Positions 1 through 64,000 of a stretch of 64,000 nucleotides of DNA are shown piece by piece. The position numbers were made by a program, and so were the translations under genes. The stretch is from Planctomycetota bacterium (GTDB lineage Bacteria; Planctomycetota; UBA8108; SXIK01). The notes beneath the pieces are model-generated. The model had not been told where the DNA came from, made no database searches, and saw nothing but the letters and a program-made list of their open reading frames with translations. How positions within the stretch are numbered: position 1 is the stretch's first letter; each line of letters starts with the position of its first letter. The stretch covers positions 4,091,822-4,155,821 of the forward strand of contig OZ244999.1 in the NCBI GenBank assembly GCA_965223265.1, in the 5' to 3' direction.

Positions 1-713
1 CCGCTAGAGACGAGTTCGACATCACCGACACGATCCTCGAGGCGCTGCGCGCCGAATTCGTTCTGCCGCAGGTCGATAACGATGAAGACGACGGCGACGG
101 TTGCGAGCTGATCATCGGCGTCCTGATCGATGCGGTGGCGCCGTTTGACGGTGCCACGATTCCACCGCTTGACTTCCCACAGCGCATGGGATGCGTCAGA
201 TTCACCGTCGACGACAACCCCGACCTTTGCGGCTGGTGCCTGCCCATCGAGTTCATTGACGGCCTCTCAGGAAGCGACATGGTACCAACGAAGAACCTCG
301 TCTCCGCCGAGAACGAAGCACGCTCACCGCTCCTCAATGGATGCGAGATTTGCGTTGGTGACGCGGCGCTCTTCTTCCGCGGCGATTGCAACTTCGACGG
401 TGGTGCAGAAGGGCTTGCCGTCGACATCGGAGACGCCGGCGCGCTGATCAGCCATCTCTTTTTTCCGGTGGGCTCTAGATTCGAGGTGCCTTGCCAAGAC
501 GCCTGCGACTGCAACGATGATGGCAGGCTCGACATAGCCGACGCCACCTGCATGCTCGCCTACCTGTTCCAGTCCGGCCCCATGCCGGATCTCCCAGGCC
601 CTGGTGCCGTGGGAGTGATTGGGGACGATCTGCCCCTCCGAGCCACGCCGCGCGGCGTGGATCCGACCGCCGACGACTTGGGCTGCACCGGCGGCACGGA
701 TTGCGGCAGTTGA
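1..713 (+). CDS. 3' end of a gene entering from upstream of the window. The C-terminal ~150 aa carry two dockerin-like Ca-binding modules with conserved Cys.
   Basis: Frame 3 is open from base 3 to the TGA at 711-713. Sequence RGDCNFDGGAEG...ISHLF and CDCNDDGRLDIADATCMLAYLF matches the DxNxDGxxD loop plus LLxxLF helix module seen in seven other proteins in this window. Confidence 0.6.
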   Translation, partial: ARDEFDITDTILEALRAEFVLPQVDNDEDDGDGCELIIGVLIDAVAPFDGATIPPLDFPQRMGCVRFTVDDNPDLCGWCLPIEFIDGLSGSDMVPTKNLVSAENEARSPLLNGCEICVGDAALFFRGDCNFDGGAEGLAVDIGDAGALISHLFFPVGSRFEVPCQDACDCNDDGRLDIADATCMLAYLFQSGPMPDLPGPGAVGVIGDDLPLRATPRGVDPTADDLGCTGGTDCGS

Positions 714-909
714 CCAGACTCTCCGGGCGCGATCATTCGGCCGCTCTACGGCCGGAAGCGACGTAAGGGAGTTCTTCACGCTCTGTTCGGTTAGACTGGG
801 CGCCAGAATGCGGCGGCCGGCACAGTGTGCCAGAGCAAACACCGGCGCCCGCGGCGACGGGGAATCGGTCCCCGCTGACACGTGTCTAACCTCGAGCTCG
901 GCCAACACT

Positions 910-2097
910 ATGCCATCCACACGCCTCATCGACGACGAGCGTGCCGTCTCGCACCTGATGAACTTTCTCGCCACCGAAGGACCGAGCCGCCAAGAACAGG
1001 GAGTCGCCCAGATCGTCCGAGAGAAACTCGTGGCCGCGGGGTGCAAGCCAGCCTGGATTCGGCATGATTCCGCCCATCGCCGTCTTGGCGATGGCCACCA
1101 GGTCGGAAACTTGATCGTGCACTGGCCGGCAAAGGGCGCGGGCCGCCGGTCGCAGCCGCGACGCCTCTTTTGCGGCCACATGGACACCGTCCCGCTTTGC
1201 CGTGGCGCCGTCCCCGTGCGCCGAGGGCGCCGCATCGTAGCGAAAGGTCAAACGGCTCTGGGGGGCGATAATCGAACCGCCGTGGCTGCGATCGTGACCG
1301 CTGCGGAAGCGATCCTCAAATCGGCGCGACCTCACCCACCGCTCACCCTCCTCTTCACAGTAGGCGAGGAAATCGGGCTTCGCGGTGCCCGGGAGGTGCG
1401 GTTAGCAGACCTACGGCGTCCGCAACTAGGCTTCAACGTCGACTCAGGCGATCCCGCGCGCGTGATCATCGGCGCGACCGCTGCTGAAAGGTGGGAGGTT
1501 GATGTCTTTGGCATTGCCGCCCACGCGGGGGTACATCCCGACAACGGCGTCTCCGCTGCGCTCATCGCTTCGCACGCCATCGCCGCCGTGGCCGAGGACG
1601 GATACTTCGGCAAGATCCAAAAAGGCCGCCAAACTGGGACCTCGAACGTGGGAATCGTCCGCGGTGGCGAAGCTACCAACCAGGTCACCGATCATGTCTA
1701 CATACTTGGAGAATCACGCAGCCACAACGCCAACTTCGTGAGGCGAATCACGCAGCGCTATGAGCGCGCGTTTCGCAGCGCTGCGACGCGGACGAAAAAC
1801 AGTGCGCGCCAGTCCGGGAAAGCGAGCTTTCGCTGGTGGCTGGATTATCCGTCGTTTCGTCTCCCGGCCTCGGAAGGGGTGATCCGCGTTGCGGAGGCGT
1901 CGGTGCGTCGGCTGGGATTGACGCCACAGCGCGTTATCGTCGACGGCGGCGTGGACGCCAACTACCTGAACTCCAAGGGCATCCCCACGGTCACGTTGGG
2001 CGCCGGCCAACACGGCGCCCACACCTTAGGAGAGTACGTCGACGTCAAAGAGTATCTCAGTGGCTGCAAGCTGTTGACGGACTTGATGAGCGGCTAG
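910..2097 (+). CDS. M20 family metallopeptidase (peptidase T / tripeptide aminopeptidase-like)
   Basis: HMDTV motif (CGHMDTVPL), metal-site region TVGEEIGLRGA, and GGEATNQVTDHV. ORF 619..2097; start placed at the Met at 910 to avoid overlapping the upstream gene. Starts at 619 or 808 are alternatives. Confidence 0.8.
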   Translation: MPSTRLIDDERAVSHLMNFLATEGPSRQEQGVAQIVREKLVAAGCKPAWIRHDSAHRRLGDGHQVGNLIVHWPAKGAGRRSQPRRLFCGHMDTVPLCRGAVPVRRGRRIVAKGQTALGGDNRTAVAAIVTAAEAILKSARPHPPLTLLFTVGEEIGLRGAREVRLADLRRPQLGFNVDSGDPARVIIGATAAERWEVDVFGIAAHAGVHPDNGVSAALIASHAIAAVAEDGYFGKIQKGRQTGTSNVGIVRGGEATNQVTDHVYILGESRSHNANFVRRITQRYERAFRSAATRTKNSARQSGKASFRWWLDYPSFRLPASEGVIRVAEASVRRLGLTPQRVIVDGGVDANYLNSKGIPTVTLGAGQHGAHTLGEYVDVKEYLSGCKLLTDLMSG

Positions 2098-2150
2098 CAG
2101 CCCGTGCGGCCAGAAGGCTGTTGAACGAGTGCGTGGCGCATCACGGCCGG

Positions 2151-2591
2151 CTAAAGATTCAGCTGCAAGCGGGCCGCGTCGGACATGCGATCCATCGTCC
2201 ATGGAGGATCCCACACGAGCTCTACTTTGCATTCGCGCACGCCCGGAGCGCCGCCGACTTTCTGTTCGACCTCCGGCGGCAAACTGCCGGCGACCGGACA
2301 TGCCGGCGACGTCAAAGTCATCCGCACGTGAGCCTTCGCATCCTGGTCGATCGCGACTTCGTAGATCAGCCCGATCTCGTAGATATTGACCGGAATTTCG
2401 GGGTCGAAAATCGTTCGTAGGACGCCGACAACGTTGTCCTTGATCACTTCCTCATCGGGATGTCGCTCGAAATCATAGGCGGAGGTCTCTGCAGCAGGCT
2501 TCTCTGCCGCCTGGCTTGCGTCTTTTGATGTCGATTCGCTGGACGACTTTTCGTCGTCACTCCTCGGCGCCTTCGGATGCTCTTCCACCAT
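2151..2591 (-). CDS. DUF59 (MIP18/SufT-like) Fe-S cluster assembly protein, last gene of the suf operon
   Basis: Conserved DUF59 core VIKDNVVGVLRTIFDPEIPVNIYEIGLIY...ACPVAG. Position directly downstream of sufU. Start at the internal Met (2591); 2618 or 2690 are possible alternatives. Confidence 0.7.
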   Translation of the reverse strand: MVEEHPKAPRSDDEKSSSESTSKDASQAAEKPAAETSAYDFERHPDEEVIKDNVVGVLRTIFDPEIPVNIYEIGLIYEVAIDQDAKAHVRMTLTSPACPVAGSLPPEVEQKVGGAPGVRECKVELVWDPPWTMDRMSDAARLQLNL

Positions 2592-2717
2592 ATGTTGCCT
2601 CCAGGTCACGCGCAGCATGCTATCCGCCGTGCTACGTCGCCGTTGATTCGTTTCGGTTTGCTGCGAGTCGACCGTTTGGACGTGAACCACATTGATCGAC
2701 TCGACGTGTGGCTGAAG

Positions 2718-3170
2718 CTATTCGGTCGTTATGGTGCCACTCTTCTCTTCGAGGGCGGCCTTCAGGGTGTGCCAGGACAAGCTGGCACATTTGACGCGAG
2801 CTGGAAACTCACACACACCAGCGAAAACGGCCAGCTTGCCGAGCTTCTCAGTGTCGACTACGTCACCGGGTCGACCCGTGAGCATCGCATGAAAGCCTTC
2901 GAACAGTTCCTCGACTTCGGCCTTCGACTTACCCACAAGCAACTCTGAAAGCAGTGACGCTGACGCCATCGAAATCGCACAGCCGGCACCGACAAAACTG
3001 ATGTCGGTGACGACATCGTCTTCGACCTTTACATACAAAGTGATGCGATCGCCGCAAATCGGATTGTATCCCTCAAGCTGCGTGGTGGCGTCGTCCATGG
3101 CATGAAAATTCCGCGGACTCTTGCCATGGTCCAGAACGACCTCTTGATAGAGTTCCCGCAAGTCCGACAT
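2718..3170 (-). CDS. sufU: SufU-like (NifU/IscU family) Fe-S scaffold / sulfur acceptor
   Basis: NifU-like core NPICGDRITLYVKV...AGCAISMASAS...CASLSWHT with conserved Cys. Stop/start overlap with sufS at 3170. Confidence 0.8.
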   Translation of the reverse strand: MSDLRELYQEVVLDHGKSPRNFHAMDDATTQLEGYNPICGDRITLYVKVEDDVVTDISFVGAGCAISMASASLLSELLVGKSKAEVEELFEGFHAMLTGRPGDVVDTEKLGKLAVFAGVCEFPARVKCASLSWHTLKAALEEKSGTITTE

Positions 3171-4444
3171 CAGCGAAACACCTCGTCAACCTTCCGCAGA
3201 GCCGACACCAGAGAATCCACTTCATCTCGAGTGTTGTAGAGAGCGAACGAAGCCCGTGCGGTGGCAGCAACGCCGTATCGCTCCATCACCGGCTGTGCAC
3301 AGTGGTGCCCGGCGCGAATCGCAACACCTTCCGTGTCGAGTATCGTACTAATGTCGTGCGGGTGAGCGGCGTCCATGAAAAAGGAGAGAATGCAGACCTT
3401 TTGCTCTGCCGTGCCAAGGAGCCGCACGCCCGGGAACTCTTGCAACTGCTCTGTGGCGTATTGCAGCAACTCCGCTTCGTGCTGCGCCGCCGCTTCGAGT
3501 CCGATCTCGGCGAGAAAATCGAGGGCTGCACCGAGCCCGATCACTCCAGCGATGTTCGGTGTACCAGCTTCAAACTTGTGAGGCGCCTTTTTGTAGGTCG
3601 AGCCTTCGAACGTCACCGTCGAAATCATCTCACCGCCGCCTTGATATGGAGACATCGCCTCGAGCAGCTCGGCCTTGCCGTAGAGCACCCCGACGCCCGT
3701 TGGACCATACAACTTATGCGACGAAAACGCGTAGAAGTCACAACCCAACTGCTGGACATCGACTGGCAGATGGGCCGCGGCCTGGGCACCGTCGATCATG
3801 ACCGTGGCACCCACCTCGTGTGCCCGAGCAACGATCTCGGCGACAGGGTTGACCGTTCCCAGTGCGTTCGAAGCGTGAACGACGGATACGAATCGTGTCG
3901 CCGGACCCAGGAGTTTCTCGAAATCTTCAAGCTCCGCCTCGCCTCGATCATTCAGTGGTACCACACGCAGGCGGGCGCCCGTCTCTTCGCAAACCATTTG
4001 CCAAGGCACGATGTTGGAGTGATGCTCCATCCCAGAGATCAAGATTTCGTCTCCAGGACTCAGGCGCCGCCGGCAAAATGCACTGGCGACGAGATTGATG
4101 CTCTCCGTTGTACCGCGCGTGAACACAACTTCGTCGGCCGATGCGGCCCCAATCCAGTCACGCACGCGTCCACGAACGCCTTCATAGTTTGCGGTGGCTT
4201 GCTCACTCAAATAGTGTAGACCGCGATGGATGTTGGCGTTTTCGTGTGAATAGTATTGCGACACACGCTCGATCACCCGGCGCGGTTTCTGTGTGGTCGC
4301 GGCGTTGTCCAAGTAGACGAGTTCTCGCCCACGAGGCCGAACGTCGAGCACGGGAAACTCAGCGCGAATCGCCTCGAGGTCGAGCTGCGGCCCTCGCCCC
4401 TGACGTCCTTGCTCTCCGCCGGCCCGATCTGTTAGCGCTCTCAT
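3170..4444 (-). CDS. sufS: Cysteine desulfurase SufS (class V aminotransferase)
   Basis: PLP-lysine region FSSHKLYGPTGVGVLYGK and active-site Cys loop RAGHHCAQP. 424 aa; stop overlaps the sufD start (ATGA-type overlap at 4441-4444). Confidence 0.9.
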   Translation of the reverse strand: MRALTDRAGGEQGRQGRGPQLDLEAIRAEFPVLDVRPRGRELVYLDNAATTQKPRRVIERVSQYYSHENANIHRGLHYLSEQATANYEGVRGRVRDWIGAASADEVVFTRGTTESINLVASAFCRRRLSPGDEILISGMEHHSNIVPWQMVCEETGARLRVVPLNDRGEAELEDFEKLLGPATRFVSVVHASNALGTVNPVAEIVARAHEVGATVMIDGAQAAAHLPVDVQQLGCDFYAFSSHKLYGPTGVGVLYGKAELLEAMSPYQGGGEMISTVTFEGSTYKKAPHKFEAGTPNIAGVIGLGAALDFLAEIGLEAAAQHEAELLQYATEQLQEFPGVRLLGTAEQKVCILSFFMDAAHPHDISTILDTEGVAIRAGHHCAQPVMERYGVAATARASFALYNTRDEVDSLVSALRKVDEVFR

Positions 4445-5877
4445 GCTCCGTCGTCCTGCTGATTCCGTGATCCGTTGAGGCTGTCCGTGGGGCTAAATCC
4501 CTGCGGCAATCGATCAAACAGACGCTTCTCCAGCGCCCCCCTGAGATCCTCCACCGTCACGGTCGAGAGCACGTCGGCGGCGAACGCATAGGTGAGAAGC
4601 GCTTCTGCGCTCGCACGACTCAGGCCGCGAGACCGGAGGTAGAAAACCGCTTCACGGTCAAGTTCGCCGACGGTCGCACCGTGAGTGCACTTGACATCAT
4701 CAGCGTAGATCTCGAGCTCGGGCTTACTGTTCATCACCGCACTGCGCGAGAGGAGCAGGCTCTGATTCGACTGTTTTGCGTCCGTCTTCTGGGCGTCCTG
4801 AGCGACGTAAATCTTACCGTTGAAAACCCCCGTTGCGCGGTCACACAAGATGTTCTTGTAGACCTCCCAGCTTCGACAATTCGGCTGCGCATGAACGATG
4901 CGAGTCTGGTTGTCCACATGCTCGTTCTCGCGCGCAACGACCAGGCCATTCAGGGTACATTCGGCCTCTTCCGCGCTCAGTACGACGTCGACATTGTTGC
5001 GAACCAACCCACCACCTAGGCAAACAGAGAGAGACGAGAACTTGCTTCCATGCGACTGCACCGCCGCGACACTGCCGAGATGGTACGAGCCTGCCGTCTC
5101 GCACACGATCCGATAGTGATCGACCGTGGCGCTTTCAGCGGCGAAGAATTCGGTTACGGGATTAGTCAGTGCGGAACCCGATTCCAATCCGACGTACTCT
5201 TCGACAAACGTCAAATGCGCGTCCGTCTCAGCGACGATCAAATTGCGCGGATACTGGGCCGTTGGAGACGAGCCGCCGGTCGCTACGAAAACAGTATGGA
5301 TCGGTTCCGGCACTTTTACCCCGCGCGGGACGTGGACGAACACGCCGTCCTGCATGTAGGCAGTATTGAGCGCGACGGTGCTGCGCTTCTCGACGCCCGC
5401 GCATGTTGACAGGCGTCTCTTCACCTCGGGGTCCGAGGCGAGAGAATCTCGTAGCGACACCACCTTGACGCCTGACGGCAGATCCCCGACGGAAGAATGC
5501 TCCGGGCAAAAACAGCCGTCGACGAAAAGCAAGCGAGTGCCCGCCAAACGAGATGTCAGCGCCTCCCAGTCGAGGTCGCCTCCTTCGGTGCGGGAGCGCG
5601 ACTCGGCCCGAGTCCAACTCACAGGCTGAAACTCGATGCGTCCGAGCGGCTGAAGGTTGGTGTACTTCCAGTCTTCGTCGCGAACGGTCGGCAGACCCGT
5701 GTTTTCGAATCGCGCAATGCCTTGCCGCCGCAATGCGCCGACCCATTCCGACTCCTGCGCCGACGCGAGTGAGGCAAACGCATCGAAATCCGCCACGAAG
5801 TTCCCCACAGCCTTCGCCCTCGCCGGACGGTTTGCGGTGCCGATTTTTGTTCCCACGTCGTCAGCTCTTGCAATCAT
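4441..5877 (-). CDS. sufD: Fe-S cluster assembly protein SufD
   Basis: 478 aa SufB/SufD family sequence between sufC and sufS. Overlaps sufC by 4 nt. Confidence 0.85.
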   Translation of the reverse strand: MIARADDVGTKIGTANRPARAKAVGNFVADFDAFASLASAQESEWVGALRRQGIARFENTGLPTVRDEDWKYTNLQPLGRIEFQPVSWTRAESRSRTEGGDLDWEALTSRLAGTRLLFVDGCFCPEHSSVGDLPSGVKVVSLRDSLASDPEVKRRLSTCAGVEKRSTVALNTAYMQDGVFVHVPRGVKVPEPIHTVFVATGGSSPTAQYPRNLIVAETDAHLTFVEEYVGLESGSALTNPVTEFFAAESATVDHYRIVCETAGSYHLGSVAAVQSHGSKFSSLSVCLGGGLVRNNVDVVLSAEEAECTLNGLVVARENEHVDNQTRIVHAQPNCRSWEVYKNILCDRATGVFNGKIYVAQDAQKTDAKQSNQSLLLSRSAVMNSKPELEIYADDVKCTHGATVGELDREAVFYLRSRGLSRASAEALLTYAFAADVLSTVTVEDLRGALEKRLFDRLPQGFSPTDSLNGSRNQQDDGA

Positions 5878-6632
5878 TTCGCGCCCGCAACCTCACTCTC
5901 GATCCAAGCGTAGCCCTTCTCTTCCAGCGTCAAGGCCAACTCCTTGGTTCCCGACTTGACGACTTGCCCTCGATAGAGAACATGGACAAAGTCTGGCACG
6001 ATGAAGTTCAGTAGCCGCTGATAGTGCGTGATGACGACGATCGCACGATCCGGGCCGCGTAGCGCGTTCACGCCGTCCGCGACGATCTTGAGCGCGTCGA
6101 TATCGAGCCCTGAATCCGTCTCGTCGAGGATCGCAAGCTTCGGTTCAAGAACGGCCATCTGAAAAATCTCGTTACGTTTCTTCTCGCCACCGGAGAAACC
6201 TTCGTTCACCGACCGATTCAAGAGTGCGTCATCAAGCTGCACGACCTGGCTCTTTTCTTTCATCAACGAAAGAAAATCCATGGCGTCGAGCTCAGGCTCA
6301 CCTCGGTGCTTTCGTATCGAGTTGAGCGCTGTCTTTAAGAAGTAGGTGTTGGTGACCCCCGGAACCTCGACGGGGTACTGAAAAGCGAGGAAGATGCCTT
6401 CACAGGCGCGCTCCTCAGGCTCCATGTCGAGGAGGTCTTTACCGTCATAGGTGACTTGGCCGCCTGTCACCTCATAGTCCTCGTGCCCCGCCAGGACTTT
6501 CCCCAACGTGCTCTTGCCGGAGCCGTTCGGCCCCATGATCGCGTGAACTTCACCGGCGTTCACCTGCAGATTAACGCCGTGCAGGATGGTCGCGCCTTCG
6601 GCGCTGGCAGTAAGATTCTTGATTTCTAACAT
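5874..6632 (-). CDS. sufC: Fe-S cluster assembly ATPase SufC
   Basis: Walker A GPNGSGKST, ABC signature LSGGEKKR, Walker B ILDETDSGLD. Start taken at MLEIKNL (6632) giving ~252 aa. Confidence 0.9.
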   Translation of the reverse strand: MLEIKNLTASAEGATILHGVNLQVNAGEVHAIMGPNGSGKSTLGKVLAGHEDYEVTGGQVTYDGKDLLDMEPEERACEGIFLAFQYPVEVPGVTNTYFLKTALNSIRKHRGEPELDAMDFLSLMKEKSQVVQLDDALLNRSVNEGFSGGEKKRNEIFQMAVLEPKLAILDETDSGLDIDALKIVADGVNALRGPDRAIVVITHYQRLLNFIVPDFVHVLYRGQVVKSGTKELALTLEEKGYAWIESEVAGAK

Positions 6633-6749
6633 AACTCTTTGTTCGTACGTCGTTGTCCACCTCGCCGTCGATAGCACACCTGACGATTTCAACCGAACAG
6701 GCGGATCTGTCGAGCGACGCGCTGACGTCAAAGTCAGTCGGCGTCTGAA

Positions 6750-8195
<1,446 letters not shown>

Positions 8196-8270
8196 TTGAT
8201 TCTTCGTCTCCTAACAGTCTGCTTGAAAAAAAGCCTCGCGCTCACCCCGACGTCGCCGCCGCAGGATCGG

Positions 8271-8831
8271 TCACTTGTCTCCGTTTCCGATACGTGAAAG
8301 CGACACCAGGGCGGTGTGCGATGAGGTGGTCTGCTCGGCGGGCTTGTCCAGATCGTCAACTAAACGAAGCAGCACTTCAACGTAGCCGCGCATCCAGTCT
8401 GCGACACTCTTCTCACTCGCGAGAAGGTCCGCTACGCTCGTGCGGTCGAGAATTGCGTCCAAGACGAGCTGCAGTCCCGACCAAAGCGAGCGCACCGAAC
8501 ACTCGCTCGAGTGCACGCAGAACTGGCGGTCGCCGCGGAAACGATCGCACAACTGTGGTTCGTACATCTTGCCGCCGAGTGCTGCGAGCACCGCGCCAAC
8601 CGAAATCTCCTCCGGCGGCAGCCTCAAGCGATAGCCGCCCTTGCAGCCACGGACACTCTCGACCAGATCGGCACGCGCGAGGATGCGAAAGAGCTTGCCC
8701 GCGTACTGCACAGACAGCCCTTCCGCGGCAGCGATCGAGCTCACCGTCTGAAAGTCCTGCTCGGCAGCAGTACTGCGCGCGAGGCCGATGAGGCATCGCA
8801 GCCCGTACTCTTCCTGTGCCGTAAACTTCAT
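8271..8831 (-). CDS. Rrf2 family transcriptional regulator (IscR/SufR-like), first gene of the suf cluster
   Basis: N-terminal wHTH typical of Rrf2 (MKFTAQEEYGLRCLIGLA...SVQYAGKLFRILARADLVESVRG). Sits directly upstream of sufB on the same strand. Confidence 0.8.
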   Translation of the reverse strand: MKFTAQEEYGLRCLIGLARSTAAEQDFQTVSSIAAAEGLSVQYAGKLFRILARADLVESVRGCKGGYRLRLPPEEISVGAVLAALGGKMYEPQLCDRFRGDRQFCVHSSECSVRSLWSGLQLVLDAILDRTSVADLLASEKSVADWMRGYVEVLLRLVDDLDKPAEQTTSSHTALVSLSRIGNGDK

Positions 8832-8996
8832 AAACTAAACAACTTGCAACACAGATCGAACTGAAAACAGAGTAAAAACCTACGGAATTGTATTCTTTCA
8901 GCAGCGAAATTCCACAGTTTTGTAGGTTTTTTACACTCTGGCCCCCCGGCGCGGCGCAAAAGGGGTGCGAATCCGCCCGTGCAGACGGCGTCGCGA
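8832..8996 (-). promoter_or_regulatory. Probable promoter/operator region of the Rrf2-suf operon (also downstream of prx)
   Basis: 165-bp AT-richer gap containing imperfect inverted repeats (aaaacctacggaatt ... aattcc..gtaggtttt). An Rrf2 autoregulatory site is expected here. No specific motif was verified. Confidence 0.3.
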
Positions 8997-9644
8997 TCAG
9001 AGATCCTTCTTGCAGAGGTAAAAGTCGAGCCGCTCGTAGTCAGCGCTCAGTCGGTCATTGACTTCGTCCTCGGTCTTCGGTGGCGGCACGATGACCTTGT
9101 CCCCCGGCCTCCAATTGACCGGACAAGCTACGGACTTTGTGTCCGCCGTCTGCAGTGCGTCGACGGTGCGCAGCACCTCGTCGACGTTGCGACCGACGTT
9201 CAAAGGATAGTAGATGATCGCACGAATTTTTCGACTCGGGTCGATGACAAAGAGCGCGCGCACGGTGACCGTGGCACTCTCCTCGGGGTGCACCATGCCG
9301 TAGAGTTCGGCGACGTTGCGGTTCGAATCTGCCACCAAGGGGTACGGTAGACGCACGCTAAGAATACTCTCGAGGTTCTGCACCCACGCCAGATGGGAGT
9401 GAATACTGTCGACGGAAATCCCCATGAGTTTGACGCCTCGCTGCGCGAACTCATCACTGCGGCGGCCAAATTCCGACAGCTCGGTCGAACAGACAGGCGT
9501 GAAATCAGCCGGATGCGAAAAGAGTACCACCCAGCTATCACCGGCCCAGGACGCGAAATCAAGCTCACCATGGGTGGTTTGGGCATGAAAATCCGGGGCA
9601 TCGTCACCTATGCGCGGAATCGGGCGAACGTTTCCATCGCTCAT
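8997..9644 (-). CDS. 1-Cys peroxiredoxin (Prx6-like, AhpC/TSA family)
   Basis: Peroxidatic Cys motif FTPVCSTE, thioredoxin-fold sequence. AGGAGA Shine-Dalgarno sequence upstream of the ATG. Confidence 0.85.
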   Translation of the reverse strand: MSDGNVRPIPRIGDDAPDFHAQTTHGELDFASWAGDSWVVLFSHPADFTPVCSTELSEFGRRSDEFAQRGVKLMGISVDSIHSHLAWVQNLESILSVRLPYPLVADSNRNVAELYGMVHPEESATVTVRALFVIDPSRKIRAIIYYPLNVGRNVDEVLRTVDALQTADTKSVACPVNWRPGDKVIVPPPKTEDEVNDRLSADYERLDFYLCKKDL

Positions 9645-10099
9645 CTTTCATCTCCTAAAATGTAGCGGCCCGCCTGAAGACAGCGACGCGATCGAGAAGC
9701 CGAGCCTGTCACGCCTTAGTGCCACACCGAGCCATTCGTGCGAGTCTTCGCGCGCCGAGATCGCTTCGTGCAGGCAAGGGACGCTCCGAAACCTGCGAAC
9801 ACGGAGAAGCCGAATCGGCGGGCAACGTGTCGACGACAACGACACGAAACCTCTGGGTGCGGGGCCATAGTCGACCGCGTCAATACTCAAAACCGCAGAG
9901 AAAACGTGCGCCTGTGCCCTCGCAGAGCGAGCGGCTGGCAGGCACCCGGGAGTCTCTGAGAATTGCTGAGGACAAGAATCGGTCAAATTATACCAAACCC
10001 CGAGGGAAGGAAAGAGACGTTCCCTTTGTTCTTGACGCGCCCTCAGAAGGACGAAAAAAATGGGGCCTCTCAGGGACAACCACCACGAGGTCCAGCTCC

Positions 10100-12142
10100 A
10101 TGCAGGCTTGCACACGCCGCCGTCGCGGCACGGCACTCCACTTCGCCACGCTTTTGTCACTTCTCCTGCTATTGTCACATCGATCGCCCACGCGAATCTC
10201 AACGGCGGCAGCCGACTCGACGGTGGCGGAGACCGTCGACACTCCACTGCAAAACGACGCGCTCGAGGGGTTTCAGAAGCCGACTCGAAAGAGCGAGTGG
10301 CGTCTCGAAGACGGTGTACTCACCGGCTCGACAGGTCCCGGGGTCCTCGCGACGCGGGCAAGCTACACGCATTTCGAGCTCGAATTCGAAGCCATTCTGA
10401 ACGACCGCGCCAACCGCCGTGGCAACAGCGGCGTCTTCTTTTGGAGTTCCGGGCTCCAAGCCTTTCGCAATCGCTGGCCCGATGGCCCGGAGGTGCAGCT
10501 TGATCACGGCGATCCAAACTTCTGGACGGGTGCAGTCTGGAAACGCGCCAAGGCTCGGCCGACGGGGACCAAGGATGGTGAGTGGTTTCACATGAGGGTC
10601 CGCGCGGTTCGCGGCCTGGTCAGCGTCTGGGTCAACGGCGAGATGGCGACGGAATACGAATACGACGGCGAAGTGCGTAGCAGCCCGATCGCGTTCCAGA
10701 TGCACCACCCGTCAAACGTGGTTCGCTTTCGCGATCTGCGCATTCAACGCTTGAGTCCTTCGTCGGAGGCTCCGTGGCCACAGTTTCGCGGTCCCAACGC
10801 AATCGGCCAGCCGCAGCGCGACCAAACGCTCCCTGACGATCTGACGACCGCATCAAGCCGCCGCTGGCGCACCGCTCTGCCTCCAGGTCACTCTTCGCCG
10901 GTCGTTGCTGCGGGTCGGGTGTTCGTCACGGCGGTGAGAGGCTCTGCGACCGACGTTCAGCTCGTGACGCTCGCACTCGACGCGGACAGCGGTGAGATAG
11001 AGTGGGAGCGAGCGGCACCGCACAAGGAGCTGGAGCGGGTACACCGGATCGGTAGCTACGCGCAGCCCTCTCCTGCAAGCGACGGCGACCGTGTTGTCGT
11101 CCTCTTCGGCTCGTCCGGTCTGACGTGCTACTCAGTCAACGGAACACAGCTCTGGAGCCGCCCGATGGGGCCGTTCAACGATGACTTCGGTGCGGGGGCC
11201 TCACCTTTGATCGTGGACGATTGGGTGATTCTCAATCAAGACCATGACACAGGCTCTTTTCTCTCCGCCATTGACAAGCGCACTGGAAGGACGGTGTGGC
11301 GGACAGATCGCTCAGAGTTCCCTCGCGGATACGCGACGCCCGTGGTCTGGGGGCAAGGCGACAGGCGAGAGATCGTGGTTTGCGGCACCCTCCGGGTCGT
11401 TGGCTACGGCCTTCATGCCGGCGATGAAAAGTGGACGGTGCGCGGCATCTCCCGACTGGCCAACATGACTCCGGCGGTAGGCGCCGACGGCCGCCTCTAT
11501 GTAGCGGCATGGGCGCCAGGAGGCGATACGACGAATCGTATTTCAGCGCCGCCGTTCGACACCGTCCTCGGCGAATTCGACAGCGACGGCAGCGGCGATT
11601 TGCAGCCAGGTGAGCTACCTGCCGACGGTCCCATCGGACGACGTTACCGCCAAATCGACCGCGACAAGAACGAAAGGATCACGCGCCTCGAATACGACGG
11701 CATGCGCGCGATCTTCGCACGGGCACGAAACGTGCTCTTGGCCATCCGACCGGGTGGGCGTGGAGATATCACGAAGAGCCACGTCGTGTGGACTCACGAC
11801 CGTCTGCTGCCCTACGTGCCGTCACCCCTCGTCTATGAAGGGCACGTCTACATGATCAAAAACGGCGGCATCTTCTCGGCCGTCGAGGCAGAGACGGGCA
11901 GCCCTATCAAGCACGGCCGCGTCAGCGCCGGCGGCGACTACTACAGCTCACCCGTCGCGGGTGACGGCAGGATCTATCTGCTCAACCGCGATGGCGAACT
12001 GACCATCGTTCGCGCTGGTGCCGACTGGGAAGAGCTTTCCAGCGTTGAGCTCGGCGCCGAGACATTCGCCACGCCTGCGATCGCCTCTGGAAGAATCTAC
12101 GTGCGCACGAATGCGCACCTGCACTGCTTTGGCGATTCATAG
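10100..12142 (+). CDS. Secreted DUF1080 (3-keto-disaccharide hydrolase-like jelly-roll) + PQQ-like beta-propeller protein with an EF-hand-like loop
   Basis: Signal-peptide-like N-terminus from the Met at 10100. DUF1080-type stretch WRLEDGVLTG...GNSGVFFWS. Repeated PQQ/BamB-like blades (VVAAGRVFVTA, GDRVVVLFGSSGLTCYS...). DxDxSGDLQPGE / DRDKNERITRLE EF-hand-like loops. Confidence 0.75.
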   Translation: MQACTRRRRGTALHFATLLSLLLLLSHRSPTRISTAAADSTVAETVDTPLQNDALEGFQKPTRKSEWRLEDGVLTGSTGPGVLATRASYTHFELEFEAILNDRANRRGNSGVFFWSSGLQAFRNRWPDGPEVQLDHGDPNFWTGAVWKRAKARPTGTKDGEWFHMRVRAVRGLVSVWVNGEMATEYEYDGEVRSSPIAFQMHHPSNVVRFRDLRIQRLSPSSEAPWPQFRGPNAIGQPQRDQTLPDDLTTASSRRWRTALPPGHSSPVVAAGRVFVTAVRGSATDVQLVTLALDADSGEIEWERAAPHKELERVHRIGSYAQPSPASDGDRVVVLFGSSGLTCYSVNGTQLWSRPMGPFNDDFGAGASPLIVDDWVILNQDHDTGSFLSAIDKRTGRTVWRTDRSEFPRGYATPVVWGQGDRREIVVCGTLRVVGYGLHAGDEKWTVRGISRLANMTPAVGADGRLYVAAWAPGGDTTNRISAPPFDTVLGEFDSDGSGDLQPGELPADGPIGRRYRQIDRDKNERITRLEYDGMRAIFARARNVLLAIRPGGRGDITKSHVVWTHDRLLPYVPSPLVYEGHVYMIKNGGIFSAVEAETGSPIKHGRVSAGGDYYSSPVAGDGRIYLLNRDGELTIVRAGADWEELSSVELGAETFATPAIASGRIYVRTNAHLHCFGDS

Positions 12143-12195
12143 TCGCTTTCTCGTCGTTGCGTGAACCGTCTAAACGGCCTCACGCGAGAGGGAAA

Positions 12196-12235
12196 AAAAG
12201 AGCCGAGCCGACCAATCGCACTGCGGTCGGCCCGG
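12196..12235 (-). terminator. Rho-independent terminator-like hairpin (minus strand)
   Basis: Minus-strand reading gives GGGCCGACC-[11 nt loop]-GGTCGGCTC followed by ggctc and T7. The stem-to-T-run spacing is slightly long. Confidence 0.45.
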
Positions 12236-12370
12236 CAGGTCGCAACCAAATTCACCATGGCGTTGGCGGATCGCGCCAACGCTGCTGTTCGATCCAGACG
12301 CTGAACTCTCGCTCCTCGGTGTGCGAATAGAACCCAGATCGTGCACGTCCGAGGTTGGAGAGCCAACGAA

Positions 12371-12676
12371 CTAGCCGTCGGATGGTGGACGATCGTCTCG
12401 CCCCAGCGCCCTCAGGCGACGGATCGTCAACGGGCAGTGGCTGCTCACCATGGGTCGGGCAACACATGAAAGAGGCTCCTCTCGTCTCGGATTTCGGTTT
12501 GATTTCGACTGCAATCGAGGCAGGGACGTGAACTTCATGGCAAAGGAGTCATGGCCGGCATCTCCCTGCCGCCAGGTCGGATTGAGGAATCTGCGGCCAC
12601 GAAGTCCGTGGTACTTTGCGATCAGCGCGTCACGCGATACACCGATGGAGCGGAACGTGGAATCAGAACGAGTCAT
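12371..12676 (-). CDS. Small hypothetical protein (~100 aa) flanked by two terminators
   Basis: ATG at 12676 preceded by GGAGG at 7-nt spacing. ORF closed by TAG at 12371. Lies between the terminators at 12744..12776 and 12196..12235. No recognisable family, and the C-terminal half is low-complexity. Confidence 0.3.
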   Translation of the reverse strand: MTRSDSTFRSIGVSRDALIAKYHGLRGRRFLNPTWRQGDAGHDSFAMKFTSLPRLQSKSNRNPRREEPLSCVARPMVSSHCPLTIRRLRALGRDDRPPSDG

Positions 12677-12743
12677 CGGAAACCTCCGGAAAAAGAGTGG
12701 TGAAAGCGGTGCGCTCACGCCGTCCGCGGCGGGGACGCACCGC

Positions 12744-12776
12744 AAAAAAAAAAACCCGCACGACGAATCGTGCGGG
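12744..12776 (-). terminator. Strong rho-independent terminator (minus strand)
   Basis: Minus-strand reading gives CCCGCACG-attcgt-CGTGCGGG (8-bp GC-rich stem) followed immediately by T11. A second 8-bp stem-loop (12706..12743) follows. Confidence 0.7.
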
Positions 12777-13376
12777 TGACAGTTTCGATTTCGTTGACGT
12801 TTAAGTCTTCGTCACGTGCCTCCCGCACCTGAAACGATGCCCCCCTTGGTGCCCCAATCGAGAATGCCGAGCATGCTCGGTCCATCGTTTTGACCACGAT
12901 GCATCGCTACACTCGTCGGACCGCGGGTATCCACGACTTCGGACCGCGCGAACTCGACGCTGCCGGCCCGGCTCGGGGAAGCCGACGCACCGGGGCGTGC
13001 GGCAGGGGCGTACCGGGGGTGAATCTGGAATCTCATGTTCCGCTGCATCATCACCTCCGGTTGCGGGGATTGAATTCGGCTTCCAGGTCCCACCTGTCTC
13101 GACGTCCTGTTAGGGCGTCACGTGACGGACATGCTCAGTCCGGCCAAAGGTGGGCAACAATCGACGCAGCCTAGTCGCTCATGACATCCAAGTCAAACTC
13201 AAAAACGTTCGGTCGACCTCGTGGAGCCGCCACTGCCGGGCGAGATTCCTATGGGCATTTCGAACGACCAAGCAGCACGCCTGTGATAGGATGCGCTCAT
13301 GAAGCGTTTAGAATGCTTCCGACGGCGACAGCAATTGCTCGCCGCCGCCCAAAGGAGGCCTCGAGCACGCACGGCG

Positions 13377-15812
13377 ATGCGCCTGCGAACGGCACTTGTT
13401 CTCGTCACGCTCGGCGCTGCGGGATGGTCGCCGGGAATCGACGCGCAAACGCCGTCTCTTTTCCGCCGCGGCGATATCAACGTCGACGGCGCCGTTGACG
13501 TGAGCGACGCGATCGGTCTACTCGCCGGCCTTTTTCGAGGCGTCGCCTTGCCACCCTGTGACGACGCCGCCGACGCGAACGATAGTGGCGACCTCGATCT
13601 CTCCGACGCCATCTTCGTGCTTGGCTATTTGTTTCGCGGCGCCGCGCGGCCACCACATCCTGGACCGAATCTCTGCGGCCGCGATCCGACACCGGACGAA
13701 CTAAGCTGTGACGAGTACCTGGCGACCGTGCCCGAATTCAACTGCGAGAACGCCGTTGAACAAGTGTTTCGTGGCCGCTTCTACGGCAGCATTCTCATCA
13801 CGCCGATCGTCTCCGATCTCAACGGCGACGGGCGACTCGACGTCATCGGCGTGCGAAACCGCAGCCTGGTCGTGATGCCTGGCGTCGGAGGCGGCACGTT
13901 CGGTGCCCCGAGGAGCTATCCGGCTCCGCGCCCCTCGGATCTCAGACTGCTCGATGTCGATGGCGACGGCATCCGCGATGCAGTGACCATCAGCCCTGGA
14001 GGCCGTTCACTCAGTGTGTTTCGCGGATTCGAGGACGGCACGTTCGACGACGCCACAACAACTGCGTTCACCGACGAGCCCGTCGGGTTCGACGCCGGTG
14101 ACTTGAACGGCGACCTCCGCGGCGACTTCGTCGTCACGGTGCTTTCTGCCGCCGGAATCGCCTCACTCGAAACGTGGATCGGCACTCCAGACCTCGCCGC
14201 GCTCGAGCGACGCTTCACGACTGTTGTTATTGACACTCCGCGCATCGGAGATGCCGTCGATGGAAACTCACCGCGCCTCGGAGACTTCAACAGTGATGGC
14301 ATGAACGACGTCGTCATCGTCGGCGCCGCGCTCAGATTCTTTTGGGGTAGCGGAGATGGCATTCTCACACCAGGACCTACGCGACAATTAGCCGAGCCCG
14401 CGCACGCGCTGGTTGTCGCCGAGTTCGGGGGTGGGCCAGACGTCGACTTGGCCGTCGCAACGACAACCTCAATCTCCGTCCTGCGCGGCCTCGGAACTGG
14501 TACGTTCGAGGCAGCCACGCAGCTGCCCGTGGAGACAGTGTCTCTTGCAGTCGGCGATGTCGACAGTGATGGCGATGGTGATATCGTTGCCGATGGCGTA
14601 ACCCTCCTTCGCAACGACGACGCGCTGCGGTTTACGCTCGTACGCAACGGCTGGCCTGACGCCCGTGGGCCAGCCGCGCTGCAGGATCTTGATGACGATG
14701 GGAACGCGGACCTGGTCGTCCCCGCATCGGGAGGCGTCGTCGTTCTCAAGGGGTCAGGGAGTGCCGACTTTCCAGCGCCGCACCTCCAACCGACGACGAC
14801 GCGCCAAACGAACATCGCGGTCGAAGACTTCGACGACGATGCTCGCGTGGATTTCGCCGTGACGTCAGAGAGCAGCGACCGAGTGCTGATCTTCCTGGGA
14901 AGTGATGGAAACCGTTTTGATACCCTGCAGTCGTTCAGCGTCGGCAGTGATCCATCGTTTGTCCTCGCCGCAGACGTCGATGACGATGCCATCACCGACC
15001 TCGTAGTGTTGAGCTTGGAAGACGACAGCATGTCCATCTTACTCGGGAGCGGCGACGGCACGTTCTCGCCGCCACGATCGCAACTCGTGGGAGACTCGCC
15101 GCGCGGGGTTGCGGCCGCGGATATCGACGACGACGGCGCGACGGACCTGGTGGTCGCAAACGGTGGGGTGAATTCATTTTCCCGCGGCTCGCTCCTCGTT
15201 CTGCGAGGGTCCGGTCAGGGATCCTTTCCAGAGTCACGCCCTTTGCCTTCGAGTCGGCGCCCGTGGGCGGTGTCGATCGCGCACGTCAATAGCGATGACG
15301 TCCTCGACATCCTCGTGGCAAATGAGCGCTCCTCGACTGTGACGGTCCATGTTGGCACCGGCGATGGGCAGTTTCAGCAAGCTCGCGATTACTTGGTCGA
15401 CGTACAGCCGACATCGCTTGCCGTTGGCGATCTTGACGGTGACGGCAACCTCGATTTCGTTACCGGCAACGATCGAGGTCACAGCGTCACGGCCTACCTG
15501 GGGCTCGGTGACGGGCGTTTCGACCGGGCCGGCACATTCGGACTTGGGTTCGAGACAAGCGATATCAGCGTCGTGGATATCGATGGCGATGGGCTGGTGG
15601 ACGTTCTAGCGACAACGAGCGGCACCGGCCAGCTAGCGGTTTTTCGCGGCCATGGCGATGGCTGGCTTTCGCCTCCGGAGTCTTATCCGGCAGGAGTCGG
15701 ATCCCGCGCATTTGCGCCGGCCGACGTGGATGGAGATGGCGACTTCGACGTACTGATCACAAACGTCGCCCGCGACGGCGTGACGGTTCTTGAGAATTCC
15801 GCCGTGCGTTAG
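13377..15812 (+). CDS. Secreted FG-GAP/VCBS-repeat beta-propeller protein with an N-terminal dockerin-like domain
   Basis: Signal peptide MRLRTALVLVTLGAAGWSPG. N-terminal RRGDINVDGAVDVSDAIGLLAGLF...DANDSGDLDLSDAIFVLGYLF dockerin-like pair. Then >10 FG-GAP-type repeats (DxDGDGxxD ... V). ORF opens at 13299; the Met at 13377 was chosen. Confidence 0.75.
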   Translation: MRLRTALVLVTLGAAGWSPGIDAQTPSLFRRGDINVDGAVDVSDAIGLLAGLFRGVALPPCDDAADANDSGDLDLSDAIFVLGYLFRGAARPPHPGPNLCGRDPTPDELSCDEYLATVPEFNCENAVEQVFRGRFYGSILITPIVSDLNGDGRLDVIGVRNRSLVVMPGVGGGTFGAPRSYPAPRPSDLRLLDVDGDGIRDAVTISPGGRSLSVFRGFEDGTFDDATTTAFTDEPVGFDAGDLNGDLRGDFVVTVLSAAGIASLETWIGTPDLAALERRFTTVVIDTPRIGDAVDGNSPRLGDFNSDGMNDVVIVGAALRFFWGSGDGILTPGPTRQLAEPAHALVVAEFGGGPDVDLAVATTTSISVLRGLGTGTFEAATQLPVETVSLAVGDVDSDGDGDIVADGVTLLRNDDALRFTLVRNGWPDARGPAALQDLDDDGNADLVVPASGGVVVLKGSGSADFPAPHLQPTTTRQTNIAVEDFDDDARVDFAVTSESSDRVLIFLGSDGNRFDTLQSFSVGSDPSFVLAADVDDDAITDLVVLSLEDDSMSILLGSGDGTFSPPRSQLVGDSPRGVAAADIDDDGATDLVVANGGVNSFSRGSLLVLRGSGQGSFPESRPLPSSRRPWAVSIAHVNSDDVLDILVANERSSTVTVHVGTGDGQFQQARDYLVDVQPTSLAVGDLDGDGNLDFVTGNDRGHSVTAYLGLGDGRFDRAGTFGLGFETSDISVVDIDGDGLVDVLATTSGTGQLAVFRGHGDGWLSPPESYPAGVGSRAFAPADVDGDGDFDVLITNVARDGVTVLENSAVR

Positions 15813-16089
15813 CTTCGAGTTCGGCCCTCTCACGCCTGTCCGACCGGACGATTCGGCGCAGAGCTCAAGTCGCTCACCCTTCTTTTTCGCCCCTGGGCTC
15901 TCGTGCGTAGCCGAACACTTCTGAGCGGCCCTTTGAAGATTGGAGGGTGGCACGTCGCGATGACCGCGGCAGCGGGAGAAAAGGGCACGCGTTCTGCGGG
16001 AACGCCGCCGCGATGTCTGTGCGTTGTCTGCTATAATCGGTGGCTACAGAAGGGTCCACTACGTCGGCAGTACGCGTGCATCGTAGGCT

Positions 16090-16122
16090 GCGTTGCGCTT
16101 TCATAACGTATTCATAACGTAT
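16090..16122. repeat. Three perfect tandem copies of the 11-mer TTCATAACGTA
   Basis: Read directly: ttcataacgta ttcataacgta ttcataacgta. The 11-bp period is about one helical turn. Confidence 0.85.
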
Positions 16123-16264
16123 TCATAACGTAGAAGTGACCGGCAAGATCGAGCCCCAATTGACCAACAATCGCCCTTTAACAGCTCGCTTGAAAAAGTC
16201 ATTCGGCCGAGAAACAGGCCTCTTCGCATCCAGTTTTCGACTCGAAGTACTTTTTCAACAGGCT

Positions 16265-16291
16265 GTTAACTCGAGGTTAACTCGAGGTTAA
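16265..16291. repeat. Tandem repeat GTTAACTCGAG x2 plus partial copy (each unit is two palindromic hexamers)
   Basis: Read directly: gttaactcgag gttaactcgag gttaa. Lies 65 bp upstream of the giant-gene ATG. Confidence 0.8.
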
Positions 16292-16355
16292 AACCAGACC
16301 GCGACGCGGCTGCCATCCTGGATCCCTTCCCTTCATCGAATCTGCATAAGAACGA

Positions 16356-19300
16356 ATGCTTCGACCTCGACCACACATCTTCGCCGCGATCGTTTGTCCT
16401 CTCCTGTGCATCGCGCTGACAGCAGCTCTTTCCGCCGCCGACTGCAACTTCAACGGCATTGAGGATGGCGACGAGACGGCTCAGTCAACAGACCTTGACT
16501 GCAACGCCAACGGCATCCCGGACACGTGCGAGACCGCACCGCCAGCATTTAGAGCGCGGTCTGTTCTGAGCGTCGGTGGCGTCGCCAACAGCTTTCCGTG
16601 CGGTGACGTCAACGGCGACGAGATCCCTGACGTGATCGCAGGACACAATCGCGGCTTCACGGTTCTCCTGCAGCGACCGGCCGAGAGAGAATTCGACGCC
16701 ACCGACTACCCGGTCGACGGTGCCGGCAAAAAGTGGCTCCTTTTGGACGTCGACAGCGACAATGATCTCGACGTCGTCGGTGTGCAGACACGCCGCGTAG
16801 TGACATTCCTCAACAATGGCGAGGCCGAGTTTGCGGGTCCCGTCGATACCGAGTTCGACTCGGGAGTTGAGTCGTTCGCCGCAGGCGACATCGATGCAGA
16901 CGGCATCGTTGACGTAGTGCTCACGAATCGGGTCCGCGACCAGGTCTCCGTTTTGTTCGGCCGCGGCGATGGCCGATTCGATCGCGCCGCCCATACGGCC
17001 GTCGGAGAGTTCCCACTCGCGGTGGCTATCGCCGACCTCGACGGCGACGGCGACCTCGACGTTGCGACCGCCAACCGCGATGGCAACAGCGTCACGCTCC
17101 TCTCCAACGATCAAGGCGAGCTGGGTGAACGACAGGACGTCCAGGTCTCTGGGAGCTCACCGCAAGCCATCGTCGCCGCAGACTTCGGCGGCACGTCGCT
17201 TCCCGAACTGGTTGTTGGCACTCTTTCTTCGACGCTACTTTTGGAGAATCGAGGCGGCGAGCTGACACCAAGAGACCTGACGGTCGGCCTCGGGATTCAG
17301 CAACTCAGCGTCACGGACGTCAACGGTGACGGAAAGGACGACATCGTTGGCAGCATTCTCGACCCGCGCGCGTTCTGGACACTGACGTCTCTCGACGCAG
17401 GTGAATTCTCCCTCCACTCCTTCAATCTTGGAGACCGGCCGGAGGCGACCGAGGGCTGTGACCTCGACGGCGATGGCGACAGCGAGCTGTGTCTCGGCTT
17501 CTTCGGACTCGAGACGGTGAACGTGCTCTGGAACGATGACAGCGTCGAGCGCAACTTTCTTTCGTTCGGCGCTCCTGAGTTTTACGAGGCGGGCGGAAGA
17601 CCGCACACCGCCGGCACGGCTGACTTCAACGGTGACGGACACCTCGACCTCGTCACCGGCAACAATCGCAACAGCTCGACGGGTATGTCGGTCTACATCA
17701 ATCGCGGCGATGGAACGTTTCTACCTCGCGCGCACTACAACTCCATCGCCAGATCGTTCGCGATGGTCGTCGACGATTTCGACTTAGACGGCCACCTGGA
17801 ATTCGCGGTGGCAGACCCCTCGCAGAATAAGCCGGACATCGGCGTCATGCGAAACCGAGGCGACGGCACGTTCGTCTCCAGCCATACGCACAATTTGACG
17901 GGAGGTGCGTTTCACGTCACATCAGGAGATCTCGACGGCGACAGTTTTCCTGACCTCGTTGCGTCGATGCAGGGTGTCGGTGCTGTCGCGCTACTCTTCA
18001 ATGCTGGAGACGGCACGTTCACGAACGTCACCGACATTCGCGTTGGCGCCCGTCCCGTGAGCGCCGCAGTGGTCGACGTGGACGATGACGGACACCGCGA
18101 CATCGCTGTAGCGACGCTTTCTGGGGGTGGGATCGATTTGCTTCGGGGTGATGGCAGCGGGCTCTTCTCAGATCCCGAGAGGTTTCCGTTGGCCAACTCG
18201 CCTTCGTTCGTGATTGCGGTCGACATGAACGTCGACGGAGCTCCGGATCTCGTCACCGTGAGCGAATCGGGACAGAACGCGACGGTTCTATGGAATCAAG
18301 GACGGGGAGGATTCTCGGCCTCGCAGCCGTGGCCGCTGCGGACAAAGCCCTATTCGGTCCTCGAGGGTGACATGAACGCCGACGGCTTGCCAGATATCGT
18401 TGCGCTCAGTGAGCTGATCGGGAATTTCTCGCTGCTGCTCAATGGCGGCGACATGACGTTCAGCTCTCCGATACTGCTCGGGACGGGGCCGGGGCCGCGA
18501 TACGGCGCGATCGGCGACTTCGATGGCACCGGGACGGATGACCTCATGAGTGCGAATCGCCCCGGCAACAGTATCACGGTGATCCGCAACCAAACGGATG
18601 TGGCGTCGTTTCCCGCGGCGGCGCTAGAGCTGATCTGCACGGAAAAGAACTTCCTCGATATCTCTCGCCGGGTCACCACGCGCGGTTTGACGGTACGAGC
18701 GACGAAGTACGTAGCGCCCGCGCGAGCCGACGACGCGTCGCTTCTCTCGACGCAGTACCAGAACGTCAACCGCTTCGAGCTGCACGAAGAGTTCCTCGGC
18801 GCGGTGTTCCCCGAGCGCTTCCCGTCGCTGCCGGGCGACCGCGAGTTCTACAACCAGCTCATCGGCCGCCGCGCCACGCGTGACTACTACGTCGGCGTCT
18901 TGACGCGTCGCCAAGCGGAAAGCGGCCCGCTCTACACCTTCACCGCCGTCACCGACACCGGCTTCAGCGTCGGCGAGATTCTCGAGCAAGAGGAGCTCGA
19001 AGGCCTCTACACCACTCTCAAGGAGTCGTTCACTCTCGAGCCCCTTGCCTACGAGCCCGACACCGAGCTCGCCCGCCGCAAAGCCGAGACCTTCCAAAAC
19101 CCACAGTTCCCCGTCCACTTCGACGACGGCGCCGCCGGGCTCGACTACGAGCCCTACACCCTCGCCACCGGCTACGGCCGCGTGCGACTCTTGACGCTCG
19201 AAGAGTTCAACGACGCCAACGACAGCGGCACCTTCACCTTCCAGGACGTCCTCGTCGTCGATCTCGCGCCGCGCGACATCGAAGGCATCGTCGGCGGTGT

Positions 19301-21797
19301 CATCACCGCCGAGCCCCAGGGAAACCTCAGCCACGTTGCCGTGCGCACCGCGCGACGCGGCACCCCCAACGCCTTCGTCAAAGACGCCCGCGACGTCTTC
19401 GCACCACTAGAAGGCAAGCTCGTGCGCCTGCAGGTCTTCGACACCGAGTTCTTCGTCGACGAGGTCGAGCTCGAAGAGGCCCAGGAGTTTTGGGACTCCA
19501 ACCGACCGCGCTTCGAACCGCCGCCCACGTTCGACGAGCTCTACAGCGCCCTCGACTCGCTCGCAGAGATCGACCTCGACAGCGACCCCGTCAGCCGCTT
19601 CGGCGGCAAGGCGAGCAACTTCTCCAGGCTCCAGCGCCTCCTCACCGGCACCTACCAGCAGTACCAAGAGCGCGGCTTCGCCATCCCCATGCACCACTAC
19701 CTGCGCTTCATGAACGAAAACACCCTCACACTCGAGGGCGGCAGAACCCTCACCTTTCAGCAACACCTCGACGAGATCCTCGCCGCCCCCGAGTTTCAGA
19801 GCGACTCGCAGCTGCGCTTTGAGGCCCTCGATGAGTTTCGCGATCGCGTCCGAGGCGAAGGCGTCGTCGACCCAGCACTGATCGCCGCGCTCGCTGTGCG
19901 CATCGAAGAGGTCTTCGGTGACACCACCACCATGGTGCGCTTTCGCTCCTCCTCCAACGTCGAAGACCGCCTCGTCTTCAACGGCGCCGGACTCTACGAG
20001 TCCACCTCGGTCTGCGCCCAGGACACCCTCGACCCCGCCTCCCCCGACGCCTCGCACTGCGACCCGACGCGCACCAATGAACGCACGATCGAACGCGCGC
20101 TCAAGAAAGTCTGGAGCAGCCTCTGGACCTTCAGAGCTCACGAGGAGAGGACCTTCTTTCAGATCCCCCCACAGCTCGCCTCCATGGGAATCCTCTGCAG
20201 CCGAGCCTTTCTTGACGAGAGCGCCAACGGCGTCGCCTTCACCGGAAACCCCACCAGTGTCGACGACAAGCGCTACGTCATCACCGCCCAGCTCGGCGAA
20301 GAGAGCGTCGTCAGCCCAGAGCCCGGAGTCTCGATCGAGCGCAGCTTGCTGGAAGTGGCAGGCGGCCAGGTCGTGCGCATCATCCGCGATCGCTCCTCAA
20401 CTCTTGTCCCACCCGGTGAGGTCATCCTCACCGACGAGCAGCTCATCGAGCTCGGAGGCGTCATGGCGCACGCCGACGCTGCGTTCGAGCTCGACCTCGA
20501 AGGGCACCAGCGGCGTGAGGTGCTGCTCGACTTCGAGTTCAAGATCGAGCCCGACGGTTCGCTCGCGATCAAGCAGGTGCGCCCTTTCCTCATTCCGAAC
20601 ACCGCGCCGAAAACGCCCACCTTCGAGCTCGAGGTGCCTGAGGGAAGCATGGTCTGCTCAGTCTTCTCCAAGGAGCGCGTCGGACGCGAGCCGCGCCGCG
20701 AGTTCGAAACCAAGAGCACCGTGCGGCTGGTGCCCGGGGTGATCACGCTGCCGACGGCCAGTGACACGCTCTCCGGCGAGCTCTTCGCTGAGGTGCGCTT
20801 CGGAGCAGCGCAGGAACTCGCCGTGCCGCTCGAGGACGGGCTCTTTCGACTCGAGAAGGTGAGCGCCGGCGGCAGTCTGACCACCTATCGATTCAGCTTC
20901 GAGCAGACCTTTGCCCTCGGTGAGAGCGACGTGCTCGCGCTGCGCGTCTTTGGCATCGACTTTAAGGGACGCGGCGAAGTGCCGATCGAGCCCGCCGTCA
21001 CCCTCAACGACGAATACCTGACGTTCGACCTCACCATGGAAGCAGAGCTCAACGGCGAGCCCATCGCAAGCTACTCCTCATGCACCTACTCCCTCCTGCC
21101 GCAGTTCGAGCTCGCCTTCGAACTCGACGGCGGTGACTCCATCAATATCAGAGAGCGGTTCCTCGAAGCCGAGAGCTTAACGTCCACCGGACCGGCGGCT
21201 GTCGTCCACGCTGCCGTGGAGCTCGGCGGCGAGCGTCGCGTCGTCACCGACTACTGGAAACTCGTCTACACCGCACAGCGACACAACTTGGAAGTACGCT
21301 ACTGGATTCTCTTCGAGCCAGCGATCTCCGCCGCTGGACTAGCGAAACCGGTTCACGCCGTGGAGGTCGCGCCGGCCGACCGTGAAATCGTCGTGCCGCC
21401 AGGTGCGCCGCCCATCGTAAGGCGCACCGAGTCGAGCGTCACGTTCCTCGACGCTGACTTTGAGCCTATTGCAACGCCCGCCGTCATCGACTTCTCGCGC
21501 CGCACGGTCGACTCGACGGAACCGCGGTTTCGCCGCGGTGACGTCAACTCCGATGGCATCATCGACCTCGCCGATGCTCTCGCCGAGCTCAGTTATCTAT
21601 TCCGCAGTGGTGAGACACCCGTTTGCCTCAAGGCTGCCGACGCCGACGATGATGGTCGACTCAACGTCTCCGATGCGATCACGATTCTTCTGCACCTGTT
21701 TCGAGGTGCTGGGCCGCTGCCGCAGCCGGGCGTCGCATGTGGAGTCGACTCCTCGTCGGACGCACTCGCATGCGAGTCGCAAAGCGGTTGCCGATAA
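16356..21797 (+). CDS. Giant secreted multidomain protein A (1813 aa): signal peptide, Ca-binding Cys-rich motif, FG-GAP repeats, PEP-utilizing phospho-His domain, PPDK_N ATP-grasp domain, unknown beta domain, C-terminal dockerin-like domain
   Basis: MLRPRPHIFAAIVCPLLCIALTAALSA signal. DCNFNGIEDGDE / DLDCNANGIPDTCE. Many FG-GAP repeats. GGVITAEPQGNLSHVAVRTARRGTPNAFV resembles the PEP-utilizers swivel His motif. GGKASNFSRL, VRFRSSSNVEDRLVFNGAGLYES and KKVWSSLWTFRAHEER resemble PPDK_N/PEP-synthase ATP-grasp motifs. C-terminal RRGDVNSDGIIDLADALAELSYLF...DADDDGRLNVSDAITILLHLF dockerin-like. Confidence 0.85.
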   Translation: MLRPRPHIFAAIVCPLLCIALTAALSAADCNFNGIEDGDETAQSTDLDCNANGIPDTCETAPPAFRARSVLSVGGVANSFPCGDVNGDEIPDVIAGHNRGFTVLLQRPAEREFDATDYPVDGAGKKWLLLDVDSDNDLDVVGVQTRRVVTFLNNGEAEFAGPVDTEFDSGVESFAAGDIDADGIVDVVLTNRVRDQVSVLFGRGDGRFDRAAHTAVGEFPLAVAIADLDGDGDLDVATANRDGNSVTLLSNDQGELGERQDVQVSGSSPQAIVAADFGGTSLPELVVGTLSSTLLLENRGGELTPRDLTVGLGIQQLSVTDVNGDGKDDIVGSILDPRAFWTLTSLDAGEFSLHSFNLGDRPEATEGCDLDGDGDSELCLGFFGLETVNVLWNDDSVERNFLSFGAPEFYEAGGRPHTAGTADFNGDGHLDLVTGNNRNSSTGMSVYINRGDGTFLPRAHYNSIARSFAMVVDDFDLDGHLEFAVADPSQNKPDIGVMRNRGDGTFVSSHTHNLTGGAFHVTSGDLDGDSFPDLVASMQGVGAVALLFNAGDGTFTNVTDIRVGARPVSAAVVDVDDDGHRDIAVATLSGGGIDLLRGDGSGLFSDPERFPLANSPSFVIAVDMNVDGAPDLVTVSESGQNATVLWNQGRGGFSASQPWPLRTKPYSVLEGDMNADGLPDIVALSELIGNFSLLLNGGDMTFSSPILLGTGPGPRYGAIGDFDGTGTDDLMSANRPGNSITVIRNQTDVASFPAAALELICTEKNFLDISRRVTTRGLTVRATKYVAPARADDASLLSTQYQNVNRFELHEEFLGAVFPERFPSLPGDREFYNQLIGRRATRDYYVGVLTRRQAESGPLYTFTAVTDTGFSVGEILEQEELEGLYTTLKESFTLEPLAYEPDTELARRKAETFQNPQFPVHFDDGAAGLDYEPYTLATGYGRVRLLTLEEFNDANDSGTFTFQDVLVVDLAPRDIEGIVGGVITAEPQGNLSHVAVRTARRGTPNAFVKDARDVFAPLEGKLVRLQVFDTEFFVDEVELEEAQEFWDSNRPRFEPPPTFDELYSALDSLAEIDLDSDPVSRFGGKASNFSRLQRLLTGTYQQYQERGFAIPMHHYLRFMNENTLTLEGGRTLTFQQHLDEILAAPEFQSDSQLRFEALDEFRDRVRGEGVVDPALIAALAVRIEEVFGDTTTMVRFRSSSNVEDRLVFNGAGLYESTSVCAQDTLDPASPDASHCDPTRTNERTIERALKKVWSSLWTFRAHEERTFFQIPPQLASMGILCSRAFLDESANGVAFTGNPTSVDDKRYVITAQLGEESVVSPEPGVSIERSLLEVAGGQVVRIIRDRSSTLVPPGEVILTDEQLIELGGVMAHADAAFELDLEGHQRREVLLDFEFKIEPDGSLAIKQVRPFLIPNTAPKTPTFELEVPEGSMVCSVFSKERVGREPRREFETKSTVRLVPGVITLPTASDTLSGELFAEVRFGAAQELAVPLEDGLFRLEKVSAGGSLTTYRFSFEQTFALGESDVLALRVFGIDFKGRGEVPIEPAVTLNDEYLTFDLTMEAELNGEPIASYSSCTYSLLPQFELAFELDGGDSINIRERFLEAESLTSTGPAAVVHAAVELGGERRVVTDYWKLVYTAQRHNLEVRYWILFEPAISAAGLAKPVHAVEVAPADREIVVPPGAPPIVRRTESSVTFLDADFEPIATPAVIDFSRRTVDSTEPRFRRGDVNSDGIIDLADALAELSYLFRSGETPVCLKAADADDDGRLNVSDAITILLHLFRGAGPLPQPGVACGVDSSSDALACESQSGCR

Positions 21798-21898
21798 GCC
21801 CGCCGGAGAACGCGGCGCCAGAGCGCGAGTTGCCACTGGCGAACACCGGGGACCTCAATGGCTGGATCAACGCGAGAACGGGCGGTTATGCTGGTGGC

Positions 21899-24040
21899 AT
21901 GATCTATTCCAATCGCACAACGCGAAACACGCACGATCAGGCGCCTCGCACCATCACTTCTCTCTTCACGGTTTTGATCGCCTCGGCGGTCTGGACATCC
22001 ATCGTCTGCAGCGCACCGGATGACACCGAGGGGCGGACGCAGCGTCCCCCACTCAGCGCGAATGCTAGCGAGCTCCTCACACGCGCCGGCAACTCCGATT
22101 CGGACGCCGAACGCCTCGGTCTCCTGCGCAAGCTGTACCGTCTCGACGGGCTCGACCCCGAGTTGCGCATGGAGCTCGACGTCTTGCTGCCTGTCGCAGA
22201 GAAGTGGGTTGAGTCGCCGTTCCTGCCTTTCTTTTGGCGCGAATTTCGCGACAGCATCGAGTCTGACCTCGGCATCTCCAGTGCGTCACACCTCTATCCG
22301 CTCAGGTGCCTCTACCGCGGCCGCATGCTCGTTTGGAACACGCTCGAGATGGGAAACATCATCCGCAACCCAGCGCTGCGGCGACAGTTTCTCGACCAGG
22401 CCGTCGCTGACTTCAAGGTGGCTCTCGCGGCGTTTCCGAAGAACCGCATTCTGCGCATGTATCTCGGCGAGCCGATCGCGTGGGAAAAGCCGATCGCGGT
22501 GCCGAAAAGGGCGCCGCGCTGGGCCGCCCTGCAGCGGGAGAACTTGGAGAGGCTCAGCGACATCATCGTGTGGTGGATCGAAAAGCGCATGCAGCCCGAC
22601 GGCCAGTACGGCGGCGGCTGGGGCGACGACTGCGAAATGTGGCGCTGGTGGGCTCCCGTGCTGCTCGGATTCGATCACCCGCAGATCTCGTCCGCCCAAG
22701 CCCGCTTTTCGGCGGCGCTCATGTCGCAGCCGCACATGGAACGTGGTTACACCACGCGGATGACGGACGTCGAGCACACGGCGGAGGATTCTGCCGACGC
22801 CATCACGCCGATGATGCACCTTGCACCGGAGCAAACGGAATGGCGCGCGCGCGCACTGCGTCTCGCTACGCTGATGGAAGAAAGCTGGACAGGCGTCAAT
22901 CGACGCGGTTTTTTGCAGTTTCGAAGTACATATTTCACTGTCGACAAAGTCGACACCGCCCCCGAGCGTGCCTGCGACACTGTCTACCATCCTCGTGCCG
23001 TGCAGCCGGCACTCCTCCTCTGGCAGCGAACGGGCGACCCACAGCTCGGCTCTCTCTTTCGCCGTTGGATGGATCTCTGGGTCGATGCCGCCGCGCGCTC
23101 TGAGCGCGGCAAGCCGGCCGGGATCGTCCCGTCCGCGATTCATTGGCCCGACGGCACAGTCGGCGGCCTCGCAGGCAACTGGTGGGACCCGAACAACCAC
23201 GACGAACCGACACTCTATCTGTGGCCCAGCGCGCTCGGCATGCTCAACGACACGCTGCTCTTGACCTATCACATGACAGGCGACGAAAAGTACCTTGCCC
23301 CGCTGCGAAGCATGGCGGCAATTCGCCTGGCGTACTTGAAGAGCGATCCACAGGGCTCTCCCGAACCGGGAAGCGAGCCATGGTGTGCCTCGCGATTGCG
23401 CGGCCTGGCCGGAACGCTGGCGAAGTATCGCGCACTGACGAAGAACGGCGAGTTCGACGAGCTCCTCGAGCGGGAAGGTCTCACGCTCACCGCGGGCGAA
23501 CGTTTCGCCGATCGAGTCCAACTCGAAGAGGAGCTCGTAGCCAGCGCGAAGTCGCTGCGCACGAACTTCGCCGGCTACACCAGTGAGGTGCGCTGGACGG
23601 ACCGCGTGCTGCGGTTTCCGGCGCTCTTCGGCGAGAATATGATGTTCCCAGGGGCACTCCCGGGTTTTCCGACACCAAACCCTGGCCTCCTCTACCGGCT
23701 GGTGACCGGCGATCCGGGCTCGGCTGGATACTTTCCGCTCAATGCCGTGCGCTGGCGGACGCCACCAAAAGACATCGCGGTCCTCGTGACGCATTCCGAG
23801 ACGGATCGATTCGCGGCCGAACTGTTTCATTTCGGCGCCAGCCCGCGGCCGATGGTGGCCGACCTCTACTTGCTCGCCAGAGGAAGCTACACGCTGACGC
23901 TGACTGCCGCGGCTCGAGCGGTGGCTCCGACGGCCGAACTGCTGCGCCGGGACATCGACGTCACTGGGCCCGTGACCCGCCTCAGCTTCGAGTTGCCACC
24001 CCAGCGGCTGGCGCACCTTGTCGTCGAGACCAAGCCCTGA
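21899..24040 (+). CDS. Hypothetical secreted protein (~714 aa), possibly an alpha/alpha-barrel-type carbohydrate-active enzyme
   Basis: Long ORF on the coding strand with a hydrophobic N-terminus (ITSLFTVLIASAVWTSIVCSA) from the Met at 21899. Trp-rich segments (WWIEKRMQPDGQYGGGWGDDCEMWRWW). No confident family assignment. 102 bp downstream of giant gene A, so possibly co-transcribed. Confidence 0.55.
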   Translation: MIYSNRTTRNTHDQAPRTITSLFTVLIASAVWTSIVCSAPDDTEGRTQRPPLSANASELLTRAGNSDSDAERLGLLRKLYRLDGLDPELRMELDVLLPVAEKWVESPFLPFFWREFRDSIESDLGISSASHLYPLRCLYRGRMLVWNTLEMGNIIRNPALRRQFLDQAVADFKVALAAFPKNRILRMYLGEPIAWEKPIAVPKRAPRWAALQRENLERLSDIIVWWIEKRMQPDGQYGGGWGDDCEMWRWWAPVLLGFDHPQISSAQARFSAALMSQPHMERGYTTRMTDVEHTAEDSADAITPMMHLAPEQTEWRARALRLATLMEESWTGVNRRGFLQFRSTYFTVDKVDTAPERACDTVYHPRAVQPALLLWQRTGDPQLGSLFRRWMDLWVDAAARSERGKPAGIVPSAIHWPDGTVGGLAGNWWDPNNHDEPTLYLWPSALGMLNDTLLLTYHMTGDEKYLAPLRSMAAIRLAYLKSDPQGSPEPGSEPWCASRLRGLAGTLAKYRALTKNGEFDELLEREGLTLTAGERFADRVQLEEELVASAKSLRTNFAGYTSEVRWTDRVLRFPALFGENMMFPGALPGFPTPNPGLLYRLVTGDPGSAGYFPLNAVRWRTPPKDIAVLVTHSETDRFAAELFHFGASPRPMVADLYLLARGSYTLTLTAAARAVAPTAELLRRDIDVTGPVTRLSFELPPQRLAHLVVETKP

Positions 24041-24127
24041 GGAATCCACAGCCTCGCGTGACGCGCTCACCTTCCCACGGCGCCTGAACAGTCCCTAGCA
24101 TGCCGTGGCTGCGATCACACATCCGTT

Positions 24128-24496
24128 TCAACGCGCCTCTTCCATCAGAGTCAGGACGTTCCCATCCGGGTCTTTGAGATGAGCTAGCGTGCCGCCAAAG
24201 TCCTGCTTTGCAGGCGGACCAGCGAACTCGACGCCTCGATCGGTCAATAGCTCGTATTGCCGAGCGATGTCCTCGACCATAAGAGTGACGCCGACGAAAC
24301 GGCCGACCAGCTTCCCTCCTTGCGCAACACGATCCGCTTCGCACTTTTCTATCGCCAGGCTCACATCGACTCCGGTTTCGAACTGCGCCCAGGAGGTCTT
24401 GTCGGTGTAGTCGATCTCCATGCCGAGCGTCTGAGTGTAGAAGTCGAGAGATCTCTCAAAATCGGTCACGAACACTCGCACAAATCCTACTCTCAT
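24128..24496 (-). CDS. VOC family protein (glyoxalase/bleomycin-resistance fold)
   Basis: MRVGFVRVFVTDFERSLDFYTQTLGMEI ... GVEFAGPP...DPDGNVLTL typical of paired beta-alpha-beta-beta-beta VOC modules. Start at the internal Met (24496) to avoid overlap with patatin. Confidence 0.7.
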   Translation of the reverse strand: MRVGFVRVFVTDFERSLDFYTQTLGMEIDYTDKTSWAQFETGVDVSLAIEKCEADRVAQGGKLVGRFVGVTLMVEDIARQYELLTDRGVEFAGPPAKQDFGGTLAHLKDPDGNVLTLMEEAR

Positions 24497-24554
24497 GGGA
24501 AGTTCCTCGTTGTGCCAACGCTCGCACCGCTTGTTCCGCCTTGAACGATCCGGT

Positions 24555-25691
24555 TCAAGATTCGACGAAGGCGCGAATCTCGTCGGCACGCGCTTTCGCG
24601 TCTTGCTCGCCGAGCTCGATTAAGCGCGACACGTAGTCGCCCTGAAACATCAGCATACTCAAATAGTCCGAGTTGCGCGTCTCCTTGGTTCCAAGGCCAC
24701 GCATCATGAAGCGAAAAAGTCGCGGCAACTGGACTTCGTAGTCACCAGCAAGGCGGCCCAAGTCTTGGGACGGTCGCACAACGAGAAGCCGGACGGGGTG
24801 AAGCCTGCCGCGAGCTTCCTGGGGACAGCTCTCGAGCAGCCGATTGATCCGCTCAAGGTTTTGAGCGTCATATTCGAGCATATCGAGGAAGACGGAGTTC
24901 ATCAGGACGCCAGCGATGTGGGCCGGAGGTGGATAGCCCTCGAGGGTCGTCATGCTTCCTTCCGCGGTGGTGCGCGGGTAACGCGTCGAGATGGCGACGA
25001 TGCGGTCAGCACCCAGGTGGAGCGCCGGGGAAAGCGGCGCGGTCAACCGGATACCACCGTCACCATGCCACTCTTCTCCGACTTTGATAGCCGGAAAGAA
25101 GAGCGGCAGCGCCGATGACGCCATGATGTGATCGACCGTCAGTCGACACTCAACGGCGACGCGGTGGGCACGTTGCCACATCGTGCGGGCGCGTCCTTGA
25201 ATCCAGGTGTTGGACTGAGCGGTACCATAGTTCGTCGTCGTGATGCCGACAGCGTCCAGCACACCGCTTTCAATGTTTCGCGTGACGTTAACGAGAACTT
25301 CGTCGGTGTGAGGCAAAGCCTTCAGGATGAACGATCGAAGCGGCGCGGTGTCGGCAAGCCCTCTCGCCTTCGGCGCTCTCAAGTGTCCGCCAGAGAAGAG
25401 ACGCAGAGCCCACTGCGCCAGTCCTTTCATGACCGGGCGCGAATGGACCTGAAAGACATCCTCGACCTTCAGTCCGCGCCACAGCTCCGCCAACTGCTCG
25501 ACCGACTCACCATAACTGCACGTCCGTGAAGCGAGATGTGCCGTATTGATCGCGCCGGCTGAGACGCCAGTGAGAATCGGTACGCGCAAATCGGGATAGA
25601 GTCGCCCGAGAAACCGCAGCACTCCCACCTGATAGGCCGCTCTCGCACCACCGCCGTTGAGAGCAAACCCCAGCTTTCCTTCGCAGCTCAA
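24555..25691 (-). CDS. Patatin-like phospholipase
   Basis: Oxyanion hole GGGARAAYQ(G-G-G-x-R) and nucleophile elbow GVSAG (GxSxG). 378 aa. Confidence 0.85.
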   Translation of the reverse strand: MSCEGKLGFALNGGGARAAYQVGVLRFLGRLYPDLRVPILTGVSAGAINTAHLASRTCSYGESVEQLAELWRGLKVEDVFQVHSRPVMKGLAQWALRLFSGGHLRAPKARGLADTAPLRSFILKALPHTDEVLVNVTRNIESGVLDAVGITTTNYGTAQSNTWIQGRARTMWQRAHRVAVECRLTVDHIMASSALPLFFPAIKVGEEWHGDGGIRLTAPLSPALHLGADRIVAISTRYPRTTAEGSMTTLEGYPPPAHIAGVLMNSVFLDMLEYDAQNLERINRLLESCPQEARGRLHPVRLLVVRPSQDLGRLAGDYEVQLPRLFRFMMRGLGTKETRNSDYLSMLMFQGDYVSRLIELGEQDAKARADEIRAFVES

Positions 25692-26060
25692 TCTTCACCT
25701 CGGAATCAGTCGGTCGCGCTCAGAAAAGGACTGTGCACGACGACAGCGGCGGATTTCGATCTCTCTTCGAGGACAAACCCTCGGGAGGACACAAATCAGT
25801 TGGTCGACGCGTGAGCGGCCTTCGGGCCGACCGTGGCATACGTCGCACGTTACTTATACCGATGGCTCTCGAAAATGGCGCCTCAAGACTTGAGCGCCGG
25901 AACGCCACAGGGCCGATAACAGACTGTGGCTGCAGACGCAGTCGCCGCCGGAGCCCGCCCGCGTCAACTTCGGCTGTAGCTCGACAAAGCCGCGCCGCAC
26001 GCCCGCCGAGAGCCGCAGAGATTCTCTCTGCCTTCGGCGCCGTCGCCGCTTGAGCCCCCG

Positions 26061-26126
26061 TTTGCGTTTGCGTTTGCGTTTGCGTTTGCGTTTGCGTTTG
26101 CGTTTGCGTTTGCGTTTGCGTTTGCG
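26061..26126. repeat. Hexanucleotide microsatellite (TTTGCG)11
   Basis: Read directly. The six-frame ORFs across it translate as TQ/KR/AN dipeptide runs, as expected for a simple repeat. About 370 bp upstream of the patatin start. Confidence 0.9.
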
Positions 26127-26440
26127 TGGGCGTGGGAGTGGGCATGGGAGTGGGTGAACTCGGTTGCGGGCGTGCGTGTCGGTGCAAGTCTCGGTCGCGC
26201 ACCGCGAGGCTGTGAGTCTTTTTGGAACGTGCCGTCGTGCCTCACGGACACCTCCACGCTCGGACCCGGAACGGCACGCGGGAGCGTGCCTGCTACTTTG
26301 AAGATCGAGTTGGCGGTGGTAAGTGTAGAGTCGCAGGCACACGCCGTTTGCCGTGTCGCCGTGTCGCTGTTGCCGTGTGCCGTGTGCCGTGCCGGACGTG
26401 AACTAACCGTGACCGTGACCGTGAGTTGCGACGGCACTCC
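26127..26440. repeat. Compound simple-repeat tract: (GTGGG/GGGNGT)n, degenerate (GCCGTGT)6, (GTGACC)3, plus a palindromic-element copy
   Basis: tgggcgtgggagtgggcatgggagtgggtg; gccgtgtcgccgtgtcgctgttgccgtgtgccgtgtgccgtgcc; gtgaccgtgaccgtgag. Within it, 26286..26350 resembles the palindromic element at 39895..39984. Confidence 0.8.
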
Positions 26441-26456
26441 GCGTTCGAATCTGTCT

Positions 26457-27938
26457 CTATGGCCCCGGGACGGGATCGTCGGGCCCGATCGGCTCTCCCT
26501 GCCAGTAAGGCACACCGTCCCTGATCTCGAGCAATCGAACGCGCGATCCCTTCATGGGCGGCACGTTGACGCTTGGTAAAAAGCTCGCGAGTCGTTTCTT
26601 CGTTGCCGCGACGCTTTCGAGAGAGGCGATGTTCCTCCACTCCTCGGGATCCGTGCGCAGGTCGTAGAGCTCTTCGGAGCCGTCGGCGTAGCGGATGTAG
26701 CGAAAACGCTCGTCGCGTACGCCATGATTGTTCGGTCCGTGGGTTGTGATCGCCGGCCACTCGCGCGGCGCGCGGGCGTCCTTAAGCTGCGGCACCAGGC
26801 TGTGACCCTCGACACCGCTCGGAGCGGGCAGTTCGCAAAGCGCGGCGAGCGTCGGATAGACGTCCAACAGCTCGGCCGGTTTCGTACATCTCCCGCCGGC
26901 AGACACGCCCGGCCCGGCGAAGATCAAAGGCACACGCGTCGATGGCTCCCACAGTGTGTTCTTGCCAGTGATCAACTTGGAACCGAGGTGGTAGCCGTGG
27001 TCGGAAAAGAGCACCACGATCGTGTTGCGCGCCAGGCCTGTCTCCTCGAGGGTGTCGAGCACGCGCCCCACCATGGCGTCGACAAAACTGACACTTGCCA
27101 AGTAGGCACGCACTTTGTTTCGCCATTGACCATTCTGCCGCACCCACTCAAGTCTCGGTTCCGGTAGTTTCCAGTGGAGGTACCATGAGAACCTTGGCGT
27201 GTCTTCCCGGTCGTCTTCGCGCATCGAAGGCATTTGGAGTTCTTCCTCGGGGTAGAGGTCGAACCACTTCTGCGTCGCGAACAGAGGCACGTGTGGGTGA
27301 TAGAACCCAACGCTCAAGAAGAATGGCTGCGGAGGTGGGCTACGAAGTGTCTTGATTGCCCAGTCGGCAACTTTCCAGTCAGACTGCTCCTCATCACGCT
27401 CGGGGTAGACGCCCCAGTCAACCAGCGCGTGGCTCAGGCCGGGGACGATGCGTTTCTTGGGACGCGGCGCAAAGCCGCCGTGAAATCCCCAGACGTCGAC
27501 CTCAGACCCTGTCGTCCGGAGCTCTTTCGGCGGGTAGGCACCATGAAAAACCTTGCCCGTTGTCAACGTTCGATAACCGCCTGCGGTGAAGTGCTGCCAC
27601 AACGTCCGATGCGATCGCCACTTTGGGTCGGTACGAAACCATGGATAGAGGGCGTAAACTCCGGACGTCGACGGACGGAGTCCCGTCATGAAGCTCGTGC
27701 GCGACGAATTACAAAGTGGCGCCTGGCAATGCGCATTTAGGAAGACGGCACCGCGACTGGCGAGGCGGTCGATGTGAGGGGTTTTCGCCTGTGGGTGCCC
27801 ACCCAAACACCCAAGCCAATCGTTCAAATCATCGATGGCGATCAGAAGAACGTTCGGTCGCTCCGCGCCCCGCAGCGCAGCAGGGGACGACATCGACAAC
27901 ACAGCGCTAGCCAGCACGAACAAAGCGTGGAATCTCAT
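26457..27938 (-). CDS. Secreted sulfatase (arylsulfatase family) with a variant active-site signature C-N-S-S-R
   Basis: Signal peptide MRFHALFVLASAVLSMSSPAA. RPNVLLIAIDDL; PLCNSSRTSFMTG occupies the position of the canonical C-x-P-x-R-x(4)-TG motif but has Ser in place of Pro. C-terminal sulfatase fold motifs (LFSDHGYHLG). Confidence 0.85.
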   Translation of the reverse strand: MRFHALFVLASAVLSMSSPAALRGAERPNVLLIAIDDLNDWLGCLGGHPQAKTPHIDRLASRGAVFLNAHCQAPLCNSSRTSFMTGLRPSTSGVYALYPWFRTDPKWRSHRTLWQHFTAGGYRTLTTGKVFHGAYPPKELRTTGSEVDVWGFHGGFAPRPKKRIVPGLSHALVDWGVYPERDEEQSDWKVADWAIKTLRSPPPQPFFLSVGFYHPHVPLFATQKWFDLYPEEELQMPSMREDDREDTPRFSWYLHWKLPEPRLEWVRQNGQWRNKVRAYLASVSFVDAMVGRVLDTLEETGLARNTIVVLFSDHGYHLGSKLITGKNTLWEPSTRVPLIFAGPGVSAGGRCTKPAELLDVYPTLAALCELPAPSGVEGHSLVPQLKDARAPREWPAITTHGPNNHGVRDERFRYIRYADGSEELYDLRTDPEEWRNIASLESVAATKKRLASFLPSVNVPPMKGSRVRLLEIRDGVPYWQGEPIGPDDPVPGP

Positions 27939-28142
27939 GCCTGCACGACACCTCCGTCCCCAACGAAACACTCGGCGGCAAGTGGTCCGCATGCGCATGC
28001 GCACTCGACCTCGCGCACTGACACTCACCGCCACGGCGATGGCAACAGGGTATCACAGTCAGAGGCAATCTTGACTAACTTCGCGCTACTGAACTGCCCA
28101 CACGGTGCCCCAGAGGCCTGCGATGCGAAGCAGACACCAGGG

Positions 28143-29261
28143 TCAGCCCGTACACGCCGCGTGCAGCTCGTCGCAACTCGTGACGCTACGATCGATCGAT
28201 CCGTCGTCGTCGACGTCGATGTCAACGCGCAGATCGGAGTTGTAAGTCACACGTGCAGTCTCACCGGTGTTCACGATGGTCACGATGAGCTCGCCACCGA
28301 TCGGACAGTCGGTGCCATCCGGGATTTCGAGCGGTGTGACCGTTGTGAAACTGACGGCACCCAGGCAGCCCATCGACGCTTCGCCGCTGATGCTGACGAA
28401 CGTCGAGCCAGTGCCCTGCTGTACCGTGACGACGAAGTTGTTGTAGGACTGCCTCGTGCGCTCACCGGTGCTGCGGTCGTTGACGTCGAGCACGCCGTCG
28501 ACCGAGATCGTCGTGTCGCAGGAGCTGGGAAGATTCGCGACGACGATGGATAGATTCTCTGCCGTGATTGACGCGTCGACATCATCGTCTACGGAAATGA
28601 AATCCATAGTGAAGGTGCCGGAGAGGCTGCCGCCGGTCGTGCACCCGGGTTCTAGACTGCCGCTGGCGGACATGGTGCCGTTGACGAAAACGCGCGCAAC
28701 CTGGACGGAACTGACGCGAGACGTGATTGTGAAGTTGTTGAAAGTCGCCGTAAAATCAGTGCCATCGACGAGACCCGCGTCGCATACGAGAGGGTCATCG
28801 ACAATCACTTGGTAGCTGCCGGTCACTGTGACTTCGGTGCCGCTGTCGTCTTCGACGCAATTGAGGGCAGCAACGTTTAGGATGCTCTGGTCGCCGATGA
28901 CATCACATGACACCTGCAGGCTGCCGCTGGTCCCGCAGTCGATCGTCGCGACCGCCTTCTCGGCGCCGCCGACGGTGAGTCGTTCATTCACTAGGTTGCC
29001 AGCGCCCAAGCGCGAGAGAAGCCGCGACTTCAACCACTCTGATCCGTCGGTCGCAGTCCCAACGTCCGTGTCGAAGCCGACAATCCCTTCTAGCCCAGCG
29101 ACCGAGAGCTGGCCCATCGCCGCCGACGTTTCAGCGGCGTCGGCGCCTTCCGGGGGCGGAGCGCTGCTGCCTCCCCCACTGCTGCAACCGGAGGCGACGA
29201 TCACACCGATGCCCAGGATCGAGAGTGCGACGAGTCTCGCAAAACACGATGCTCTGTTCAT
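28143..29261 (-). CDS. Hypothetical lipoprotein, beta-rich, Ser/Thr/Asp/Gly/Val-rich
   Basis: N-terminus MNRASCFARLVALSILGIGVIVASGCSS (lipobox-like VASGC). Coherent 372-aa ORF. No family recognised. Confidence 0.5.
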   Translation of the reverse strand: MNRASCFARLVALSILGIGVIVASGCSSGGGSSAPPPEGADAAETSAAMGQLSVAGLEGIVGFDTDVGTATDGSEWLKSRLLSRLGAGNLVNERLTVGGAEKAVATIDCGTSGSLQVSCDVIGDQSILNVAALNCVEDDSGTEVTVTGSYQVIVDDPLVCDAGLVDGTDFTATFNNFTITSRVSSVQVARVFVNGTMSASGSLEPGCTTGGSLSGTFTMDFISVDDDVDASITAENLSIVVANLPSSCDTTISVDGVLDVNDRSTGERTRQSYNNFVVTVQQGTGSTFVSISGEASMGCLGAVSFTTVTPLEIPDGTDCPIGGELIVTIVNTGETARVTYNSDLRVDIDVDDDGSIDRSVTSCDELHAACTG

Positions 29262-29462
29262 GACTATCTCCTTACGCCGATAGCGGGCGTGATCTGAGGA
29301 GATCTTCCGCGCCCGCCGGTGAGTACATCAAGACTCAATGAACGTTTTGTCGGCGCTCATCGTAAGGATCGATTAGCTAGAGAGAGCGAAGGGGAACGTG
29401 GCAAGATTTATGGCAACCCACGCCCACGATACCGGTCGTTCCCGGGGGTGAAGTCACCAGCG

Positions 29463-30833
29463 TCAGAATCGAGCTTTGCTCGCCCGAGGCAGGGGCCAAT
29501 CGTCTGGCAGGCCAATCTTGGTGTCGACAAGAATCGCGAGCACGGCCTCGCGCTCCGCAGGCGGGATCGACGCCGAGACGCCTCGAGCATTTGTTTCGCC
29601 GGTCAGCACTTTCAGCAGCTCGGTGTAGATCCAATCGAGAAGCGGCGTCGGCAACGCGTCAAAGGCATCCGAATAGATCAGATAGCTGCAAGGATACTTG
29701 AACAGCCTGGTCGTTAGATCGAGTTGACGCAGCGACCGACCCAGGCGGTCCTTGGTGCCCCGCGCGACGAATTCGTCGGCAAATCCTGTGCTGCCGCGCA
29801 TCGGGACGGGCAGGGGGGCTTGCTCGAGGAGCAGCAACTCGCGCAGCAAGCGACCTCCGGCTTGAGCGATACGGCGCCTCGCGGAGGAACCGAGATATTC
29901 GCTGTCGCGGCCGTCGAGTCGGTTCAACGTCTCTTGTTGGTAGAGGGCAAGACGCACCTGATACGAGGCGGCAGCGATGGCATTGTGGAGACTCGTTTGA
30001 TGGTCGTGGACCAGGAGCGCGACAAGGTCGCTGTGCGATGTGACGTAGGGCGTCGTATCAAACAGAGTCGCAAGGTCGACATCATTTTTGTGCTGCGCCG
30101 CAAGGATCGACTCCGGCGTTGATGCGTCGCGAAGAACCCGATTGCCCATGTGTCGAGGCGGCACGTTCTTCCCCGTAACGTACCATCCCCCCCATCGCTC
30201 TTCGATCGGTGTTGCGTATGTGACGTCGATCGTACCGGCACGAAACAGCGGCAGCCCGCTCGCCAGCGGATACACCGATCGCACCAAGTGTCCAGGAACT
30301 CCGCGTGTGCGCCGCGAGTGGTGGCACTGAAGGCAAGAACCTCGATCGCGCTCGAAGCGCGGCGCCGTGACCGGCGACTGTACGAGGGTGTAGAAGACCG
30401 CGCCGCGTTCTGGGTCCACGGCTGAGATCTCTAAACGGTCGCCGCCTTGGACCCAGCCAACGTAGACATCTTCAGAGTAGTAGAGCGCCCTAGGTCTTCG
30501 CGGCGAGATGTGAGCCTGTTGCAGACTCGTCTTGGAAAACACGAGAAGCTGCGACGACGATGAAACGTCCAAGACCTCGAGTAGAGAATCGAGATAACCC
30601 CGCGTGCCGTGGTACTCGAGCTCAGCGTCGCCACGGTCGAGACGTCGCTGCAGCTCAGCAATCGGATCGCGCGTCGGACCGACGTGATAGTTAAACGGCG
30701 GCGCGTCGACCTCGAACTCGACGGCGGGGACCGACTCACGCAGGAGTCCGAGCAGAACAAAAATCGTGGACAGCCCCGTGCCAAGGCGTCGCCAATGGCG
30801 CGCCCTTCGGGGCCTCTCGTGTGGAGGCATCAT
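29463..30833 (-). CDS. Hypothetical secreted protein with a single CxxCH heme-binding motif
   Basis: Start at MMPPHERPRRARHWRRLGTGLSTIFVLLGLL (signal-like). Motif GSCLQCHHS. About 456 aa. Could belong to planctomycete cytochrome-like DUF families, but this was not verified. Confidence 0.55.
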   Translation of the reverse strand: MMPPHERPRRARHWRRLGTGLSTIFVLLGLLRESVPAVEFEVDAPPFNYHVGPTRDPIAELQRRLDRGDAELEYHGTRGYLDSLLEVLDVSSSSQLLVFSKTSLQQAHISPRRPRALYYSEDVYVGWVQGGDRLEISAVDPERGAVFYTLVQSPVTAPRFERDRGSCLQCHHSRRTRGVPGHLVRSVYPLASGLPLFRAGTIDVTYATPIEERWGGWYVTGKNVPPRHMGNRVLRDASTPESILAAQHKNDVDLATLFDTTPYVTSHSDLVALLVHDHQTSLHNAIAAASYQVRLALYQQETLNRLDGRDSEYLGSSARRRIAQAGGRLLRELLLLEQAPLPVPMRGSTGFADEFVARGTKDRLGRSLRQLDLTTRLFKYPCSYLIYSDAFDALPTPLLDWIYTELLKVLTGETNARGVSASIPPAEREAVLAILVDTKIGLPDDWPLPRASKARF

Positions 30834-31031
30834 CGTTTGAGGGCTCGAGTGTAACCCAAAGCGAGCAGGCATTTGAGCGCCCGGCGACACCCCGCGTCCC
30901 ATTTGCCCAACAAATCGGCCGATAACTCTTGCGTAAGGCAAACGTTCCGCTAACATGATGGAATCGCCTCCAATCCAGTCGCGCAGCATGGCAGGAGTGT
31001 CCATATCCCACGAGACAGAGGAGTTCTCGAT

Positions 31032-31298
31032 ATGGCCGTTGAATCCGCTCAGGACCTGCATCGCAACGATACTTGGTTGTCCCAGTACCGCTGGCTTCTC
31101 CACGTCCCCGATCTCGACGGGGACCTTCGCCGACTACAACGCCTTGTGGCGTTGGCTCTAGAGTACAGCGCCGAGGGTGATGACGTGGTCGAGGAGTTGA
31201 CCGCGGCTATCCGACGCGTCGCCGGCCGCCATGCGTCGGTTCTCGAGTCGCTGAGGCCAGAGCAGCGGGCAACTCAGAGCGACATCTTTCTCGGCTAG
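31032..31298 (+). CDS. Small hypothetical protein (88 aa)
   Basis: ATG preceded by GAGGAG at ~9 nt. Protein-like helical sequence (LSQYRWLLHVPDLDGDLRRLQRLVALALEY...). Upstream of the transporter operon. Unknown family. Confidence 0.35.
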   Translation: MAVESAQDLHRNDTWLSQYRWLLHVPDLDGDLRRLQRLVALALEYSAEGDDVVEELTAAIRRVAGRHASVLESLRPEQRATQSDIFLG

Positions 31299-31414
31299 TC
31301 GCCCAGGTCGCTCGTTGCCACTGAGCTCGCCAGCCGAGGATCAAGCCGCCGCGACGAGGTCAAAATCGGCGAGACGCGCCCGACCCCTTGACAACGGCGC
31401 ACTGTGGTCCAACC

Positions 31415-32707
31415 ATGGTCGCTCACCCGAGAAGCGAACTCATGCAAGACCGCAAACTGCCGCCAGGTGGTGGCAACGTCATCTGGGTGCTCTGGATTAC
31501 GTACGGCGCGTTTTACTTTTGCCGGACGAATATCTCGGCGACGGTCCCGAGCCTCGAGCGAGATCTCGGGCTGTCGAAGGAGCAGATCGGCCAGATCCTC
31601 GGTGCGCTCAAGCTGGCGTATGGCTTCGGTCAGTTCATCAACGGACAGCTGGCCGAGAGGGTCTCACCACGGATCTTGCTGGCCGTCGGCATGGTGACGT
31701 CTGCTGCACTTAACGTCGCGTTCGGGCTCGCCGAAGGATTCTATTTCCTCCTTTTCATCTGGGCACTCAACGGCTACTTCCAATCGCTCGGTTGGACGCC
31801 CTGCATGCGCGTCGCTGGTAACTGGTTTTCTCCGGTGCAGCGCGGCTTTGCGATTGGGGTGATCGGGACGGGATATCAAGCGACGGCGGCAGTCACCTAC
31901 CTCGTCTCAACGCAGGCCGTGGAGCACTTTGGTTGGCGCTTCGCTCTGTACATTCCGGCTGCGATGCTGTTTGCGGCCAGCGTCCATATGTTGCTTTTTC
32001 TCAAAGAGGGAAGACATAGTCCTCAGGGCGGTTTGCATCCGGCCACTTCAGCGCGCGGTCGACCGCCAATCGCCAAGACCGTCATGGCGACGCTCACGAA
32101 CCCGTCGCTTTGGATCTTCGCGGTAGCTCTTGGCCTCCTGAATGCGTGTCGCTACGGTTTTCTTGATTGGGGCATCGCTCACCTGCACGAGGTGCGTGAA
32201 GAGTCGGTCGGCAAAGCGGGCATCAAGTACATGCTTCTACCTCTCGGCGGCATTCTCGGCGCGTTTCTCTCCGGTTGGGTAAGCGACCGTATGTTCGCCG
32301 GACGGCGCGCCCCAGTGATCTGCCTCCTTCTCTTGTCGCTCGGCGCTCTGACGCTTTGGTATCGCGTCGCGGTCACAATGGGCGACGCCGCCACCATCAT
32401 CACACTGGTGTTCATCGGTTTCACGATCTACGGCCCGCAAGTGCTTCTTGTGGGTACCGCCCCCGTCGACTTCGCGCGCGACGGTGCTGGCGCAGCTGCG
32501 GTAGGCTTCGTGAACTGCATGGGATACATGGGAGCGTACGCCGGGGACGCAGTCACCGGGATACTGACCGCGAACTATAATTGGCGTGTGGCGCTGTCGT
32601 TCTGGGCGGCGTGCGCCTTTGCCGCGGCTGTTCTCGTCGCGATCTTGTGGGGCCGCAGCGCGGTCGAAGAGAAAGGCGAAAGCGCGGCGCAACCGCCCGC
32701 AACGTAG
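31415..32707 (+). CDS. MFS transporter, organophosphate:Pi antiporter (OPA; GlpT/UhpT/PgtP-like) family
   Basis: 12-TM profile. N-terminal WITYGAFYFCRTNIS resembles the GlpT-family first helix. Start ambiguous between 31388 (TTG), 31415 and 31442. Confidence 0.8.
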   Translation: MVAHPRSELMQDRKLPPGGGNVIWVLWITYGAFYFCRTNISATVPSLERDLGLSKEQIGQILGALKLAYGFGQFINGQLAERVSPRILLAVGMVTSAALNVAFGLAEGFYFLLFIWALNGYFQSLGWTPCMRVAGNWFSPVQRGFAIGVIGTGYQATAAVTYLVSTQAVEHFGWRFALYIPAAMLFAASVHMLLFLKEGRHSPQGGLHPATSARGRPPIAKTVMATLTNPSLWIFAVALGLLNACRYGFLDWGIAHLHEVREESVGKAGIKYMLLPLGGILGAFLSGWVSDRMFAGRRAPVICLLLLSLGALTLWYRVAVTMGDAATIITLVFIGFTIYGPQVLLVGTAPVDFARDGAGAAAVGFVNCMGYMGAYAGDAVTGILTANYNWRVALSFWAACAFAAAVLVAILWGRSAVEEKGESAAQPPAT

Positions 32708-32756
32708 CCACCGATCATCGCCCACGCTAGGAATCGCCACCCCGAGAAGGAATCTC

Positions 32757-33515
32757 ATGAAAGCCATCATCATCGGCGCCGGCCGCGGAAGACGACTCAT
32801 GCCGACGACTGCCGACACTCCCAAGTGCTTCGCCGAGGTGCAAGGCCGACGGATTCTTGACTGGATCCTCGAAGCCTTCGCGGGCGCGGGAATCACAGAC
32901 GTCTGCTTCATCGGCGGCTACCAGATCGACAAAGTTCGTGCTGATTACCCAAGTTTCGAATTCCGCCATAATCGAGACTGGGAGACGAACAACATCCTCG
33001 CGTCGCTCATGCATGCAGAAGATGTGATGGACGCCCCGTTTGTCTGTTGCTACTCAGACATTCTGTTCACGACCGACGTCGTCGCGAGGCTGATGCGCGC
33101 TCCCAACTCTATCTCACTCGCAGTCGACACGCAGTGGCTCGATCGATATACGCTGCGCACACAGCACCCGACCGACGACGCGGAGAAAGTCACCGTAAAG
33201 GATGGGACGATCAATCGTATTCACCGCAGCATCGACAGCGACTCAGCGTTCGGCGAGTACATCGGTGTGGCAAAGTTCGATGCGGCGGGCGGTGCAACTC
33301 TCATCGAGCAGTACCACCGCGCGCGCGAAGCCCACAGCGGCAAGCCGTTTCGCGAGGCGGAGGTCTTTGCTAAGGCATACCTGATCCACCTTTTTCAGGA
33401 AATGATCGAACGCGGCGTCGAGCTATCGTATGTCGAGACTAAAGGAGGCTACATGGAGATCGACACACAAGAAGACTTTGAGCTCGCACAAACGCAATGG
33501 CGAGGTCGGGTATGA
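32757..33515 (+). CDS. Nucleotidyltransferase (cytidylyltransferase, LicC/PntC-like; NTP_transferase fold)
   Basis: MKAIIIGAGRGRRL (G-x-G-x-R-L) signature of sugar/phosphobase nucleotidyltransferases. GAAGGA Shine-Dalgarno sequence upstream. About 252 aa. Confidence 0.7.
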   Translation: MKAIIIGAGRGRRLMPTTADTPKCFAEVQGRRILDWILEAFAGAGITDVCFIGGYQIDKVRADYPSFEFRHNRDWETNNILASLMHAEDVMDAPFVCCYSDILFTTDVVARLMRAPNSISLAVDTQWLDRYTLRTQHPTDDAEKVTVKDGTINRIHRSIDSDSAFGEYIGVAKFDAAGGATLIEQYHRAREAHSGKPFREAEVFAKAYLIHLFQEMIERGVELSYVETKGGYMEIDTQEDFELAQTQWRGRV

Positions 33516-34576
33516 CACCGGCGACGCTCTTCCCCAGTTCCGTCGTAGGCTCGATGCCCCGCCCGGCGTTTGTCCGGGAGCTGCTGAGTCAACAGGCTGA
33601 TCTGGCACCGCACGAATTTCGCCAGGCGATGGAACGCGCTGTCGCCTACGTCGTGTCTCTGCAGGAGCAAGCCGGACTCGACGTCGTCACCGATGGAGAG
33701 TGGTGGCGAAAATCGTATATCGGGATTATCGCGCAGCTCGCACACGGATTCGAACTCAGCCAGAGCCCCGACGGACGCCCTTGGACGATCGTCGTCGATA
33801 AGCTGTCGGCGAAGAAACCCGGGGCCGTTGCTGCCGAGATCAAGTATCTCAAACAGCTGACGACACGCCGCGTCAAAGCCACGTTGCCATCACCGGCGCT
33901 TCTTGGTGAACGCATGTGGGATCGCGAACGGTCGAGTGCAGCTTACCCGACGCGTGAAGCCTTTGTTCGCGACTGTGTGCCTGTCCTACGCCGCGAGTTG
34001 GAGCTCGTACGAGACGCGGGTGCCGATATCGTACAAATCGACGACCCACACCTCTGCCTCTTCGTCGATCCAAGCGTCAGGGAACGCTACGACGACCCTG
34101 AGGCTGCAGCACTCTTCGCGGCTGAGGTCGTCAACGAGGTCGTCGACGGCGTCGATGGCGTCCACTTGGCTGTCCACCTCTGTAGGCGCGCCGGAGCTCG
34201 AGTTCGGGGCGAAGCCGAGTTCCTCGGTGGGTATGATCCGATTCTGGACGCGCTCAATCGTCTGCGAGTCCACCACCTCACCATGGAGTTCACCGCGCCG
34301 GGCGTTGGTGATACCAGCGTGTTTCGGAAGCTCCGTGACGACTTCGAGATCGGGCTCGGTTGCGTCAGCGTCGAGCCTGGAAACGTCGACTCGGTCGACA
34401 CCATCGTCAAACGCGTCGAGCATGCCCTCGAATACCTCGCAGCCGAACGAGTGACGCTCAACCCCGACTGCGGTTTTGCCCCTGGTTCAGCGGCGGAGGT
34501 CAGCCTCGATGAGGTCTATCAAAAGCTCCGAAATGAAGCCGAAGCGTCGCGACAACTGCGGGCGAAATACGGCTGA
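33512..34576 (+). CDS. Cobalamin-independent methionine synthase (MetE) C-terminal-domain-like protein (UROD/MetE-like Zn methyltransferase fold)
   Basis: VQIDDPHL (cf. MetE IQIDEPA), HLCRRAG and NPDCGFA (cf. xPDCGL) Zn/His/Cys motifs. Start overlaps the previous stop in an ATGA arrangement, suggesting translational coupling. Confidence 0.7.
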   Translation: MTPATLFPSSVVGSMPRPAFVRELLSQQADLAPHEFRQAMERAVAYVVSLQEQAGLDVVTDGEWWRKSYIGIIAQLAHGFELSQSPDGRPWTIVVDKLSAKKPGAVAAEIKYLKQLTTRRVKATLPSPALLGERMWDRERSSAAYPTREAFVRDCVPVLRRELELVRDAGADIVQIDDPHLCLFVDPSVRERYDDPEAAALFAAEVVNEVVDGVDGVHLAVHLCRRAGARVRGEAEFLGGYDPILDALNRLRVHHLTMEFTAPGVGDTSVFRKLRDDFEIGLGCVSVEPGNVDSVDTIVKRVEHALEYLAAERVTLNPDCGFAPGSAAEVSLDEVYQKLRNEAEASRQLRAKYG

Positions 34577-34747
34577 TTCGATGAGAAAACGTCACACAGT
34601 GAACGCAGGACAACACCCCGACTAATCGTTCGTTTTTTGTTGCGCCGACTCAGATCCACCTCTAGTCTTGGCCTACTGTGTGTCTGCACGTGCCGTGGGC
34701 ATGTGTCCGAGGCCTCAAACACGGGGGACCAAGCGGGAGGGCGCTTC

Positions 34748-36409
34748 ATGCGTGACGCTGGAAACGTTGCGACACCATCACCATTGACACCATCACCATT
34801 GTCGTGCGCACGGTGCGGAGTTGCGGTGATGATCATCTCCGTATTCTGCACTCAATCCACCTCGGCACAGGAAGGCAGCGGTCTCGTCCGCGGGCCATAT
34901 CTGCAGGCTCTCGCCATCGATTCGGTGGAGATCATCTGGTTCACGCGCGACGTGGAGGGCGTCGGCAGCGTTCGAGTCTTCACGACCGCTGGCGAGGGGA
35001 ACGCCATGCGGGTGGAGGAAGACCCGGCGACGGCGTGCAACCCGTTTCTCGCCGGTGAAACTTGCCATCGAGTCCGGCTGACCGGCCTCCTGGCCGGGAC
35101 GAACTACAGGTACGAGGTCTTCGCCGGCGACACCATGCTTGCGGGCGACGCCGCGACGCGGTTTCGGACGACTCCCGAGCGTCAACATGGCGTCACGTCG
35201 TTCGCCATCCTCGGTGACAGCGGCGTCGCGCAGCCCTCCCAAGATCTCGTTTCGGAAATCGTCCGCGAAATCGACCCCGACGCGATCCTTCACACCGGCG
35301 ACCTGGACTACCTCGGCGACGTCGACAAGAGCGTCTTCGGACCCTACAAGGATCTTTTGTCGCGCTACTGCTTCTTTCCGGCGCGAGGCAATCACGACTT
35401 GAGCTTCAAGTTCGAGGAGATCTTCTTCGTTCCCGAAATCGACGCCATGCCGAAGCGCACGTTTTACTCGTTCAATGCAGGCAGCGCGCACTTCGTCGTC
35501 CTCGACACCAGCGTGCAGGAGACCGGCAATCTCCTTGGCGACGAGCAGTTGACTTGGCTCTGCGATGACCTTTCGAGCGGCCACGGCCAGGAGTGGACCA
35601 TCGTTCTGACTCATAAGTGTTTCTTCACAATCGGCCTCCATGCGACCGAGGCGACCGTCGCACTGCGGCATGCTCTCTCTCCGATCTTCGATCAGTTCAA
35701 CGTTGATTTGGTGATCTCCGGTCACGATCACAACTACCAGCGCACGCACCCGGTGCGTATGAACGACACGCGGAGCTGCGGCACCCAGGCACCGCTCAAC
35801 TGCGAGGCGACACCAGAGTCCTGCTACACGACGCGCGAGGATGTCTTTCCCGGGCCACACTACGTCTACCCCGACAGCCCGATCTACTTGATCAGCGGCG
35901 GCGGTGGTCAGAGGCTCTATCCGCTGCACCCCAGCGCCGGCAAGCCAGAATTCGACGGCAAGTTCTCGAGTTTCTTCGAAAGCGCCTGGCACACGGTAGA
36001 ACTTGAAGCCACGCCGGCGATGCTCAAGGTTCGCGGCATCCGCATCGTCAACCCGAACGACCGTCAGGAAGGCGATCCGTTCGGTGAGTCCTTCGACGTC
36101 TTCAGTGTCAGCAAGATGCGCCTCCTGCGCGGCGACATGAACTTCGACCGCGGGCTCGATCTGGCCGATCCCGTGGCACTCCTCAACAGTCTCTTTCTCG
36201 GTCAGTCTGCCGACTGCCTGGCGGCTGGCAACGTCAACGGCGACGAAGCGATCGACCTCGCAGACGCCGTGTACTTGTTGATCCACCTTTTCGACAGCGG
36301 TCCGCCGCCAAGCGCTCCTTATCCGGAGTGCGGCCCGATCCGCGACGCGAACGCCCCCGTACTCCTTGGCGAGGGCGATGTGAATTTGTGCCTGAGGAAC
36401 GGGTGCTGA
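34748..36409 (+). CDS. Secreted calcineurin-like metallophosphoesterase (purple-acid-phosphatase-like) with C-terminal dockerin-like domain
   Basis: GDSG...HTGDLDY...RGNHD...GHDHNYQR metallophosphatase motifs. C-terminal RGDMNFDRGLDLADPVALLNSLF...NVNGDEAIDLADAVYLLIHLF. Start ambiguous (34637 vs 34748). Confidence 0.8.
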   Translation: MRDAGNVATPSPLTPSPLSCARCGVAVMIISVFCTQSTSAQEGSGLVRGPYLQALAIDSVEIIWFTRDVEGVGSVRVFTTAGEGNAMRVEEDPATACNPFLAGETCHRVRLTGLLAGTNYRYEVFAGDTMLAGDAATRFRTTPERQHGVTSFAILGDSGVAQPSQDLVSEIVREIDPDAILHTGDLDYLGDVDKSVFGPYKDLLSRYCFFPARGNHDLSFKFEEIFFVPEIDAMPKRTFYSFNAGSAHFVVLDTSVQETGNLLGDEQLTWLCDDLSSGHGQEWTIVLTHKCFFTIGLHATEATVALRHALSPIFDQFNVDLVISGHDHNYQRTHPVRMNDTRSCGTQAPLNCEATPESCYTTREDVFPGPHYVYPDSPIYLISGGGGQRLYPLHPSAGKPEFDGKFSSFFESAWHTVELEATPAMLKVRGIRIVNPNDRQEGDPFGESFDVFSVSKMRLLRGDMNFDRGLDLADPVALLNSLFLGQSADCLAAGNVNGDEAIDLADAVYLLIHLFDSGPPPSAPYPECGPIRDANAPVLLGEGDVNLCLRNGC

Positions 36410-36455
36410 GCGAGGCTTCCGAACGATCCACTGCAGCACGTGAACATGGGACAAT

Positions 36456-37160
36456 TCAGCGCGCCGCAATCGCAGCGTCGTCGAAGTCTTCGTTCTCTCG
36501 CAGACTTCGCAGTACGCGATATGAAGCGGCCTGCGTCGTCGCCACGAAGGCGGTCGCGAACGCCTTGACGATCGACCGAACTAAGATGGGAAGAGGTGAG
36601 CTCAGGTTCTTGCTCATCGCCTCGGTTGCGACGACGGAAGCCCAGAAGACGACGATCATCGTGAGTATGAAGAGGCGGAAAATCTCCCGTCGATTTCCCT
36701 CAGTGAGGATCTGACTCCTCGCAAACGCCTCGCGCACACTCGTGCGCTCGACCGCCGCAACCGGAATCGCCACCCAAAGAGAAGTTGCCACGACGAGACC
36801 AGGGAAGAAGAACAACGCGAAAGAGAGAATCGTCGCGGCACCGACGGAGAACCCGACAAGCACGATCCTGAGGAGTCGCGAAAACCCCATGAAAGACCCA
36901 AAAGCCAATCGGCCTCGATTCCCATCCTCGTTCCGTAGAACGCCGAGGGTGATCGTGCCCATCGCGATGGGCATTAAAGAGAGTCCGAGGAAGATCGCCG
37001 CTCCCCTTGGCTCGGCCGTTCCAGAGTGAACGCAATAGAGGAGAAGGAGCGTCTCCGGTAGATGGACGAGCAGCGCGACCACCATGAACGGCAAGACGTT
37101 CGCCAAGAAGGCTGCAACGGACTTGGCAAAGATGGGGACCGCTGTGAACTTTCTCATCAT
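36456..37160 (-). CDS. Hypothetical integral membrane protein (about 6 TM segments)
   Basis: Strongly hydrophobic segments throughout (LANVLPFMVVALLVHL, IVLVGFSVGAATILSFALFFFPGLVVATSLWVAIPVAAV, FRLFILTMIVVFWASVVA). Convergent with the phosphoesterase gene. Confidence 0.5.
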   Translation of the reverse strand: MMRKFTAVPIFAKSVAAFLANVLPFMVVALLVHLPETLLLLYCVHSGTAEPRGAAIFLGLSLMPIAMGTITLGVLRNEDGNRGRLAFGSFMGFSRLLRIVLVGFSVGAATILSFALFFFPGLVVATSLWVAIPVAAVERTSVREAFARSQILTEGNRREIFRLFILTMIVVFWASVVATEAMSKNLSSPLPILVRSIVKAFATAFVATTQAASYRVLRSLRENEDFDDAAIAAR

Positions 37161-37347
37161 CGCTGCTGTTCAACGAAGTGAATCGGAACGAACGGGAGAT
37201 TGTTGAGCAAGCAGGAGCCGGCTCCCAACCGGAAACGACGATCGGCTTCGCGGTAGGATAAACCGTGCGTCGCCTGACCTCCATGTGGATGACAAAAAGG
37301 GGAGAGCAAGCTCTCCCCTCCTCCGGCAAACAGACTTCTACTGTCGA

Positions 37348-39456
37348 TCAAAACTGACAGCTCTTCGGCTGGGCGCCGCACCCCATCGCATTGTCGGCCT
37401 CGAGTGTTGCGGGCCCGCACTCGGGGAATGGAGCAACCGGCTCCGCGCTGCCAGCGACGAAGAGGAACGATAACAGCGTGATCGGATCCGAGATGTCGAC
37501 ACCGTCGTCGCCGTTGACATTGAGCGCGGCTCGGCAACCCGGCTGCGACGGTGTGCTGGAGAAAAGAACGCTCAGCATGCAGATCGCATCGGAGATGTCA
37601 GCGACGCCGTCGTCATTACAGTCGCCACGACTGAACGCGAGTTGTGGTCGAGACTTCTCGAACTGCTGAGCAAGCTCGTCCGCCATACCGAACCAAGACT
37701 GAGCCACGTTCGGTCCCAGAATCCTTCGATCTACGGCGGACATAACCTCGTCCACGAACCGGCGCAAGGCGTCAGCTAAGCCATTATCGTCGCCCCGCTC
37801 GACGGCGAGCGCCGCGAGCTCGATTTCGCGTGCGAGAAGGCGCACGTCGTTCGGCTCGAGAAACGGCGCTGCAAGGATTTCGCGCAGGAGGGCTTGAGTG
37901 ATCGAATCAAGTGTGCGCGTCTGCTTCGCCACCCAGCCGTTCGAGAAACCGAACGCACCGCTATCTGGCGTGGCCTCGAGGAGAGCCCCGCGCGTCGTCG
38001 GAAAGTTCGACGACCATGTGAACCCGCTGGCGTACGCATTCCCCGTCTCGTCAACAGAAATGCTCGTGCCGTAATCGCGCGGGCCGGCGATCAGAAACCC
38101 GCCCAGGTTCCCGCCAAGCGTCCGTGAGGAGTCCAGCGTTCGACCACTGGCGGAAACGACCGTCAGGAATGCGTCTGCTTCGCTGTCGATGAGACCGTTG
38201 TCGACGGCCAGGGTCGGGAACCCCGGCCTTCCGACGCCAGTGACGTATGCACGACCAAGACGATCGACGTCGATTTCGTAGCCGACATCAGCGTTGCCGC
38301 CGCCCAAGTAGGTCGAATATCGCAAACGGCGTGCATCGGTGGAAAGCTTCGCGACCCAGGCATCAGAGCCAGTGCCTGAGGCGCAGCCGCACTCACTCTG
38401 GTACGCGTAATCGGTGATGGGAAAGTTGGTCGAGGTCGTGGATCCGGTTGCGTAGATGTTACCGTCGCTATCAAGCGCCAAGTCATAGATGTCGTCGGAG
38501 CGCGAGCCGCCCAGGTAGGTCGAAAAGACAAGCATGTTGAGCCCGATCTTCGACGGATCGATTTTGGCGATCCAGGCGTCGCTGCCACCTGCGGACTCCT
38601 CCGCGTAGACACCGACGGTCGTCGGGAAACCACCTTGCGAACTCCCGCCGACATAGAAGAATCCGCGTTCATCCACTGCAACTCCCCTGGCGATGTCGCG
38701 CCGGTCGCCGCCGAGATAGAAGCCGCTGACCTGAGCGCCACTCTCGTGGAGCAGAGCGACGAAGGCGTCGGTATCGCCGTTGAACGTGAAGTCGTAGCCG
38801 AATTCCGTCACGGCGAAGTCTCCATCCGTGTCGCCGACGATCATGACGCGCCCTCTGGAATCCACGGCGATGTCGAACGCCTCGTCGTCCCCCGCCCCAC
38901 CGAGGTACGTCGAGTAAACGATCCTCGTCGCGTCTGCGGTTAACTTGACGACGAAAGCATCACGCGGTGCCCACTCCTCAGAAGGATCCGTGGCGCCACC
39001 ACCGAGCTCTGCCTGATGCGCGTTCACGGCCGGAAAATCACCTGAACGAGTCGATCCGGTCACGTAGATGCTACCGTCCAATCCGACCGCAGCACCGGAG
39101 CTCAGGTCGTGACCGCTCCCGCCGACGAAAGAGCCGCCGAGAACGTTTCGGCCGTCGGGGGTGAGGCGCAGGACGAAGACGTCGCTCTGCCCGCAGTTTC
39201 CGAAGCCATCGCAGCCGTCACGGCCGATGGCTCCCATCAAATCCGCTGAGCTCGTGGAACCGACGACGACAACGTTGCCGTCCGGCGCCACCACGACGGC
39301 AGACACTTCGTCTCCTGCGCCACCACCGAAGTATGTACTGAACTCGATCTCCGCCGTGAGACGATGACCGGTCAATGCGATGATCAACAGAGCTGAGAGC
39401 GCGGCGGCAAGCGGGTGACCCGGGCGGGAGGTTGCGGGCAGGCTTGAACGAAACAT
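37348..39456 (-). CDS. Secreted SBBP-type beta-propeller-repeat protein with C-terminal dockerin-like domain (tandem paralog 1)
   Basis: Signal MFRSSLPATSRPGHPLAAALSALLIIALTGHRLTA. Repeated YSTYLGG...DxAxxIAVD blades. C-terminal RGDCNDDGVADISDAICMLSVLF...NVNGDDGVDISDPITLLSFLF. AAGGAGA Shine-Dalgarno sequence before the ATG. Confidence 0.8.
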   Translation of the reverse strand: MFRSSLPATSRPGHPLAAALSALLIIALTGHRLTAEIEFSTYFGGGAGDEVSAVVVAPDGNVVVVGSTSSADLMGAIGRDGCDGFGNCGQSDVFVLRLTPDGRNVLGGSFVGGSGHDLSSGAAVGLDGSIYVTGSTRSGDFPAVNAHQAELGGGATDPSEEWAPRDAFVVKLTADATRIVYSTYLGGAGDDEAFDIAVDSRGRVMIVGDTDGDFAVTEFGYDFTFNGDTDAFVALLHESGAQVSGFYLGGDRRDIARGVAVDERGFFYVGGSSQGGFPTTVGVYAEESAGGSDAWIAKIDPSKIGLNMLVFSTYLGGSRSDDIYDLALDSDGNIYATGSTTSTNFPITDYAYQSECGCASGTGSDAWVAKLSTDARRLRYSTYLGGGNADVGYEIDVDRLGRAYVTGVGRPGFPTLAVDNGLIDSEADAFLTVVSASGRTLDSSRTLGGNLGGFLIAGPRDYGTSISVDETGNAYASGFTWSSNFPTTRGALLEATPDSGAFGFSNGWVAKQTRTLDSITQALLREILAAPFLEPNDVRLLAREIELAALAVERGDDNGLADALRRFVDEVMSAVDRRILGPNVAQSWFGMADELAQQFEKSRPQLAFSRGDCNDDGVADISDAICMLSVLFSSTPSQPGCRAALNVNGDDGVDISDPITLLSFLFVAGSAEPVAPFPECGPATLEADNAMGCGAQPKSCQF

Positions 39457-39894
39457 GTCATTTCTCCTTGGAAGTCGTGAACCAGTGCAACGGGACGCGC
39501 CACGCGTCCTCACGCACCTGGGGGCGACAACGGCGGGTCGATTGGCTCACGGTTTTTGTGAGAATCTTGATTCCGCCTCGACCGGGGCGGCGGGCGGAGC
39601 TCCTCGTGCCGCAGGAAGATCACCTTAGCGCTTGCGGCGTAAAGACTTAGCTCCTGGGTGAGGGGGATGAAGCAGAGGCAGATACAGATCGCGCTTGGTG
39701 AGGCTTGTCGATGTGCCGTGTTCGACCAATTCGGACCATCGACCGAACTGGCGTCCGTTGGTGACCCGCGTCCTCCACGCACGCGCACACGGAGAGGCTG
39801 TGAAGGTTTAACACGTGCCGTCAAAACTTGCGCTCCGCACGGTCGCCTCCCGAACGGCACGAATTCTTTAACTGCTGTTGCAGCTCGCAGACAT

Positions 39895-39984
39895 CCGGAA
39901 CGGCACACGGCGTGTGCCTGCTACTATAAAGACGTCACCGATACGCTTTTCAAAGTAGCAGGCACACGCCGTGTGCCGTTCCGG
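39895..39984. repeat. Perfect 31-bp inverted repeat (arms 39895..39925 and 39954..39984, 28-bp spacer). Each arm contains a nested 8+1+8 palindrome.
   Basis: ccggaacggcacacggcgtgtgcctgctact ...28 nt... agtagcaggcacacgccgtgtgccgttccgg, read directly. Related copy at about 26286..26350 and a partial arm at about 40026..40040. Coordinates may be off by 1. Confidence 0.85.
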
Positions 39985-40164
39985 AGAGTTGCGACGGCAA
40001 GTTTCGAAAACTTCACAGCCTCGGAGTGTGCCTGCTACTTGAGCACTCGCACACCCGCACCCACGCTCACACCCACACGCACACCGAGTCCAAGACGCCT
40101 ACACGACAGAGCAGAACGTCAGACTCCGCGCTGGTTCCCGTCGACTGTGCTTTCCCCGCAAAGC

Positions 40165-42294
40165 TTAGAATTCACAGCTCTTTGGCCGCGTGGCGCAGCC
40201 GACCGCACCGTCGGCATCGAGTGTTGTCGGTCCGCACCAAGGAAACGGAGCTACCGGCGGTGCGCTGTCGGCAACGAAGAGAAAATTGAGCAGCGCGATC
40301 GGATCCGAGATATCGACGCCGGCGTCACCGTTGACGTTCAGCGCAGCCTGGCAGATCGGCTCCGAGCCAGTGTTGGTGAACAGTGCGTTCAGCGTGCAAA
40401 CCGCATCAGAGATGTCAGCGTCACCGTCGTCGTTGCAGTCGCCACGACGGAGGATGATCGCTGGCAGCGACTTCTCAAGCTGCAGCGTCATTTCGCTGAG
40501 CAAATCAAGCCAGGCCTCCGCCGCGCTTGGGGTCAACCTGCGCTCATCCACAACCGTCTCGACCGCAATTGCGAACCGCCGCAGCGCGTCGAAAAACTCG
40601 TCGAGGTCGCCGCGCTCAGCAGCCAGAACGGCGAGTTCGATCTCTCGGGCCAGGAGACGGACGTCTTCGGGTTCGAGAAAGGGTCCCGCTTCGACTTCAC
40701 GCGTGAGAGCGTCGCTCACCGAGTGCAGGTCGCCGCGCGCCTGCTTCACAAGCCAACCGTCGAAGTAACCAACGGAACCATCATCCGCAGGCTCCTCAAG
40801 AAGAGCGCCGCTCGTCGTCGGGAAGTTCGAAGACCACGAGAGTCCACCAGCGTAGACGCAGCCGCCCTCATCGACCGCGATGCTCCTGCCGAGATCGAGC
40901 GGCTCTAAGAGGAAACCCCCGCCCTCCGCCCCTCCCAGAGTCCTCGACGACTGGAGTGTTCGCCCGGTAGCGGAGACGACGGCGATGAACGCATCTCCCT
41001 TAATGTCGATGAAGCTATTCTCCGGGGGGACCGGAAATCCCGGTCGTGCGGCTCCGGTAACGTATGCCCTGCCAAAGCTGTCCACGTCGACTCGCTTGCC
41101 AGTGTCAGCACCGCCGCCGCCCAAATAAGACAAATAGACGAGTGCACGCCCGTTGGCGGAGATCTTTCCGACCCAGGCGTCCGCCCCACTTTCAGGAGAG
41201 AGATCGCAGCCGCACTCACGCTGAAACGCAAAGTCCGTCACGGGAAGGTCGCTCGAGGCGGTGTCGCCCGTCGCGTAGATATTCCCATCCGGGCCGATCT
41301 CGAGACCAAAGATGTGATCCGGTCCCGTGCCGCCCAGATATGTCGAAAAGACGAGCATGTTGAGACCGATCTTCGTCGGGTCGATCTTGGCGACCCAACC
41401 GTCGACGCTGCCGATTCTGTTCTCCTCGTAGACGCCGGTCGTGGTCGGAAACCCTCCCTCGGTATCTCCACCAACGTAAAAGAAGCCCTGCGCATCTACG
41501 GCAGCGCCTTGGGCCGTATCTTCGCGATCACCGCCGAGATAGAAACCACTGTACTGGACGCCGTTTTCGAGGAACAGAGCGACGAACCCGTCGGTACGTC
41601 CACCGTTGTATGTGAAGTCGAAGCCGAATTCGGTCACTGCAAAATCGCCATCCGTTGCGCCGACAATCATGACGCGTCCCTGGGGGTTGACGGCGATGTC
41701 GAATGCCTCGTCGTTTCCCGGACCGCCGAGATAGGTCGAGTAGACGATGGTCGTCGCGTCCGCGGTCAGCTTGACGACAACGGCGTCCCGCGGCGGTTGC
41801 TCTTGAGAAGGGTCTGTTGCCCCGTCGCCAAGCTCGCTCTGATGCGCCGCGACGGTCGGAAAGTCACCCGATCGAGTGAATCCCGTCACGTAAATGCTGC
41901 CATCGGCACCTATGGCCACGCCCGTGGCTTCGTCGAAACTGCTGCCACCGATGCGGCTCCCGCCCTCCAAAATCTGACTTCCGTCTGGACTGACCCGTAG
42001 GACGAAGATGTCGCCCTGGCCACAGTTTCCGAAGCTGTTGCACCCCTCCTGCGTCAAGACCCCCATCACACTTTCCGAACTGCTGGTACCGACGACAACC
42101 AAGTTGCCGTCCGGTGCCACAGCGACCGCGTTGATGGTGTCGCCGGAAGGGCCACCGAAGTAGGTACTGAAGTCGATCTCCGCGGCGACGAGGCGGAACA
42201 CGCCGAGCCCAGCAGTTCCAGCCGTGAGTGTTACCAGAATGACCGCGAGCCGGCGAAAGTGAACAAGTGAGGGCATGGTTGACGCACAGAGCAT
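40165..42294 (-). CDS. Secreted SBBP-type beta-propeller-repeat protein with C-terminal dockerin-like domain (tandem paralog 2)
   Basis: Same architecture as 37348..39456 at about 55-60% identity. Signal MLCASTMPSLVHFRRLAVILVTLTAGTAGLG. Dockerin RRGDCNDDGDADISDAVCTLNALF...NVNGDAGVDISDPIALLNFLF. AAGGAGA Shine-Dalgarno sequence before the ATG at 42294. Confidence 0.8.
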   Translation of the reverse strand: MLCASTMPSLVHFRRLAVILVTLTAGTAGLGVFRLVAAEIDFSTYFGGPSGDTINAVAVAPDGNLVVVGTSSSESVMGVLTQEGCNSFGNCGQGDIFVLRVSPDGSQILEGGSRIGGSSFDEATGVAIGADGSIYVTGFTRSGDFPTVAAHQSELGDGATDPSQEQPPRDAVVVKLTADATTIVYSTYLGGPGNDEAFDIAVNPQGRVMIVGATDGDFAVTEFGFDFTYNGGRTDGFVALFLENGVQYSGFYLGGDREDTAQGAAVDAQGFFYVGGDTEGGFPTTTGVYEENRIGSVDGWVAKIDPTKIGLNMLVFSTYLGGTGPDHIFGLEIGPDGNIYATGDTASSDLPVTDFAFQRECGCDLSPESGADAWVGKISANGRALVYLSYLGGGGADTGKRVDVDSFGRAYVTGAARPGFPVPPENSFIDIKGDAFIAVVSATGRTLQSSRTLGGAEGGGFLLEPLDLGRSIAVDEGGCVYAGGLSWSSNFPTTSGALLEEPADDGSVGYFDGWLVKQARGDLHSVSDALTREVEAGPFLEPEDVRLLAREIELAVLAAERGDLDEFFDALRRFAIAVETVVDERRLTPSAAEAWLDLLSEMTLQLEKSLPAIILRRGDCNDDGDADISDAVCTLNALFTNTGSEPICQAALNVNGDAGVDISDPIALLNFLFVADSAPPVAPFPWCGPTTLDADGAVGCATRPKSCEF

Positions 42295-42800
42295 GTGGTT
42301 CTCCTTGGCGGGTAGCAGACCGCTAGACAGGAATGCACTCCGCGTGCCTCGCTCTTGACGAGTCAACGAGTCGCGCATTCGCTCCTGGCCTTGCTGCACA
42401 AACACGTGAGTAGAAATCAAATGGCCTAAGCGCATCCCCCTCCGCACGCCGCTCGATCCTTGCAGCATTCTGCCATAAAACGTGAGCGCACGGGCCCAAG
42501 AACCGGGGCGACCGCCTGTCTGATGACGACGGAGAGTAATCCGCGGCGGCCGAGCGAGCTCCGTTCCTCTTTCTGATGGACCGTCGCGACCTGTCTGTAT
42601 CGCGAGCGCGAACTCGTCATGACTCAACGCACGTCCTGCTACCGCAGCGGGTGCCAGCGTCTGACCACCGCGGACGCATCAACCACTGCCGCAACAGAGT
42701 CCGGGCTTCACGACAGCGTGCAAGAGAACGCGTGGGACGATGTCGATCCACCATCGAAGGCCGACGTGAGTCCGCCCCTGCCCTTGCGCTCGAGCTCAAC

Positions 42801-42846
42801 AAAAAAGACTCGAACCCGAAGAGTTCGGGTTCGAGTCTTTTCTTCG
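42801..42846. terminator. Bidirectional rho-independent terminator downstream of the porin gene
   Basis: A6-AGACTCGAACCCGAA-gag-TTCGGGTTCGAGTCT-TTTTcTT. Perfect 15-bp stem, with a U-run on both strands (better on the minus strand). Confidence 0.7.
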
Positions 42847-42944
42847 CCTTTGAGGCCGAGCTTCGCAGCTTGCTGCGACGTCACCTGGAGCGACAGCGCG
42901 GAGCCCCGTGTGGACTCAACGCCAGTTCGCGCCAACGCCAAAGT

Positions 42945-44300
42945 TCAGAACTTCAACTCTGCCTGCAACCAGTAACGCTGAATATCGCCGCCAGCGAGTA
43001 CCGACTCGCCTTCAAACACGGCGAGCTTGGCAAGTACGGCAAGATTCTTCGTAATCGCTTTGCGCAGCGCTGCATCAAATTCGACACCGAAATCTCGGCT
43101 CCTGTCTTCAGAGAAGAACATGTGAAAAACCGCCTGGAACTTCATGTCCCAGGGAAGCGGCGCTCTGACGTACGCGTAGAGATCTTCCAGTCCGTCGGGA
43201 GGCGTGACCAAAAACTTGTCGGCCCAACCGTTGAACTTGTGCAGCGTGGCCAGTGGGGTACTGAAGGACGCGGCGCCCCCATCGCTGCTCAGCACCTCGT
43301 AGCCAACGCCAAACGTGCCAACGCCTTTGACTCCGACGTTCCCTTCGAGAAGAAGATAGTGAGCCTTGTAGTCGTTCGGATTGTCCCCCGCGTCGACCTG
43401 ATAGGCGTAGGACAGTATGTAGCCGAAGCTCAGTTTCTCCTCTTGAAACTTCTGCGTTCCGTTCAGGCGGAGACCGACAGTGTTCGAAGAGTTCACGTCA
43501 GAATTGGGAAGGTCGATCAAGTAGCCAAAGCCAGTCAACGTCCCTACCGGGAGGCCGGAGTAGGACGCGCGGATCAAATGCGAGTCTGATTTGAAATCGC
43601 GACCGGCGTCAGGCCCAAAGATCCGGTTCACTTCGTCAATGTACCCATAGTAAAGCGACAGATCTTCGACCCAATCAGATTGGATCGTGAGGGCGTCATA
43701 GGTCTGTTCATTCTGGCGCCACCCGACGTTGCCGACGAACCTGGCGTCGTCGAGAATGATGCGTTGCCGTCCAATCTTTCCGGTGAAGAAGTCGTGATCG
43801 TAGCGAATAAAGGCACGGTTTAGCTCCGTGTTCTCCGGGTCAGCGATCACAGTCTTTCCGGGTTCACCGTTGAGACCCGCGGCGTTGTAGAGGTCCTCGT
43901 CCGCCGAACGCGTATCTTCGAACTCCAAGAAGCCCGAGAATCCATAGAACGGTTTCGTCCCGTATCCGAGACGAAGCCGTTCCGTGTACGCTTGTGAAGT
44001 GTCGAGTCCTTCTTGTTCAGCGATCTCCACACGAGCTCGGAGGTCGAAACTCAGCTTTCCATTGATGATGGAATCCATAAATGAGTGCCAGACGCTCGCC
44101 TCTTCGCCACCAGAAGCGGGCCCCGCCACCTCTCCCGGTGCCGTTTCTTGAGGTGCTTGCCCTTGCAGCGAAGCGGCTTCCACACGCGGTGGCACGCTAG
44201 CTGCCTGGTCGCTGGGTTCAGCAACCACCGGACCGAGCGCCCAGAAAAGAAGGACTAAGGAAACAATCTGAAAGATTGGGTTGGAAATCGTCTTTTTCAT
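42945..44300 (-). CDS. Outer-membrane beta-barrel protein (alginate-export/AlgE-like porin family)
   Basis: Signal peptide MKKTISNPIFQIVSLVLLFWALGPVVA. Alternating amphipathic beta-strand pattern. C-terminal aromatic residue (..WLQAELKF). Family resemblance is a judgement, not verified. Confidence 0.65.
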   Translation of the reverse strand: MKKTISNPIFQIVSLVLLFWALGPVVAEPSDQAASVPPRVEAASLQGQAPQETAPGEVAGPASGGEEASVWHSFMDSIINGKLSFDLRARVEIAEQEGLDTSQAYTERLRLGYGTKPFYGFSGFLEFEDTRSADEDLYNAAGLNGEPGKTVIADPENTELNRAFIRYDHDFFTGKIGRQRIILDDARFVGNVGWRQNEQTYDALTIQSDWVEDLSLYYGYIDEVNRIFGPDAGRDFKSDSHLIRASYSGLPVGTLTGFGYLIDLPNSDVNSSNTVGLRLNGTQKFQEEKLSFGYILSYAYQVDAGDNPNDYKAHYLLLEGNVGVKGVGTFGVGYEVLSSDGGAASFSTPLATLHKFNGWADKFLVTPPDGLEDLYAYVRAPLPWDMKFQAVFHMFFSEDRSRDFGVEFDAALRKAITKNLAVLAKLAVFEGESVLAGGDIQRYWLQAELKF

Positions 44301-44308
44301 GATTTCGC

Positions 44309-45442
44309 CTAGCCTTTCCTGCCAAGCACCTTGTTCAGGCGTTTGGTGAGCTCCGCGAAACGCCCTTCCAGCGTCGAGCAGTGCACCGCTGCTTCCTCGG
44401 CAACCATGGCGCTGTCCTCGGCGCGGCGGGAGATGGCGTCGAAAGCCTGAGCGCGCTTTCTCGACAGACGTCGTTCCTCATGTGGGTCGATGACGCTCTC
44501 GCCGTCTGCAGTGACGGCCTGTTTCGCCATGACGACGTCGGCTGACGATCTGCACGTCTCGAGCTGACCTTCGGCACCACTGAGGAGCTTACGACTACAA
44601 CCGACCACTTCGTCGATCGTCTCTGAGAAAGCGGTGATCTCTTCGGCTGACTTCTGAACCGGGTTGATGACCGATCTACCCAAGATGAAGAAGAGCAACG
44701 TGAAACCGATCACAAACGTGGCTGCAAGGCCGAGGAGGAGATTGGTCTTGCCGGACGCGGCGAGAGCCTGAACCTTCTTCAGAGGCACGTTGACTTCGAT
44801 CGCTCCCATGAGCTGATGAAGCTCCCACTGCTTCCCCGGCGTGACTCCAGCTTTGGACCGCATCGCCATGATCTCAGGCTTCTTCTCCCAATCGTTGTGG
44901 CAACTTACACACGCTGCCGCAGACGCTGGGTCGGCTCTCATGTAGCGCAGAACGTCTTGTCCGTTCACGCTCTCGACTCGATAGGCAGGAAGCCACTCGT
45001 GACCTTTCGCTCCAGGGTTGCCTGTATGGCTCTCGTCCTGCTTGACCAACTCTTCCCACGCCCACTGCTGGAAGTCGTCTTTCAGGCCTTGATCTTGGTT
45101 AAGATTCCATTGACTCACCAGACCATATGAATAGAGCCCTTTTGCCTGCTCCGCGACGCGCATCGAGACGAATCTCACGAACTGAGCAGGAAGCTCCACG
45201 AAGCCCTTCTTCCCAAAGTCGTTGCGTGCTGCCCCGAAACCATCGCGCTTGAGTTTGCCAACGACGTTTTCGGTGTACTCGGCGCGGTCCGCTACAACCT
45301 GATTGGAGACGACTTCTGCGACTCGGAGAGCCTCCTCCTGGATGAGCTGATTGTTAGACCGCTCGACGATCAGATTGGTCGCTATCATCACGGCGGCCGC
45401 GATGCCTACGATCGATAGCACGAATTTTGCTCGAATACCCAT
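44309..45442 (-). CDS. Membrane-anchored periplasmic c-type heme sensor protein (DUF3365/Tll0287-like) with a cytoplasmic coiled-coil tail
   Basis: N-terminal TM (FVLSIVGIAAAVMIATNLIV). Periplasmic domain with CVSCHN (CxxCH). Second TM (LLLGLAATFVIGFTLLFFIL). About 110-aa helical C-terminus. Confidence 0.65.
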   Translation of the reverse strand: MGIRAKFVLSIVGIAAAVMIATNLIVERSNNQLIQEEALRVAEVVSNQVVADRAEYTENVVGKLKRDGFGAARNDFGKKGFVELPAQFVRFVSMRVAEQAKGLYSYGLVSQWNLNQDQGLKDDFQQWAWEELVKQDESHTGNPGAKGHEWLPAYRVESVNGQDVLRYMRADPASAAACVSCHNDWEKKPEIMAMRSKAGVTPGKQWELHQLMGAIEVNVPLKKVQALAASGKTNLLLGLAATFVIGFTLLFFILGRSVINPVQKSAEEITAFSETIDEVVGCSRKLLSGAEGQLETCRSSADVVMAKQAVTADGESVIDPHEERRLSRKRAQAFDAISRRAEDSAMVAEEAAVHCSTLEGRFAELTKRLNKVLGRKG

Positions 45443-45462
45443 GGTCTACGTTCTCCTAGGAT

Positions 45463-45696
45463 TCACAGAATCTTGTCGATCTCCGAGTTCAACCGTTCTT
45501 GATCAGGCTTTCTCGGGACATTGAGAGTGATCGATCCAGCAAGGAAGGGCCGGATCGTTCGAAAATCGTCTGCCGTAACGTTACTTGGGGTCTTGCCGCA
45601 GCGCTTAAGCTGCCGTTCGAGCGCAAGACTCGCCTTGTCCCGGTCCATGTACTGCGTCATGGCCTCAAAGACAGCGGTGTAAACGGTGCTTTCCAT
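45463..45696 (-). CDS. Small hypothetical protein (77 aa) immediately upstream of the heme-sensor gene
   Basis: ORF on the same strand 20 bp upstream of 44309..45442. No family recognised. Confidence 0.3.
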   Translation of the reverse strand: MESTVYTAVFEAMTQYMDRDKASLALERQLKRCGKTPSNVTADDFRTIRPFLAGSITLNVPRKPDQERLNSEIDKIL

Positions 45697-45964
45697 GTTC
45701 CTCCACCTGATGCTTCTCGTGGAAAGGGTTTGAGTTCGAAGGATCGTCGAGGTGCTCCAGCTATCGGTGGGAAACTCACAAAAGTTCGCAACTAGATGCC
45801 TCTACGCCTGTTTTTTTCCTTTTCGGAACGTCTGTGAGCCGAGCGGTAGGTGCCCAAGGCGCTTTTTTCGTCAACCCTCTTCCACGCTTTCGGGTAGACC
45901 TATCGTGTGGGCTACGAAGCCCACCCTCAGCACGCGCACGGCGCATGCAAGCATCTGGGGAGTC

Positions 45965-47031
45965 ATGTCAAAGAACCGCTCGAACCGCCCTGAACTCCGT
46001 GCCAGCCACAATCTGGCGGTCGCGTCGCTCTGCCTACTGGCATGCGTTCACGCTAAACCAGAGACGCGCGTCGTCATCGCTGCACCACCTGCCGTCCCCG
46101 CCGCATTGACACGGTGGATGGAACCGCAGCGATGGGTGCGAGACCGAAGCGCACCGGTTCTTGCTCTGGGCGCCAGCGGGTCGTTCGACGACATGCACAT
46201 CTTCGCCCCTTGCGTCAATTTCGAGCAGGGTCGCTATCAGATGTACTACTGCGGATCGCGACACGAGGTCGCCAAGCGTCTGTTTCGCCTTGGGCGTGCA
46301 GAGAGTCATGATGGACGCTACTTCGTCAGGACCGGCGACAGTTCGGTCTTTGAGTTCGGAGATGGCGAACATTCCGTGCTAACCCCGGCACTTCTTCGTC
46401 GCCCGGATGGTTCAGTCTTGCGCGAAGACGGCAAACTGCGTCTTTGGTTTAGCGCCACCCGCTTTGCGGCTGCGAGCAACCTTCACACACTCCATGAAAC
46501 GTCGAGCGAGGACGGTATTCATTGGCGAGAGCCGTCACCACCGTTGGCTGAGAACGTCTACGCCCCATCCGTTCTGAAAGATGGCGGTGCGTATAAGATG
46601 TGGTATGTCGACGTTGCCGCCGAACCGTGGATCCTGCGCTACGCGGAAAGCCGCGACGGACGACGCTGGGACGTCGAATCGAAACCAGTCCTCACGCTGT
46701 CGCAGAGTTGGGAGAAAAACCGGCTCTTTTACCCGACCGTTCGACGTGTCGACGGCGCCTACTTGATGTGGTACGGCAGCTACAACCCGCCAAGACGGCT
46801 CTTGGCTTTGCCGCCAGCTCGGACGGGAAGACGTGGTACAAGAACCCTCACAATCCAGTGCTTCGTCCCGATCCGATGCGAGCTTGGGAGTCGCACTACA
46901 CAACCAGTCAGTCACTGATACGCTTCAGCGACGGAACCTGGCGCGCCTGGTTCGCGACGCGAAAAGCGCCGCCGTTCAAGAACAAGTACTTCGCCATTTC
47001 GACAGCCTGCTGGTCAGGACCGAAAAGGTAG
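45965..47031 (+). pseudogene. Frameshifted five-bladed beta-propeller glycoside hydrolase-like gene (GH43/GH130-like). Shift of -1 near 46785..46793.
   Basis: ORF 45752..46918 ends in ...AYLMWYGSYNPPRR. The reading continues in another frame (ORF 46600..47031) as AKTALGFAASSDGKTWYKNPHNPVLRPD...WRAWFATR. A single base missing in ccgccaag restores ...YNPPKTALGFAASSDG... Signal peptide MSKNRSNRPELRASHNLAVASLCLLACVHA. Confidence 0.6.
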
Positions 47032-47118
47032 CACGGGCGGACGATGGAACCCCAGGAGACGCTCTGAGAGGCGTCGACCTTTGCACGCCCGAGACGACAC
47101 AGATGAGAGGAGCTTCGC

Positions 47119-47688
47119 ATGAAGTTCGACGACGCGCGCCGACTGATGGAGGAATGGACGGAGAGCCCCGCTCTGCGAGTTCATATGGAGTGTGTCGCGC
47201 TCTGCATGCGAGCCTACGCCAAGCACTTCGCTCCTGACGAAGAGGAGCGCTGGTCGGTCACCGGCATTCTCCACGACTTCGACTACGAAAAGCACCCATC
47301 CGTGGAGGAGCACCCTCTCGTCGGAGTAACACACCTGCGCGGGCTCGGCGTCGACGAAGGCATCTGCACGGCGATTCTCGGCCACGCCGAGTACACCGGG
47401 ACGCCGCGGGAAACGCCAATGGCTAAGACGCTCTTCGCTGTGGATGAACTCGCCGGATTCATCGTTGCGTGCGCGAAGGTGCGACCGCAAGGTATCGCAG
47501 ACCTTCAGAGCAAGTCCGTCAAGAAGAAGCTCAAGGACAAATCCTTCGCTGCCGCAGTCAATCGCAACGATATTCGCGTCGGCACTGAAGAGCTTGGAGT
47601 CGACCCAGCGGCTCACATCCAAACGTGTATCGACGCGATACGCGTCGATGGAGAAAAGCTTGGGCTGCTGCCACCCACCTCAGCGTGA
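47119..47688 (+). CDS. HD-domain metal-dependent phosphohydrolase
   Basis: H...HD...H...D pattern (ILHDFDYEKH, ILGHAEY) typical of the HD superfamily. 189 aa. Confidence 0.8.
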   Translation: MKFDDARRLMEEWTESPALRVHMECVALCMRAYAKHFAPDEEERWSVTGILHDFDYEKHPSVEEHPLVGVTHLRGLGVDEGICTAILGHAEYTGTPRETPMAKTLFAVDELAGFIVACAKVRPQGIADLQSKSVKKKLKDKSFAAAVNRNDIRVGTEELGVDPAAHIQTCIDAIRVDGEKLGLLPPTSA

Positions 47689-47739
47689 GTCGCAGACCGC
47701 CGAGGCGCTCACACACTGGCAACGAGTACGCCACAGTCC

Positions 47740-50700
47740 TCAATCGCACGGCGCGTATGACGCGCAATCGAGCGCATCCGCGGTGAGATCGCGACCGCAA
47801 AACGGAAACGGGGGCGCGATTCCAGCTTCGCCGCCGAAGAGATGCAGCAGGACCCTGATCGGATCGGAGACGGTCAAACGCCCGTCATCGTCAACGTCTG
47901 TGGACTTGAGACAACTCGGGATGAGGCCATCGCGAAAAAGGAACTCGAGCGCGTAAATCGCATCGGCGAGTTGTATGTCGCCATCAGCGTTGGCGTCGCT
48001 GCGGCGAAATCGGACATCTATCGCAGTGTCCGTGAGCCGCTGAAACGCGTTCACTTCAACCGCCGCGATGACCTGAAAGTCGCTGTCGAGATAGGCCGCG
48101 GCCGGGTTCGGCATGATCGGCGGCTCGGGTGCGGCGAGTTCAATTGCCCGCACCGGTCGTTCAACGAGCGCCAAATCGATCGGCGGATCAAAGACGATGA
48201 GATACTTCACGAAAGTATTGTGACGAAATGACGCATAGACGAGATTCCAGTAGTCCGCCACACGCAGATACGCTGATTCCGCAGCGACTTCGGCGGCGAC
48301 CAAGCTTGCCGGTCCGGTGCGACTTGGGTCTGGGCTAGGGATCGAGCGCTCTCGCAACCTCAGGCTCGTGCCATCCGCGAGTTCGGCCTCGATCGCCCAG
48401 AGGTCGAGAAGTTCGTAGGTGCACGACGAATACGCCACGCGCAGTGCGGCATCGCCGTCCGAGAATCCGGTCATGAAAAGCTCGTCGGTGATGAACTCTT
48501 CGTCAAGGATGACCTCACCGCGCTGCGGAACGCCGCCGGCAGCGCTAAACTCGACGTCGTCCAGGGTCACGACGAATGTTTCCCCGGCCGTACCTGGCAA
48601 GCTGAAGCGCTGCTCGTAGGTAAAACGATAAAGTGTCTCGCCGCCCGCACCGGGCCGTTTCGTCGCGCGCATTCGCCCGCGGCCGAGCGGCGTCGCTGTC
48701 ACCTGCGCAGGCCCAATCAGCACTTCGTCGATCAGGTCTAAACTGATCGATCCGGTCCGCCCGGCAAGCTCGAAGGTACCTGCACGCAGTCGTACGCGGC
48801 TCTTCGACGCCAGTCCGACCAAAGGGTCTTCTTCCGGAGCATTGACGTCGAGGACACCGCAGACGCTCGTCTCAGCGGGAATCTCCAGGACAAACATCGG
48901 CGTCGGTTGCCGCTCGGAGGTCAAGAGGAATGGCCGCACCTGCTTGACCGCCAGATCGCCGCTTGCTTCGATCTTGAACTCAAGGTCGAGCAAGACGTCG
49001 TCACGATCATGTTCGCCAAGAACGACGGGGAAATTCTGGTCCATGTGCCACATGACGGCGCCGAGCTCGCGGAGCGCCGCGTCGGTCATGACCAACGCAT
49101 CGCTCTCCACGAGCGTCGAACGCGTGGCGCGGATGATCTCCACGACCTCGCCGTCGACCACGTCGAGGAGCGTTTTCTCCGGCAACACGCCGGGTTCGGG
49201 ACTGACGACACTCTCCTCGCCAACTTGTGCTGTGACGACAAAGCGCCGGTCGTCAGGGTTCGCCGGGTCGCCAGTGAACGCGACGCCGTTGACCCGCTCG
49301 TCGAGGAAGGCGCGATTGACCAGAATGCCCATCGCGGCACTCGCCTGGGGAATCTGAAAAAAGGCGCGCTCTTCGTGGGCACGAAAAGTCCACAGGCTTG
49401 TCCACACCTTCTTGAGCGCACGCTCAAGCGTACGCTCGTTCGATTTGCTCGCGTCACAAAGCGATGGTCCCTCGTCATCACCGTCGAGCTGATCGGCTAG
49501 GCACGCTCCCGTGGACTCGTAGAGGCCAGCGCCGTTGAACTCGAGTAGGTCCTCGACGTTCGACGACGAGCGAAAACGGATCGATGTAGTCGCAGAAAAA
49601 ACTTCTTCGATACGGCTCCGCAGCAAAGCCAGAAGCTCGGGTGAAACCACGCCGGTGTCGCGCGCGACGTCGCGAAACGCCTGCAGCGCTTCAAAGCGCC
49701 GTCGTGAATCCGTTTGAAAATCCTCGAGCGTTGCGAGCTCGGTAAGAAACTCCTCGTACGAGACCTGACGGCCCGGATCGACCGGCGATGCCGTCCGGTT
49801 CCCCCGCATGAACTCCGTGTAGTAGCGTACGGGGATCGCGAAGCCTTTCTCGCGGTAGTCGGCAAACACTCCATCGAGAATCGTCTGCAGACGCGCGAGA
49901 TTGCTCGCCTTGCCGCCAAAGCGGGACTCCGGCAAGCCGCCCAGATCGAAGTCGGTGAGACGGTCCAGCGCTGCGTAGTTCGCGTCGAACGGCGGCAGGG
50001 CTGGCAACTGCGGTCGGTTCTCCTGCCAAAACGCCTCGGCGTCGGACAAATCCGCCGGGCTGACCTCGAACGAACTCTCGGTCACCTCGAGGCGGATCAA
50101 CTGATCGTCGAAAGGCGAGAAGCGTGCGCGCGCGTCCGCGACGAACGCGTTTGGCGTTCGTCGGCGCGCGGTGCGTACGGCAACGTGGCTCAAGGTTCCT
50201 TGTCGAGAACCGGTGATGACGCCGCCGACCACTCCCTCGATGTCACGAGGTGCTTCGTCGATGACGAGGACATCCTGAAACGTGAAAGCACCCGCTGCGT
50301 TCGCCGCCTCGAACTCCTCGAGCGTCAGCACCCTCACGCGCCCGAAACCGACTCCCGTCGTGTAAGCCTCAAAGTCGACAGCAGGGCCGGTATCGATGTC
50401 CAGAAGCACCTCAAATCCTGGATTCAACCAGCTTTCGGCGGTCTCTCGCGCAATCGGCGTATCCGGTAGATACGCAAGCGGCTGCAAGCTGATCGACTCG
50501 CGCAGGCGGTCGTACACATCCTTGACCTCAGCGACACCCAGCGCTTCGGACGCGCCGCTCCCGGTGTCAGCAACGACAGTAAAGGCATACACAAATGCGC
50601 CATCCGAGCGCAGTCGCTTGAGCGAACCGACATAGTAGTCGCGCGTCGCTCGGAGGCCAACCAATCGGTTGTACTCGGCTGGCCCCAGCGCCGGGAAGCG

Positions 50701-53160
50701 TTCAGGAAACACGCTAGCGAGGAAATCCTGATGCAGCTGGAAACGATGCGTGTTTTGGAAGGCCGTCGTCAGCAGCGCAGCATCGTCTCGCGCCGGAAGC
50801 ACGAACTTCGTTTCGCGCTCGCCCACAGCGCGTCGACGAGACGGGACGGCGACGCTGCGAAAATCGTTTTGCGTGCAGAGGCGAGGCAGGAAGTCGACAG
50901 TCGCAGGAAACTCCGTCGCGTTGTGCGACACGATGAGTTGGTTGTCCTGTCGATTCATGACGAGAAGATCGATCTTGCCGTCCTGATCGATGTCTTCGGA
51001 GACAGCGTACCGCGGCCCACTGCTGACCGCGCTGATCTGAACGGCTTCGACGAACGCATGAAGCGGTTCGGCAAACGTGCCATCGCCCCGGTTGACGAAA
51101 AGCGCCAGGCCGAGCGAGATTTCGTTCGACGTGACGAGGTCAAGGTGCCCATCTCCGTTGTAGTCTCCGGAGGTCATGGAGTACGGCAACTGCCGCACCG
51201 GATAGGTCCGCACAGTCTCGAATCGCAGCCCGCCGCGATTCTCCACCACCGCCATTTCTTGTTCGTTTTGGTTCGATGCCGCCAGGTCGTCGTCACCGTC
51301 GCCGTCCCAATCGCCCGCGACGACGAAGCTCGTACGCCCGAACGTCTCAATCGAACCAACGTGCTCGAAGGACGCGGAACCGTCGTTCGCCAGGATCTCC
51401 AGTTTGCCGGCTCCATTCGCGGCGACGAGGTCAAGGTCATGGTCGGCATCAAAGTCGCGTGCAACGACGCCCAGGAAGCGCCCCGGGATTCTGATGATGT
51501 CGACGCGCGGAAACGTGCCATCGCCGGCGTTGTGCAAAATCGTCACCGACGCGCCGCTGTCGGCGGTGATCACTTCGGGCCGTTCGTCACCGTTTAAATC
51601 GGCAGCGATGGCGTAAAACGGATCCACCCCACCAATGTAGTAGGCGCTCGATTCAAAGGTGCCGTCCGCATAGTTCAGCATGATCTCGGTGCGCCTGTCG
51701 TTCAAAAACGGCGACGCCACGTCGATGCTCCCGTTGCCGTCGAAATCGGCGGTCACGATAGAATTCGGATAGCCGTCGGCCGGTCGCGTCGCAGCCACCG
51801 AAAAAGCGCCTCTCCCGTCGTTGAGCAAGTAACAGGTAATGAACGCCCCGCCATGCCCGAACACGACGTCGAGGTCGCCGTCCTGATCGAGGTCGGCCAG
51901 CGATGGCGGCGAGTGCGGACGACTACCGCCTTCGTAAATGCGACTCACAAAACTTAACGCGCGGCCGTTCATCAGCATGCCGATCGAATCCGGGACTCGC
52001 TTCGCGACGCCAACGTCGATCGCCCCGTCGCCGTTCAGGTCGCCCGTTGCCACCCAGACCGCTTCTCCCTCCACGGCCACGTCGCGGCGCGCTTGAAAGC
52101 TGCCGTCGCCGCGGTTGACGAGCACGGCGACGGAGCGCGGTTCAGTTCCCACGATGACGTCCGTCGAACGATCGGAGTTGATATCGCCGACGCCGATGCA
52201 GCGGCCTTGAATCGCGAACGTTGCGTGCTCCTCCAAACGCCGTTCGGAACGGCTCGCGGTGAGCACGACCACGCCTTCCGCTGCCATCAAGGCGATGTCG
52301 TCGACCGAGTCGCCCGACACGTCCGCAACGGCAAACGTACGTGGATTCCCAACCGCCACAGACGCCGCGGTCTCTTCAAACCCGGCGTCTTCGCTTCCCC
52401 AAAGGACCGTGACGCCTGACGGCAGCAGGGCGGCGACGTCCTGCAGGCCATCCGCATCAAAGTCGCCACACGCGAGCGCCGCGATGTCCCCCACCATGTC
52501 GCGGGCCGCTAGCGGCGGTTCGAAAGTGCGTCCTTCGACGCCGCGAGCGACAAACAGCGCCTCGGATCCAAACCGCGCCAAGAGAAGGTCCTTGATGCCG
52601 TCGCGATCAACATCCGTGACCGCCACGGTCCGGGCGCCCTCAAAAGCGAACGAATCTGGCGTCCGTGGAAAGCTGCGTTCGCCGTCGTTCCACAAAATGA
52701 ACACCGCGTTCGGTTCCACATTGACGACGTCGAGAAACCCGTTGCCGTCGAGGTCGGCGACAACGAGGTCGATCGTGTCGGCACCGAGGCGACGGTAGGT
52801 CGGAGTTCCGACCACACCGTCCTCGTCTTGAAAAAAAATCCCGATCGTCGAACCCGCAGGACCGAGCGCGGCACTCATGAGATCGCTACGGCCGTCGCCG
52901 TCGAAGTCATGAACTGCGACGCGACGCGGGATGCCGCGCTGCTTCAGTCCGGGCACCGTCAAACCGAGCTCGAGCATGCCGAGCTCGCACTCGTCGGGTA
53001 CGCCGTCACCGTTACAGTCCTCGCTCGCGCTCGTGGCAAGGTCCATAGCGTCGTCGACACGGTTGCCGTTACAGTCAACGGCAGTCACAAACTCGACAGA
53101 GGCGAAAACGAACGTCGCCACAAGGACGTGGAGCGCCGCACAACGCGCTGATTCTTGCAT
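47740..53160 (-). CDS. Giant secreted multidomain protein B (~1806 aa), paralog of 16356..21797 with the same architecture
   Basis: Signal MQESARCAALHVLVATFVFASVEFVTA with GGAG Shine-Dalgarno sequence before the ATG at 53160. DCNGNRVDD / EDCNGDGVPDECE. FG-GAP repeats. GGVITGSRQGTLSHVAVRTARRRTPNAFV. GGKASNLARLQ, IRFRSSSNVEDLLEFNGAGLYES, KKVWTSLWTFRAHEER. C-terminal RRSDANADGDIQLADAIYALEFLF...DVDDDGRLTVSDPIRVLLHLF. Confidence 0.85.
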   Translation of the reverse strand: MQESARCAALHVLVATFVFASVEFVTAVDCNGNRVDDAMDLATSASEDCNGDGVPDECELGMLELGLTVPGLKQRGIPRRVAVHDFDGDGRSDLMSAALGPAGSTIGIFFQDEDGVVGTPTYRRLGADTIDLVVADLDGNGFLDVVNVEPNAVFILWNDGERSFPRTPDSFAFEGARTVAVTDVDRDGIKDLLLARFGSEALFVARGVEGRTFEPPLAARDMVGDIAALACGDFDADGLQDVAALLPSGVTVLWGSEDAGFEETAASVAVGNPRTFAVADVSGDSVDDIALMAAEGVVVLTASRSERRLEEHATFAIQGRCIGVGDINSDRSTDVIVGTEPRSVAVLVNRGDGSFQARRDVAVEGEAVWVATGDLNGDGAIDVGVAKRVPDSIGMLMNGRALSFVSRIYEGGSRPHSPPSLADLDQDGDLDVVFGHGGAFITCYLLNDGRGAFSVAATRPADGYPNSIVTADFDGNGSIDVASPFLNDRRTEIMLNYADGTFESSAYYIGGVDPFYAIAADLNGDERPEVITADSGASVTILHNAGDGTFPRVDIIRIPGRFLGVVARDFDADHDLDLVAANGAGKLEILANDGSASFEHVGSIETFGRTSFVVAGDWDGDGDDDLAASNQNEQEMAVVENRGGLRFETVRTYPVRQLPYSMTSGDYNGDGHLDLVTSNEISLGLALFVNRGDGTFAEPLHAFVEAVQISAVSSGPRYAVSEDIDQDGKIDLLVMNRQDNQLIVSHNATEFPATVDFLPRLCTQNDFRSVAVPSRRRAVGERETKFVLPARDDAALLTTAFQNTHRFQLHQDFLASVFPERFPALGPAEYNRLVGLRATRDYYVGSLKRLRSDGAFVYAFTVVADTGSGASEALGVAEVKDVYDRLRESISLQPLAYLPDTPIARETAESWLNPGFEVLLDIDTGPAVDFEAYTTGVGFGRVRVLTLEEFEAANAAGAFTFQDVLVIDEAPRDIEGVVGGVITGSRQGTLSHVAVRTARRRTPNAFVADARARFSPFDDQLIRLEVTESSFEVSPADLSDAEAFWQENRPQLPALPPFDANYAALDRLTDFDLGGLPESRFGGKASNLARLQTILDGVFADYREKGFAIPVRYYTEFMRGNRTASPVDPGRQVSYEEFLTELATLEDFQTDSRRRFEALQAFRDVARDTGVVSPELLALLRSRIEEVFSATTSIRFRSSSNVEDLLEFNGAGLYESTGACLADQLDGDDEGPSLCDASKSNERTLERALKKVWTSLWTFRAHEERAFFQIPQASAAMGILVNRAFLDERVNGVAFTGDPANPDDRRFVVTAQVGEESVVSPEPGVLPEKTLLDVVDGEVVEIIRATRSTLVESDALVMTDAALRELGAVMWHMDQNFPVVLGEHDRDDVLLDLEFKIEASGDLAVKQVRPFLLTSERQPTPMFVLEIPAETSVCGVLDVNAPEEDPLVGLASKSRVRLRAGTFELAGRTGSISLDLIDEVLIGPAQVTATPLGRGRMRATKRPGAGGETLYRFTYEQRFSLPGTAGETFVVTLDDVEFSAAGGVPQRGEVILDEEFITDELFMTGFSDGDAALRVAYSSCTYELLDLWAIEAELADGTSLRLRERSIPSPDPSRTGPASLVAAEVAAESAYLRVADYWNLVYASFRHNTFVKYLIVFDPPIDLALVERPVRAIELAAPEPPIMPNPAAAYLDSDFQVIAAVEVNAFQRLTDTAIDVRFRRSDANADGDIQLADAIYALEFLFRDGLIPSCLKSTDVDDDGRLTVSDPIRVLLHLFGGEAGIAPPFPFCGRDLTADALDCASYAPCD

Positions 53161-53424
53161 ACTCACTCCGCGAACAACCTCGGCTAGTCTCACCGCACAC
53201 AATTGTAACGGACGCCTCGGCGATTCAGCTCACTGTTCGTCGAGAAACATCGACGTACGCAGCCGAACGTTCCGTCTCCACCTGAAGGAGACTGGGAGAC
53301 ACCGTACACCTCAGTCGCGATCAAAGATTATTCGATCGTCCGAAGTCCTCGCTTCCCGTAGCATGAAGGCGAAGCGCTCGCGAGCCATCAGCGCTCGGAA
53401 CACTCGAGTCTATCAGGTAGCTCC

Positions 53425-54186
53425 ATGACATTTAGCAAACGCCTCGCGCAGGAGTACGCCGAGGACGGCTTCGTCACAGCCGTCGAGGTCTTCCCTGAGG
53501 ATGAGATTCGCGAGTATCGCCGCGCCTTCGACGCGCTCGAGGCGCGGGAAGGCAAGGAGCGCTGCCAAATTGGCATCATGGGACGCCACTTTGAGGAGGA
53601 GTTTATTTGGCGCATGGCCACGCAGCGGCGGCTCCTCGACCTCATGGAGGCGCTTGTCGGCGAGGATCTGGTCCTGCTGTCGACCCACTTCTTCTGTAAG
53701 TACCCTGACAAGGAGGCGACGAAGTTCGTCGCTTGGCACCAAGACGTCACCTACTGGGGCCTCGAACCGCCGACGGCGCACACCGCGTGGATCGCCATCG
53801 ACGACGCTGACGAGGAAAACGGCTGCATGTTGGTTCTCCCGGGTTCGCACAAGCGAGGAATCGTCCAGCATGGCACGTCGGCGCGCAGTGGCAACCTCCT
53901 CAGCATCAACCAGGAAATTCCGGCCGCTGAGATCGACGAGCGGCAAGCGGTCTGCCTCCCACTCAAGGCCGGGCAAGCGTCGGTCCACGACGGGCAGCTC
54001 TTTCACGCCAGTCGACCGAACCGCTCCACACGCCGGCGCTGCGGCATGACGGTTCGATTCATTCCACCGAACGCGCGCCAAGTGAGCCCTAACTCCGTTG
54101 GTGAGCCGTGGCGTCCGATTCTCGTTCGCGGCAGGGACCGTTACGGCTATCACGGCACGGTGGAGCCTCCGTTCCTACTGTCATAG
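53425..54186 (+). CDS. Phytanoyl-CoA dioxygenase (PhyH) family Fe(II)/2-oxoglutarate oxygenase
   Basis: WHQDVTYW, LPGSHKRG and H...SRPN motifs typical of PhyH-family dioxygenases. 253 aa. Confidence 0.8.
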   Translation: MTFSKRLAQEYAEDGFVTAVEVFPEDEIREYRRAFDALEAREGKERCQIGIMGRHFEEEFIWRMATQRRLLDLMEALVGEDLVLLSTHFFCKYPDKEATKFVAWHQDVTYWGLEPPTAHTAWIAIDDADEENGCMLVLPGSHKRGIVQHGTSARSGNLLSINQEIPAAEIDERQAVCLPLKAGQASVHDGQLFHASRPNRSTRRRCGMTVRFIPPNARQVSPNSVGEPWRPILVRGRDRYGYHGTVEPPFLLS

Positions 54187-54280
54187 CACGGTCACTGCGC
54201 CACGTCCCAGCCCCAAAAAAACGCAGGGTGTACCGTCAAGCACACCCTGCTGCCTCACGTCAAACCTCGTTCATTTAGCG

Positions 54281-55144
54281 TCAGTTACAACCTTGGTGCG
54301 CATCTTCCGAGATTTCGTTGGGGCCGATCGACGCGCTCCAGGGTCCAGCGTCAGCGCACTGGTCGTTGTCGGGATTGCCATCGATGAAGATGTCTGGGTC
54401 CAGTGACAGCACGGCGCGGAAAGAGACTGACGGCGGCGCTTCGTACAGCGGCCACGATCTGTCGTAAGAAACCTGTAGACTCGCGCCCACGTCTAACTCC
54501 GTGAAGTCGAGACGTGCGACCTCCCGCGGACTTGAACCCGACACCTCTTCGTAAAGTATGAAACTCTGCTGCCCAGGGCGCGAACGAAACGGTGCGGCAC
54601 CAATGTTGAGTAAGTCCGCGGTGACGCGGATCGCGGCGAAGTCGGCGAAGCATTGAGTGCTGCGGACGATGATTCCACTGACTTCGAGCGCCGGACATCC
54701 CGCGGGACCGCATTCACTCTCGAGCGCACAGGTGAGTCCATCCGGGGTGGGGTCGAATCCGCAATCACCCACTGGGGGTGGTAAGACCGGTGAACCGAGA
54801 AACAGAAAGCCGAGCAAAGCGAGCGGGTCGGAGATGTCGAGGATACCGTCGTCATTGGCGTCGGCCGCATCGAAACAGCCGCGGGCGGGGGAACCCGCTA
54901 CGAAGAGAAAATTGAGCGTGAAGAGCGCGTCCGACACATCGGCGTCGCCGTCACGGTTAGCGTCGCCGCGCTCAAAGGAATGATTCAGCAGTCCACCATC
55001 GGGGAGAGGCCCGATGTCTGGAATTTCGATTGGCGGCTCGAAAATGCCAGGATCGAAGATCTGCGCACTCAGTGACGGGAACACGAAAGCAGCGAAGAGA
55101 AGAACGGCGGCGAGGAAACGCGGGTGCGAGGGGGAGTGACGCAT
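54281..55144 (-). CDS. Secreted protein with N-terminal dockerin-like domain and an unknown C-terminal beta domain
   Basis: Signal MRHSPSHPRFLAAVLLFAAFVFPSLSA. ERGDANRDGDADVSDALFTLNFLF...DANDDGILDISDPLALLGFLF. ORF opens at 55357; the Met at 55144 was chosen. Confidence 0.65.
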   Translation of the reverse strand: MRHSPSHPRFLAAVLLFAAFVFPSLSAQIFDPGIFEPPIEIPDIGPLPDGGLLNHSFERGDANRDGDADVSDALFTLNFLFVAGSPARGCFDAADANDDGILDISDPLALLGFLFLGSPVLPPPVGDCGFDPTPDGLTCALESECGPAGCPALEVSGIIVRSTQCFADFAAIRVTADLLNIGAAPFRSRPGQQSFILYEEVSGSSPREVARLDFTELDVGASLQVSYDRSWPLYEAPPSVSFRAVLSLDPDIFIDGNPDNDQCADAGPWSASIGPNEISEDAHQGCN

Positions 55145-55447
55145 GAGCTGTGTCCTTTCCGTCTGGTTGGGTTTTCCTGACACGTCGCCGCTGCGACGTT
55201 CACTCCTCCAGGGACACGGGGCGGCGCATCTGTAACGCGGTTTCTTTGTTTTTCCGTCGCGGCCGCGGCAAACGCTACAGTCGGAACGCTGCATTCGATG
55301 GCACAACGACTTACGCCGTCCACCTGGGGGCGAGCAGGCACGCCCGTGCCAGCTCACCGCAGCCTCGAAGGCCGCCGCCCCTGCCGCGAGGCTGCGTCAA
55401 GCCGCCCTGGAGTGGGTGAGGCGGAGGTCCTTGTCTGTCAGCCTCGA

Positions 55448-56719
55448 TCACTCTCCCGCAGGCCGCTTCACGCCAAGCTCAGCGAGAAGCTGGATCGCGG
55501 CTTCGTAGTCGCCGTCGAGCTTGAGTGCCTCTTGGGCATGCACGATCGCCTTCTGCTTGCGGTCGCCGAGAAGCGAGTAGGCCCAGGCTAGAAAGTAGTG
55601 ATTGCGGGCGTCGGTCGAGTCGATCTCGACCGCTTGTTCGAGGAGCGAAGTCGCCTTCTCGTAGCGTTGACGCGCCTCGTCGCCGTCGCCACCAGCAAGG
55701 ATCAGGGTGCGCGCGTACGTGCGAAGAACGCGATCGCGGCGTGACGACTGACGCGGCGTTTTCTCGAGCACTTTTTCGAACAGCACCTCGGCCTCGTCGC
55801 CGTAGCCGCGCTGTGAGAGGTGCTCAGCGTGCCCAGTCATGGCGATGGTGCCGCAGGGATCTGCGGCGACGACGCGGTCGAACGCCCTCCGAGCCGCCGC
55901 GGGCTTCTCCGTCCTGCTGATGACCAGCGCCATGTAGAGGTTGGCGTCCGGAGCCGCCGGGTCGATCTCTAGTGCTCGCTCAAGATATTGACTGGCGCGC
56001 TCAAAACGTTCACTTTTGACTTCGACGTCGACGCCGCCGTATGTCAATCGTCCGAGCGCCTCCAAGCTACGGGCGTGATGTGGATAGAGACGTACGGCGC
56101 GACGATAGGCGGCGTGTGCGGCGTGCGCATCACCACCGCGCTCGAACTCCTGTCCTGCGTTGAACTCCTCTTCAGCGTCGACCCAACCGCCGCGAAGCTC
56201 TCTGGTCTCTTCCTTCGACGCGGGCCGATGGGCCACGTCGGCATGGCCGCAGGGAGAACTCCACAACTGCTCACGTCGCTCGCGCGCGAAGGCGGACGCG
56301 TGAGCCGCTGACGCATAGTGGTGACGCGACGAAGCCGCGTCAGGCCTCAGGACCTGAAGGTGGCCCAGTTCCTGCAGGAATACGCCGTAGAGCATAAAAC
56401 GACGCACCGCACTCGCTGGCCAATTACGGCCGGCGAGTGCGCCAAAGGACTCTGCCTCCTGATCGGACGCAAGATACGGTGTCAGGTCAAGACGGTGCGG
56501 CAAAGCGCAGAGATGAACTTCCGTCCGCTCCGGCCCGGTCGCCAGACCGAGACGCCGGTCGTCGCCGATTTGCCGCCGGAGAACCACCCGTTTGAGACGT
56601 TCCCAATCCGACGCGTGAAGGCGCGAGAGGACGACACGGAGGTCGGCCTCCTCGACGAAATGCCGGAGGTGACCGTCGGTCGGCTCGCGAACAAAATCGA
56701 TGCGGTCGATGTTCTGCAT
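55448..56719 (-). CDS. TPR-repeat protein (N-terminal unknown domain + C-terminal TPR array)
   Basis: C-terminal half shows repeated 34-aa helical TPR-like units (AHAAYRRAVRLYPHHARSLEALGRL; ASQYLERALEIDPAAPDANLYMALV; ...AWAYSLLGDRKQKAIVHAQEALKLD). Start taken at the Met at 56719. Confidence 0.65.
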   Translation of the reverse strand: MQNIDRIDFVREPTDGHLRHFVEEADLRVVLSRLHASDWERLKRVVLRRQIGDDRRLGLATGPERTEVHLCALPHRLDLTPYLASDQEAESFGALAGRNWPASAVRRFMLYGVFLQELGHLQVLRPDAASSRHHYASAAHASAFARERREQLWSSPCGHADVAHRPASKEETRELRGGWVDAEEEFNAGQEFERGGDAHAAHAAYRRAVRLYPHHARSLEALGRLTYGGVDVEVKSERFERASQYLERALEIDPAAPDANLYMALVISRTEKPAAARRAFDRVVAADPCGTIAMTGHAEHLSQRGYGDEAEVLFEKVLEKTPRQSSRRDRVLRTYARTLILAGGDGDEARQRYEKATSLLEQAVEIDSTDARNHYFLAWAYSLLGDRKQKAIVHAQEALKLDGDYEAAIQLLAELGVKRPAGE

Positions 56720-57057
56720 CGAGCGTAATCCATGCCACCGTGGAGAACGTGATGAAAACGAGCGTAACGCATCTGAGAGGGCACCGCAAACACGCCCCCA
56801 AGAGAGAAATAGAGTAAGATCGTGTCGCCTTCTCAGCCCTTGGGATGGCAAGAGCGGCAGAACCGGCCGCGGTGCGGCGTTCGATCGGTGCGGGTGACCG
56901 TGCACATGAATTGAGTTGTTTTCTCTCGCGGCGGCTAAGTAGGATGACTCTCCCAATTGAATCGACGGTTCTGCAGAGATAGCAGCGGCCGAATCGGCTT
57001 CGCGTCGTCGACGCGACAGACGACTTGCGCAGCCTCACGACACACAGGAGGTGGGTG

Positions 57058-58242
57058 ATGAAACGACGCTCGTTCCTCAAACAAACGCTTGCTGCGACCG
57101 CAACCGCCGCGATCGCGAGCCCGCTACGTGCGGCAGCGGGCAAGAAGAAACTCAGCGTGGGCATCATCGGCTGTGGTCGCATGGGCCAATACTACGCCGA
57201 GGTCTATCGCAGCATGCCGAACACCGAACTCGTCGCGATCGCTGAGTGGAACGACGAGCGCCGCGGTGTCGTGGGCGAGCGCTTCGGCGTCAAAGCGCTC
57301 TACAAACATGCCAGCGCGATGCTGAGCGAGGTCGTACCAGACATCTGCGCGGTCATCACACCGACGAAGTTCATGAAAGACGCGGTGATCGCGTGTGCCA
57401 AGGCCGGCGTCAAGGGCGTGTCGACGGACAAACCGATCGCAGCTCGTCTCTCCGACGCCGACGCCATGGTCGAGGCGTGCGCCAAGCGAAACGTCATTTT
57501 CGCAGGCGGCAACCTTCAGTGCGCGAAGTGGGCCGTCCAGCATGCGGCGAAACGACTGCGATCTGGCGAGCTCGGAAGAATCCGCGGCGCCGCGGTGCAC
57601 CGTTTTAGCGGCGAGATCTCCGGCGGTGGCTGCCAGCACTGCTGCGTGCTGCGTCTTCTCACCGGCGCGGAGGTTGCGGAGGTGACGGCTTGGGGTGCTC
57701 CAGCCGAAGCGCTCGCGAGCGACGTCGACTCAGGTCTGTCGATCGATGGTCGATTCCGCATGACTTCAGGTCTCGAGGTGAACGTGTTCTCCGCTGAGAC
57801 GCCGTACCGCGGCGTCGACGTCTGGACGGACGACGCGCTCGTGCGCTGGGATTGGGCCGACCCACAGTTCTTCAGAGGCGCCGACAGCAGCGGTGCGCGG
57901 CAAGAGGTCGATTCCGGTTGTCCGCCATACCCATGGTCGAAGATTCTGAACGAAACGCCCGGGCTGCGCCCGAGTGATGACTATCTCGTCAGCTCGATCA
58001 GCACGTTTGTCGACGCGGTCGCAAGCGGCCGCGAACTATTCGTTTCGGGTCACGACCTTCGACAGGCGCTGGAGATCGCGATCGCAAGCAAGCTGTCGGC
58101 ACAGCTGGGCAACCAGACGGTCCGGCTGCCACTGAAGGACCGCTCGCTGATACTCTATCCTTCCAAGTACCGGTGGCTCGGCGGTGACGCGTCCGGCCGT
58201 CCGCAATCGGCGAAAGATGCGTCTGGAGAAGAGAAGTCGTAG
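57058..58242 (+). CDS. Tat-exported Gfo/Idh/MocA family oxidoreductase
   Basis: Twin-arginine signal MKRRSFLKQTLAATATAAIASPLRAAA. Rossmann GIIGCGRMG and Gfo/Idh/MocA core. Confidence 0.85.
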   Translation: MKRRSFLKQTLAATATAAIASPLRAAAGKKKLSVGIIGCGRMGQYYAEVYRSMPNTELVAIAEWNDERRGVVGERFGVKALYKHASAMLSEVVPDICAVITPTKFMKDAVIACAKAGVKGVSTDKPIAARLSDADAMVEACAKRNVIFAGGNLQCAKWAVQHAAKRLRSGELGRIRGAAVHRFSGEISGGGCQHCCVLRLLTGAEVAEVTAWGAPAEALASDVDSGLSIDGRFRMTSGLEVNVFSAETPYRGVDVWTDDALVRWDWADPQFFRGADSSGARQEVDSGCPPYPWSKILNETPGLRPSDDYLVSSISTFVDAVASGRELFVSGHDLRQALEIAIASKLSAQLGNQTVRLPLKDRSLILYPSKYRWLGGDASGRPQSAKDASGEEKS

Positions 58243-58318
58243 CCGACACGCGACTCGATAGGACGTTGCTCCACGTCAGTCACCTTCCACACACTAGCAC
58301 CTTAGGGGAGAAACGAGC

Positions 58319-59200
58319 ATGGCTCTGATCTGTGCCCTCAAACAACAGGGTTTGCTCGCCACCGCGGTGGCGATTTGTTGCGTCAGCGCAGCGCCGGTCT
58401 CAGCACGTGATTTCCCACATCGCGCCGAGGTCATCAAAATCGAGGATCTCAACCACAACATCCGTCGAGTGACGCTGAAACCGCAGTCACCTGAATTCAA
58501 GTTTGCGGCCGGACAATACATCTACCTGCGCGCCCCAGATGCCTACATCGATGCCTTCAACGAGAAGCACAAGACAGATCATGGTGAGATCTCTCGGCCC
58601 TATTCCTTCGCCTCGAGTCCTGAAAATCGCGACACCTTCGCACTCATCATCAAGCACTACGGCCCCCCACGCGGTAAGGAAGCCCCTCCCGGTGTGGTCT
58701 CGACCTATGTCCACAAGCACCTAAAAATCGGCGACAAAGTCGAGCTGAGCACGCCGCGCGGCCGCCTCTACACGCCGGACGACTCAGACCGCCCGATCGT
58801 CCTCCTCGCCGGCGGAGTAGGGATCTCGCCATTCGTCGGACTCTTGACCTATTTCTTCGAGAACAAGGTCAATGAGGATCGGGAGATCTATCTCTTCTGC
58901 GGCGTCCGTAGCCGGCAAGATCTCGTCCTCGATGCGCACTTCAAAGAGTGGGCGAAGACGAAAAAGAACTTTCACTACATCCCAGCCCTCTCACATCCAG
59001 CTGAAGGCGACGCATGGAAGGGTAAGACAGGATATATCAATCTCGTCTTCGATGCGCACTTCCCACAAAAGTATGACGCCGACGCCTACATCGCGGGCTC
59101 GCCGATCATGGTGCGCGAGACGATCAAGGTGCTGAAGAAAAAAGGCATCCCAACGGAGCAGATTCACCGCGATCGCATCAAGGTCGGCGAAGACGACTGA
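58319..59200 (+). CDS. Ferredoxin-NADP-reductase-like FAD/NAD(P)-binding oxidoreductase with an N-terminal signal-peptide-like segment
   Basis: RPYS (R-x-Y-S FAD motif), GGVGISP (G-G-x-G-x-x-P NAD(P) motif), C-terminal FNR fold. N-terminus MALICALKQQGLLATAVAICCVSAAPVSA is signal-like. Local GC looks lower than neighbours by eye. Confidence 0.75.
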   Translation: MALICALKQQGLLATAVAICCVSAAPVSARDFPHRAEVIKIEDLNHNIRRVTLKPQSPEFKFAAGQYIYLRAPDAYIDAFNEKHKTDHGEISRPYSFASSPENRDTFALIIKHYGPPRGKEAPPGVVSTYVHKHLKIGDKVELSTPRGRLYTPDDSDRPIVLLAGGVGISPFVGLLTYFFENKVNEDREIYLFCGVRSRQDLVLDAHFKEWAKTKKNFHYIPALSHPAEGDAWKGKTGYINLVFDAHFPQKYDADAYIAGSPIMVRETIKVLKKKGIPTEQIHRDRIKVGEDD

Positions 59201-59296
59201 CCGAGACGTCGTCGTTGAGTTGACGTTTGATGCTTGGCTGCTTCAGTGCAGGTGCGGCTTGAACGAGACGGACCTCTGAGAAGGAGACGCTGATCG

Positions 59297-60991
59297 ATGA
59301 TTCGACGTGAGTTTCTCAAGGGTGCGCTCGCGGGCGCGCTCGTCGGTTCGCCTGTGGCAGCAGACGCGGCTGCGGGCGCAGACGCACGCCAAGAAGCACA
59401 GGCACGACCGCGCAAGCCGCGCATCATGTTCTACCATGACGGTCGGCACCCGCTCATCTACATGTACGAGCCACCGATGCAGAAGGTCGAATTCGAAGCC
59501 GGCGTCGACGAACTAGTCGGCACGCCGGTCGAGGCGATCACCTTTGCGCTGGGCGATGGACGTACGGTCCTGCACGACACCAAGGTCGGGGAGCTGTGGG
59601 GACACAACGTCAAGCGCTGGCCGCACCTCATCTTTCGGCGCGCCCACCAAAATGCCGTCGACCTGATCGAGTCCGGCAACGACCCGCTGCGCATCATCTG
59701 CGACCGCGCGCACGCCAAAGGAATTCTTTTCTATCCGACGCTGCTCGTGCAGCAGGGCACCCGCAAGCGCGGCGAGGACGTGCGCGCGTCAGACTTTTGC
59801 CTCAACAACCCACAGCTCCGCATCGGCGCTCAAGGTGGAGTCGACCCCGATCACCGCTCAGCGACGTGCCTCGACTTCAAGCACAAGGAAGTGCGCGACG
59901 AGCGCTTTGCTTTGATCGAAGAGACGCTGCAGCGCTACCCGGTCGACGGCTTCGAGTTGCAGATGGACTACGTGCCACACTATTTCCATCCGCGCGAGAT
60001 CGACGCCGGCCGCGACATCATGACCAGCTGGATCGAGCGCGTGTACCGCGCCGTGAAGGCTAGCGGCGCCGAGCGAGAGCTCGTGATCCGCGTTCCTTCG
60101 AGCATCGAAGGTTGTTACTCGGTCGGCATGGATGTGCGGGAATGGATCCGCCGCGGTATTGCGGACGTCCTCGTCGGCCAGAACTTCTCGGGCCCGGAGC
60201 TCGTCGACCACAACGCGGACTTCCGCCCACTCGTGGCGGCAGCGAAAGGTACGAGCTGCCGAATCCACGCCGCAGTTCACAGCCATGTCGACTCCGACCG
60301 CCTGGCAGAAGCGACGATCGAAATGGTGCGCGGCGCTGCCTGCAACTACTGGGATCAAGGCGTCGACGGCCTCTACTTGGCGCATTGGTTCGGCAACTGG
60401 CCCTACGATGCATCTTTTTACGAGAAACTGCGCGAGTTACCCGATCCAGAGGTGATGGCGCCGAAGGACAAGTTTTACTACATTCCGACATCGACCGGGC
60501 GCTACCCGCGCCCGAGCGTCGAGCCGGGAATGAGCTTACAACTGCCGGCTGATTTGACCGTTGGCAAGCCCACAGAGGTTGAGCTCGCCGTCAGCGATGA
60601 TCTACCACGCTGGGCGCGCGACGGACGCGTTCACGAGGTACTCCTGCGCCTTCGAATCAACAACACGACCGAGCTTGACGAGCTGCGGTTTCGCTTCAAC
60701 GGCAAGCGACTGCCAGACTCAATGCTCCGCAAGATCAATGAGATGTACCGCATGAGCGCGCCGCGCTATCGTACTGGCTCAGCGTATTGGTTCATTTTCC
60801 GGCTCGACGAAAAAAATTGGCCACGCCGTGGGAGCAACACGATCGAAGTGACGCTGGCGAAGCGGGATCCCGCCGCTATGCCGCAAGTTTTTATCCGTGA
60901 TGTCGAACTCGAGACCAAGTATCTCATGGGAAAGAACTTTCATCGCGGCCAGGACGTCGATCTAGGGGCGTACAAAGGCAGCGGCATTTAA
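59297..60991 (+). CDS. Tat-signal hypothetical protein (564 aa), possibly a TIM-barrel glycoside-hydrolase-like fold
   Basis: MIRREFLKGALAGALVGSPVAADAAAGA twin-arginine signal. Long coherent ORF. Family not recognised. Confidence 0.6.
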   Translation: MIRREFLKGALAGALVGSPVAADAAAGADARQEAQARPRKPRIMFYHDGRHPLIYMYEPPMQKVEFEAGVDELVGTPVEAITFALGDGRTVLHDTKVGELWGHNVKRWPHLIFRRAHQNAVDLIESGNDPLRIICDRAHAKGILFYPTLLVQQGTRKRGEDVRASDFCLNNPQLRIGAQGGVDPDHRSATCLDFKHKEVRDERFALIEETLQRYPVDGFELQMDYVPHYFHPREIDAGRDIMTSWIERVYRAVKASGAERELVIRVPSSIEGCYSVGMDVREWIRRGIADVLVGQNFSGPELVDHNADFRPLVAAAKGTSCRIHAAVHSHVDSDRLAEATIEMVRGAACNYWDQGVDGLYLAHWFGNWPYDASFYEKLRELPDPEVMAPKDKFYYIPTSTGRYPRPSVEPGMSLQLPADLTVGKPTEVELAVSDDLPRWARDGRVHEVLLRLRINNTTELDELRFRFNGKRLPDSMLRKINEMYRMSAPRYRTGSAYWFIFRLDEKNWPRRGSNTIEVTLAKRDPAAMPQVFIRDVELETKYLMGKNFHRGQDVDLGAYKGSGI

Positions 60992-61074
60992 CGTTAACGG
61001 ACTCCCCGCTGGCGATGACTTTCAACACCGCGCGATCTCGCGGGTTTTCTTTCAGTTTTTGAGGATTTCTTTTC

Positions 61075-62991
61075 ATGTTGGCGAAATCATCGTTCGTCTC
61101 TGTCATGGTCGCGGTCGTTGCAACTTTCACGGTCATCTCCTGTGGGCATCTCAGGAGTAGCCGCGTGGTCGACTCTGATGCGTCATGGTTCCAAAAGAAC
61201 GCCGCCGTCGTCGAGTCGTTCGACCTCAAGACCCGCGACCGCCGGCTCCCTGCGCTCGACGTCCCAGAGGGCATTCAGGCCGGCAACGTGTACGAGCTTG
61301 GCGAGTTGCCCCAGGTTGAGCTCGCGCCCGGTGTCTCGGCAACCATCTCTTGGGGACGCGGCGCTCTACTCGAGCTCGTCGAAGTCGAGCCGCAGGCGAT
61401 TTACCCGACGCAAGTGTTGAACGAAGAGCTCATCACCTACGTCGAGGCGGGCTCTGGTTCGTGCGAGACCGCCAGTGAGAAGCTCGACCTCGAGGCAGGT
61501 TCGCTCCTCTATCTGACGCCGGGCATGCAGCGCACGCTACGCGCAGGTGCGAACGGGCTGAAGCTCATCGAAGTCTTCTCTCCAGTTCGGCCAAATCACA
61601 TCAGGCTCACCGGCATCGACGTACCGCAAGACGCAAAGCTCGACTTTCCCGACCAAGGCGTGACACCCTCCATCGAAGCTGGTCGCCTCTACAATCTGAA
61701 CAACATCCAGCTGACTGGTTTGACGCCGCCGCTTGAGGGGAATTCCTACAAGCGGAGTACAGCGCAGGCGCGTCTCGTCTGGGGACGCAATGCCATGCTG
61801 AGCTTTATCCGTATGGATCCTGGCTCCTCGTTCCCGTGGCATATCCATCCGGAAGATCAGCACATGATCGCGCTCCGCGGTGCCCTCGAAGAAGGCATCA
61901 TGGGCGACTACCTCACCATGAACGGCGACAAACGCCACGTCGTTTTTCAGCCAGGCGGCATGGCGCACTCAGCGAATCTGAGCGAATTCGGCGCTGACGC
62001 TCTGGACGTCTTCTGGCCGGTCCGCCCAGACTACATGGAAAAAGCTGCCGCGCAGCAGGAACGCCTCGATGAAGTCATCGAGCCGGGCACCATCGCCACC
62101 AAACTGACGGAAGGCTTCATCTTCGCCGAAGGCGGCGTATGGATCGACGACGCGTTCTTCTTCACCGACATGTACTTCGAGGCCGACTGGACCGGAGACC
62201 CCGAGCGCAGCGCGCTGATCAAAATGGACGTCGACGGAACCTGGTCGCGGTTCGTCAAGGGCATGCAGATGAACGGCACCATTCGCTCCAAGACCGGCAA
62301 CCTCATCGTCTGCGACATGTTCGGCCACCGCGTCGTCGAGATCGATTCGAAGAGCGGAGAGGTCGTCAGGACACTGCTCTCGGAGGTCAACGGCAAGCCC
62401 ATCGATGGCCCGAACGATCTCGTCATGGACTCTGCAGGCGGAATCTACGTCAGCGATCCACAGTTCACCCCTGAGGCGAAGAAGAGTCAGCCGGGAAAAC
62501 AGGTTTACTACATACCGCCAGAGGGCGCCCCCCGCGTAGTGATTCCTGCCGGCGAGCTCGCGTTCCCCAACGGGGTCGCGATCTCGCCGGATGGAAACAC
62601 GTTCTATGTCAACAACACCTGGTACGCTCCGGGCGAGAACTACGTCTGGGCGTACGACATCGAAGCCGATGGCTCGCTCTCGGGGAAACGCCAGTTCGCC
62701 AAGCTCAACCTCACGGGCGACGTCCTCAGCCATCCGGATCCGGCGCAGCGTGTTGACGCGCGCGCCGACGGCATGGCCATCGACACGGACGGTAGACTCT
62801 ACGTGACGACGCTCTCCGGCGTGCAAATCTTCGATCAAGACGGCAACTACGTCGGCACGATATGGTGCCCGCAGAATCCGGCGAACTGCGCTTTCGGCGG
62901 GCCAAACAACGACATTCTCTTCATGGTCGGAGGTTCGTCTGCGTGGGCGGTCCAAACAAAGGTGAAGGGGTTCGCGCATCCGAGGTCATAG
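61075..62991 (+). CDS. Lipoprotein fusing two cupin domains to an SMP-30/gluconolactonase/LRE-like beta-propeller
   Basis: Lipobox-like VISCG. Two cupin-like segments (..SATISWGRGALLELVEVEP..; ..SFPWHIHPEDQHMIALRG..). C-terminal SGL-type repeats (NDLVMDSAGGIYVSD, PNGVAISPDGNTFYV, DGMAIDTDGRLYV). Confidence 0.75.
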   Translation: MLAKSSFVSVMVAVVATFTVISCGHLRSSRVVDSDASWFQKNAAVVESFDLKTRDRRLPALDVPEGIQAGNVYELGELPQVELAPGVSATISWGRGALLELVEVEPQAIYPTQVLNEELITYVEAGSGSCETASEKLDLEAGSLLYLTPGMQRTLRAGANGLKLIEVFSPVRPNHIRLTGIDVPQDAKLDFPDQGVTPSIEAGRLYNLNNIQLTGLTPPLEGNSYKRSTAQARLVWGRNAMLSFIRMDPGSSFPWHIHPEDQHMIALRGALEEGIMGDYLTMNGDKRHVVFQPGGMAHSANLSEFGADALDVFWPVRPDYMEKAAAQQERLDEVIEPGTIATKLTEGFIFAEGGVWIDDAFFFTDMYFEADWTGDPERSALIKMDVDGTWSRFVKGMQMNGTIRSKTGNLIVCDMFGHRVVEIDSKSGEVVRTLLSEVNGKPIDGPNDLVMDSAGGIYVSDPQFTPEAKKSQPGKQVYYIPPEGAPRVVIPAGELAFPNGVAISPDGNTFYVNNTWYAPGENYVWAYDIEADGSLSGKRQFAKLNLTGDVLSHPDPAQRVDARADGMAIDTDGRLYVTTLSGVQIFDQDGNYVGTIWCPQNPANCAFGGPNNDILFMVGGSSAWAVQTKVKGFAHPRS

Positions 62992-62994
62992 ATC

Positions 62995-64000
62995 ATGCCG
63001 ATCCGCGGACGTTTGGGGCGCCGGGGAGGTGGCATCAAGAGTGGCATCGAGAAGAGACGTAGCATCAAGAAATGCTTGATCGTCCGGTGTATCGCGTTAC
63101 GCGTCTTGGTCAGCTGCACCTTGGCGATGCTCCTCTATTCTCCGTCGCGTCAACAGCTCCAAGCCGATGAGTGGCAGTGGCATGCCAAGAGTGTTCTCGA
63201 ATCGCAGCGCCCCCAGTTTCAGCAAACGTCGAACGCTCAACGACCGTCGTCTCTTGAGTCCCTGATCATCACAACAAGTGAGGACGGTCAGGCGGGCTGG
63301 TGGGAAGCCACCATTCCGATTGACGGCGGCGCCTACTACCGCTTTCAAGCACGCCTTCGTACGCAGAACATTCAGTTCCAACGGCGGACAGCGTATCCGC
63401 GCCTCCTGTGGCTTTCAGATACCGGAAAGCCGGTCCTTCTCGACCGTGCTGCTATCGGGCCCTACCACCCGCCCGGAGAACCTGCCCTCGCCACGCCGGA
63501 TCTACCGCGCGAGGCACGCGGCGACGCTGACGGCTCCGTATGGTTTGACGGTGTTTACCGGGTGCCCACGGCTGCACGACGTGCGCGGGTCCAGCTCCAT
63601 CTGCAATGGGCGAAAGACGCGCGCGCGGAGTGGTCCGACGTTCGTCTCGAGAAAACCGCTGCACCTAGGCCGCGCAAGGTTCGCCTCGCAGCGATTCACC
63701 AGCGCCCCACCGGAAAGTCACCGCAAGAGAACTGTCGAGAGTTTGCGCCTCTGATCGCGCAGGCTGCGAAGGAACGCGCGGACTTGATCGTTCTCCCCGA
63801 GACGTTGACTTTTTTCGGTGTGGGCAAGAGCTACGCGGAGTGCGCCGAGCCGATTCCGGGACCTTCCACGGATTACTTCGGTGGCCTCGCGACGAACCAT
63901 GGCGTCCATCTCGTCGCCGGCCTGCTCGAACGCGAGGGCACGAAGGTATACAACGTTGCCGTTCTGATTGGCCCGAGCGGGAAGGTCGTCGGCAAGTACC
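62995..64000 (+). CDS. Carbon-nitrogen hydrolase (nitrilase superfamily) protein with ~220-aa N-terminal extension and signal-like N-terminus. 3' end beyond the window.
   Basis: Manual translation of frame 1 from the ATG at 62995 (right after the TAG at 62989-62991) runs open to the window end. It ends ...KVRLAAIHQRPTGKSPQENCREFAPLIAQAAKERADLIVLPETLTFFG...HGVHLVAGLLEREGTKVYNVAVLIGPSGKVVGKY (CN-hydrolase motif with catalytic Glu in LPE). Not in the ORF track because no stop lies within the window. The Met at 63127 is an alternative start. Confidence 0.6.
   Translation, partial: MPIRGRLGRRGGGIKSGIEKRRSIKKCLIVRCIALRVLVSCTLAMLLYSPSRQQLQADEWQWHAKSVLESQRPQFQQTSNAQRPSSLESLIITTSEDGQAGWWEATIPIDGGAYYRFQARLRTQNIQFQRRTAYPRLLWLSDTGKPVLLDRAAIGPYHPPGEPALATPDLPREARGDADGSVWFDGVYRVPTAARRARVQLHLQWAKDARAEWSDVRLEKTAAPRPRKVRLAAIHQRPTGKSPQENCREFAPLIAQAAKERADLIVLPETLTFFGVGKSYAECAEPIPGPSTDYFGGLATNHGVHLVAGLLEREGTKVYNVAVLIGPSGKVVGKY

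Follow-up and report, generated by a model that had tools for sequence, protein, structure and literature searches.

Does a calcium-loop module that recurs on diverse secreted proteins of a single locus act as a docking tag, and if so, onto what might these proteins dock? This question is raised by a stretch of 64,000 nucleotides from a Planctomycetota bacterium (the window), in which a preliminary description had recognised eight proteins sharing one Cys-containing, dockerin-like unit. Planctomycetota genomes are rich in very large secreted repeat proteins of obscure role, and the organisation of the cell surface in these bacteria is poorly understood. Neither cohesin nor dockerin is mentioned in a 2025 review of the Planctomycetota. 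Non-cellulosomal cohesin-dockerin systems have published precedent in Planctomycetes and Cloacimonadota (PMC6461901, PMC8542988); what is new here is a Cys-braced dockerin variant with a C-terminal extension. It is likely that components of a cohesin-dockerin assembly system of non-cellulolytic type, comprising a scaffoldin and seven cargo carriers, are encoded in the window of this Planctomycetota-like bacterium.

A dockerin module with conserved cysteines

When all stop-to-stop open reading frames (ORFs) of the window, in six frames, are searched with a hidden Markov model (HMM) built from the module itself, exactly eight copies are found, at E values of 4.9e-19 to 1.4e-37, and no ninth appears at E<=10, which bears out the original count. 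The two halves of the module, each a calcium-binding loop and a helix, can be aligned over all eight copies, and R3, D5, N7, D9, D16, L24, F25, C34, D50, L55, L58, F59, P68 and G73 are invariant. Among these, D5, N7, D9 and D16 belong to loop 1 and D50 to loop 2, and an LLxxLF-type helix follows each loop; all eight copies thereby display the two tandem segments of about 22 residues, a 12-residue Ca-binding loop and then a helix, by which dockerins are defined. The module extends for about 28 further C-terminal residues with the pattern P-P...C-G-x-D-P-T-x-D-x-L-x-C...C, and its 89 residues are retained as a single unit, tail and cysteines included, in the eight-module alignment and in 541 relatives.

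The conserved cysteine that had been noted after helix 1 is indeed invariant (C34), while the C-G pair described as terminal occurs in seven of the eight copies and is set back from the end by about 17 residues. Across 541 unique related modules C34 is present in 99% and C83 in 95%; both are absent from solved dockerins, in agreement with the proposal of a Cys-bearing variant distinct from those of clostridia. Positions 34 and 83 are also the only two beta-bridge residues in the AF2 model of the module. Judged by conservation, a C34-C83 disulfide probably ties the C-terminal extension back to the inter-helix linker, and C72-C89, which co-occur in the 541 unique modules (phi 0.68), and C6-C19/C38 may form further, optional pairs. 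Such bracing would fit an oxidising, extracytoplasmic location.

Similar DxDxDG loops lie within the FG-GAP repeats of the carriers themselves, and the module might be taken for a generic EF-hand or thrombospondin-type-3 unit without a docking role, its resemblance to dockerins being superficial. Weak Pfam EF-hand matches do fall on three of the eight modules, and for that of carrier G the EF-hand_7 score (15.5 bits) exceeds that of Dockerin_1 (11.2 bits). The scores for EF-hand_7/1/5/6 are, however, all below their own cut-offs (best 23.1 against 30), and Dockerin_1 (PF00404) is the best Pfam match for six of the eight isolated modules, one being without a match. The comparison to this family that had been proposed at the outset is thus favourable in rank and less so in score: the cut-off of 22.9 bits is passed by the copy in carrier D (30.1 bits), and the other seven fall below it. 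NCBIfam returns no dockerin-family match for the window's eight, and 30 of 71 related carriers match Dockerin_1 at E<=1e-3. When the eight-module profile is searched against the PDB, the top-ranked matches are dockerins of type I (2y3n_B, E=1e-5), and EF-hand proteins follow lower down. The AF2 model of the carrier H module (pLDDT 90.1) has three helices, at residues 14-25, 35-38 and 49-60, and 30 of its 31 Foldseek matches in the PDB are dockerins (rmsd 1.4-3.8 A) and none an EF-hand protein, with target-normalised TM scores mostly of 0.5-0.83 (top 0.83), so that the predicted structure has the three-dimensional dockerin fold. Conservation of the module as a whole, tail and cysteines included, likewise argues against generic loops, a reading that is now very improbable; an EF-hand-pair or TSP3 identity is largely refuted. 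On sequence and modelled structure the module is a true dockerin in a distinct, lineage-typical variant, and the dockerin likeness first suspected from its motifs is well founded.

Carrier proteins in the window

Signal peptides, recognised by a hydrophobic stretch at the N-terminus with an AxA-like site after it, are present in all seven complete carriers. On the forward strand, carrier C (13377..15812) bears its dockerin (13461-13727) directly after the signal peptide and ahead of 11 FG-GAP repeats; carrier D (16356..21797, 1813 aa) combines FG-GAP repeats and a PPDK_N-like domain with a C-terminal dockerin (21528-21791); and carrier B (34748..36409, start codon inferred) is a purple-acid-phosphatase-like metallophosphoesterase, with Metallophos and Pur_ac_phosph_N Pfam matches, that ends in the most divergent copy of the module (36119-36406; 64 bits, E=4.9e-19 with the module HMM). 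On the reverse strand, carriers E (37348..39456) and F (40165..42294) are SBBP beta-propellers with C-terminal dockerins (37357-37635 and 40174-40452, respectively), carrier G (47740..53160, about 1800 aa) is a paralogue of D and likewise has a C-terminal dockerin (47746-48009), and in carrier H (54281..55144) an N-terminal dockerin (54710-54976), again directly after the signal peptide, precedes about 140 residues without a recognised domain. With the left-edge gene considered below, this gives the six C-terminal and two N-terminal modules originally described. Since E and F are tandem paralogues (62.5% identity) and D and G are paralogues as well (41% over 1837 columns, about 1800 aa), the eight carriers do not represent eight independent events.

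The diversity of cargo that had been remarked upon is evident from Pfam (Metallophos, SBBP twice, FG-GAP, and FG-GAP with PPDK_N twice). The same description spoke of a regulon, for which there is no support: the carrier genes are divided over the two strands, with housekeeping operons on either side, and no motif common to the sequences upstream of them stands out against random controls. An M20 peptidase gene at 619..2097 is without a dockerin, as judged with the module HMM.

A cohesin at the left edge

The preliminary description saw no cohesin or scaffoldin and named two weak partner candidates, neither of which is cohesin-like in profile searches: neither Pfam, the PDB sequences nor the cohesin HMM gives a match for the lipoprotein at 28143..29261, and the ORF at 42945..44300 is an Alginate_exp-type porin barrel. 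A cohesin is present all the same, fused to the first of the eight modules. Protein A (1..713, forward strand) is the 3' end of a scaffoldin-type gene cut by the start of the window, a partial cohesin followed by a dockerin. The fragment at 3..323 (forward strand) comprises the C-terminal 107 or so residues, two thirds of the domain, the N-terminal third lying outside the window, and it belongs to the cohesin family (PF00963) by its match (E=3.6e-18) to an HMM of cohesin domains from which all window sequences had been left out. Cohesins make up 32 of the 33 PDB matches of that family's profile (best E=3.3e-8), and 23 of 35 family members match Pfam Cohesin; the protein A fragment alone has no Pfam match, and the narrow subfamily profile A5 reaches PDB cohesins at E=0.45-1 only. 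Surveys at Pfam cut-offs miss the majority of such cohesins and dockerins. The AF2 model of P0322, a homologue available at full length and 41% identical to protein A, shows a beta-sandwich at residues 68-248 (pLDDT about 85-95) that has the nine-stranded jelly-roll topology of cohesins, and all of its top 39 Foldseek PDB matches are cohesins (E 1e-8 to 1e-5, TM up to 0.80). Through this transitive homology and its orthologues, fragment 3-323 is identified as a cohesin.

The dockerin of protein A (372..704, forward strand; 103.8 bits with the module HMM, and 21.5 bits with Pfam Dockerin_1, just below the cut-off of 22.9) belongs to a subtype of scaffoldin type, in which loop 1 has gained five residues, the tail is longer and there is extra Cys. 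Protein A has 60 homologues in the protein database, and its dockerin subtype is conserved in 58 homologues. Nineteen metagenome orthologues, 50-57% identical over all 234 residues, have the architecture SP-(Coh)3-6-Doc (signal peptide, cohesins and then a dockerin); counted individually, they carry one to six cohesins, most often three, and some orthologue loci hold three or four scaffoldin-like genes in a row. By comparison with these orthologues, gene 1..713 is probably the tail of a secreted multi-cohesin scaffoldin, in which a signal peptide, (cohesin)n and a dockerin follow one another, the window copy being cut after the last cohesin. Because the left-edge gene has this character, the locus would represent a non-cellulolytic, cellulosome-like docking system.

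Comparison with known systems

The closest match in sequence and structure is the type I dockerin (PF00404) from the cellulosomes of clostridia and ruminococci, which has the same duplicated Ca-loop and helix, with D-x-N-x-D-G-x-x-D-x-x-D, the same three-helix fold (in the window module, as a model) and a mostly C-terminal position on secreted proteins. The window modules differ in the C-terminal extension and in C34/C83, most score below the Pfam cut-off, their cargo is not made up of plant-cell-wall enzymes, and they come from a Planctomycetota-like, diderm host. The orthologues of protein A resemble the cellulosomal scaffoldins CipA and ScaA/ScaB in having tandem cohesins, here with a predicted cohesin fold, and one dockerin. 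Unlike those scaffoldins, the system studied has no detected CBM, X-module or SLH/sortase anchor, its linkers, instead of being rich in Pro/Thr, are either short or rich in Cys/Asp (C-x-N-G-x-D-D-D-G-D), most of its cohesins are too divergent for the Pfam cut-off, and relatives of the window proteins also show an alternating Doc-Coh-Doc-Coh-Doc arrangement. A cellulosome in the strict sense can be set aside, as the window cargo (FG-GAP, SBBP, PPDK_N, Metallophos) includes no GH, CE or PL family and there is no CBM match.

Within the Planctomycetes, a non-cellulolytic cohesin/dockerin complex, the Planctosome, has been hypothesised for freshwater Nemodlikiaceae, with a one-cohesin protein anchored through LTD, an adaptor of Doc-HYR-Coh architecture, and M12B/M14 peptidases that carry dockerin tags (Andrei et al. 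2019, PMC6461901). Cohesins and dockerins on signal-peptide-bearing components are the common principle, whereas in the window the cargo consists of beta-propellers and a phosphatase, and the scaffold orthologues are multi-cohesin proteins. The two are not identical: LTD and HYR are missing from the window altogether, M12B and M14 from its carriers, and LTD is found on 4 of 71 related carriers. The cellulosome-like system of Ca. Stygibacter (Cloacimonadota), in which a T9SS-type CTD anchors a multi-cohesin scaffold with CBMs (PMC8542988), is likewise that of a diderm, with C-terminal dockerins on mixed enzymes; no T9SS-type CTD anchor is seen in the system studied here.

A proposed assembly and its alternatives

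The cellulosome-like docking first suggested for this locus remains the best reading, now that a cohesin has been found, although cellulolytic cargo forms no part of it. In its favour, the proportion of dockerin ORFs that bear a cohesin is similar in relatives (about one in nine) and in the window (one in eight), and the cargo types FG-GAP, PPDK_N and SBBP recur on related carriers. By analogy with cellulosomes, the cargo proteins would be exported by Sec, each with one calcium-loop dockerin that would bind Ca2+ and plug into the cohesins of the scaffoldin. The scaffoldin's own dockerin, of a distinct subtype, might then fasten the scaffold with its cargo to another cohesin or to the cell envelope, and adhesin-like propellers and enzymes would be displayed together at the cell surface. 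The proposed cargo set comprises the FG-GAP/SBBP beta-propellers, the two 1800-residue FG-GAP/PPDK_N proteins, the metallophosphoesterase and the small protein without a recognised domain.

Alternatively, the module could be a Ca2+-dependent, disulfide-braced tag that works without cohesins, the cohesin of protein A being unrelated to the seven cargo proteins; its target might be a glycan of the envelope, the outer membrane or part of the machinery for secretion or sorting, or it might do no more than stabilise exported proteins. In relatives, 122 of 143 instances of the module end no more than 15 residues from the C-terminus, much like a sorting tag, dockerins outnumber cohesin-bearing ORFs about 9:1, many proteins carry two to eight tandem modules without a cohesin, which is unusual for cellulosomal enzymes, and none of the cohesins in the related loci is anchored to a membrane or cell wall. 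Nor do the window ORFs contain an SLH or anchor domain. In cellulosomes, however, dockerins are also usually C-terminal and in excess over cohesins. The module is found in N-terminal and internal positions too, which does not suit a terminal signal, it has a predicted dockerin fold, and one cohesin family accompanies it at the level of protein, locus and phylum, the window included. A cohesin-independent tag is for these reasons rather unlikely.

It has also to be asked whether polymerisation into an extracellular network or filament might be the primary role and cargo docking secondary, because cohesins of this family always stand in cis with dockerins (CD, CCD, CCCD, DCD, DCDCD, where C is a cohesin and D a dockerin). 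Every cohesin protein in the related sample also has a dockerin (DCDCD 30, DCD 28, DCCD 24), 1.08 Mb of related loci hold no cohesin-only ORF, all 18 complete matches of a cohesin-seeded search are SP-Coh-Doc, and neighbouring domains are separated by short gaps of about 17-20 residues. These samples were, however, mostly picked via the dockerin and are biased accordingly, and the cohesin-seeded search returned solely proteins of under 300 aa. Dockerins in cis are moreover normal on cellulosomal scaffoldins, where they are usually of a different specificity, and the distinct subtype of the protein A dockerin argues against simple self-binding. A self-assembling matrix as the primary role is accordingly improbable.

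Occurrence in relatives and wider relevance

At E<=1e-10 the module family numbers about 24,900 clusters, mostly in Planctomycetota, and most of its members are named in sources only as hypothetical proteins. A ubiquitous and random distribution, in place of clustering, had been named as grounds for rejecting the docking idea; in related genomes local clustering is typical, and the module is also common and multi-copy there. If these tags truly dock onto multi-cohesin scaffolds, many such 'hypothetical' proteins could be assigned, in a way open to testing, to a single surface complex, and the cohesin-dockerin toolbox of synthetic biology would gain an oxidation-stable, disulfide-braced pair. 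A broader and tentative possibility, which we consider doubtful though worth stating, is that Planctomycetota and some neighbouring phyla share an extensive system of extracellular assembly that is essentially unstudied, in which proteins with disulfide-locked dockerins and highly divergent cis cohesins form, by polymerisation, filaments or a matrix at the surface that display giant FG-GAP/beta-propeller proteins and enzymes, a general architecture for surface display and not a degradative cellulosome. No cellulase is among the 25 most frequent of the 62 families matched in 71 related carriers. The cargo of these carriers includes FG-GAP (7), LTD (4), PPDK_N (3) and SBBP (2), and also beta-helix and PKD domains, CotH, sulfatase and oxidases.

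The dockerin-tagged proteins

A six-frame scan of the window returned many FG-GAP-type D-x-N-x-D-G-x-x-D loops and a smaller set in which LLxxLF helices follow the loop. An HMM built from seven hand-extracted modules matched exactly eight of all 941 stop-to-stop ORFs (E 4.9e-19 to 1.4e-37), with no ninth at E<=10, and the eighth match was the metallophosphoesterase ORF (carrier B, 34748..36409, + strand), which had been absent from the training set. The other carriers are A (1..713), C (13377..15812) and D (16356..21797) on the + strand, and E (37348..39456), F (40165..42294), G (47740..53160) and H (54281..55144) on the - strand. The preliminary description had placed one module in eight proteins, six times at the C-terminus and twice at the N-terminus, and this is borne out: six modules are at the C-terminus and the other two come straight after the signal peptide. 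The modules are alignable over about 89 columns, and 14 positions are invariant, among them C34, G73, the Asp and Asn residues of the loops and the LF of each helix (numbered by module alignment). The diversity of cargo claimed earlier also holds, Pfam giving Metallophos with Pur_ac_phosph_N in one carrier, SBBP in two, 11 FG-GAP repeats in one and FG-GAP plus PPDK_N in two. E and F are tandem paralogues (62.5% identity) and D and G are paralogues (41% over ~1800 residues), so that six independent families stand behind the eight carriers. Pairwise module identity among non-paralogues is 32-55%, which marks the tag as old and not a product of recent copying. Judged by an N-terminal hydrophobic segment and AxA-like site in 7/7 complete carriers, all seven are predicted to be exported.

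Several features of individual carriers deserve mention. The PPDK_N domains (pyruvate phosphate dikinase AMP/ATP-binding, E ~1e-14; 19596-20591, +, and 48907-49923, -) both lie inside the signal-peptide-bearing ~1800-residue FG-GAP proteins D and G, an odd setting for a domain that uses ATP, since these proteins are apparently exported; the combination of FG-GAP and PPDK_N recurs in 3/71 related dockerin carriers. Just behind the signal peptides of D (two copies, 16440-16523, +) and G (53019-52993, -) are D-C-N-x-N-G-x-P-D-x-C-E motifs, Cys-flanked calcium-loop-like repeats distinct from dockerin, and similar C-x-N-G-x-D-D-D-G-D linkers lie between the cohesins of scaffoldin orthologues at related loci in other genomes (L094, L084). 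Protein P0155 is similar in length to D and G but not orthologous to them. In both SBBP paralogues the RBS-like motif CCAAGGAGAA lies just 5' of the inferred ATG (39457-39472 for E and 42295-42310 for F, - strand), and the inferred start codons are therefore favoured over longer ORFs.

Identity of the module

In the comparison with Pfam Dockerin_1, proposed in the preliminary description, this family is the top match for six of the eight isolated modules, and a single module exceeds the cut-off (30.1 vs 22.9 bits). One isolated module has no Pfam hit, EF-hand models score below Dockerin_1 except for module G, and a search of NCBIfam found no model for the module. When the eight-module profile was compared with the PDB, solved type I dockerins ranked first (2y3n_B, E=1e-5), then 4fl4, 2mte and 1daq among others, and EF-hand proteins came lower. 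The AF2 model of module H, for which 128 sequences were aligned, reaches pLDDT 90.1 (pTM 0.82) and places helices at 14-25, 35-38 and 49-60, and dockerins make up 30/31 of its Foldseek matches in the PDB (rmsd 1.4-3.8 A for the dockerin matches, target-normalised TM up to 0.83). Because dockerins lead the profile comparison and supply 30 of these 31 fold matches, the reading of the modules as generic EF-hand or TSP3 loops can be set aside; by family and by predicted fold the module is a dockerin, as had been suspected.

It differs from solved dockerins in an extension at residues 61-89, which they lack, with the consensus P-P-x-P-x-x-x-C-G-x-D-P-T-x-D-x-L-x-C. Among 541 unique full-length modules of relatives, C34 (99%) and C83 (95%) co-occur, as do C72 (55%) and C89 (38%; phi 0.68), and C6 (15%) co-occurs with C19 (phi 0.67) or C38 (phi 0.51), the latter two being mutually exclusive. 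Residues 34 and 83 are the only two beta-bridge residues in the AF2 model, which therefore places the near-universal cysteine pair side by side. A putative C34-C83 disulfide would tie the tail to the inter-helix linker, and the remaining co-occurring cysteines may form optional additional pairs. Protein A and its 58 homologues share a distinct dockerin subtype, in which the first loop runs to 16 residues, the tail is longer and C6/C38 occur as a pair, as might be expected of a scaffoldin dockerin whose specificity differs from that of the cargo dockerins.

A probable scaffoldin at the edge of the window

The preliminary description saw no cohesin partner, a view that is overturned at the left edge of the window, where the 123 residues before module A resemble the second half of a cohesin. 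In related loci, phmmer matched this region directly upstream of the dockerins of two proteins at one locus (L043), both with a G-F-Q-x-x-L-x-(W/Y)-D-P motif. From these proteins a domain family, X, was iterated with all window sequences excluded, and the window fragment matched its HMM at E=3.6e-18 in round 1 and at 1.3e-6 after five broadening rounds. Against the PDB, the 35-member family alignment matched cohesins in 32/33 cases (best 3l8q_A, E=3.3e-8), and Pfam Cohesin is matched by 23/35 members. Narrower alignments behave differently: the cohesin matches of a subfamily alignment (A5) in the PDB are non-significant (E=0.45-1), and an HMM from alignment A4 minus the window row matches the fragment at E=0.019, vs 3.6e-18 for the subfamily-level leave-window-out HMM. 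A5 was set aside for the cohesin call, in favour of the fold, the broader profile and the leave-window-out HMM.

The fold comes from P0322, one of 60 homologues returned by a database search with protein A, which is complete (344 residues) and 41% identical to it. Its model is a beta-sandwich (68-248) followed by a dockerin (domain pLDDT ~85-95), and the top 39 PDB fold matches are all cohesins (E 1e-8 to 1e-5, TM up to 0.80). A metagenome scan with protein A gave 19 orthologues with 50-57% identity over all 234 residues; annotated with dockerin and cohesin HMMs, 13 are SP-(Coh)3-Doc, two (Coh)5-Doc and one (Coh)6-Doc (SP, signal peptide; Coh, cohesin; Doc, dockerin). At several orthologue loci, three or four consecutive genes are scaffoldin-like and run CCCD, CCD, CD, CCD (C, cohesin; D, dockerin). 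Taken together, the leave-window-out HMM, the P0322 fold and the multi-cohesin orthologues make it highly probable that gene 1..713 is the 3' end of a scaffoldin with several cohesins, and the cohesin seemed absent because the window boundary cuts this gene. No second cohesin was detectable in the window with cohesin HMMs, which also gave no match in the giant proteins D and G. The two partners that had been suggested are not cohesin-like: the lipoprotein at 28143..29261 has no Pfam, PDB-sequence or cohesin-HMM hit, and the ORF at 42945..44300 is an Alginate_exp-type barrel. The lipoprotein is Cys-rich and ends in a single D-V-D-D-D-G-S-I-D calcium-type loop (28191-28217, - strand) followed by two Cys, which falls short of a complete dockerin.

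Among relatives on long contigs, the one closest to the scaffoldin (L084/L085) reads SP-Coh-Coh-linker-Coh-Doc and is broken by a frameshift inside its third cohesin (L084 ~7400-7420). An ENA and a Logan assembly show the identical split, annotated as two genes that overlap (450 and 242 aa); misassembly, a pseudogene or a genuine frameshift could explain it.

Distribution and architecture in relatives

The module profile matched 44,467 of 1.84 billion cluster representatives at E<=1e-3 and 24,897 at E<=1e-10. At least 501 relatives, sought with a four-module alignment, were confirmed in GTDB species genomes, where the best module identity to the window is 60%. Of the best 80 loci among them, 69 are labelled Planctomycetota, Planctomycetes or Planctomycetia, and several MAGs contribute 4-9 loci each. 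Five contigs from MAGs labelled as Parcubacteria, Nanoarchaeota and Woesearchaeota (L025, L031, L038, L047, L058; one of 539 kb) carry a planctomycete-type dockerin at 49-56% identity, and these bins may be mislabelled or contaminated. The best 80 loci (1.08 Mb) hold 146 modules, half of the loci having two to five, or roughly one additional module for every 16 kb around a seed, against seven additional ones in the 64 kb of the window; the window is thus at the dense end and not exceptional, and local duplication accounts for part of its density. This density may reflect genuine clustering or just a very high number of copies per genome.

The module lies <=15 residues from the C-terminus in 122/143 instances (140 related carrier ORFs). 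A Pfam census of 71 related carriers gave Beta_helix and FG-GAP (7 each), CotH, PKD and LTD (4 each), Laminin_G_3 and PPDK_N (3 each), Sulfatase, SBBP and DHOR (2 each) and single peroxidase, subtilase and multicopper-oxidase hits: diverse cargo, mostly binding or adhesion modules plus assorted enzymes, with no cellulase among the 25 most frequent families. Read with combined dockerin and cohesin HMMs, 112 related proteins have D only, 30 are DCDCD, 28 DCD and 24 DCCD, and many run from DD to DDDDDDDD, with short inter-domain gaps of ~17-20 residues. No cohesin ORF without a dockerin occurs in the 1.08 Mb of related loci, a sample biased by dockerin selection, and in a cohesin-seeded search, biased by a length ceiling, 18/18 complete proteins are SP-Coh-Doc; this pattern is notable despite both sampling biases, and it offers no candidate for the anchoring step.

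Cohesin/dockerin modules outside cellulosomes are known (Peer et al. 2009, as cited in PMC6461901), and a 'planctosome' has been hypothesised for one freshwater planctomycete family (PMC6461901). A similar cohesin/dockerin complex has been proposed in Cloacimonadota (PMC8542988), and a two-cohesin scaffoldin is recorded for one PVC species in a survey of complete genomes from 2024 (PMC11557425). In the literature searched, no account was found of the extended dockerin with its bracing cysteines as a defined subfamily of very high abundance, of (Coh)3-6-Doc scaffoldins or clusters of scaffoldin genes in this lineage, or of alternating Doc-Coh architectures. We consider it likely that the window encodes part of a cohesin-dockerin docking system that is not cellulolytic, comprising the end of a scaffoldin and seven cargo proteins that bear the tag.

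Gene arrangement and other features of the window

The earlier suggestion of a regulon found no support. The carriers lie on both strands with the suf operon and other housekeeping genes between them, and the 250-bp upstream regions of seven carriers have no word in common above the level of random window segments (best 8-mer in 5/7, best 10-mer in 3/7); nothing supports co-regulation. The suf Fe-S cluster operon, followed by a 1-Cys peroxiredoxin (2151-8831, - strand), separates scaffoldin gene A from the carrier that follows and is complete, with SufB, SufC, SufD, SufS, a NifU-like scaffold, an FeS_assembly_P protein and an Rrf2 regulator. The gene content of the window is planctomycete-like, including a sulfatase, a 3-keto-disaccharide-hydrolase domain and a TAT-signal GFO/IDH/MocA protein. 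A perfect hexanucleotide microsatellite, (CGTTTG) x11.5, lies at 26059-26127, near a (GCCGTGT) x6.9 array at 26343-26391, and the ORFs around both look non-coding. Two perfect 11-bp tandem repeats, TTCATAACGTA x3 (16100-16132) and GTTAACTCGAG x2.5 (16265-16291), are intergenic, upstream of giant gene D, and could be regulatory.

What the first reader, a model, noticed from the sequence alone, without database searches (positions are those of the whole stretch)
16356..21797. Giant secreted protein with permuted PEP-synthase-like module (His swivel domain before ATP-grasp) fused to FG-GAP propeller and dockerin
The central ~600 aa combine a PEP-utilizing-enzyme mobile domain (GGVITAEPQGNLSHVAVRTARRG, catalytic His present) followed by a PPDK_N ATP-grasp nucleotide-binding domain (GGKASNFSRL; VRFRSSSNVEDRLVFNGAGLYES; KKVWSSLWTFRAHEER). 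In PEP synthase, PPDK and rifampin phosphotransferase the ATP-grasp comes first, so this looks circularly permuted. The module sits in a ~1,800-aa protein with a cleavable signal peptide, thrombospondin-type-3-like Ca-binding Cys motifs, more than 10 FG-GAP repeats and a C-terminal dockerin-like domain. That implies an ATP/phospho-His phosphotransferase displayed outside the cell, which is unusual. This architecture may be undescribed.
Basis: partly seen in the sequence, partly recalled or inferred. Interest (0 to 1): 0.85.

Follow-up and report, generated by a model that had tools for sequence, protein, structure and literature searches.

The report
Exported three-part histidine dikinase fusion
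This is a real 1,813-residue gene that joins a calcium-binding propeller, an ATP-driven phospho-histidine "dikinase" built in the same domain order as plant starch dikinases, and two domains with no known relatives, and the whole protein is predicted to work outside the cytoplasm, where ATP is not expected to be available.

Summary
ORF 16356-21797 (+) encodes signal peptide, ~14 FG-GAP blades, unknown N-domain, phospho-histidine swivel domain (His993), PPDK_N ATP-grasp, unknown tandem beta-barrel C-domain and dockerin-like tail.

The "novel circular permutation" reading is not upheld. His-before-ATP-grasp is the established order of plant glucan water dikinases (GWD/PWD), and the His domain's best Pfam match is GWD1_pHisD.

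The catalytic His and the ATP/Mg motifs are conserved in 93-96 of 96 homologs, so this is not a decayed pseudo-enzyme.

Export is predicted consistently: Sec or lipoprotein signal peptides across phyla, no other TM segment, and invariant or co-varying Cys pairs.

The family is large (2,498 representatives; at least 561 loci in species genomes, nearly all MAGs), multi-copy, generically annotated and absent from the searched literature. A 41%-identical paralog lies at 47740-53202 (-).

In three Myxococcota-like loci, the dikinase, the C-domain and the FG-GAP proteins are separate neighbouring lipoprotein genes. The giant protein is therefore a fusion of a conserved three-part extracytoplasmic system.

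The substrate and the ATP source remain unknown. Verdict: a new variant of a known enzyme kind, of moderate to high interest.

The parts
16356..16439 (+). Predicted Sec signal peptide (residues 1-28; MLRPRPH / IFAAIVCPLLCIALTAAL / SAA|DC)
   Evidence: This is the only hydrophobic segment in the protein (KD19 2.45, residues 5-30). Equivalent N-termini occur in 73 of 95 homologs, and most of the rest are truncated. This is heuristic; no SignalP was run.
16440..16535 (+). Cys/Asp-rich motif pair DCNFNG...DCNANGIPDTCE at the mature N-terminus
   Evidence: Conserved in paralog 2, P0002, P0041 and P0121. No Pfam hit, including TSP_3.
16563..18590 (+). FG-GAP/VCBS repeat region, about 14 blades (probably two 7-bladed Ca-binding beta-propellers)
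   Evidence: PF13517 with 11 stretches at E 2.6e-65, and PF01839 at E 1.7e-18. There are 12 DxDxDG motifs at ~48-aa spacing.
18609..19157 (+). N-domain (residues 752-934), alpha/beta, no known relatives; invariant K784, H810, Y832, R842
   Evidence: Present in 86 of 88 complete family genes. No Pfam hit in 22 of 22 members and no PDB sequence hit. Modelled with high confidence as part of the core.
19158..19505 (+). Phospho-histidine swivel domain (residues 935-1050); catalytic His993 is the codon at 19332-19334
19533..20591 (+). PPDK_N-type ATP-grasp nucleotide-binding domain (residues 1060-1412), with an invariant Cys1220/Cys1235 pair in a family-specific acidic insert
20592..21503 (+). C-domain (residues 1413-1716): all-beta, tandem barrel-like, with conserved ER..GPA..DYWxLVYxAxHHN motif and co-varying Cys1434/Cys1576
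21519..21797 (+). Dockerin-like Ca-binding module with 4 Cys (residues 1722-1813) plus stop codon
   Evidence: PF00404 at E 1.1e-4, 22.7 bits against a cut-off of 22.9. Two DxNxDG/DxDDDG loops are visible. The same module occurs at 13461 (+), at ~40452 (-) and at the end of paralog 2.
47740..53202 (-). Paralog 2: 1820-aa protein of the same architecture (true start probably the Met 14 codons downstream)
   Evidence: 41% identity end to end. FG-GAP and PPDK_N by Pfam. All catalytic motifs, the N, catalytic and C-domain profiles, and a dockerin-like tail are present.
13299..15812 (+). Upstream 837-aa FG-GAP protein with an N-terminal dockerin-like module; possibly associated, not shown to be
   Evidence: PF13517 with 9 stretches at E 8e-62; dockerin-like module at 13461. 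Separate FG-GAP genes also flank family members in L001, L002, L004, L088, L091 and the JGI contig.

Best explanation
The gene encodes an exported (periplasmic or surface-attached) histidine-swivel dikinase that is fused to its two usual partners.

Proposed mechanism, by analogy with GWD, PPDK and RPH: the ATP-grasp domain binds ATP/Mg. His993 on the swivel domain takes the beta-phosphate, AMP is released, and the gamma-phosphate goes to water or phosphate. The swivel domain then carries the phosphate to an acceptor held by the family-specific N-domain, probably helped by the C-terminal tandem barrel.

The FG-GAP propellers and the dockerin-like tail bring the enzyme to its target or fix it at the cell surface. 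The most likely acceptor is an extracytoplasmic polymer, with a glycan as first choice.

Shown here: the domain anatomy, conservation of the catalytic residues, the GWD-like order, the consistency of export signals, family size, and the split-gene versus fused arrangement.

Inferred: catalytic activity, which domain binds the acceptor, the nature of the substrate, and where the ATP comes from.

For: (2) The order is GWD-like, and the His domain is GWD-type.

(3) Export is predicted consistently. The window protein has a single N-terminal hydrophobic segment. Signal-peptide-like N-termini run straight into the core in stand-alone homologs. Short Myxococcota-like forms carry lipoboxes. Cys1220/Cys1235 are invariant and Cys1434/Cys1576 co-vary. 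Fusion partners are extracellular-type modules: FG-GAP, dockerin, LTD, DUF1566 and BNR.

(4) There is a Rosetta-stone relation. In L091, a JGI contig and L088, the dikinase, a C-domain lipoprotein (profile E 1.4e-32 and 2.4e-22) and FG-GAP/MopE proteins are adjacent genes. Start and stop overlap in L091. In the window all three are one polypeptide.

(5) The N-domain is always present with His-ATP (86 of 88), and the short forms end right after the ATP-grasp. The N-domain is therefore the best candidate for the acceptor site.

(6) Hints towards a glycan: lectin-like and carbohydrate-type accessory domains, and neighbouring GHL10, sulfatase, GT2 and Wzz/Wzy genes in some loci.

(7) Precedent for a periplasm-targeted ATP-dependent enzyme with a phenotype: Lig E (PMC10799422; bioRxiv 10.64898/2026.03.22.713542).
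Against: - No ATP source is known in the periplasm or outside the cell, and none was identified here.
- The signal peptide rests on heuristics only.
- No carbohydrate-binding module of a known CBM family was found.
- The neighbourhood of the Planctomycetota copies is not conserved beyond FG-GAP genes.
- The C-domain's nearest folds (calycin, avidin, AttH and Diels-Alderase-type barrels, Z no higher than 7.1) usually bind small hydrophobic ligands rather than polymers.
- The closest solved ATP-grasp relatives (RPH, HpeI) act on small molecules.
- One distant C-domain homolog (P0337) is not next to a dikinase.
Confidence: 0.5

Rival explanations
1. The catalytic mechanism and the export are the same, but the acceptor is a small molecule (an antibiotic, lipid, sterol- or carotenoid-like compound or a phenolic) captured by the tandem beta-barrel C-domain. 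This would be an RPH- or phenylphosphate-synthase-like modifying or detoxifying enzyme acting in the periplasm.
For: The C-domain's best fold matches are ligand-binding 8-stranded barrels: avidins, PliC, AttH, CrtC-like hydratase, Diels-Alderases and a 25-phosphosteroid lyase. The closest solved ATP-grasp domains are rifampin phosphotransferase and HpeI, which both belong to small-molecule systems. A conserved polar cluster (R1601, Y1633, Y1638, H1643, N1644) in the C-domain looks like a binding or catalytic site.
Against: All fold matches are weak (Z no higher than 7.1) and indicate only a generic barrel. About 15 of 88 family genes lack the C-domain altogether, and only some of these have it as a neighbouring gene. 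Large propellers, dockerin, LTD, DUF1566 and BNR partners are unusual for small-molecule enzymes. The ATP-supply problem is the same.
Confidence: 0.2
2. It is a delivered toxin or effector. It is exported and then transferred into a neighbouring or prey cell, where it uses that cell's ATP to phosphorylate a target or simply to burn ATP to AMP.
For: It is exported and multi-copy per genome, with at least 7 loci in some MAGs. The accessory domains vary. In Myxococcota-like genomes it is a lipoprotein. From my own knowledge, myxobacterial outer-membrane-exchange toxins are lipoproteins. This reading would solve the ATP problem.
Against: No secretion-system or translocation markers (Rhs, PAAR, VgrG, LXG, CdiA-type) appear in the protein or nearby. 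No conserved small immunity-like gene was found. The enzymatic core is conserved while the periphery varies, and it is not at the extreme C-terminus. That is the opposite of the polymorphic-toxin pattern. The conserved partners are FG-GAP and barrel proteins that are also lipoproteins.
Confidence: 0.08
3. It is not a working dikinase outside the cell. The module serves instead as a nucleotide (extracellular ATP) sensor or binding module, or as a structural part of a surface adhesin.
For: ATP is scarce outside the cytoplasm. Most of the protein mass (propellers, barrel, dockerin) is of a binding type.
Against: The phospho-acceptor His and the residues that align with the Mg/phosphate-binding positions of PEPS/RPH are invariant over 96 sequences at 35-55% identity, and across phyla. 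Binding alone would not require the His.
Confidence: 0.07
4. The protein is cytoplasmic. On this reading the N-terminal hydrophobic stretch is a mis-called start or an uncleaved anchor that leaves the module inside, and the enzyme uses cytoplasmic ATP like other dikinases.
For: No dedicated signal-peptide predictor could be run. The h-region (18 residues) is long for a cleaved signal peptide. One family member (P0101, CHAT fusion) has no signal peptide.
Against: The positive charges are N-terminal to the hydrophobic segment, so even an uncleaved anchor would place the rest outside (positive-inside rule, established knowledge). Lipoboxes in the short forms, conserved Cys pairs, Ca-binding FG-GAP and dockerin-like modules, and the consistency of the feature across phyla all point outside.
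Confidence: 0.04

Closest known systems
[quoted passage not shown]
   Same: The order is the same: targeting modules, then a pre-His domain, then the phospho-His domain, then a C-terminal-side PPDK_N ATP-binding domain (PMC13553574). The His domain's best Pfam match is GWD1_pHisD. The ATP domain resembles RPH most closely, as reported for GWD1. The presumed chemistry is beta-phosphate to His and then to the acceptor (PMC7569903).
   Different: There are no CBM45 or CBM20 modules. The pre-His domain is alpha/beta, whereas GWD1's central domain consists of 20 helices in three clusters (PMC13553574), and no sequence similarity to any known domain was detected. A ~300-aa barrel domain follows the ATP-grasp. 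The protein is bacterial, with a signal peptide and conserved Cys pairs. The PF22973 score is below the Pfam threshold. The substrate is unknown.
Rifampin phosphotransferase RPH (e.g. Listeria 5hv1/5hv6)
   Different: RPH runs ATP-grasp, then rifampin-binding domain, then His domain, and is cytoplasmic. Here the His domain precedes the ATP-grasp, and no RIF-binding domain is present.
PEP synthase (EC 2.7.9.2) and pyruvate phosphate dikinase (EC 2.7.9.1)
   Different: There is no PEP/pyruvate TIM-barrel domain (no PF02896 hit), and the domain order is reversed. The NCBIfam PEP synthase score is 25.8 against a cut-off of 598.
Split dikinase-like systems (HpeI of Rhodococcus, 9goj; phenylphosphate synthase, the latter from my own knowledge)
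   Different: Those systems are cytoplasmic and act on phenolics. Their split falls between the ATP and His parts, which here are always fused.
[quoted passage not shown]
   Same: It is an ATP-dependent enzyme with a signal peptide and demonstrated extracytoplasmic roles (PMC10799422; bioRxiv 10.64898/2026.03.22.713542). It raises the same open question of where the ATP comes from.
   Different: Its fold and chemistry are unrelated.

Membership tests
His-swivel ATP-grasp dikinase superfamily (PPDK/PEPS/RPH/GWD) | PPDK_N-type ATP-grasp nucleotide-binding domain | tested here: met
His-swivel ATP-grasp dikinase superfamily (PPDK/PEPS/RPH/GWD) | Conserved ATP/Mg-binding motifs (GGK, RSS..ED, W.SLW..RA, D.E...Q.R) | tested here: met
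   At least 93 of 96 conservation. The motifs align to PEPS 8a8e and RPH 5hv6.
His-swivel ATP-grasp dikinase superfamily (PPDK/PEPS/RPH/GWD) | Swivelling phospho-carrier domain with a catalytic His at the start of a short helix | tested here: met
His-swivel ATP-grasp dikinase superfamily (PPDK/PEPS/RPH/GWD) | ATP-dependent autophosphorylation and transfer of the beta-phosphate to an acceptor | not testable with these tools
   Needs biochemistry.
Glucan water dikinases (GWD/PWD) | His domain immediately N-terminal to the ATP-binding domain | tested here: met
   Residues 935-1050, then 1060-1412. GWD order from PMC13553574.
Glucan water dikinases (GWD/PWD) | His domain belongs to Pfam PF22973 GWD1_pHisD | tested here: inconclusive
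   The window protein scores 17 bits, below the cut-off of 27. 27 of 38 members match at E up to 1, best 1.8e-5, against 4 of 38 for PF00391.
Glucan water dikinases (GWD/PWD) | N-terminal starch-binding modules (CBM45 or CBM20) | tested here: not met
   No such Pfam hit. The N-terminal region is FG-GAP repeats.
Glucan water dikinases (GWD/PWD) | Helical central domain before the His domain (20 helices in three clusters in GWD1, PMC13553574) | tested here: not met
   The N-domain is mixed alpha/beta by DSSP on the model. It has no Pfam or PDB sequence match.
Glucan water dikinases (GWD/PWD) | Phosphorylation of alpha-glucan | not testable with these tools
   Needs an enzyme assay.
PEP synthase / PPDK | Order ATP-grasp, His domain, PEP/pyruvate-binding TIM barrel | tested here: not met
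   The order is reversed and there is no PEP-utilizers_C hit. NCBIfam PEPS scores 25.8 bits against a cut-off of 598.
Rifampin phosphotransferase | ATP-grasp, rifampin-binding domain, C-terminal His domain | tested here: not met
   The His domain is upstream of the ATP-grasp. Only the ATP domain aligns.
Type I dockerin | Pfam PF00404 above threshold with duplicated Ca-binding loop-helix | tested here: inconclusive
   22.7 bits against a cut-off of 22.9, E 1.1e-4. Two loops, DVNSDGIID and DADDDGRLN, are visible in the sequence. The four extra Cys are not typical of cellulosomal dockerins.
Type I dockerin | Cognate cohesin partner | not tested
   No cohesin search was made.
FG-GAP/VCBS beta-propeller proteins | Tandem FG-GAP repeats with DxDxDG Ca loops | tested here: met
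   PF13517 at E 2.6e-65 and PF01839 at E 1.7e-18. 12 motifs at ~48-aa spacing.

The most novel reading that the evidence does not exclude
The family is a widespread bacterial system (dikinase plus barrel protein plus FG-GAP propeller, either fused or encoded as an operon). On this reading it carries out ATP-dependent phosphorylation of a polymer, most likely a glycan, outside the cytoplasmic membrane. That would be a bacterial, extracytoplasmic counterpart of starch phosphorylation by GWD. It would imply that usable ATP reaches the periplasm or cell surface in Planctomycetota, Myxococcota and relatives.
Probability: 0.3. Interest if true: 0.85.

Novelty: new variant of a known kind. Interest (0 to 1): 0.62.

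Why it matters
Dikinases of this type have so far been treated as enzymes of ATP-containing compartments (cytoplasm or plastid).

This family has thousands of members. Its catalytic residues are fully conserved, and it carries export signals in several phyla. It is tied to two partner modules, either by gene fusion or by operon.

If it is active outside the cytoplasm, it poses the energy-supply question sharply and makes it testable in a defined system. It could also reveal an unknown extracellular phosphorylation reaction on glycans or other compounds in environmentally abundant, mostly uncultured bacteria.

It also adds two domain families (N and C) that no Pfam model matched here, and a bacterial lineage with the GWD-type domain order. 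That lineage bears on the origin of plant starch dikinases.

Tried and rejected
- A profile search with the minimal unit (A4) returned only family members and did not reach GWD, PWD or other named families.
- phmmer of the core against PDB sequences gave only a marginal PEPS hit. The profile version worked.
- The N-domain had no Pfam hit in 22 members and no PDB sequence hit.
- The 'thrombospondin type 3' label for the N-terminal Cys motif was not supported.
- The exact window protein and P0039 are not on record in the contig index.
- The gene neighbourhood of Planctomycetota stand-alone copies has no conserved operon beyond recurrent FG-GAP genes.
- The window neighbours (sulfatase, 3-keto-disaccharide hydrolase/PQQ, MFS, phosphoesterase and others) show no evident link.
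- Literature searches for secreted or bacterial GWD-like dikinases, and for PPDK_N with FG-GAP, found nothing relevant.
- I considered and rejected a lipoprotein signal in the window protein, because Asp precedes Cys30 and that does not fit a lipobox.
- I considered and rejected a Tat signal, because there is no twin-arginine motif.
Full report
**Observation**

The ORF at 16356..21797 (+) is real and exactly as described. It is 1813 aa with an ATG start and a TAA stop, and its GC3 of 0.78 matches other genes of the window.

Pfam finds FG-GAP_3 (11 stretches, E 2.6e-65), FG-GAP, PPDK_N at residues 1081-1412 (54.8 bits, cut-off 27) and Dockerin_1 at residues 1728-1774 (22.7 bits, cut-off 22.9). 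NCBIfam gives only far sub-threshold hits to PEP synthase and PigC/RedH over the ATP-grasp.

**The His segment**

PF00391 does not hit the window protein. Scanned alone, residues ~950-1055 hit only PF22973, the phosphohistidine domain of alpha-glucan water dikinase (E 0.005, 17 bits, below the cut-off of 27). Across 38 family members, 27 hit PF22973 (best E 1.8e-5) and only 4 hit PF00391 (best 0.036).

**The ATP-grasp**

These positions are conserved in 93-96 of 96 homologs at 35-55% identity.

**Domain order**

It is not new. Potato GWD1 is organised as two CBM45 modules, a central domain, the catalytic-His domain and then the ATP-binding domain (PMC13553574). GWD and PWD use the beta-phosphate-to-His-to-acceptor mechanism (PMC7569903). 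That paper also notes that the GWD1 ATP domain superposes best on RPH, as this one does.

The protein nonetheless fails several GWD membership features. It has no CBM45 or CBM20. Its pre-His domain is alpha/beta and is not built of helices alone. PF22973 scores below threshold. It works like a GWD-type dikinase, but I do not file it as a GWD.

**The true unit**

Homology searches with residues 747-1716 show that the conserved core is ~970 aa, not ~600. It comprises the N-domain (752-934), the His domain (935-1050), the ATP-grasp (1060-1412) and the C-domain (1413-1716).

The word-indexed search found 227 clusters. The exhaustive representative search found 2,498 representatives at E up to 1e-3 and 814 at E up to 1e-30. 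These include dozens of ~1,800-aa proteins with the core at ~750-1720, which is the same giant architecture. All source names are generic: 'FG-GAP-like repeat-containing protein', 'PEP/pyruvate-binding domain-containing protein' or 'hypothetical'.

A scan of GTDB species genomes found at least 561 loci, and the 80 best listed are nearly all MAGs. They are mostly Planctomycetota, often with at least 7 copies per MAG, but also Verrucomicrobiales, Omnitrophota, Kiritimatiellae, Myxococcales/Nannocystis and Chloroflexi.

The window itself has a second copy at 47740..53202 (-). It is 1820 aa, 41% identical end to end, and has all motifs and a dockerin-like tail.

**The N and C domains**

- **N-domain.** It has no Pfam hit in 22 members and no PDB sequence hit. 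It accompanies the His-ATP pair in 86 of 88 complete genes. Its invariant residues are K784, H810, Y832 and R842.

**Location**

The window protein has one hydrophobic segment (residues 5-30), preceded by two Arg and followed by SAA|DC. There is no other TM-like segment. By the positive-inside rule, even an uncleaved anchor would leave the bulk of the protein outside.

Stand-alone ~1,070-aa homologs begin with a signal-peptide-like segment that runs straight into the core. In total, 73 of 95 homologs pass a simple hydrophobicity test, and most of the others are N-terminally truncated.

The ~700-aa forms in Myxococcota-like genomes (N-domain, His domain and ATP-grasp only) carry lipoboxes such as LISC, LVAC, LLAGC and ALAC.

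Cys1220 and Cys1235, in an acidic insert of the ATP-grasp, are invariant (96 of 96). Cys1434 and Cys1576 are present together or absent together in 92 of 96 sequences. This pattern is expected for disulfides in exported proteins. One member with a CHAT fusion lacks a signal peptide. No dedicated predictor was available, so export is a strong prediction and not a demonstration.

**The key contextual result**

Planctomycetota stand-alone copies have no conserved operon, but FG-GAP genes recur beside them (L001, L002, L004).

For the short forms the picture is sharper:

- **L091:** dikinase (701 aa), then a 349-aa lipoprotein whose start overlaps the dikinase stop, then two FG-GAP/MopE proteins.
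- **A 114-kb JGI contig:** an FG-GAP/MopE protein, the dikinase (705 aa), a 356-aa protein, and two further FG-GAP/MopE proteins.
- **L088:** the dikinase, a CotH gene on the other strand, a 355-aa lipoprotein and an FG-GAP/MopE protein.

A profile of the window-type C-domain hits the 355-aa and 349-aa proteins at E 2.4e-22 and 1.4e-32, across almost the whole domain. These stand-alone C-domain lipoproteins form a family of their own, with 57 clusters and no Pfam model. One distant member (P0337) is not next to a dikinase.

So the three parts that are separate adjacent genes there (FG-GAP protein, dikinase, C-domain) are one polypeptide in the window. This is a Rosetta-stone relation, and it argues that the propeller and the barrel are functional partners of the enzyme rather than incidental decorations.

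Architecture counts over 88 complete genes:

| Architecture | Genes |
|---|---|
| N + His-ATP + C + dockerin | 20 |
| FG-GAP + N + His-ATP + C + dockerin | 18 |
| N + His-ATP + C | 15 |
| N + His-ATP | 15 |
| FG-GAP + N + His-ATP + C | 8 |
| Other | 12 |

**Mechanism (inferred)**

ATP/Mg binds the ATP-grasp. His993 takes the beta-phosphate. The swivel domain delivers it to an acceptor bound by the N-domain, probably with the C-domain. The propellers and the dockerin-like tail target or anchor the enzyme.

I favour a polymeric, probably glycan, acceptor for three reasons. The accessory domains seen in the family are of binding or carbohydrate type (FG-GAP, LTD, DUF1566, BNR, dockerin). Carbohydrate-related neighbours occur in some loci (GHL10, sulfatase, GT2, Wzz/Wzy). 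GWD offers a working analogy.

The main rival is a small hydrophobic acceptor held by the barrel, as in RPH or HpeI. Less likely rivals are a delivered toxin that uses target-cell ATP, a non-catalytic nucleotide sensor or adhesin, and a mis-predicted cytoplasmic enzyme.

The unsolved problem for all exported readings is the ATP source. Lig E shows that periplasm-targeted ATP-dependent enzymes can be functional.

**Novelty and verdict**

The catalytic kind is known, and so is the His-then-ATP order. Four things are new: a large bacterial family with consistent export signals, two domains without known relatives, the fusion and operon link to FG-GAP propellers, and the absence of any description in the searched literature.

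I rate it a new variant of a known kind with interest 0.62.

Noticed in passing
window 47740-53202 (-): A second giant paralog (1820 aa, 41% identical end to end) has the same FG-GAP + N + His + ATP-grasp + C + dockerin-like build and all catalytic motifs. The listed TTG start is probably too far upstream; a Met 14 codons in gives a normal signal peptide.
   Followed up: yes
window 13299-15812 (+): An 837-aa protein directly upstream of the giant gene has an N-terminal dockerin-like module followed by ~12 FG-GAP repeats. This echoes the separate FG-GAP genes that flank family members in other genomes.
   Followed up: partly
window ~40168-42678 (-), module near 40452: A further secreted beta-propeller-type protein ends in the same Cys-containing dockerin-like module (RRGDCNDDGDADISDA...). 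The module therefore seems to be a general tag of exported proteins in this genome, and no cohesin partner was looked for. An SBBP-repeat protein lies next to it at 37348-39513 (-).
   Followed up: partly
window 21737-24040 (+): A 767-aa ORF with good GC3 (0.77) and no Pfam hit overlaps the last 61 nt of the giant gene, so its true start is probably further downstream. A 372-aa ORF at 28143-29261 (-) also has no Pfam hit.
   Followed up: partly
window 4441-8831 (-): A Suf iron-sulfur cluster assembly block: two SufB/SufD-type genes (4441-5877 and 6750-8195) and an Rrf2-family regulator (8271-8831).
   Followed up: no
window 9719-12142 (+), 26457-28034 (-), 34637-36409 (+), 59297-60991 (+): Gene content typical of Planctomycetota-like polysaccharide degraders: 3-keto-disaccharide hydrolase fused to a PQQ-like propeller, a sulfatase, a purple-acid-phosphatase-like metallophosphoesterase, and a weak GHL10 hit. 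None is shown to be linked to the dikinase.
   Followed up: partly
L086 5028-7004 and L090 5459-6996: Short-form dikinase genes are directly preceded by two paralogous ~250-aa secreted proteins. The last one's stop overlaps the dikinase start in L086, and it ends 4 nt before the start in L090. Their C-termini (GC, hydrophobic stretch, RRRR) look like the MYXO-CTERM sorting signal. That identification is from memory and was not tested with a model.
   Followed up: partly
L088 9126-10418 (-) and L006 14832-18839 (-): CotH-family kinase genes (one fused to LTD domains) lie next to or near family members. This is a second type of ATP-using enzyme associated with extracellular or coat contexts in the same neighbourhoods.
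   Followed up: no
L002 155-3346 and 8001-11198: Two stand-alone dikinase paralogs lie on one contig, separated by a GHL10/Golvesin_C protein and an 808-aa FG-GAP protein, next to a Tad/Flp pilus cluster.
   Followed up: no
window residues 1216-1240 of the giant protein (about nt 20001-20075): A family-specific insert in the ATP-grasp (STSvCAxDxLDxDxxGPSxCDP) has two invariant Cys and several conserved Asp. It is absent from PEP synthase and RPH in the profile alignment. It could be a disulfide-stapled or Ca-binding loop.
   Followed up: partly

Follow-up and report, generated by a model that had tools for sequence, protein, structure and literature searches.

A widespread three-gene cassette pairing a LicC/PntC-like nucleotidyltransferase with a single-barrel MetE-family enzyme, and its possible role in methionine synthesis

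The functional unit at this planctomycetal locus is a three-gene cassette, not a set of four genes, and consists of an OPA-type MFS transporter (MFS), a LicC/PntC-like nucleotidyltransferase (NT) and a single-barrel MetE-family zinc enzyme (METE). This MFS-NT-METE cassette is widespread and undescribed, no published description of it having been found. Judged from the sequences, the NT-METE pair may constitute a new partner-dependent, folate-independent methionine synthase that uses a nucleotide-activated organophosphate as donor, a tentative reading to which we assign a likelihood somewhat short of even.

The locus is part of a stretch of 64,000 nucleotides, here referred to as the window. 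The initial annotation had described four same-strand genes between positions 31032 and 36409; four plus-strand genes are indeed present and their family assignments hold, while the start of the unit and the membership of the fourth gene had to be corrected. Position 31032 is the start of an unrelated 88-aa ORF, not of the transporter gene, and this ORF overlaps the end of an opposite-strand ORF (29463-31103). The features of the locus are as follows:

31032-31298, + strand: 88-aa ORF; no Pfam match; probably not a gene of the unit
31104-31414, + strand: 5' intergenic leader of the cassette; contains most of the 88-aa ORF
31415-32707, + strand: OPA-like MFS transporter, 430 aa (ATG at 31415, alternative start at 31443); PF07690
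32757-33515, + strand: NT, LicC/PntC-like nucleotidyltransferase, 252 aa; PF12804
33512-34576, + strand: METE, single-barrel MetE-family zinc enzyme, 354 aa; PF01717
34748-36409, + strand: calcineurin-like metallophosphoesterase, probably secreted; PF00149; a neighbour outside the conserved cassette

The ATGA overlap reported between the NT and METE genes was confirmed, the NT stop codon occupying 33513-33515 and the METE ATG beginning at 33512. No Rfam family reached its gathering score in the window, a simple scan of the locus retrieved no promoter-like (sigma-70-like) site, and terminator-like sites found by a simple scan were no commoner than in shuffled sequence.

The association of transporter, NT and METE proved to be a real, conserved functional unit of many phyla in both genome and metagenome loci. 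Of 83 genome loci from Verrucomicrobiota, Planctomycetota, Acidobacteriota, Poribacteria, Chloroflexota, Lentisphaeria, Omnitrophota and Alphaproteobacteria, 71 have METE as the gene immediately following NT, and of 64 metagenome loci picked by METE motifs alone, 58 have NT immediately before METE. MFS is located directly upstream of NT in 49 of the 83 genome loci (50-61% identity) and in 14 of the 40 metagenome loci with room for it, and thus adjoins the pair in about 35-60% of loci; besides these three genes, no neighbour was recurrent in either set. NT and METE are moreover fused into one protein of 499-624 aa in CPR-like and archaeal-looking lineages (P0243-P0249), with all motifs of both halves kept, and a single MFS::NT protein and one gene model in which MFS+NT+METE are collinear were also retrieved. 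At the fused loci a MetRS-like fragment or a PALP enzyme adjoins the gene, and in locus L106 the PALP enzyme overlaps it. The expectation that the neighbourhood would be conserved in relatives held only in a different form: the cassette was not found in the 40 closest relatives, nor in 298 of the 300 further genomes sampled from the phylum (being present in 3 of 301 sampled phylum genomes), but recurs across phyla. It is conserved as a transferable unit, not by vertical synteny, and shows signs of horizontal transfer; its distribution is patchy, and phyla are intermixed in the METE tree. In this tree, the METE of the window and all METE proteins of the riboswitch loci described below form one clade (100/99), apart from the paralogs.

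The MetE-like assignment of the third gene was borne out by PF01717 (95 bits), which spans residues 12-349 of the 359-aa METE ORF and is the sole domain found; the METE of this genome in our protein collection (P0121) has 354 aa. PF08267, the MetE N-terminal domain, had no match in the genome at E <= 1e-30. Foldseek searches with the METE AF2 model (pLDDT 85.8) retrieved the MetE C-terminal barrel and MesD (3rpd) with TM scores of 0.78-0.80. The zinc ligands H222, C224, E259 and C320 are invariant among 26 sequences and align with those of 3rpd, 1ypx and MetE, and the homocysteine triad S14 (in GS), E63 (in DGE) and D177 (in IDxP), aligned in the HMMER output, is likewise invariant. Four zinc ligands and three homocysteine-binding residues are the criteria by which core methionine synthases are recognized (Price et al. 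2021, PMC7857596). METE also possesses the family-specific invariants R225, R226, R230, H180 and C182, the three arginines being placed beside the zinc ligands, and the family-specific motifs DDPHLCLFVD and HLCRRxGxRxRGE.

The second gene was rightly called a nucleotidyltransferase (PF12804, 40.4 bits), and is a small-molecule nucleotidyltransferase, probably of the cytidylyl type. When the NT family profile was searched against PDB sequences, LicC (4.3e-16, residues 2-114) and then PntC (1.5e-11) outranked the sugar-1-phosphate enzymes, and the top Foldseek matches of the AF2 model (pLDDT 92.9) were PntC-AEPT (TM 0.78), LicC (1jyk; 0.75) and IPCT (0.73). Classification as a sugar-1-phosphate nucleotidyltransferase, which the initial annotation had named as the outcome that would speak against it, was not seen, because LicC and PntC are nearest by both profile and structure. 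Homologs at 60-73% identity number in the thousands, and the NT alignment contains 42 invariant positions, including an Arg/His/Lys-rich segment (W127..R130..R134..H137..K144). In LicC and PntC the amine of the substrate is contacted by acidic residues (D105/D192, E104/E196; Rice et al. 2019, PMC6697681), which in LicC act with an aromatic box for the quaternary amine. In NT the acidic residues appear to be replaced by the invariant Tyr99 and Ile210 according to a by-eye extension of the HMMER alignments, which does not speak for choline or 2-aminoethylphosphonate (AEP) as substrate.

The transporter assignment also stood (PF07690, 158.8 bits), its top NCBIfam matches all being OPA members: TIGR00881 of the PgtP subfamily (216 bits, cut-off 407.75), GlpT (179 bits, cut-off 632.55) and UhpC (176 bits, cut-off 564). 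MFS aligns over its full length with the Escherichia coli GlpT structure 1pw4 (E 2.5e-42), an alignment in which both phosphate-binding arginines of GlpT (R45 and R269) are kept, with Q in place of K80 and Y in place of H165. MFS is a putative organophosphate:phosphate antiporter.

In the reading favoured here, MFS would import a small organophosphate or phosphonate, which NT would convert with an NTP, probably CTP, into an NMP or NDP conjugate; a zinc-activated thiolate in METE, most likely that of L-homocysteine, would then take a methyl or small alkyl group from this conjugate, and the product would be methionine. The order of these steps, the role of homocysteine and the formation of methionine are inferred, and so is the nature of the donor, for which a CDP-choline-like compound is only one candidate. 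The methionine reading is suggested by the zinc ligands and homocysteine triad that METE keeps, by SAM-I riboswitches in CPR-type relatives, whose METE proteins share a clade with that of the window, and by the MetRS-like fragment or PALP enzyme beside fused genes, and an organophosphate donor by the GlpT arginines of MFS, the proximity of NT to LicC and PntC, and the invariant R225, R226 and R230 of METE. The chemistry would be akin to the alkylation of zinc-bound thiolates, as by protein farnesyltransferase and by Ada acting on methyl phosphotriesters, where phosphate or diphosphate is the leaving group, or by BHMT, where a quaternary ammonium compound is the donor. The stricter proposal that NT and METE make up a fifth family of partner-dependent, folate- and B12-independent methionine synthases, with a nucleotide-activated organophosphate such as a CDP-choline-like or methyl-phosphate-type conjugate as donor, is rather unlikely. 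If true, carriers could draw the methyl groups of methionine directly from environmental phosphate esters by means of an OPA transporter.

SAM-I riboswitches (55-64.5 bits, gathering score 44.4) were detected at three distinct loci of one CPR-type clade. By 170-220 nt they precede the fused gene in L103 and in L190/L191, and a METE-only gene in L146, a locus without NT. Searches of 37 non-CPR loci (including the window, L106, L107, L144 and L156) retrieved none, as did those of L105 and L110, two fused loci of CPR type, and the regulatory link therefore rests on that one clade. In the tree this clade is not the subclade of the window METE, and its conserved extra partner is not MFS but a class-I methyltransferase-like protein, which was not found in this genome. 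As regards the methionine background, MetH is present in this genome and in 41 of 50 cassette-bearing genomes, and the nine without it possess other homocysteine methyltransferases; no genome dependent on the NT-METE pair for methionine was found among these 50 carriers. Canonical MetE occurs in 20 of 301 sampled phylum genomes against 1 of the 50 carriers; MetE being rare in the phylum anyway, no anticorrelation between cassette and MetE can be claimed.

The initial annotation had proposed uptake, activation and possibly methylation of a phosphobase or phosphonate headgroup. Such a route, with CMP/CDP activation followed by METE-mediated modification or methylation for lipids or surface glycans, is unlikely but ranks first among the alternatives. 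It agrees with the position of NT nearest to LicC and PntC, and with the occurrence of the same NT subfamily in fusions to SAM-dependent methyltransferases, followed by an MFS and a TagF-like phosphotransferase; that neighbourhood is a surface-polymer context and not a methionine one, which counts against the methionine reading. At lower identity, fusion partners of NT include LicD, PEP mutase, aminotransferase and CDP-alcohol transferase domains, and nucleotidyl activation ahead of methylation is known from fosfomycin biosynthesis. However, neither LicD nor CDP-alcohol phosphatidyltransferase nor a TagF-like protein recurs beside NT-METE in about 160 loci, LicA, LicB and LicD are absent from the cassette neighbours, and a LicD search of this genome, a single contig, had no match (the control genome was positive). 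PEP_mutase, the genomic companion of PntC, is likewise absent from the recurrent neighbours, and the PF13714 matches of the genome, to an unspecific family, are megabases from the cassette. MetE-family enzymes alkylate thiols, and we know of none that methylates N, O or C. METE, moreover, retains the triad that binds an amino acid, homocysteine; SAM riboswitches, which switch genes on at low SAM, suit the supply of SAM and not its use. Considering this triad, the riboswitches of the CPR-type clade and the lack of a headgroup transferase, methylation of a headgroup is a poorer fit than the transfer of a methyl or alkyl group to homocysteine.

An improbable second alternative is a PLP-independent synthesis of homocysteine or methionine by attack of a thiol on an activated four-carbon amino acid. 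In this scheme O-phosphohomoserine, or an amino-acid phosphate like it, would be turned by NT into a CDP-activated ester of the homoserine type, and METE would hold the amino acid in the 'homocysteine' site while zinc-bound sulfide or methanethiol displaces the nucleotide. The conserved triad and zinc site agree with such chemistry, as do the riboswitches of the CPR-type relatives and the PALP enzyme overlapping the fused gene; the basic segment of NT and the METE arginines R225, R226 and R230 would be appropriate for a substrate that is an anionic amino-acid phosphate and for a nucleotide as leaving group. Many NT homologs also share their source annotation with the Campylobacter L-glutamine-phosphate cytidylyltransferase, the substrate of which is an amino-acid phosphate. 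Nevertheless, we know of no precedent for homocysteine or methionine synthesis of this kind, an importer of phosphohomoserine would be ecologically odd, yet between roughly one third and more than half of the loci include MFS, and the data do not separate attack by a thiol from transfer of a methyl group.

Slightly less probable still is that the cassette scavenges or detoxifies an organophosphate that is reactive or contains sulfur. It might, for example, salvage methylthioribose-1-phosphate, or open an epoxy-phosphonate such as fosfomycin with a thiol, as epoxyalkane:CoM transferase does with its own substrates. That transferase is itself a MetE-family zinc enzyme, and fosfomycin enters cells through GlpT/UhpT-type transporters; the patchy, accessory distribution and mixed phyla of the METE tree would fit. 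In one lineage only, the cassette is followed by a PNP_UDP_1 phosphorylase and a cytidine deaminase. An importer would not be expected in a detoxification unit, nor a retained amino-acid-binding triad in an enzyme acting on a CoM-type thiol.

The metallophosphoesterase (PF00149, 55.5 bits; PF16656, 24.1 bits, under the cut-off) was correctly assigned to its family. Its N-domain resembles that of purple acid phosphatases, and its C-terminus is formed by a dockerin-like module (about 36104-36364). The short gap described between METE and this gene is 60 nt if measured to a TTG and 171 nt to the first ATG (34748), which precedes a signal-peptide-like segment, and the enzyme is probably secreted. 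Its dockerin tag had no direct Pfam match (E <= 10) and only E values of 0.31 and 0.6 to PDB dockerins, with both repeats in register. However, four further large ORFs of the window contain this module of about 85 aa (E down to 1.6e-13), and the copy in ORF 16356-21797, which matches the phosphoesterase module at 2.8e-10, is similar to the CelS dockerin (E 7e-4); support for the tag is therefore transitive only. Membership of this gene in the operon was not upheld: a homolog lies beside NT-METE in 0 of 83 genome loci, and the Metallophos family is absent from the recurrent genome and metagenome neighbours. That all four genes form one phosphate-scavenging operon, in which the secreted esterase frees an organophosphate for the transporter, is very improbable, since to the shared strand, close spacing and probable secretion of a dockerin-tagged enzyme must be opposed, besides this lack of recurrence, the 171 nt gap to its likely start, a tag shared with four other exoproteins, and the fact that a phosphomonoesterase or diesterase would destroy a phosphate ester, not supply one. 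The enzyme belongs to the window's set of dockerin-module exoproteins, and is an independent secreted enzyme and mere neighbour.

Compared with known systems, MFS resembles GlpT, UhpT/UhpC and PgtP (TC 2.A.1.4) in its best NCBIfam matches and in the essential R45 and R269, but scores only about half of each family's cut-off and does not have K80 and H165. NT shares its fold with LicC (1jyk) and PntC (6pd1/6pd2; PMC6697681) (TM 0.75-0.78), which are also its best profile matches, and all have the nucleotide-binding signature GxGxRL..PK near the N-terminus as well as the NNxxSL and catalytic Asp motifs. NT differs from them in being only 17-20% identical, in its weak PF12804 match, in scoring far under the cut-off of all NCBIfam equivalogs, in the apparent replacement (by-eye alignment) of the amine-contacting acids by Tyr99 and Ile210, in its family-specific basic lid segment, and in having no ppm, LicA, LicB or LicD partner. 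With canonical two-barrel MetE, METE has in common the catalytic barrel, the zinc site and the homocysteine site, but not the N-terminal folate-binding barrel. Membership of MesD/MesX, i.e. an adjacent DUF1852 gene and >70% identity to ACIAD3523-type MesD, was considered and rejected, the partner being a nucleotidyltransferase and the identity about 19%; PF08908 (MesX) had no match in the genome, with control genomes equally silent. The closest parallel for METE is provided by the core (folate-independent) methionine synthases MesA-MesD (PMC7857596), in which the MetE N-terminal domain is likewise missing and one Meth_synt_2 barrel carries all zinc ligands and homocysteine-binding residues; like MesD/MesX, METE adjoins a dedicated partner gene, and Shewanella MesD (3rpd) is both its best sequence-profile match (4.6e-32) and its top structural match (TM 0.80), although only about 19% identical in the structural alignment. 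Unlike MesA-MesD, the partners of which are a corrinoid protein or MesX/DUF1852, METE forms a clade separate from the paralogs tested, is paired with and sometimes fused to a LicC/PntC-like nucleotidyltransferase, often comes with an organophosphate transporter, and has family-specific motifs of its own.

The part of the window that holds the proposed operon is occupied by the following features:

31032-31298 (+), an 88-aa ORF without assigned family, overlapping the end of the opposite-strand ORF 29463-31103
31415 (or 31443)-32707 (+), an OPA-type transporter, here MFS (PF07690, 158.8 bits)
32757-33515 (+), a LicC/PntC-like nucleotidyltransferase of 252 aa, here NT (PF12804)
33512-34576 (+), a single-barrel MetE-like Zn enzyme of 354 aa, here METE (PF01717, 95 bits)
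34637-36409 (+), a metallophosphoesterase ORF opening with TTG, its likely start being the ATG at 34748 (PF00149)

Considering that the 88-aa ORF occupies 31032-31298, the operon start at 31032 proposed in the initial annotation is that of a separate ORF and not of the transporter. The ATGA overlap of NT and METE, noted there as well, is present in the window, and a METE start at this ATGA agrees with the 354 aa of the corresponding entry in the protein collection (P0121). MFS and NT are separated by 49 nt, and the first ATG of the metallophosphoesterase lies 171 nt past the METE stop, ahead of a signal-peptide-like stretch; a purple-acid-phosphatase N-domain is matched in this protein below threshold. 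Base composition is unremarkable, and a simple promoter and terminator scan was uninformative.

Among 83 loci from species-representative genomes, METE was found directly after NT in 71 (67 of the 77 with room for it), at 50-70% identity, and an OPA-type MFS ahead of NT in 49 (46 of the 75 with room). In another, independent set of 80 metagenome loci, chosen by two METE motifs, NT immediately precedes METE in 58 of the 64 loci whose upstream sequence is long enough, and MFS occurs in 14 of 40. When the Pfam families of about 310 ORFs in the flanks were tallied, no further partner recurred across phyla; genes for sulfatase, LarA, EamA, cyclophilin and isochorismatase occur near NT-METE within related lineages only. 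Because of these adjacency counts and the lack of any other recurrent partner, the unit is taken to be NT-METE, often with MFS ahead (MFS-NT-METE, here the cassette). The metallophosphoesterase, initially counted as a fourth operon member, is merely a neighbour, since a homolog was encountered at none of the 83 genome loci.

Two local arrangements were recorded besides. In Poribacteria (L052 5025-6960, L044 4032-6173), a myo-inositol-1-phosphate synthase-like gene and a bicupin gene lie on the same strand just upstream of NT-METE; the hint of a CDP-inositol product was dropped, as the arrangement is confined to one lineage. In the window, a sulfatase/alkaline-phosphatase-superfamily gene (26457-28034, minus strand) lies 3.4 kb upstream of the cassette, and its homologs (35% identity) adjoin MFS divergently in several Fuerstiella loci, which may be due to chance because sulfatases are very common in planctomycetes.

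The C-terminal module of about 85 aa of the metallophosphoesterase (36104-36364) is dockerin-like and common to four other large window ORFs:

13299-15812 (+), N-terminal copy
16356-21797 (+), C-terminal copy, matching the C. thermocellum CelS dockerin (E 7e-4)
40165-42627 (-), C-terminal copy
47740-53202 (-), C-terminal copy

The copies are 34-49% identical across the five secreted-looking proteins, and by this likeness the metallophosphoesterase would belong to a local set of dockerin-module exoproteins. The giant ORFs 16356-21797 and 47740-53202 (1813 and 1820 aa) are end-to-end paralogs with 41% identity; when the sequence of 16356-21797 was searched against the PDB, matches were confined to the dockerin module, with nothing for the 'PEP-synthase-like' label it had been given.

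A search for longer NT relatives retrieved single proteins of 499-624 aa in which NT and METE are fused (NT::METE), including Peregrinibacteria and Magasanikbacteria entries, with all motifs of both halves kept, as well as an MFS::NT fused protein. In P0241, a EukProt gene model of 1036 aa, MFS, NT and METE are collinear and 45%, 66% and 67% identical to the window proteins; this entry reflects either a genuine fusion that followed transfer or contaminating bacterial DNA on which genes were merged into one model. Chance adjacency was rejected in view of the fusions and of the adjacency counts, which together place NT and METE in one pathway.

Cassette carriers are found among Verrucomicrobiota, several planctomycete families, Acidobacteriota, Poribacteria, Chloroflexota, Lentisphaeria, Omnitrophota and Alphaproteobacteria, the Planctomicrobium piriforme and Fuerstiella entries being MAGs. 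No cassette orthologs were detected in the 40 nearest relatives of the window genome, where the best MetE-like matches are other paralogs (≤36% identity), and in a phylum sample of 301 genomes, the window genome counted in, an NT ortholog is found in 3. The conservation of the neighbourhood fails in the narrow sense of close relatives and holds across phyla. In a maximum-likelihood tree all METE proteins group together (100/99), set apart from the paralogs by a long branch, and phyla are intermixed inside the group; patchy carriers and intermixed phyla are what an accessory cassette spread by horizontal transfer would show. The MetE-like proteins of two relatives (G025 and G037, 35-36% identity) were rejected as METE orthologs, being different paralogs with OsmC/TusA neighbours. 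Canonical MetE occurs in 1 of 50 cassette genomes versus 20 of the 301 in the phylum sample, and MetH in 41 of the 50, the nine others carrying other PF02574 enzymes; a phylogenetic-profile test for dependence on the cassette gave no informative anticorrelation with MetE or MetH.

METE consists of a single MetE-type barrel, whose AF2 model (pLDDT 85.8) superimposes on MetE C-terminal barrels and on the MesD structure (3rpd) with TM scores of 0.78-0.80. The Zn ligands H222, C224, E259 and C320 are invariant among 26 sequences, as are S14, E63 and D177, which bind the amino-acid part of homocysteine; Zn-ligand and homocysteine-binding residues are the criterion by which core methionine synthases (a single catalytic barrel without the MetE N-terminal domain) are recognized (Price et al. 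2021, PMC7857596). Invariant features specific to the family are the DDPHLCLFVD motif and three arginines directly after the H-x-C motif. The window genome contains MetH and a second core MetE-like gene (G000:C1:7471449-7472372, 355 aa, 26% identical to METE) adjoining a lipid A acyltransferase-like gene; canonical two-barrel MetE was not found in it.

NT matches many nucleotidyltransferase models, all weakly. A profile built from 34 family members ranked LicC first (4.3e-16) and PntC next (1.5e-11), followed by MurU and sugar-1-phosphate enzymes, and the folds nearest to its AF2 model (pLDDT 92.9) are PntC-AEPT (TM 0.78), LicC (0.75) and inositol-1-phosphate cytidylyltransferases, with a marginal lead over RmlA-type enzymes. 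Conservation is very strong, the 42 invariant positions including a basic segment (W127..R130..R134..H137..K144). In a by-eye alignment, Tyr and Ile seem to stand in NT where LicC and PntC have their amine-contacting acidic residues, and with its basic lid NT would be better suited to an anionic substrate than to a quaternary amine. For NT and METE alike, metagenomes hold thousands of homologs at 60-73% identity under generic or conflicting names.

Other NT-family architectures were also observed. Members of the same NT subfamily occur joined in one protein to a SAM-dependent methyltransferase domain (L108 7001-11113, L109 1426-5538; about 500 aa, 29-45% identity, with many members in metagenomes). 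Next come a transporter 35% identical to MFS of the window and a TagF-like glycerophosphotransferase; these loci look like a surface-polymer decoration module. The giant protein P0266 (1906 aa) unites an NT-family domain with PEP-utilizer/PPDK_N phosphotransfer domains and a domain of TagF-like type, and in L110 (678-2132) a PEP-utilizer-domain protein lies directly upstream of a CPR NT::METE fusion; the PEP-utilizer/PPDK_N association may represent an alternative way of making the phosphorylated substrate.

The top NCBIfam matches of MFS are OPA members (PgtP subfamily 216 bits, GlpT 179, UhpC 176), all at about half or less of the respective cut-offs. MFS is alignable end to end with E. coli GlpT (2.5e-42), and the two substrate-binding arginines of GlpT (R45 and R269) are kept, K80 and H165 not.

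In L103 (64.5 bits) and L190/L191 (62 bits), the fused gene is preceded at a distance of 170-220 nt by a SAM-I riboswitch (RF00162, gathering score 44.4). In L146 such a riboswitch (55.2 bits) precedes a gene for METE alone, and these loci form one CPR-type subclade of the METE family (100/99). Rfam riboswitches were not found in 37 non-CPR loci (the window plus 3; 10; 19; L107, L144 and L156; L106) or in the CPR-type fused loci L105 and L110. In the CPR-type subclade, the METE or NT::METE gene is followed by a conserved class-I-methyltransferase-like protein (MT-X) of about 210-250 aa, 32-50% identical between loci:

L103, 6871-7494, MT-X
L110, 4362-5108, MT-X
L146, 3562-4320, MT-X
L190, 4911-5411, MT-X

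An MT-X homolog was not found in the window genome. The methyltransferases adjoining the fused gene in L105 and L106 are homologous neither to MT-X nor to the fused methyltransferase domains, and in further fused loci the gene adjoins a MetRS-like fragment or a PALP enzyme.

Since the Zn and homocysteine sites are intact and one clade carries a SAM riboswitch, methionine (or SAM-precursor) supply is the most likely output of the cassette. A small organophosphate or phosphonate is its most likely input, as NT is LicC/PntC-like and the OPA transporter retains its phosphate-binding arginines. Together these lead to a tentative reading, held with somewhat less than even confidence, in which the cassette would be a core methionine synthase of the partner-dependent kind, with an organophosphate activated by a nucleotide as its methyl or alkyl donor. 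By analogy with BHMT, a quaternary-amine headgroup such as choline would be a chemically natural donor; the seeming loss of the amine-contacting acidic residues from NT, however, does not favour it. Given MetH and the second core MetE-like gene in an unrelated context, the cassette would be an accessory route in the window genome, possibly a B12-sparing one.

The main competing explanation is activation and modification of a headgroup for surface or lipid decoration, for which the SAM-methyltransferase fusions of the same NT subfamily, occurring with an MFS and a TagF-like transferase, speak; NT-METE, however, lacks an accompanying transferase, and LicD was not found in the window genome. Two further rivals are PLP-independent formation of homocysteine or methionine from a CDP-activated homoserine-type ester, and a role in detoxifying or salvaging an organophosphate that is reactive or contains sulfur. 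A fourth rival, a phosphate-scavenging operon of all four genes, has the comparative data against it.

In many uncultivated PVC, Acidobacteriota, Poribacteria and CPR genomes, these genes at present bear the labels 'MetE' and 'choline kinase / phosphocholine cytidylyltransferase'. If the methionine synthase reading is true, the dependence on methionine and B12 reconstructed for such genomes would have to be revised, dissolved organic phosphorus would be tied to one-carbon and sulfur amino-acid metabolism, and one more case of nucleotide activation ahead of group transfer would be added. If it is wrong, NT-METE is still a widespread, strongly conserved pair (50-73% identity between most phyla compared). 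The cassette is a compact two- or three-gene system testable in E. coli. A literature search did not find a nucleotidyltransferase-MetE-like pair described. The nearest published concept is the partner-dependent core methionine synthase of the MesD/MesX type. Where core methionine synthases take their methyl group from is an open question (Price et al. 2021, PMC7857596); a form with a small-molecule nucleotidyltransferase as its obligatory partner, in some cases within the same protein and in many loci accompanied by an importer of organophosphates, suggests a methyl or alkyl donor of a chemically new kind.

Follow-up and report, generated by a model that had tools for sequence, protein, structure and literature searches.

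A perfect 31-nt inverted repeat between tandem SBBP genes of a planctomycete is probably a pair of GTAG-tagged REP units

Introduction

What kind of element is a perfect inverted repeat lodged between two tandem paralogous genes? The question is raised by a locus in a 64,000-nt stretch of planctomycete DNA (the window), in which two arms of 31 nt at 39895-39984 face each other between genes for two SBBP beta-propeller proteins with dockerin-like C-termini. An initial annotation made from the letters alone had proposed several candidates for this element, namely a REP- or MITE-like repeat, the binding site of a regulator, a structured small RNA, and a terminator for the upstream SBBP gene.

Several features of REP sequences in other bacteria bear on the question. 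The REP-associated transposase of E. coli, TnpA_REP (RAYT), reads the tetranucleotide GTAG base-specifically together with the foot of the adjoining hairpin (PMC3479197), and REP doublets have been proposed as the replicative unit (PMC3116915). GTAG-tagged REPs that form HH, TT and HT dimers with structured spacers have been described, including in the planctomycete R. baltica (PMC3733652), and IS elements belonging to five families are known to insert into REPs (PMC1525189).

Results

Geometry and setting of the inverted repeat

The two arms, CCGGAACGGCACACGGCGTGTGCCTGCTACT at 39895-39925 and AGTAGCAGGCACACGCCGTGTGCCGTTCCGG at 39954-39984, are complementary at all 31 positions and lie 28 nt apart, as first described, and their complementarity continues imperfectly out to 46 nt (87%). 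By a wide margin, no other inverted repeat of the 64-kb window is as long as this arm pair when arms up to 300 nt apart are considered. Each arm carries GGCACAC-N3-GTGTGCC, so the smaller palindrome noticed inside the arms is present in both. The 17-mer palindrome has six matches in the window against 0.05 expected from shuffles, and GTGCCTGCTACT has five against 0.14. The potential to form a long hairpin is likewise borne out by folding: a 110-nt region is predicted to fold as single-stranded DNA with -54.7 kcal/mol (z = -15), and the 281 nt around the element to fold as RNA with -156 to -158 kcal/mol (z = -12.5 and -11.1 on the two strands).

The element lies, as reported initially, between tandem SBBP paralogs, in a gap of 708 nt with both genes on the minus strand. 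The downstream gene (37348-39456, minus strand) encodes a protein of 702 aa with a 100%-identical database protein (P0001), and the upstream paralog (40165-42447, minus strand, stop codon at 40165) a protein of 760 aa by the database call (P0002). P0002 is 63% identical to the 702-aa paralog, and both are on the same 9.18-Mb contig. Between the upstream paralog and an alginate-export-like gene (42945-44300, minus strand) stands a terminator of the canonical bidirectional intrinsic type at 42803-42841, with a perfect 18-bp stem, a 3-nt loop and AAAA/TTTT flanks. Farther away, the window holds a suf operon on the minus strand (3170-8195) with sufB at 6750-8195, sufD at 4441-5877, sufS at 3170-4444 and, assigned by position, a probable sufC at 5874-6731. 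The genes in the window point to a planctomycete; the best named matches of SufB are a Gemmataceae MAG (85%) and Armatimonadota (84%), and this is weak evidence because the protein is too conserved for taxonomy. An intergenic 18-nt inverted repeat upstream of the operon (8874-8931) could be a regulator site. Two perfect tandem repeats of 11 nt, TTCATAACGTA in three copies at 16100-16132 and GTTAACTCGAG in 2.5 copies at 16265-16291, lie upstream of a 1813-aa ORF that starts at 16356.

REP units within a nested palindrome

When the window was scanned with a family profile built from 269 units (the family is described below), exactly five units were found, all intergenic and at two loci. Two of them are the arms of the inverted repeat. 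Unit L (39895-39925) reads on the minus strand as AGTAGCAGGCACACGCCGTGTGCCGTTCCGG, that is, a GTAG tag, CA, and a 7-bp stem closed by a GCC loop; its profile match is complete (39927-39898, minus strand, E = 2.7e-10). Unit R (39954-39984, plus strand) is identical in sequence to unit L, and its match is complete as well (39952-39981, E = 1.5e-10). Both arms carry AGTAG, with GTAG unpaired in the fold, and each unit is predicted to fold as DNA into a 7-bp stem with a 3-nt loop at -7.4 kcal/mol. Written as a single-stranded DNA oligo, the GTAG-hairpin unit is AAAGTAGCAGGCACACGCCGTGTGCCGT. The two GTAG heads face each other across the 28-nt spacer (39926-39953), which has a small hairpin of its own; few pairs in the family are arranged GTAG-inward in this way, which Di Nocera et al. 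2013 call a 'TT' dimer.

The 31-nt repeat is the core of a nested palindrome of about 250 nt (39785-40031), whose arms match at 31 of 31 positions in the core and then, going outward, at 6 of 10, 13 of 16 and 21 of 25 (60-84% for the outer arms). Because identity drops from the core outward, the REP units were kept or refreshed better than their surroundings. The contrast between core and outer arms suggests that the REP units were recently copied or converted, or that they are under selection, which agrees with how the perfection of the repeat had been read at the outset.

The outer part of the palindrome contains a third REP in two pieces. Its GTAG-proximal half, CGGAG-TGTGCC-TG-CTAC-T, lies at 40022-40040 on the minus strand, where a partial arm had been noted near 40026; it is a TCC/GGA loop variant, matches profile positions 2-20 (E = 2.9e-5), and pairs with 39953-39971 as a 19-nt inverted repeat (95%). 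The distal half, GCGCACA-CGGAG, lies at 39783-39794, also on the minus strand. Between the halves is a palindromic segment of 227 bp (39795-40021) that has the REP pair at its centre and perfect 11-nt terminal inverted repeats, AGGCTGTGAAG at 39795-39805 and CTTCACAGCCT at 40011-40021, and is flanked by the direct repeat CGGAG at 39790-39794 and 40022-40026. Deleting 39795-40026, so that 39776-39794 is joined to 40027-40045, restores GCACACGGAGTGTGCCTGCTACTT, which agrees with the family consensus at 24 of 24 positions. The restored REP has the majority TCC loop, whereas the two inner units have GCC. Judged from these junctions, the 227-bp segment with its REP pair appears to sit inside the loop of an older REP, with CGGAG duplicated. 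The left palindrome arm alone has an extra 56 nt (39829-39884), which include a partial duplicate of the REP tail, CTCCCGAACGGCAC, at 39847-39860. Adjoining the GTAG end of the split REP is a CA-rich hexamer tract on the plus strand (40044-40090, with CACACC six times at 40050-40085). The whole of this cluster and segment is referred to as composite B. It is bracketed by CA-rich direct repeats that are 84% identical, CACGCACGCGCACACGGAG at 39776-39794 and CACCCACACGCACACCGAG at 40058-40088; for their origin, a CA-rich landing site and derivation from a REP stem half are both conceivable.

A decayed second copy, composite A

The related imperfect copy that had been placed near 26286-26350 is present at about 26266-26354; the family profile matches this copy and the partial arm at 40022-40040 with E values in the range of 1e-5 to 8e-5. 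It belongs to a decayed copy of the composite, inverted relative to B (26187-26440, plus strand, outer arm GAGGCTGTGAG), which is situated between a patatin-like gene and a sulfatase gene, 13.6 kb from B. In composite A, too, two REPs face each other GTAG-inward, and the roughly 30 nt between them can be aligned in part with the spacer of B. One member of the pair (26269-26299, minus strand) is a variant with the compensated stem GGCACGC/GCGTGCC, predicted to fold as DNA at -9.5 kcal/mol, and the other (26329-26354, plus strand) is degenerate, with a GTCG head and a broken stem. The inner arm, GTTGCGACGGCA, is at 26425-26436, and the inner-arm motif in common with the architecture of B is ACGTGCCGTC/GACGGCA. 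Composite A is antisense to its flanking genes; across A and B, the element thus occurs in both orientations relative to its neighbors. It does not have the right-hand terminal repeat, and on one side its homology with B runs past the terminal repeat, which means that flanking DNA was taken along in at least one duplication.

Hexamer and heptamer microsatellites are found within the window only at these two composites. On the outer side of composite A, a perfect (CGTTTG)x11.5 microsatellite is followed by G3 runs of the GTGGG type (26059-26154, plus strand), and this GT-rich tract can be aligned with the CA-rich tract, which lies on the equivalent side of B. A heptamer array, GCCGTGT in 6.9 copies (26343-26391, plus strand), arose by tandem slippage from the neighboring REP, whose distal stem half it repeats. 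Across the family loci, we found no general association between GT/CA tracts and REPs. Five G3 runs spaced 4-5 nt apart (GTGGGCGTGGGAGTGGGCATGGGAGTGGGTG) abut composite A and form a possible G-quadruplex motif.

A dispersed family of REP units

Outside the window, a gapped pattern of the arm matched one MAG contig with the title Fimbriiglobus sp. and another with the title Gemmataceae bacterium, in which the sequence of about 30 nt occurs several times and in inverted pairs. A 23-nt pattern was found in at least 120 metagenome fragments and in 18 pieces of IMG/VR contigs. Altogether, at least about 270 further units are present on at least about 140 fragments of genome, metagenome and IMG/VR origin. 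The element had been called a member of a small repeated family; the repeat family stands, with copies in the window and elsewhere, but these numbers show that it is not small. PLSDB plasmids gave no match. The flanks are unrelated between loci in an all-against-all comparison and come from many environments, as expected of a dispersed element.

In the conserved unit of 25-31 nt, an unpaired 5' GTAG and two bases precede a 7-bp stem that is closed by a 3-nt loop. The consensus over 233 flanked units among the matches listed is AAA-GTAG-[C/T]A-GGCACAC-[T/G]CC-GTGTGCC-GT. G, T, A and G of the tag are present in 231, 231, 228 and 228 of the 233 listed units, counts that are biased because one unit at each locus was retrieved with a pattern that included the GTAG positions. 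Conservation extends beyond the positions of that pattern, with an A-rich stretch at -3 to -1 and G and T at +23 and +24, and all of these family statistics lean toward the consensus because retrieval by an exact pattern favors consensus-like units. The stem covaries: among 65 distinct unit sequences, five of the seven pairs are changed on both sides (15 cells), none of 500 shuffles reaches the observed values, and slid registers all score far lower.

The units are mostly extragenic. Among the 273 listed, 23% fall in predicted genes, compared with 81% coding sequence in the same loci, by codon-bias gene calls that are rough and overextend 5' ends. With the same rough calls, convergent, divergent and co-directional intergenic regions contain units in 20 of 65, 14 of 62 and 55 of 241 cases, respectively, and these similar rates argue against a dedicated terminator role. 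Doublets predominate, with 68 loci having two units and 40 having one among the matches listed. The close pairs comprise 79-84 in the inverted GTAG-outward orientation ('HH', the REPIN arrangement) with a modal spacer of 9 nt, 17 in direct orientation, and only two, of about 98, that are GTAG-inward. A 59-nt REPIN, GTAGCAGGCACACGCCGTGTGCCGT-CCGCCGGTT-ACGGCACACGGCGTGTGCCTACTAC, recurs in many unrelated flanks and has a predicted fold of -31 kcal/mol. The two arms of a pair tend to agree in their loop variant, which may merely reflect genome-specific variants. Taken together, the arms of the inverted repeat are units of a dispersed, mostly extragenic, covarying and doublet-forming repeat of Gemmataceae-type planctomycete sequences.

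REPs usually exceed 100 copies per genome; the window has five units in 64 kb at two loci, and a single 44-kb IMG/VR contig has 21. This contig, IMGVR_UViG_3300031576_000108 (covering our loci L128, L129, L131, L137, L138, L140, L143 and L145), is classed as viral, with its 21 units within 43 kb at a density far above that of the window; a piece of host chromosome or a prophage of long residence would be possible origins. In 65 kb from the three closest relatives found by SBBP and SufB (L123, L124 and L146, contigs of 0.2-7.9 Mb from one long-read metagenome, sample ERZ25072999) there is not a single REP unit, and the family thus has a patchy distribution in related planctomycetes. The comparison of the flanking SBBP genes for insertion polymorphism, which had been suggested as a check, yielded no case: the nearest SBBP homologues are not syntenic, and the all-against-all comparison contains no pair of loci with and without the REP.

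In the first 380 nt of the metagenome contig MKWU01064904.1 (L079), nine REP units follow one another in the same direction, separated by spacers of three types that recur. We rejected a CRISPR reading of this array because its spacers recur, and regard it as a head-to-tail REP cluster.

Search for a cognate transposase

Neither phmmer, with an E. coli YafM sequence or an ORF of locus L027 as query, nor an HUH...Y regular expression found a RAYT among the ORFs of the window and of 141 loci, made up of the first 123 and the 18 from IMG/VR. There is about one RAYT per several hundred REPs, so roughly 0.5 would be expected in the loci searched, and the absence says little. The only RayT-like ORF in these sequences, that of L027 (3-803), is partial, lies 7 kb from a REP, and matches NF047646 below the cut-off. 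It belongs to a family of about 370 aa with HUH/Y1-like features that carries the JGI name 'REP element-mobilizing transposase RayT'. Its members (L027 3-803, L125 4001-5131, L126 and L127) are 93-99% identical in nucleotide sequence in several unrelated contexts, often on very short contigs, and the family thus behaves as an insertion sequence. Six further loci (L125-L127 and L147-L149, four contexts) have no GTAG REPs at the ends of the gene. Being itself mobile and having no such REPs at its ends, this family was provisionally rejected as the cognate enzyme. ORFs between the REP doublets of L057 and L075 were also dismissed, one being membrane-protein-like and the rest spurious.

Weighing the alternatives

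The structure of composite B raises the question of whether the 227-bp segment is the true mobile unit, a MITE whose mobility would depend on a DDE-type transposase with REP loops as its target, and the REP pair merely its core. We consider this possible but doubtful, and it is compatible with the arms being REPs. The perfect 11-nt terminal inverted repeats, the 5-nt direct repeat CGGAG and the consensus REP obtained on excision all speak for it, as do a second copy of the same internal architecture 13.6 kb away and the documented use of REPs as targets across five IS families (PMC1525189). However, the 'terminal repeats' are the outermost part of a continuous palindrome and therefore do not count as an independent observation. 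Moreover, only two copies are known, and the outer arms are absent from the approximately 140 REP-bearing fragments of other organisms, with which only the REP unit of about 30 nt is common; IMG/VR matches to a pattern of the outer-arm junction (L150-L264) were discarded as chance, the pattern being too loose. The missing right-hand terminal repeat of composite A also counts against a MITE, and the duplication together with flanking DNA makes a clean MITE model insufficient to explain everything.

The remaining alternatives assign the hairpin a local function. That it is kept for a role in RNA, as a 3'-end terminator or stabilizer of the upstream SBBP mRNA (minus strand) or as an insulator between the paralogs, is improbable in our view. 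Its position, which begins some 125 nt and ends some 380 nt past the stop codon of the upstream paralog, and its very high predicted RNA stability would suit such a role, and E. coli REPs are reported as context-dependent 3'UTR elements. Yet the stem is not followed by a T-run on either strand, AGAGTTGCG (plus) and ATGTCTGCG (minus) being found instead, and the textbook terminator at 42803-42841 looks different. The antisense position of composite A and the finding that divergent promoter regions hold units about as often as 3' regions point the same way, and the terminator candidate of the initial annotation thus finds no support, although a by-product effect of the element on mRNA ends is possible. 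An operator for a dimeric regulator, or a site for an architectural protein specific to the SBBP locus, would account for the perfect dyad symmetry and for a location about 440-530 nt upstream of the start of the downstream gene (39456). It is very unlikely: across about 140 fragments of diverse environmental origin, the genes beside the 25-nt unit are unrelated, and the covariation keeps base pairing rather than base identity, which favors a hairpin over a double-stranded operator. A discrete structured small RNA is the candidate to which we give the least credence. The fold is strong on both strands, but there are no promoter-like hexamers at the element, its orientation is not conserved, and only the unit of 25-31 nt is conserved between genomes. 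A promoter and terminator scan of both strands at the element found none, and Rfam gave no match at the gathering threshold for the whole window. In an E-value scan of the element, the only hit was MIR898, a plant miRNA-precursor model, with 42.8 bits against a gathering score of 75 bits; as this is typical of any long hairpin, we regard the match as an artefact.

Discussion

The inverted repeat is probably a pair of REP units and part of a BIME-like cluster of three REPs, which fits the REP/MITE-like candidate named at the outset in that its arms are GTAG-tagged REP units with further copies in the window and in many other sequences. The points that we count against this reading are that no RAYT was located, that there are only five units in 64 kb, that the stem is 7 bp long, that the GTAG-inward pair is a rare arrangement, and that the retrieval was biased.

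If the units behave as those of E. coli and Pseudomonas do, they would be copied or rearranged in trans by a RAYT, an HUH/Y1 tyrosine transposase with a single gene at another place in the genome, which would recognize them as single-stranded DNA hairpins and read the GTAG tag together with the foot of the stem. At the present locus, the junction suggests that two identical GCC-loop units came to lie GTAG-inward at the centre of the 227-bp palindromic segment, and that this segment inserted into the loop of an older TCC-loop REP, with a duplication of CGGAG. Should the element influence the flanking SBBP genes, for instance by stopping 3' exonucleases or read-through, this would be a side effect.

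Less conventional versions of the REP interpretation are unlikely. The 227-bp palindrome might be a composite non-autonomous element made of REP units that inserts into REP loops and seeds the hexamer and heptamer microsatellites at its edges, or the REPINs might be kept without a canonical RAYT, by a divergent HUH enzyme or a REP-loop-targeting transposase. If either were true, it would represent REP biology undescribed in proteobacteria. If, as we favor, the arms are ordinary REP units, the current understanding of REPs is unchanged, and the split-REP junction and the REP-associated microsatellites are only mildly unusual details.

The REP/REPIN family of Gemmataceae-type planctomycetes is apparently uncatalogued. 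In our literature search, REPs of Gemmataceae were not described anywhere. The available part of the supplementary text of PMC3733652 contains neither GGCACAC nor GTAGCAGG, and Gemmataceae are not among the genomes of that paper. The compact 59-nt REPIN consensus is usable for annotating planctomycete genomes. To our knowledge, work on REP/REPIN-RAYT systems has been almost entirely in Gammaproteobacteria, and the family described here adds a distant lineage for asking about their age and vertical inheritance. The split-REP junction provides a small natural case of a REP loop as an insertion target outside enterobacteria and pseudomonads. The 21 units on one 'viral' contig also call for caution in gene callers, assemblers and viral-contig classifiers.

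Compared with the REP/BIME and TnpA_REP system of E. coli, the family is alike in its unpaired 5' GTAG followed by a G+C-rich hairpin, in its extragenic and dispersed location, and in its clusters of alternating orientation with short linkers. The sequences are unrelated, however, and no RAYT was located in the loci searched here. In E. coli the stem is 10 bp long and contains a mismatch bulge on which the RAYT depends (PMC3479197), whereas the stem here is a perfect 7 bp with a 3-nt loop. The REPINs of Pseudomonas fluorescens (Bertels & Rainey 2011) resemble the family in that inverted doublets predominate, form one long hairpin with matching arms, occur in many flanks, and also form tandem clusters, as at L079. 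The commonest doublet here is more compact (59 nt with a 9-nt spacer), and the pair in the window differs from those REPINs in being GTAG-inward, in its spacer of 28 nt, and in forming part of a larger palindrome.

The subterminal hairpins of IS200/IS605 elements and of their non-autonomous derivatives (PATEs) likewise have a 5' guide-like tetranucleotide and are recognized by Y1 HUH enzymes, but the ends of IS200/IS605 elements stand in direct orientation around tnpA/tnpB, unlike the inverted doublets here, which have no gene between them. REP-targeting IS elements (IS1397, ISKpn1, IS621, ISPpu9/10) and MITEs provide a parallel for the 227-bp segment, which interrupts a REP loop and has terminal repeats and a short duplication; the segment differs in having no transposase gene, in being known from two copies, and in being built around REP units. 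A further parallel is the GTAG super-family of Di Nocera et al. 2013, with 24 families that include GTAG-20/21 of Rhodopirellula baltica, already reported in Planctomycetes and the PVC group. It has the same GTAG tag, stems of 6-9 bp, HH, TT and HT dimers and structured spacers.
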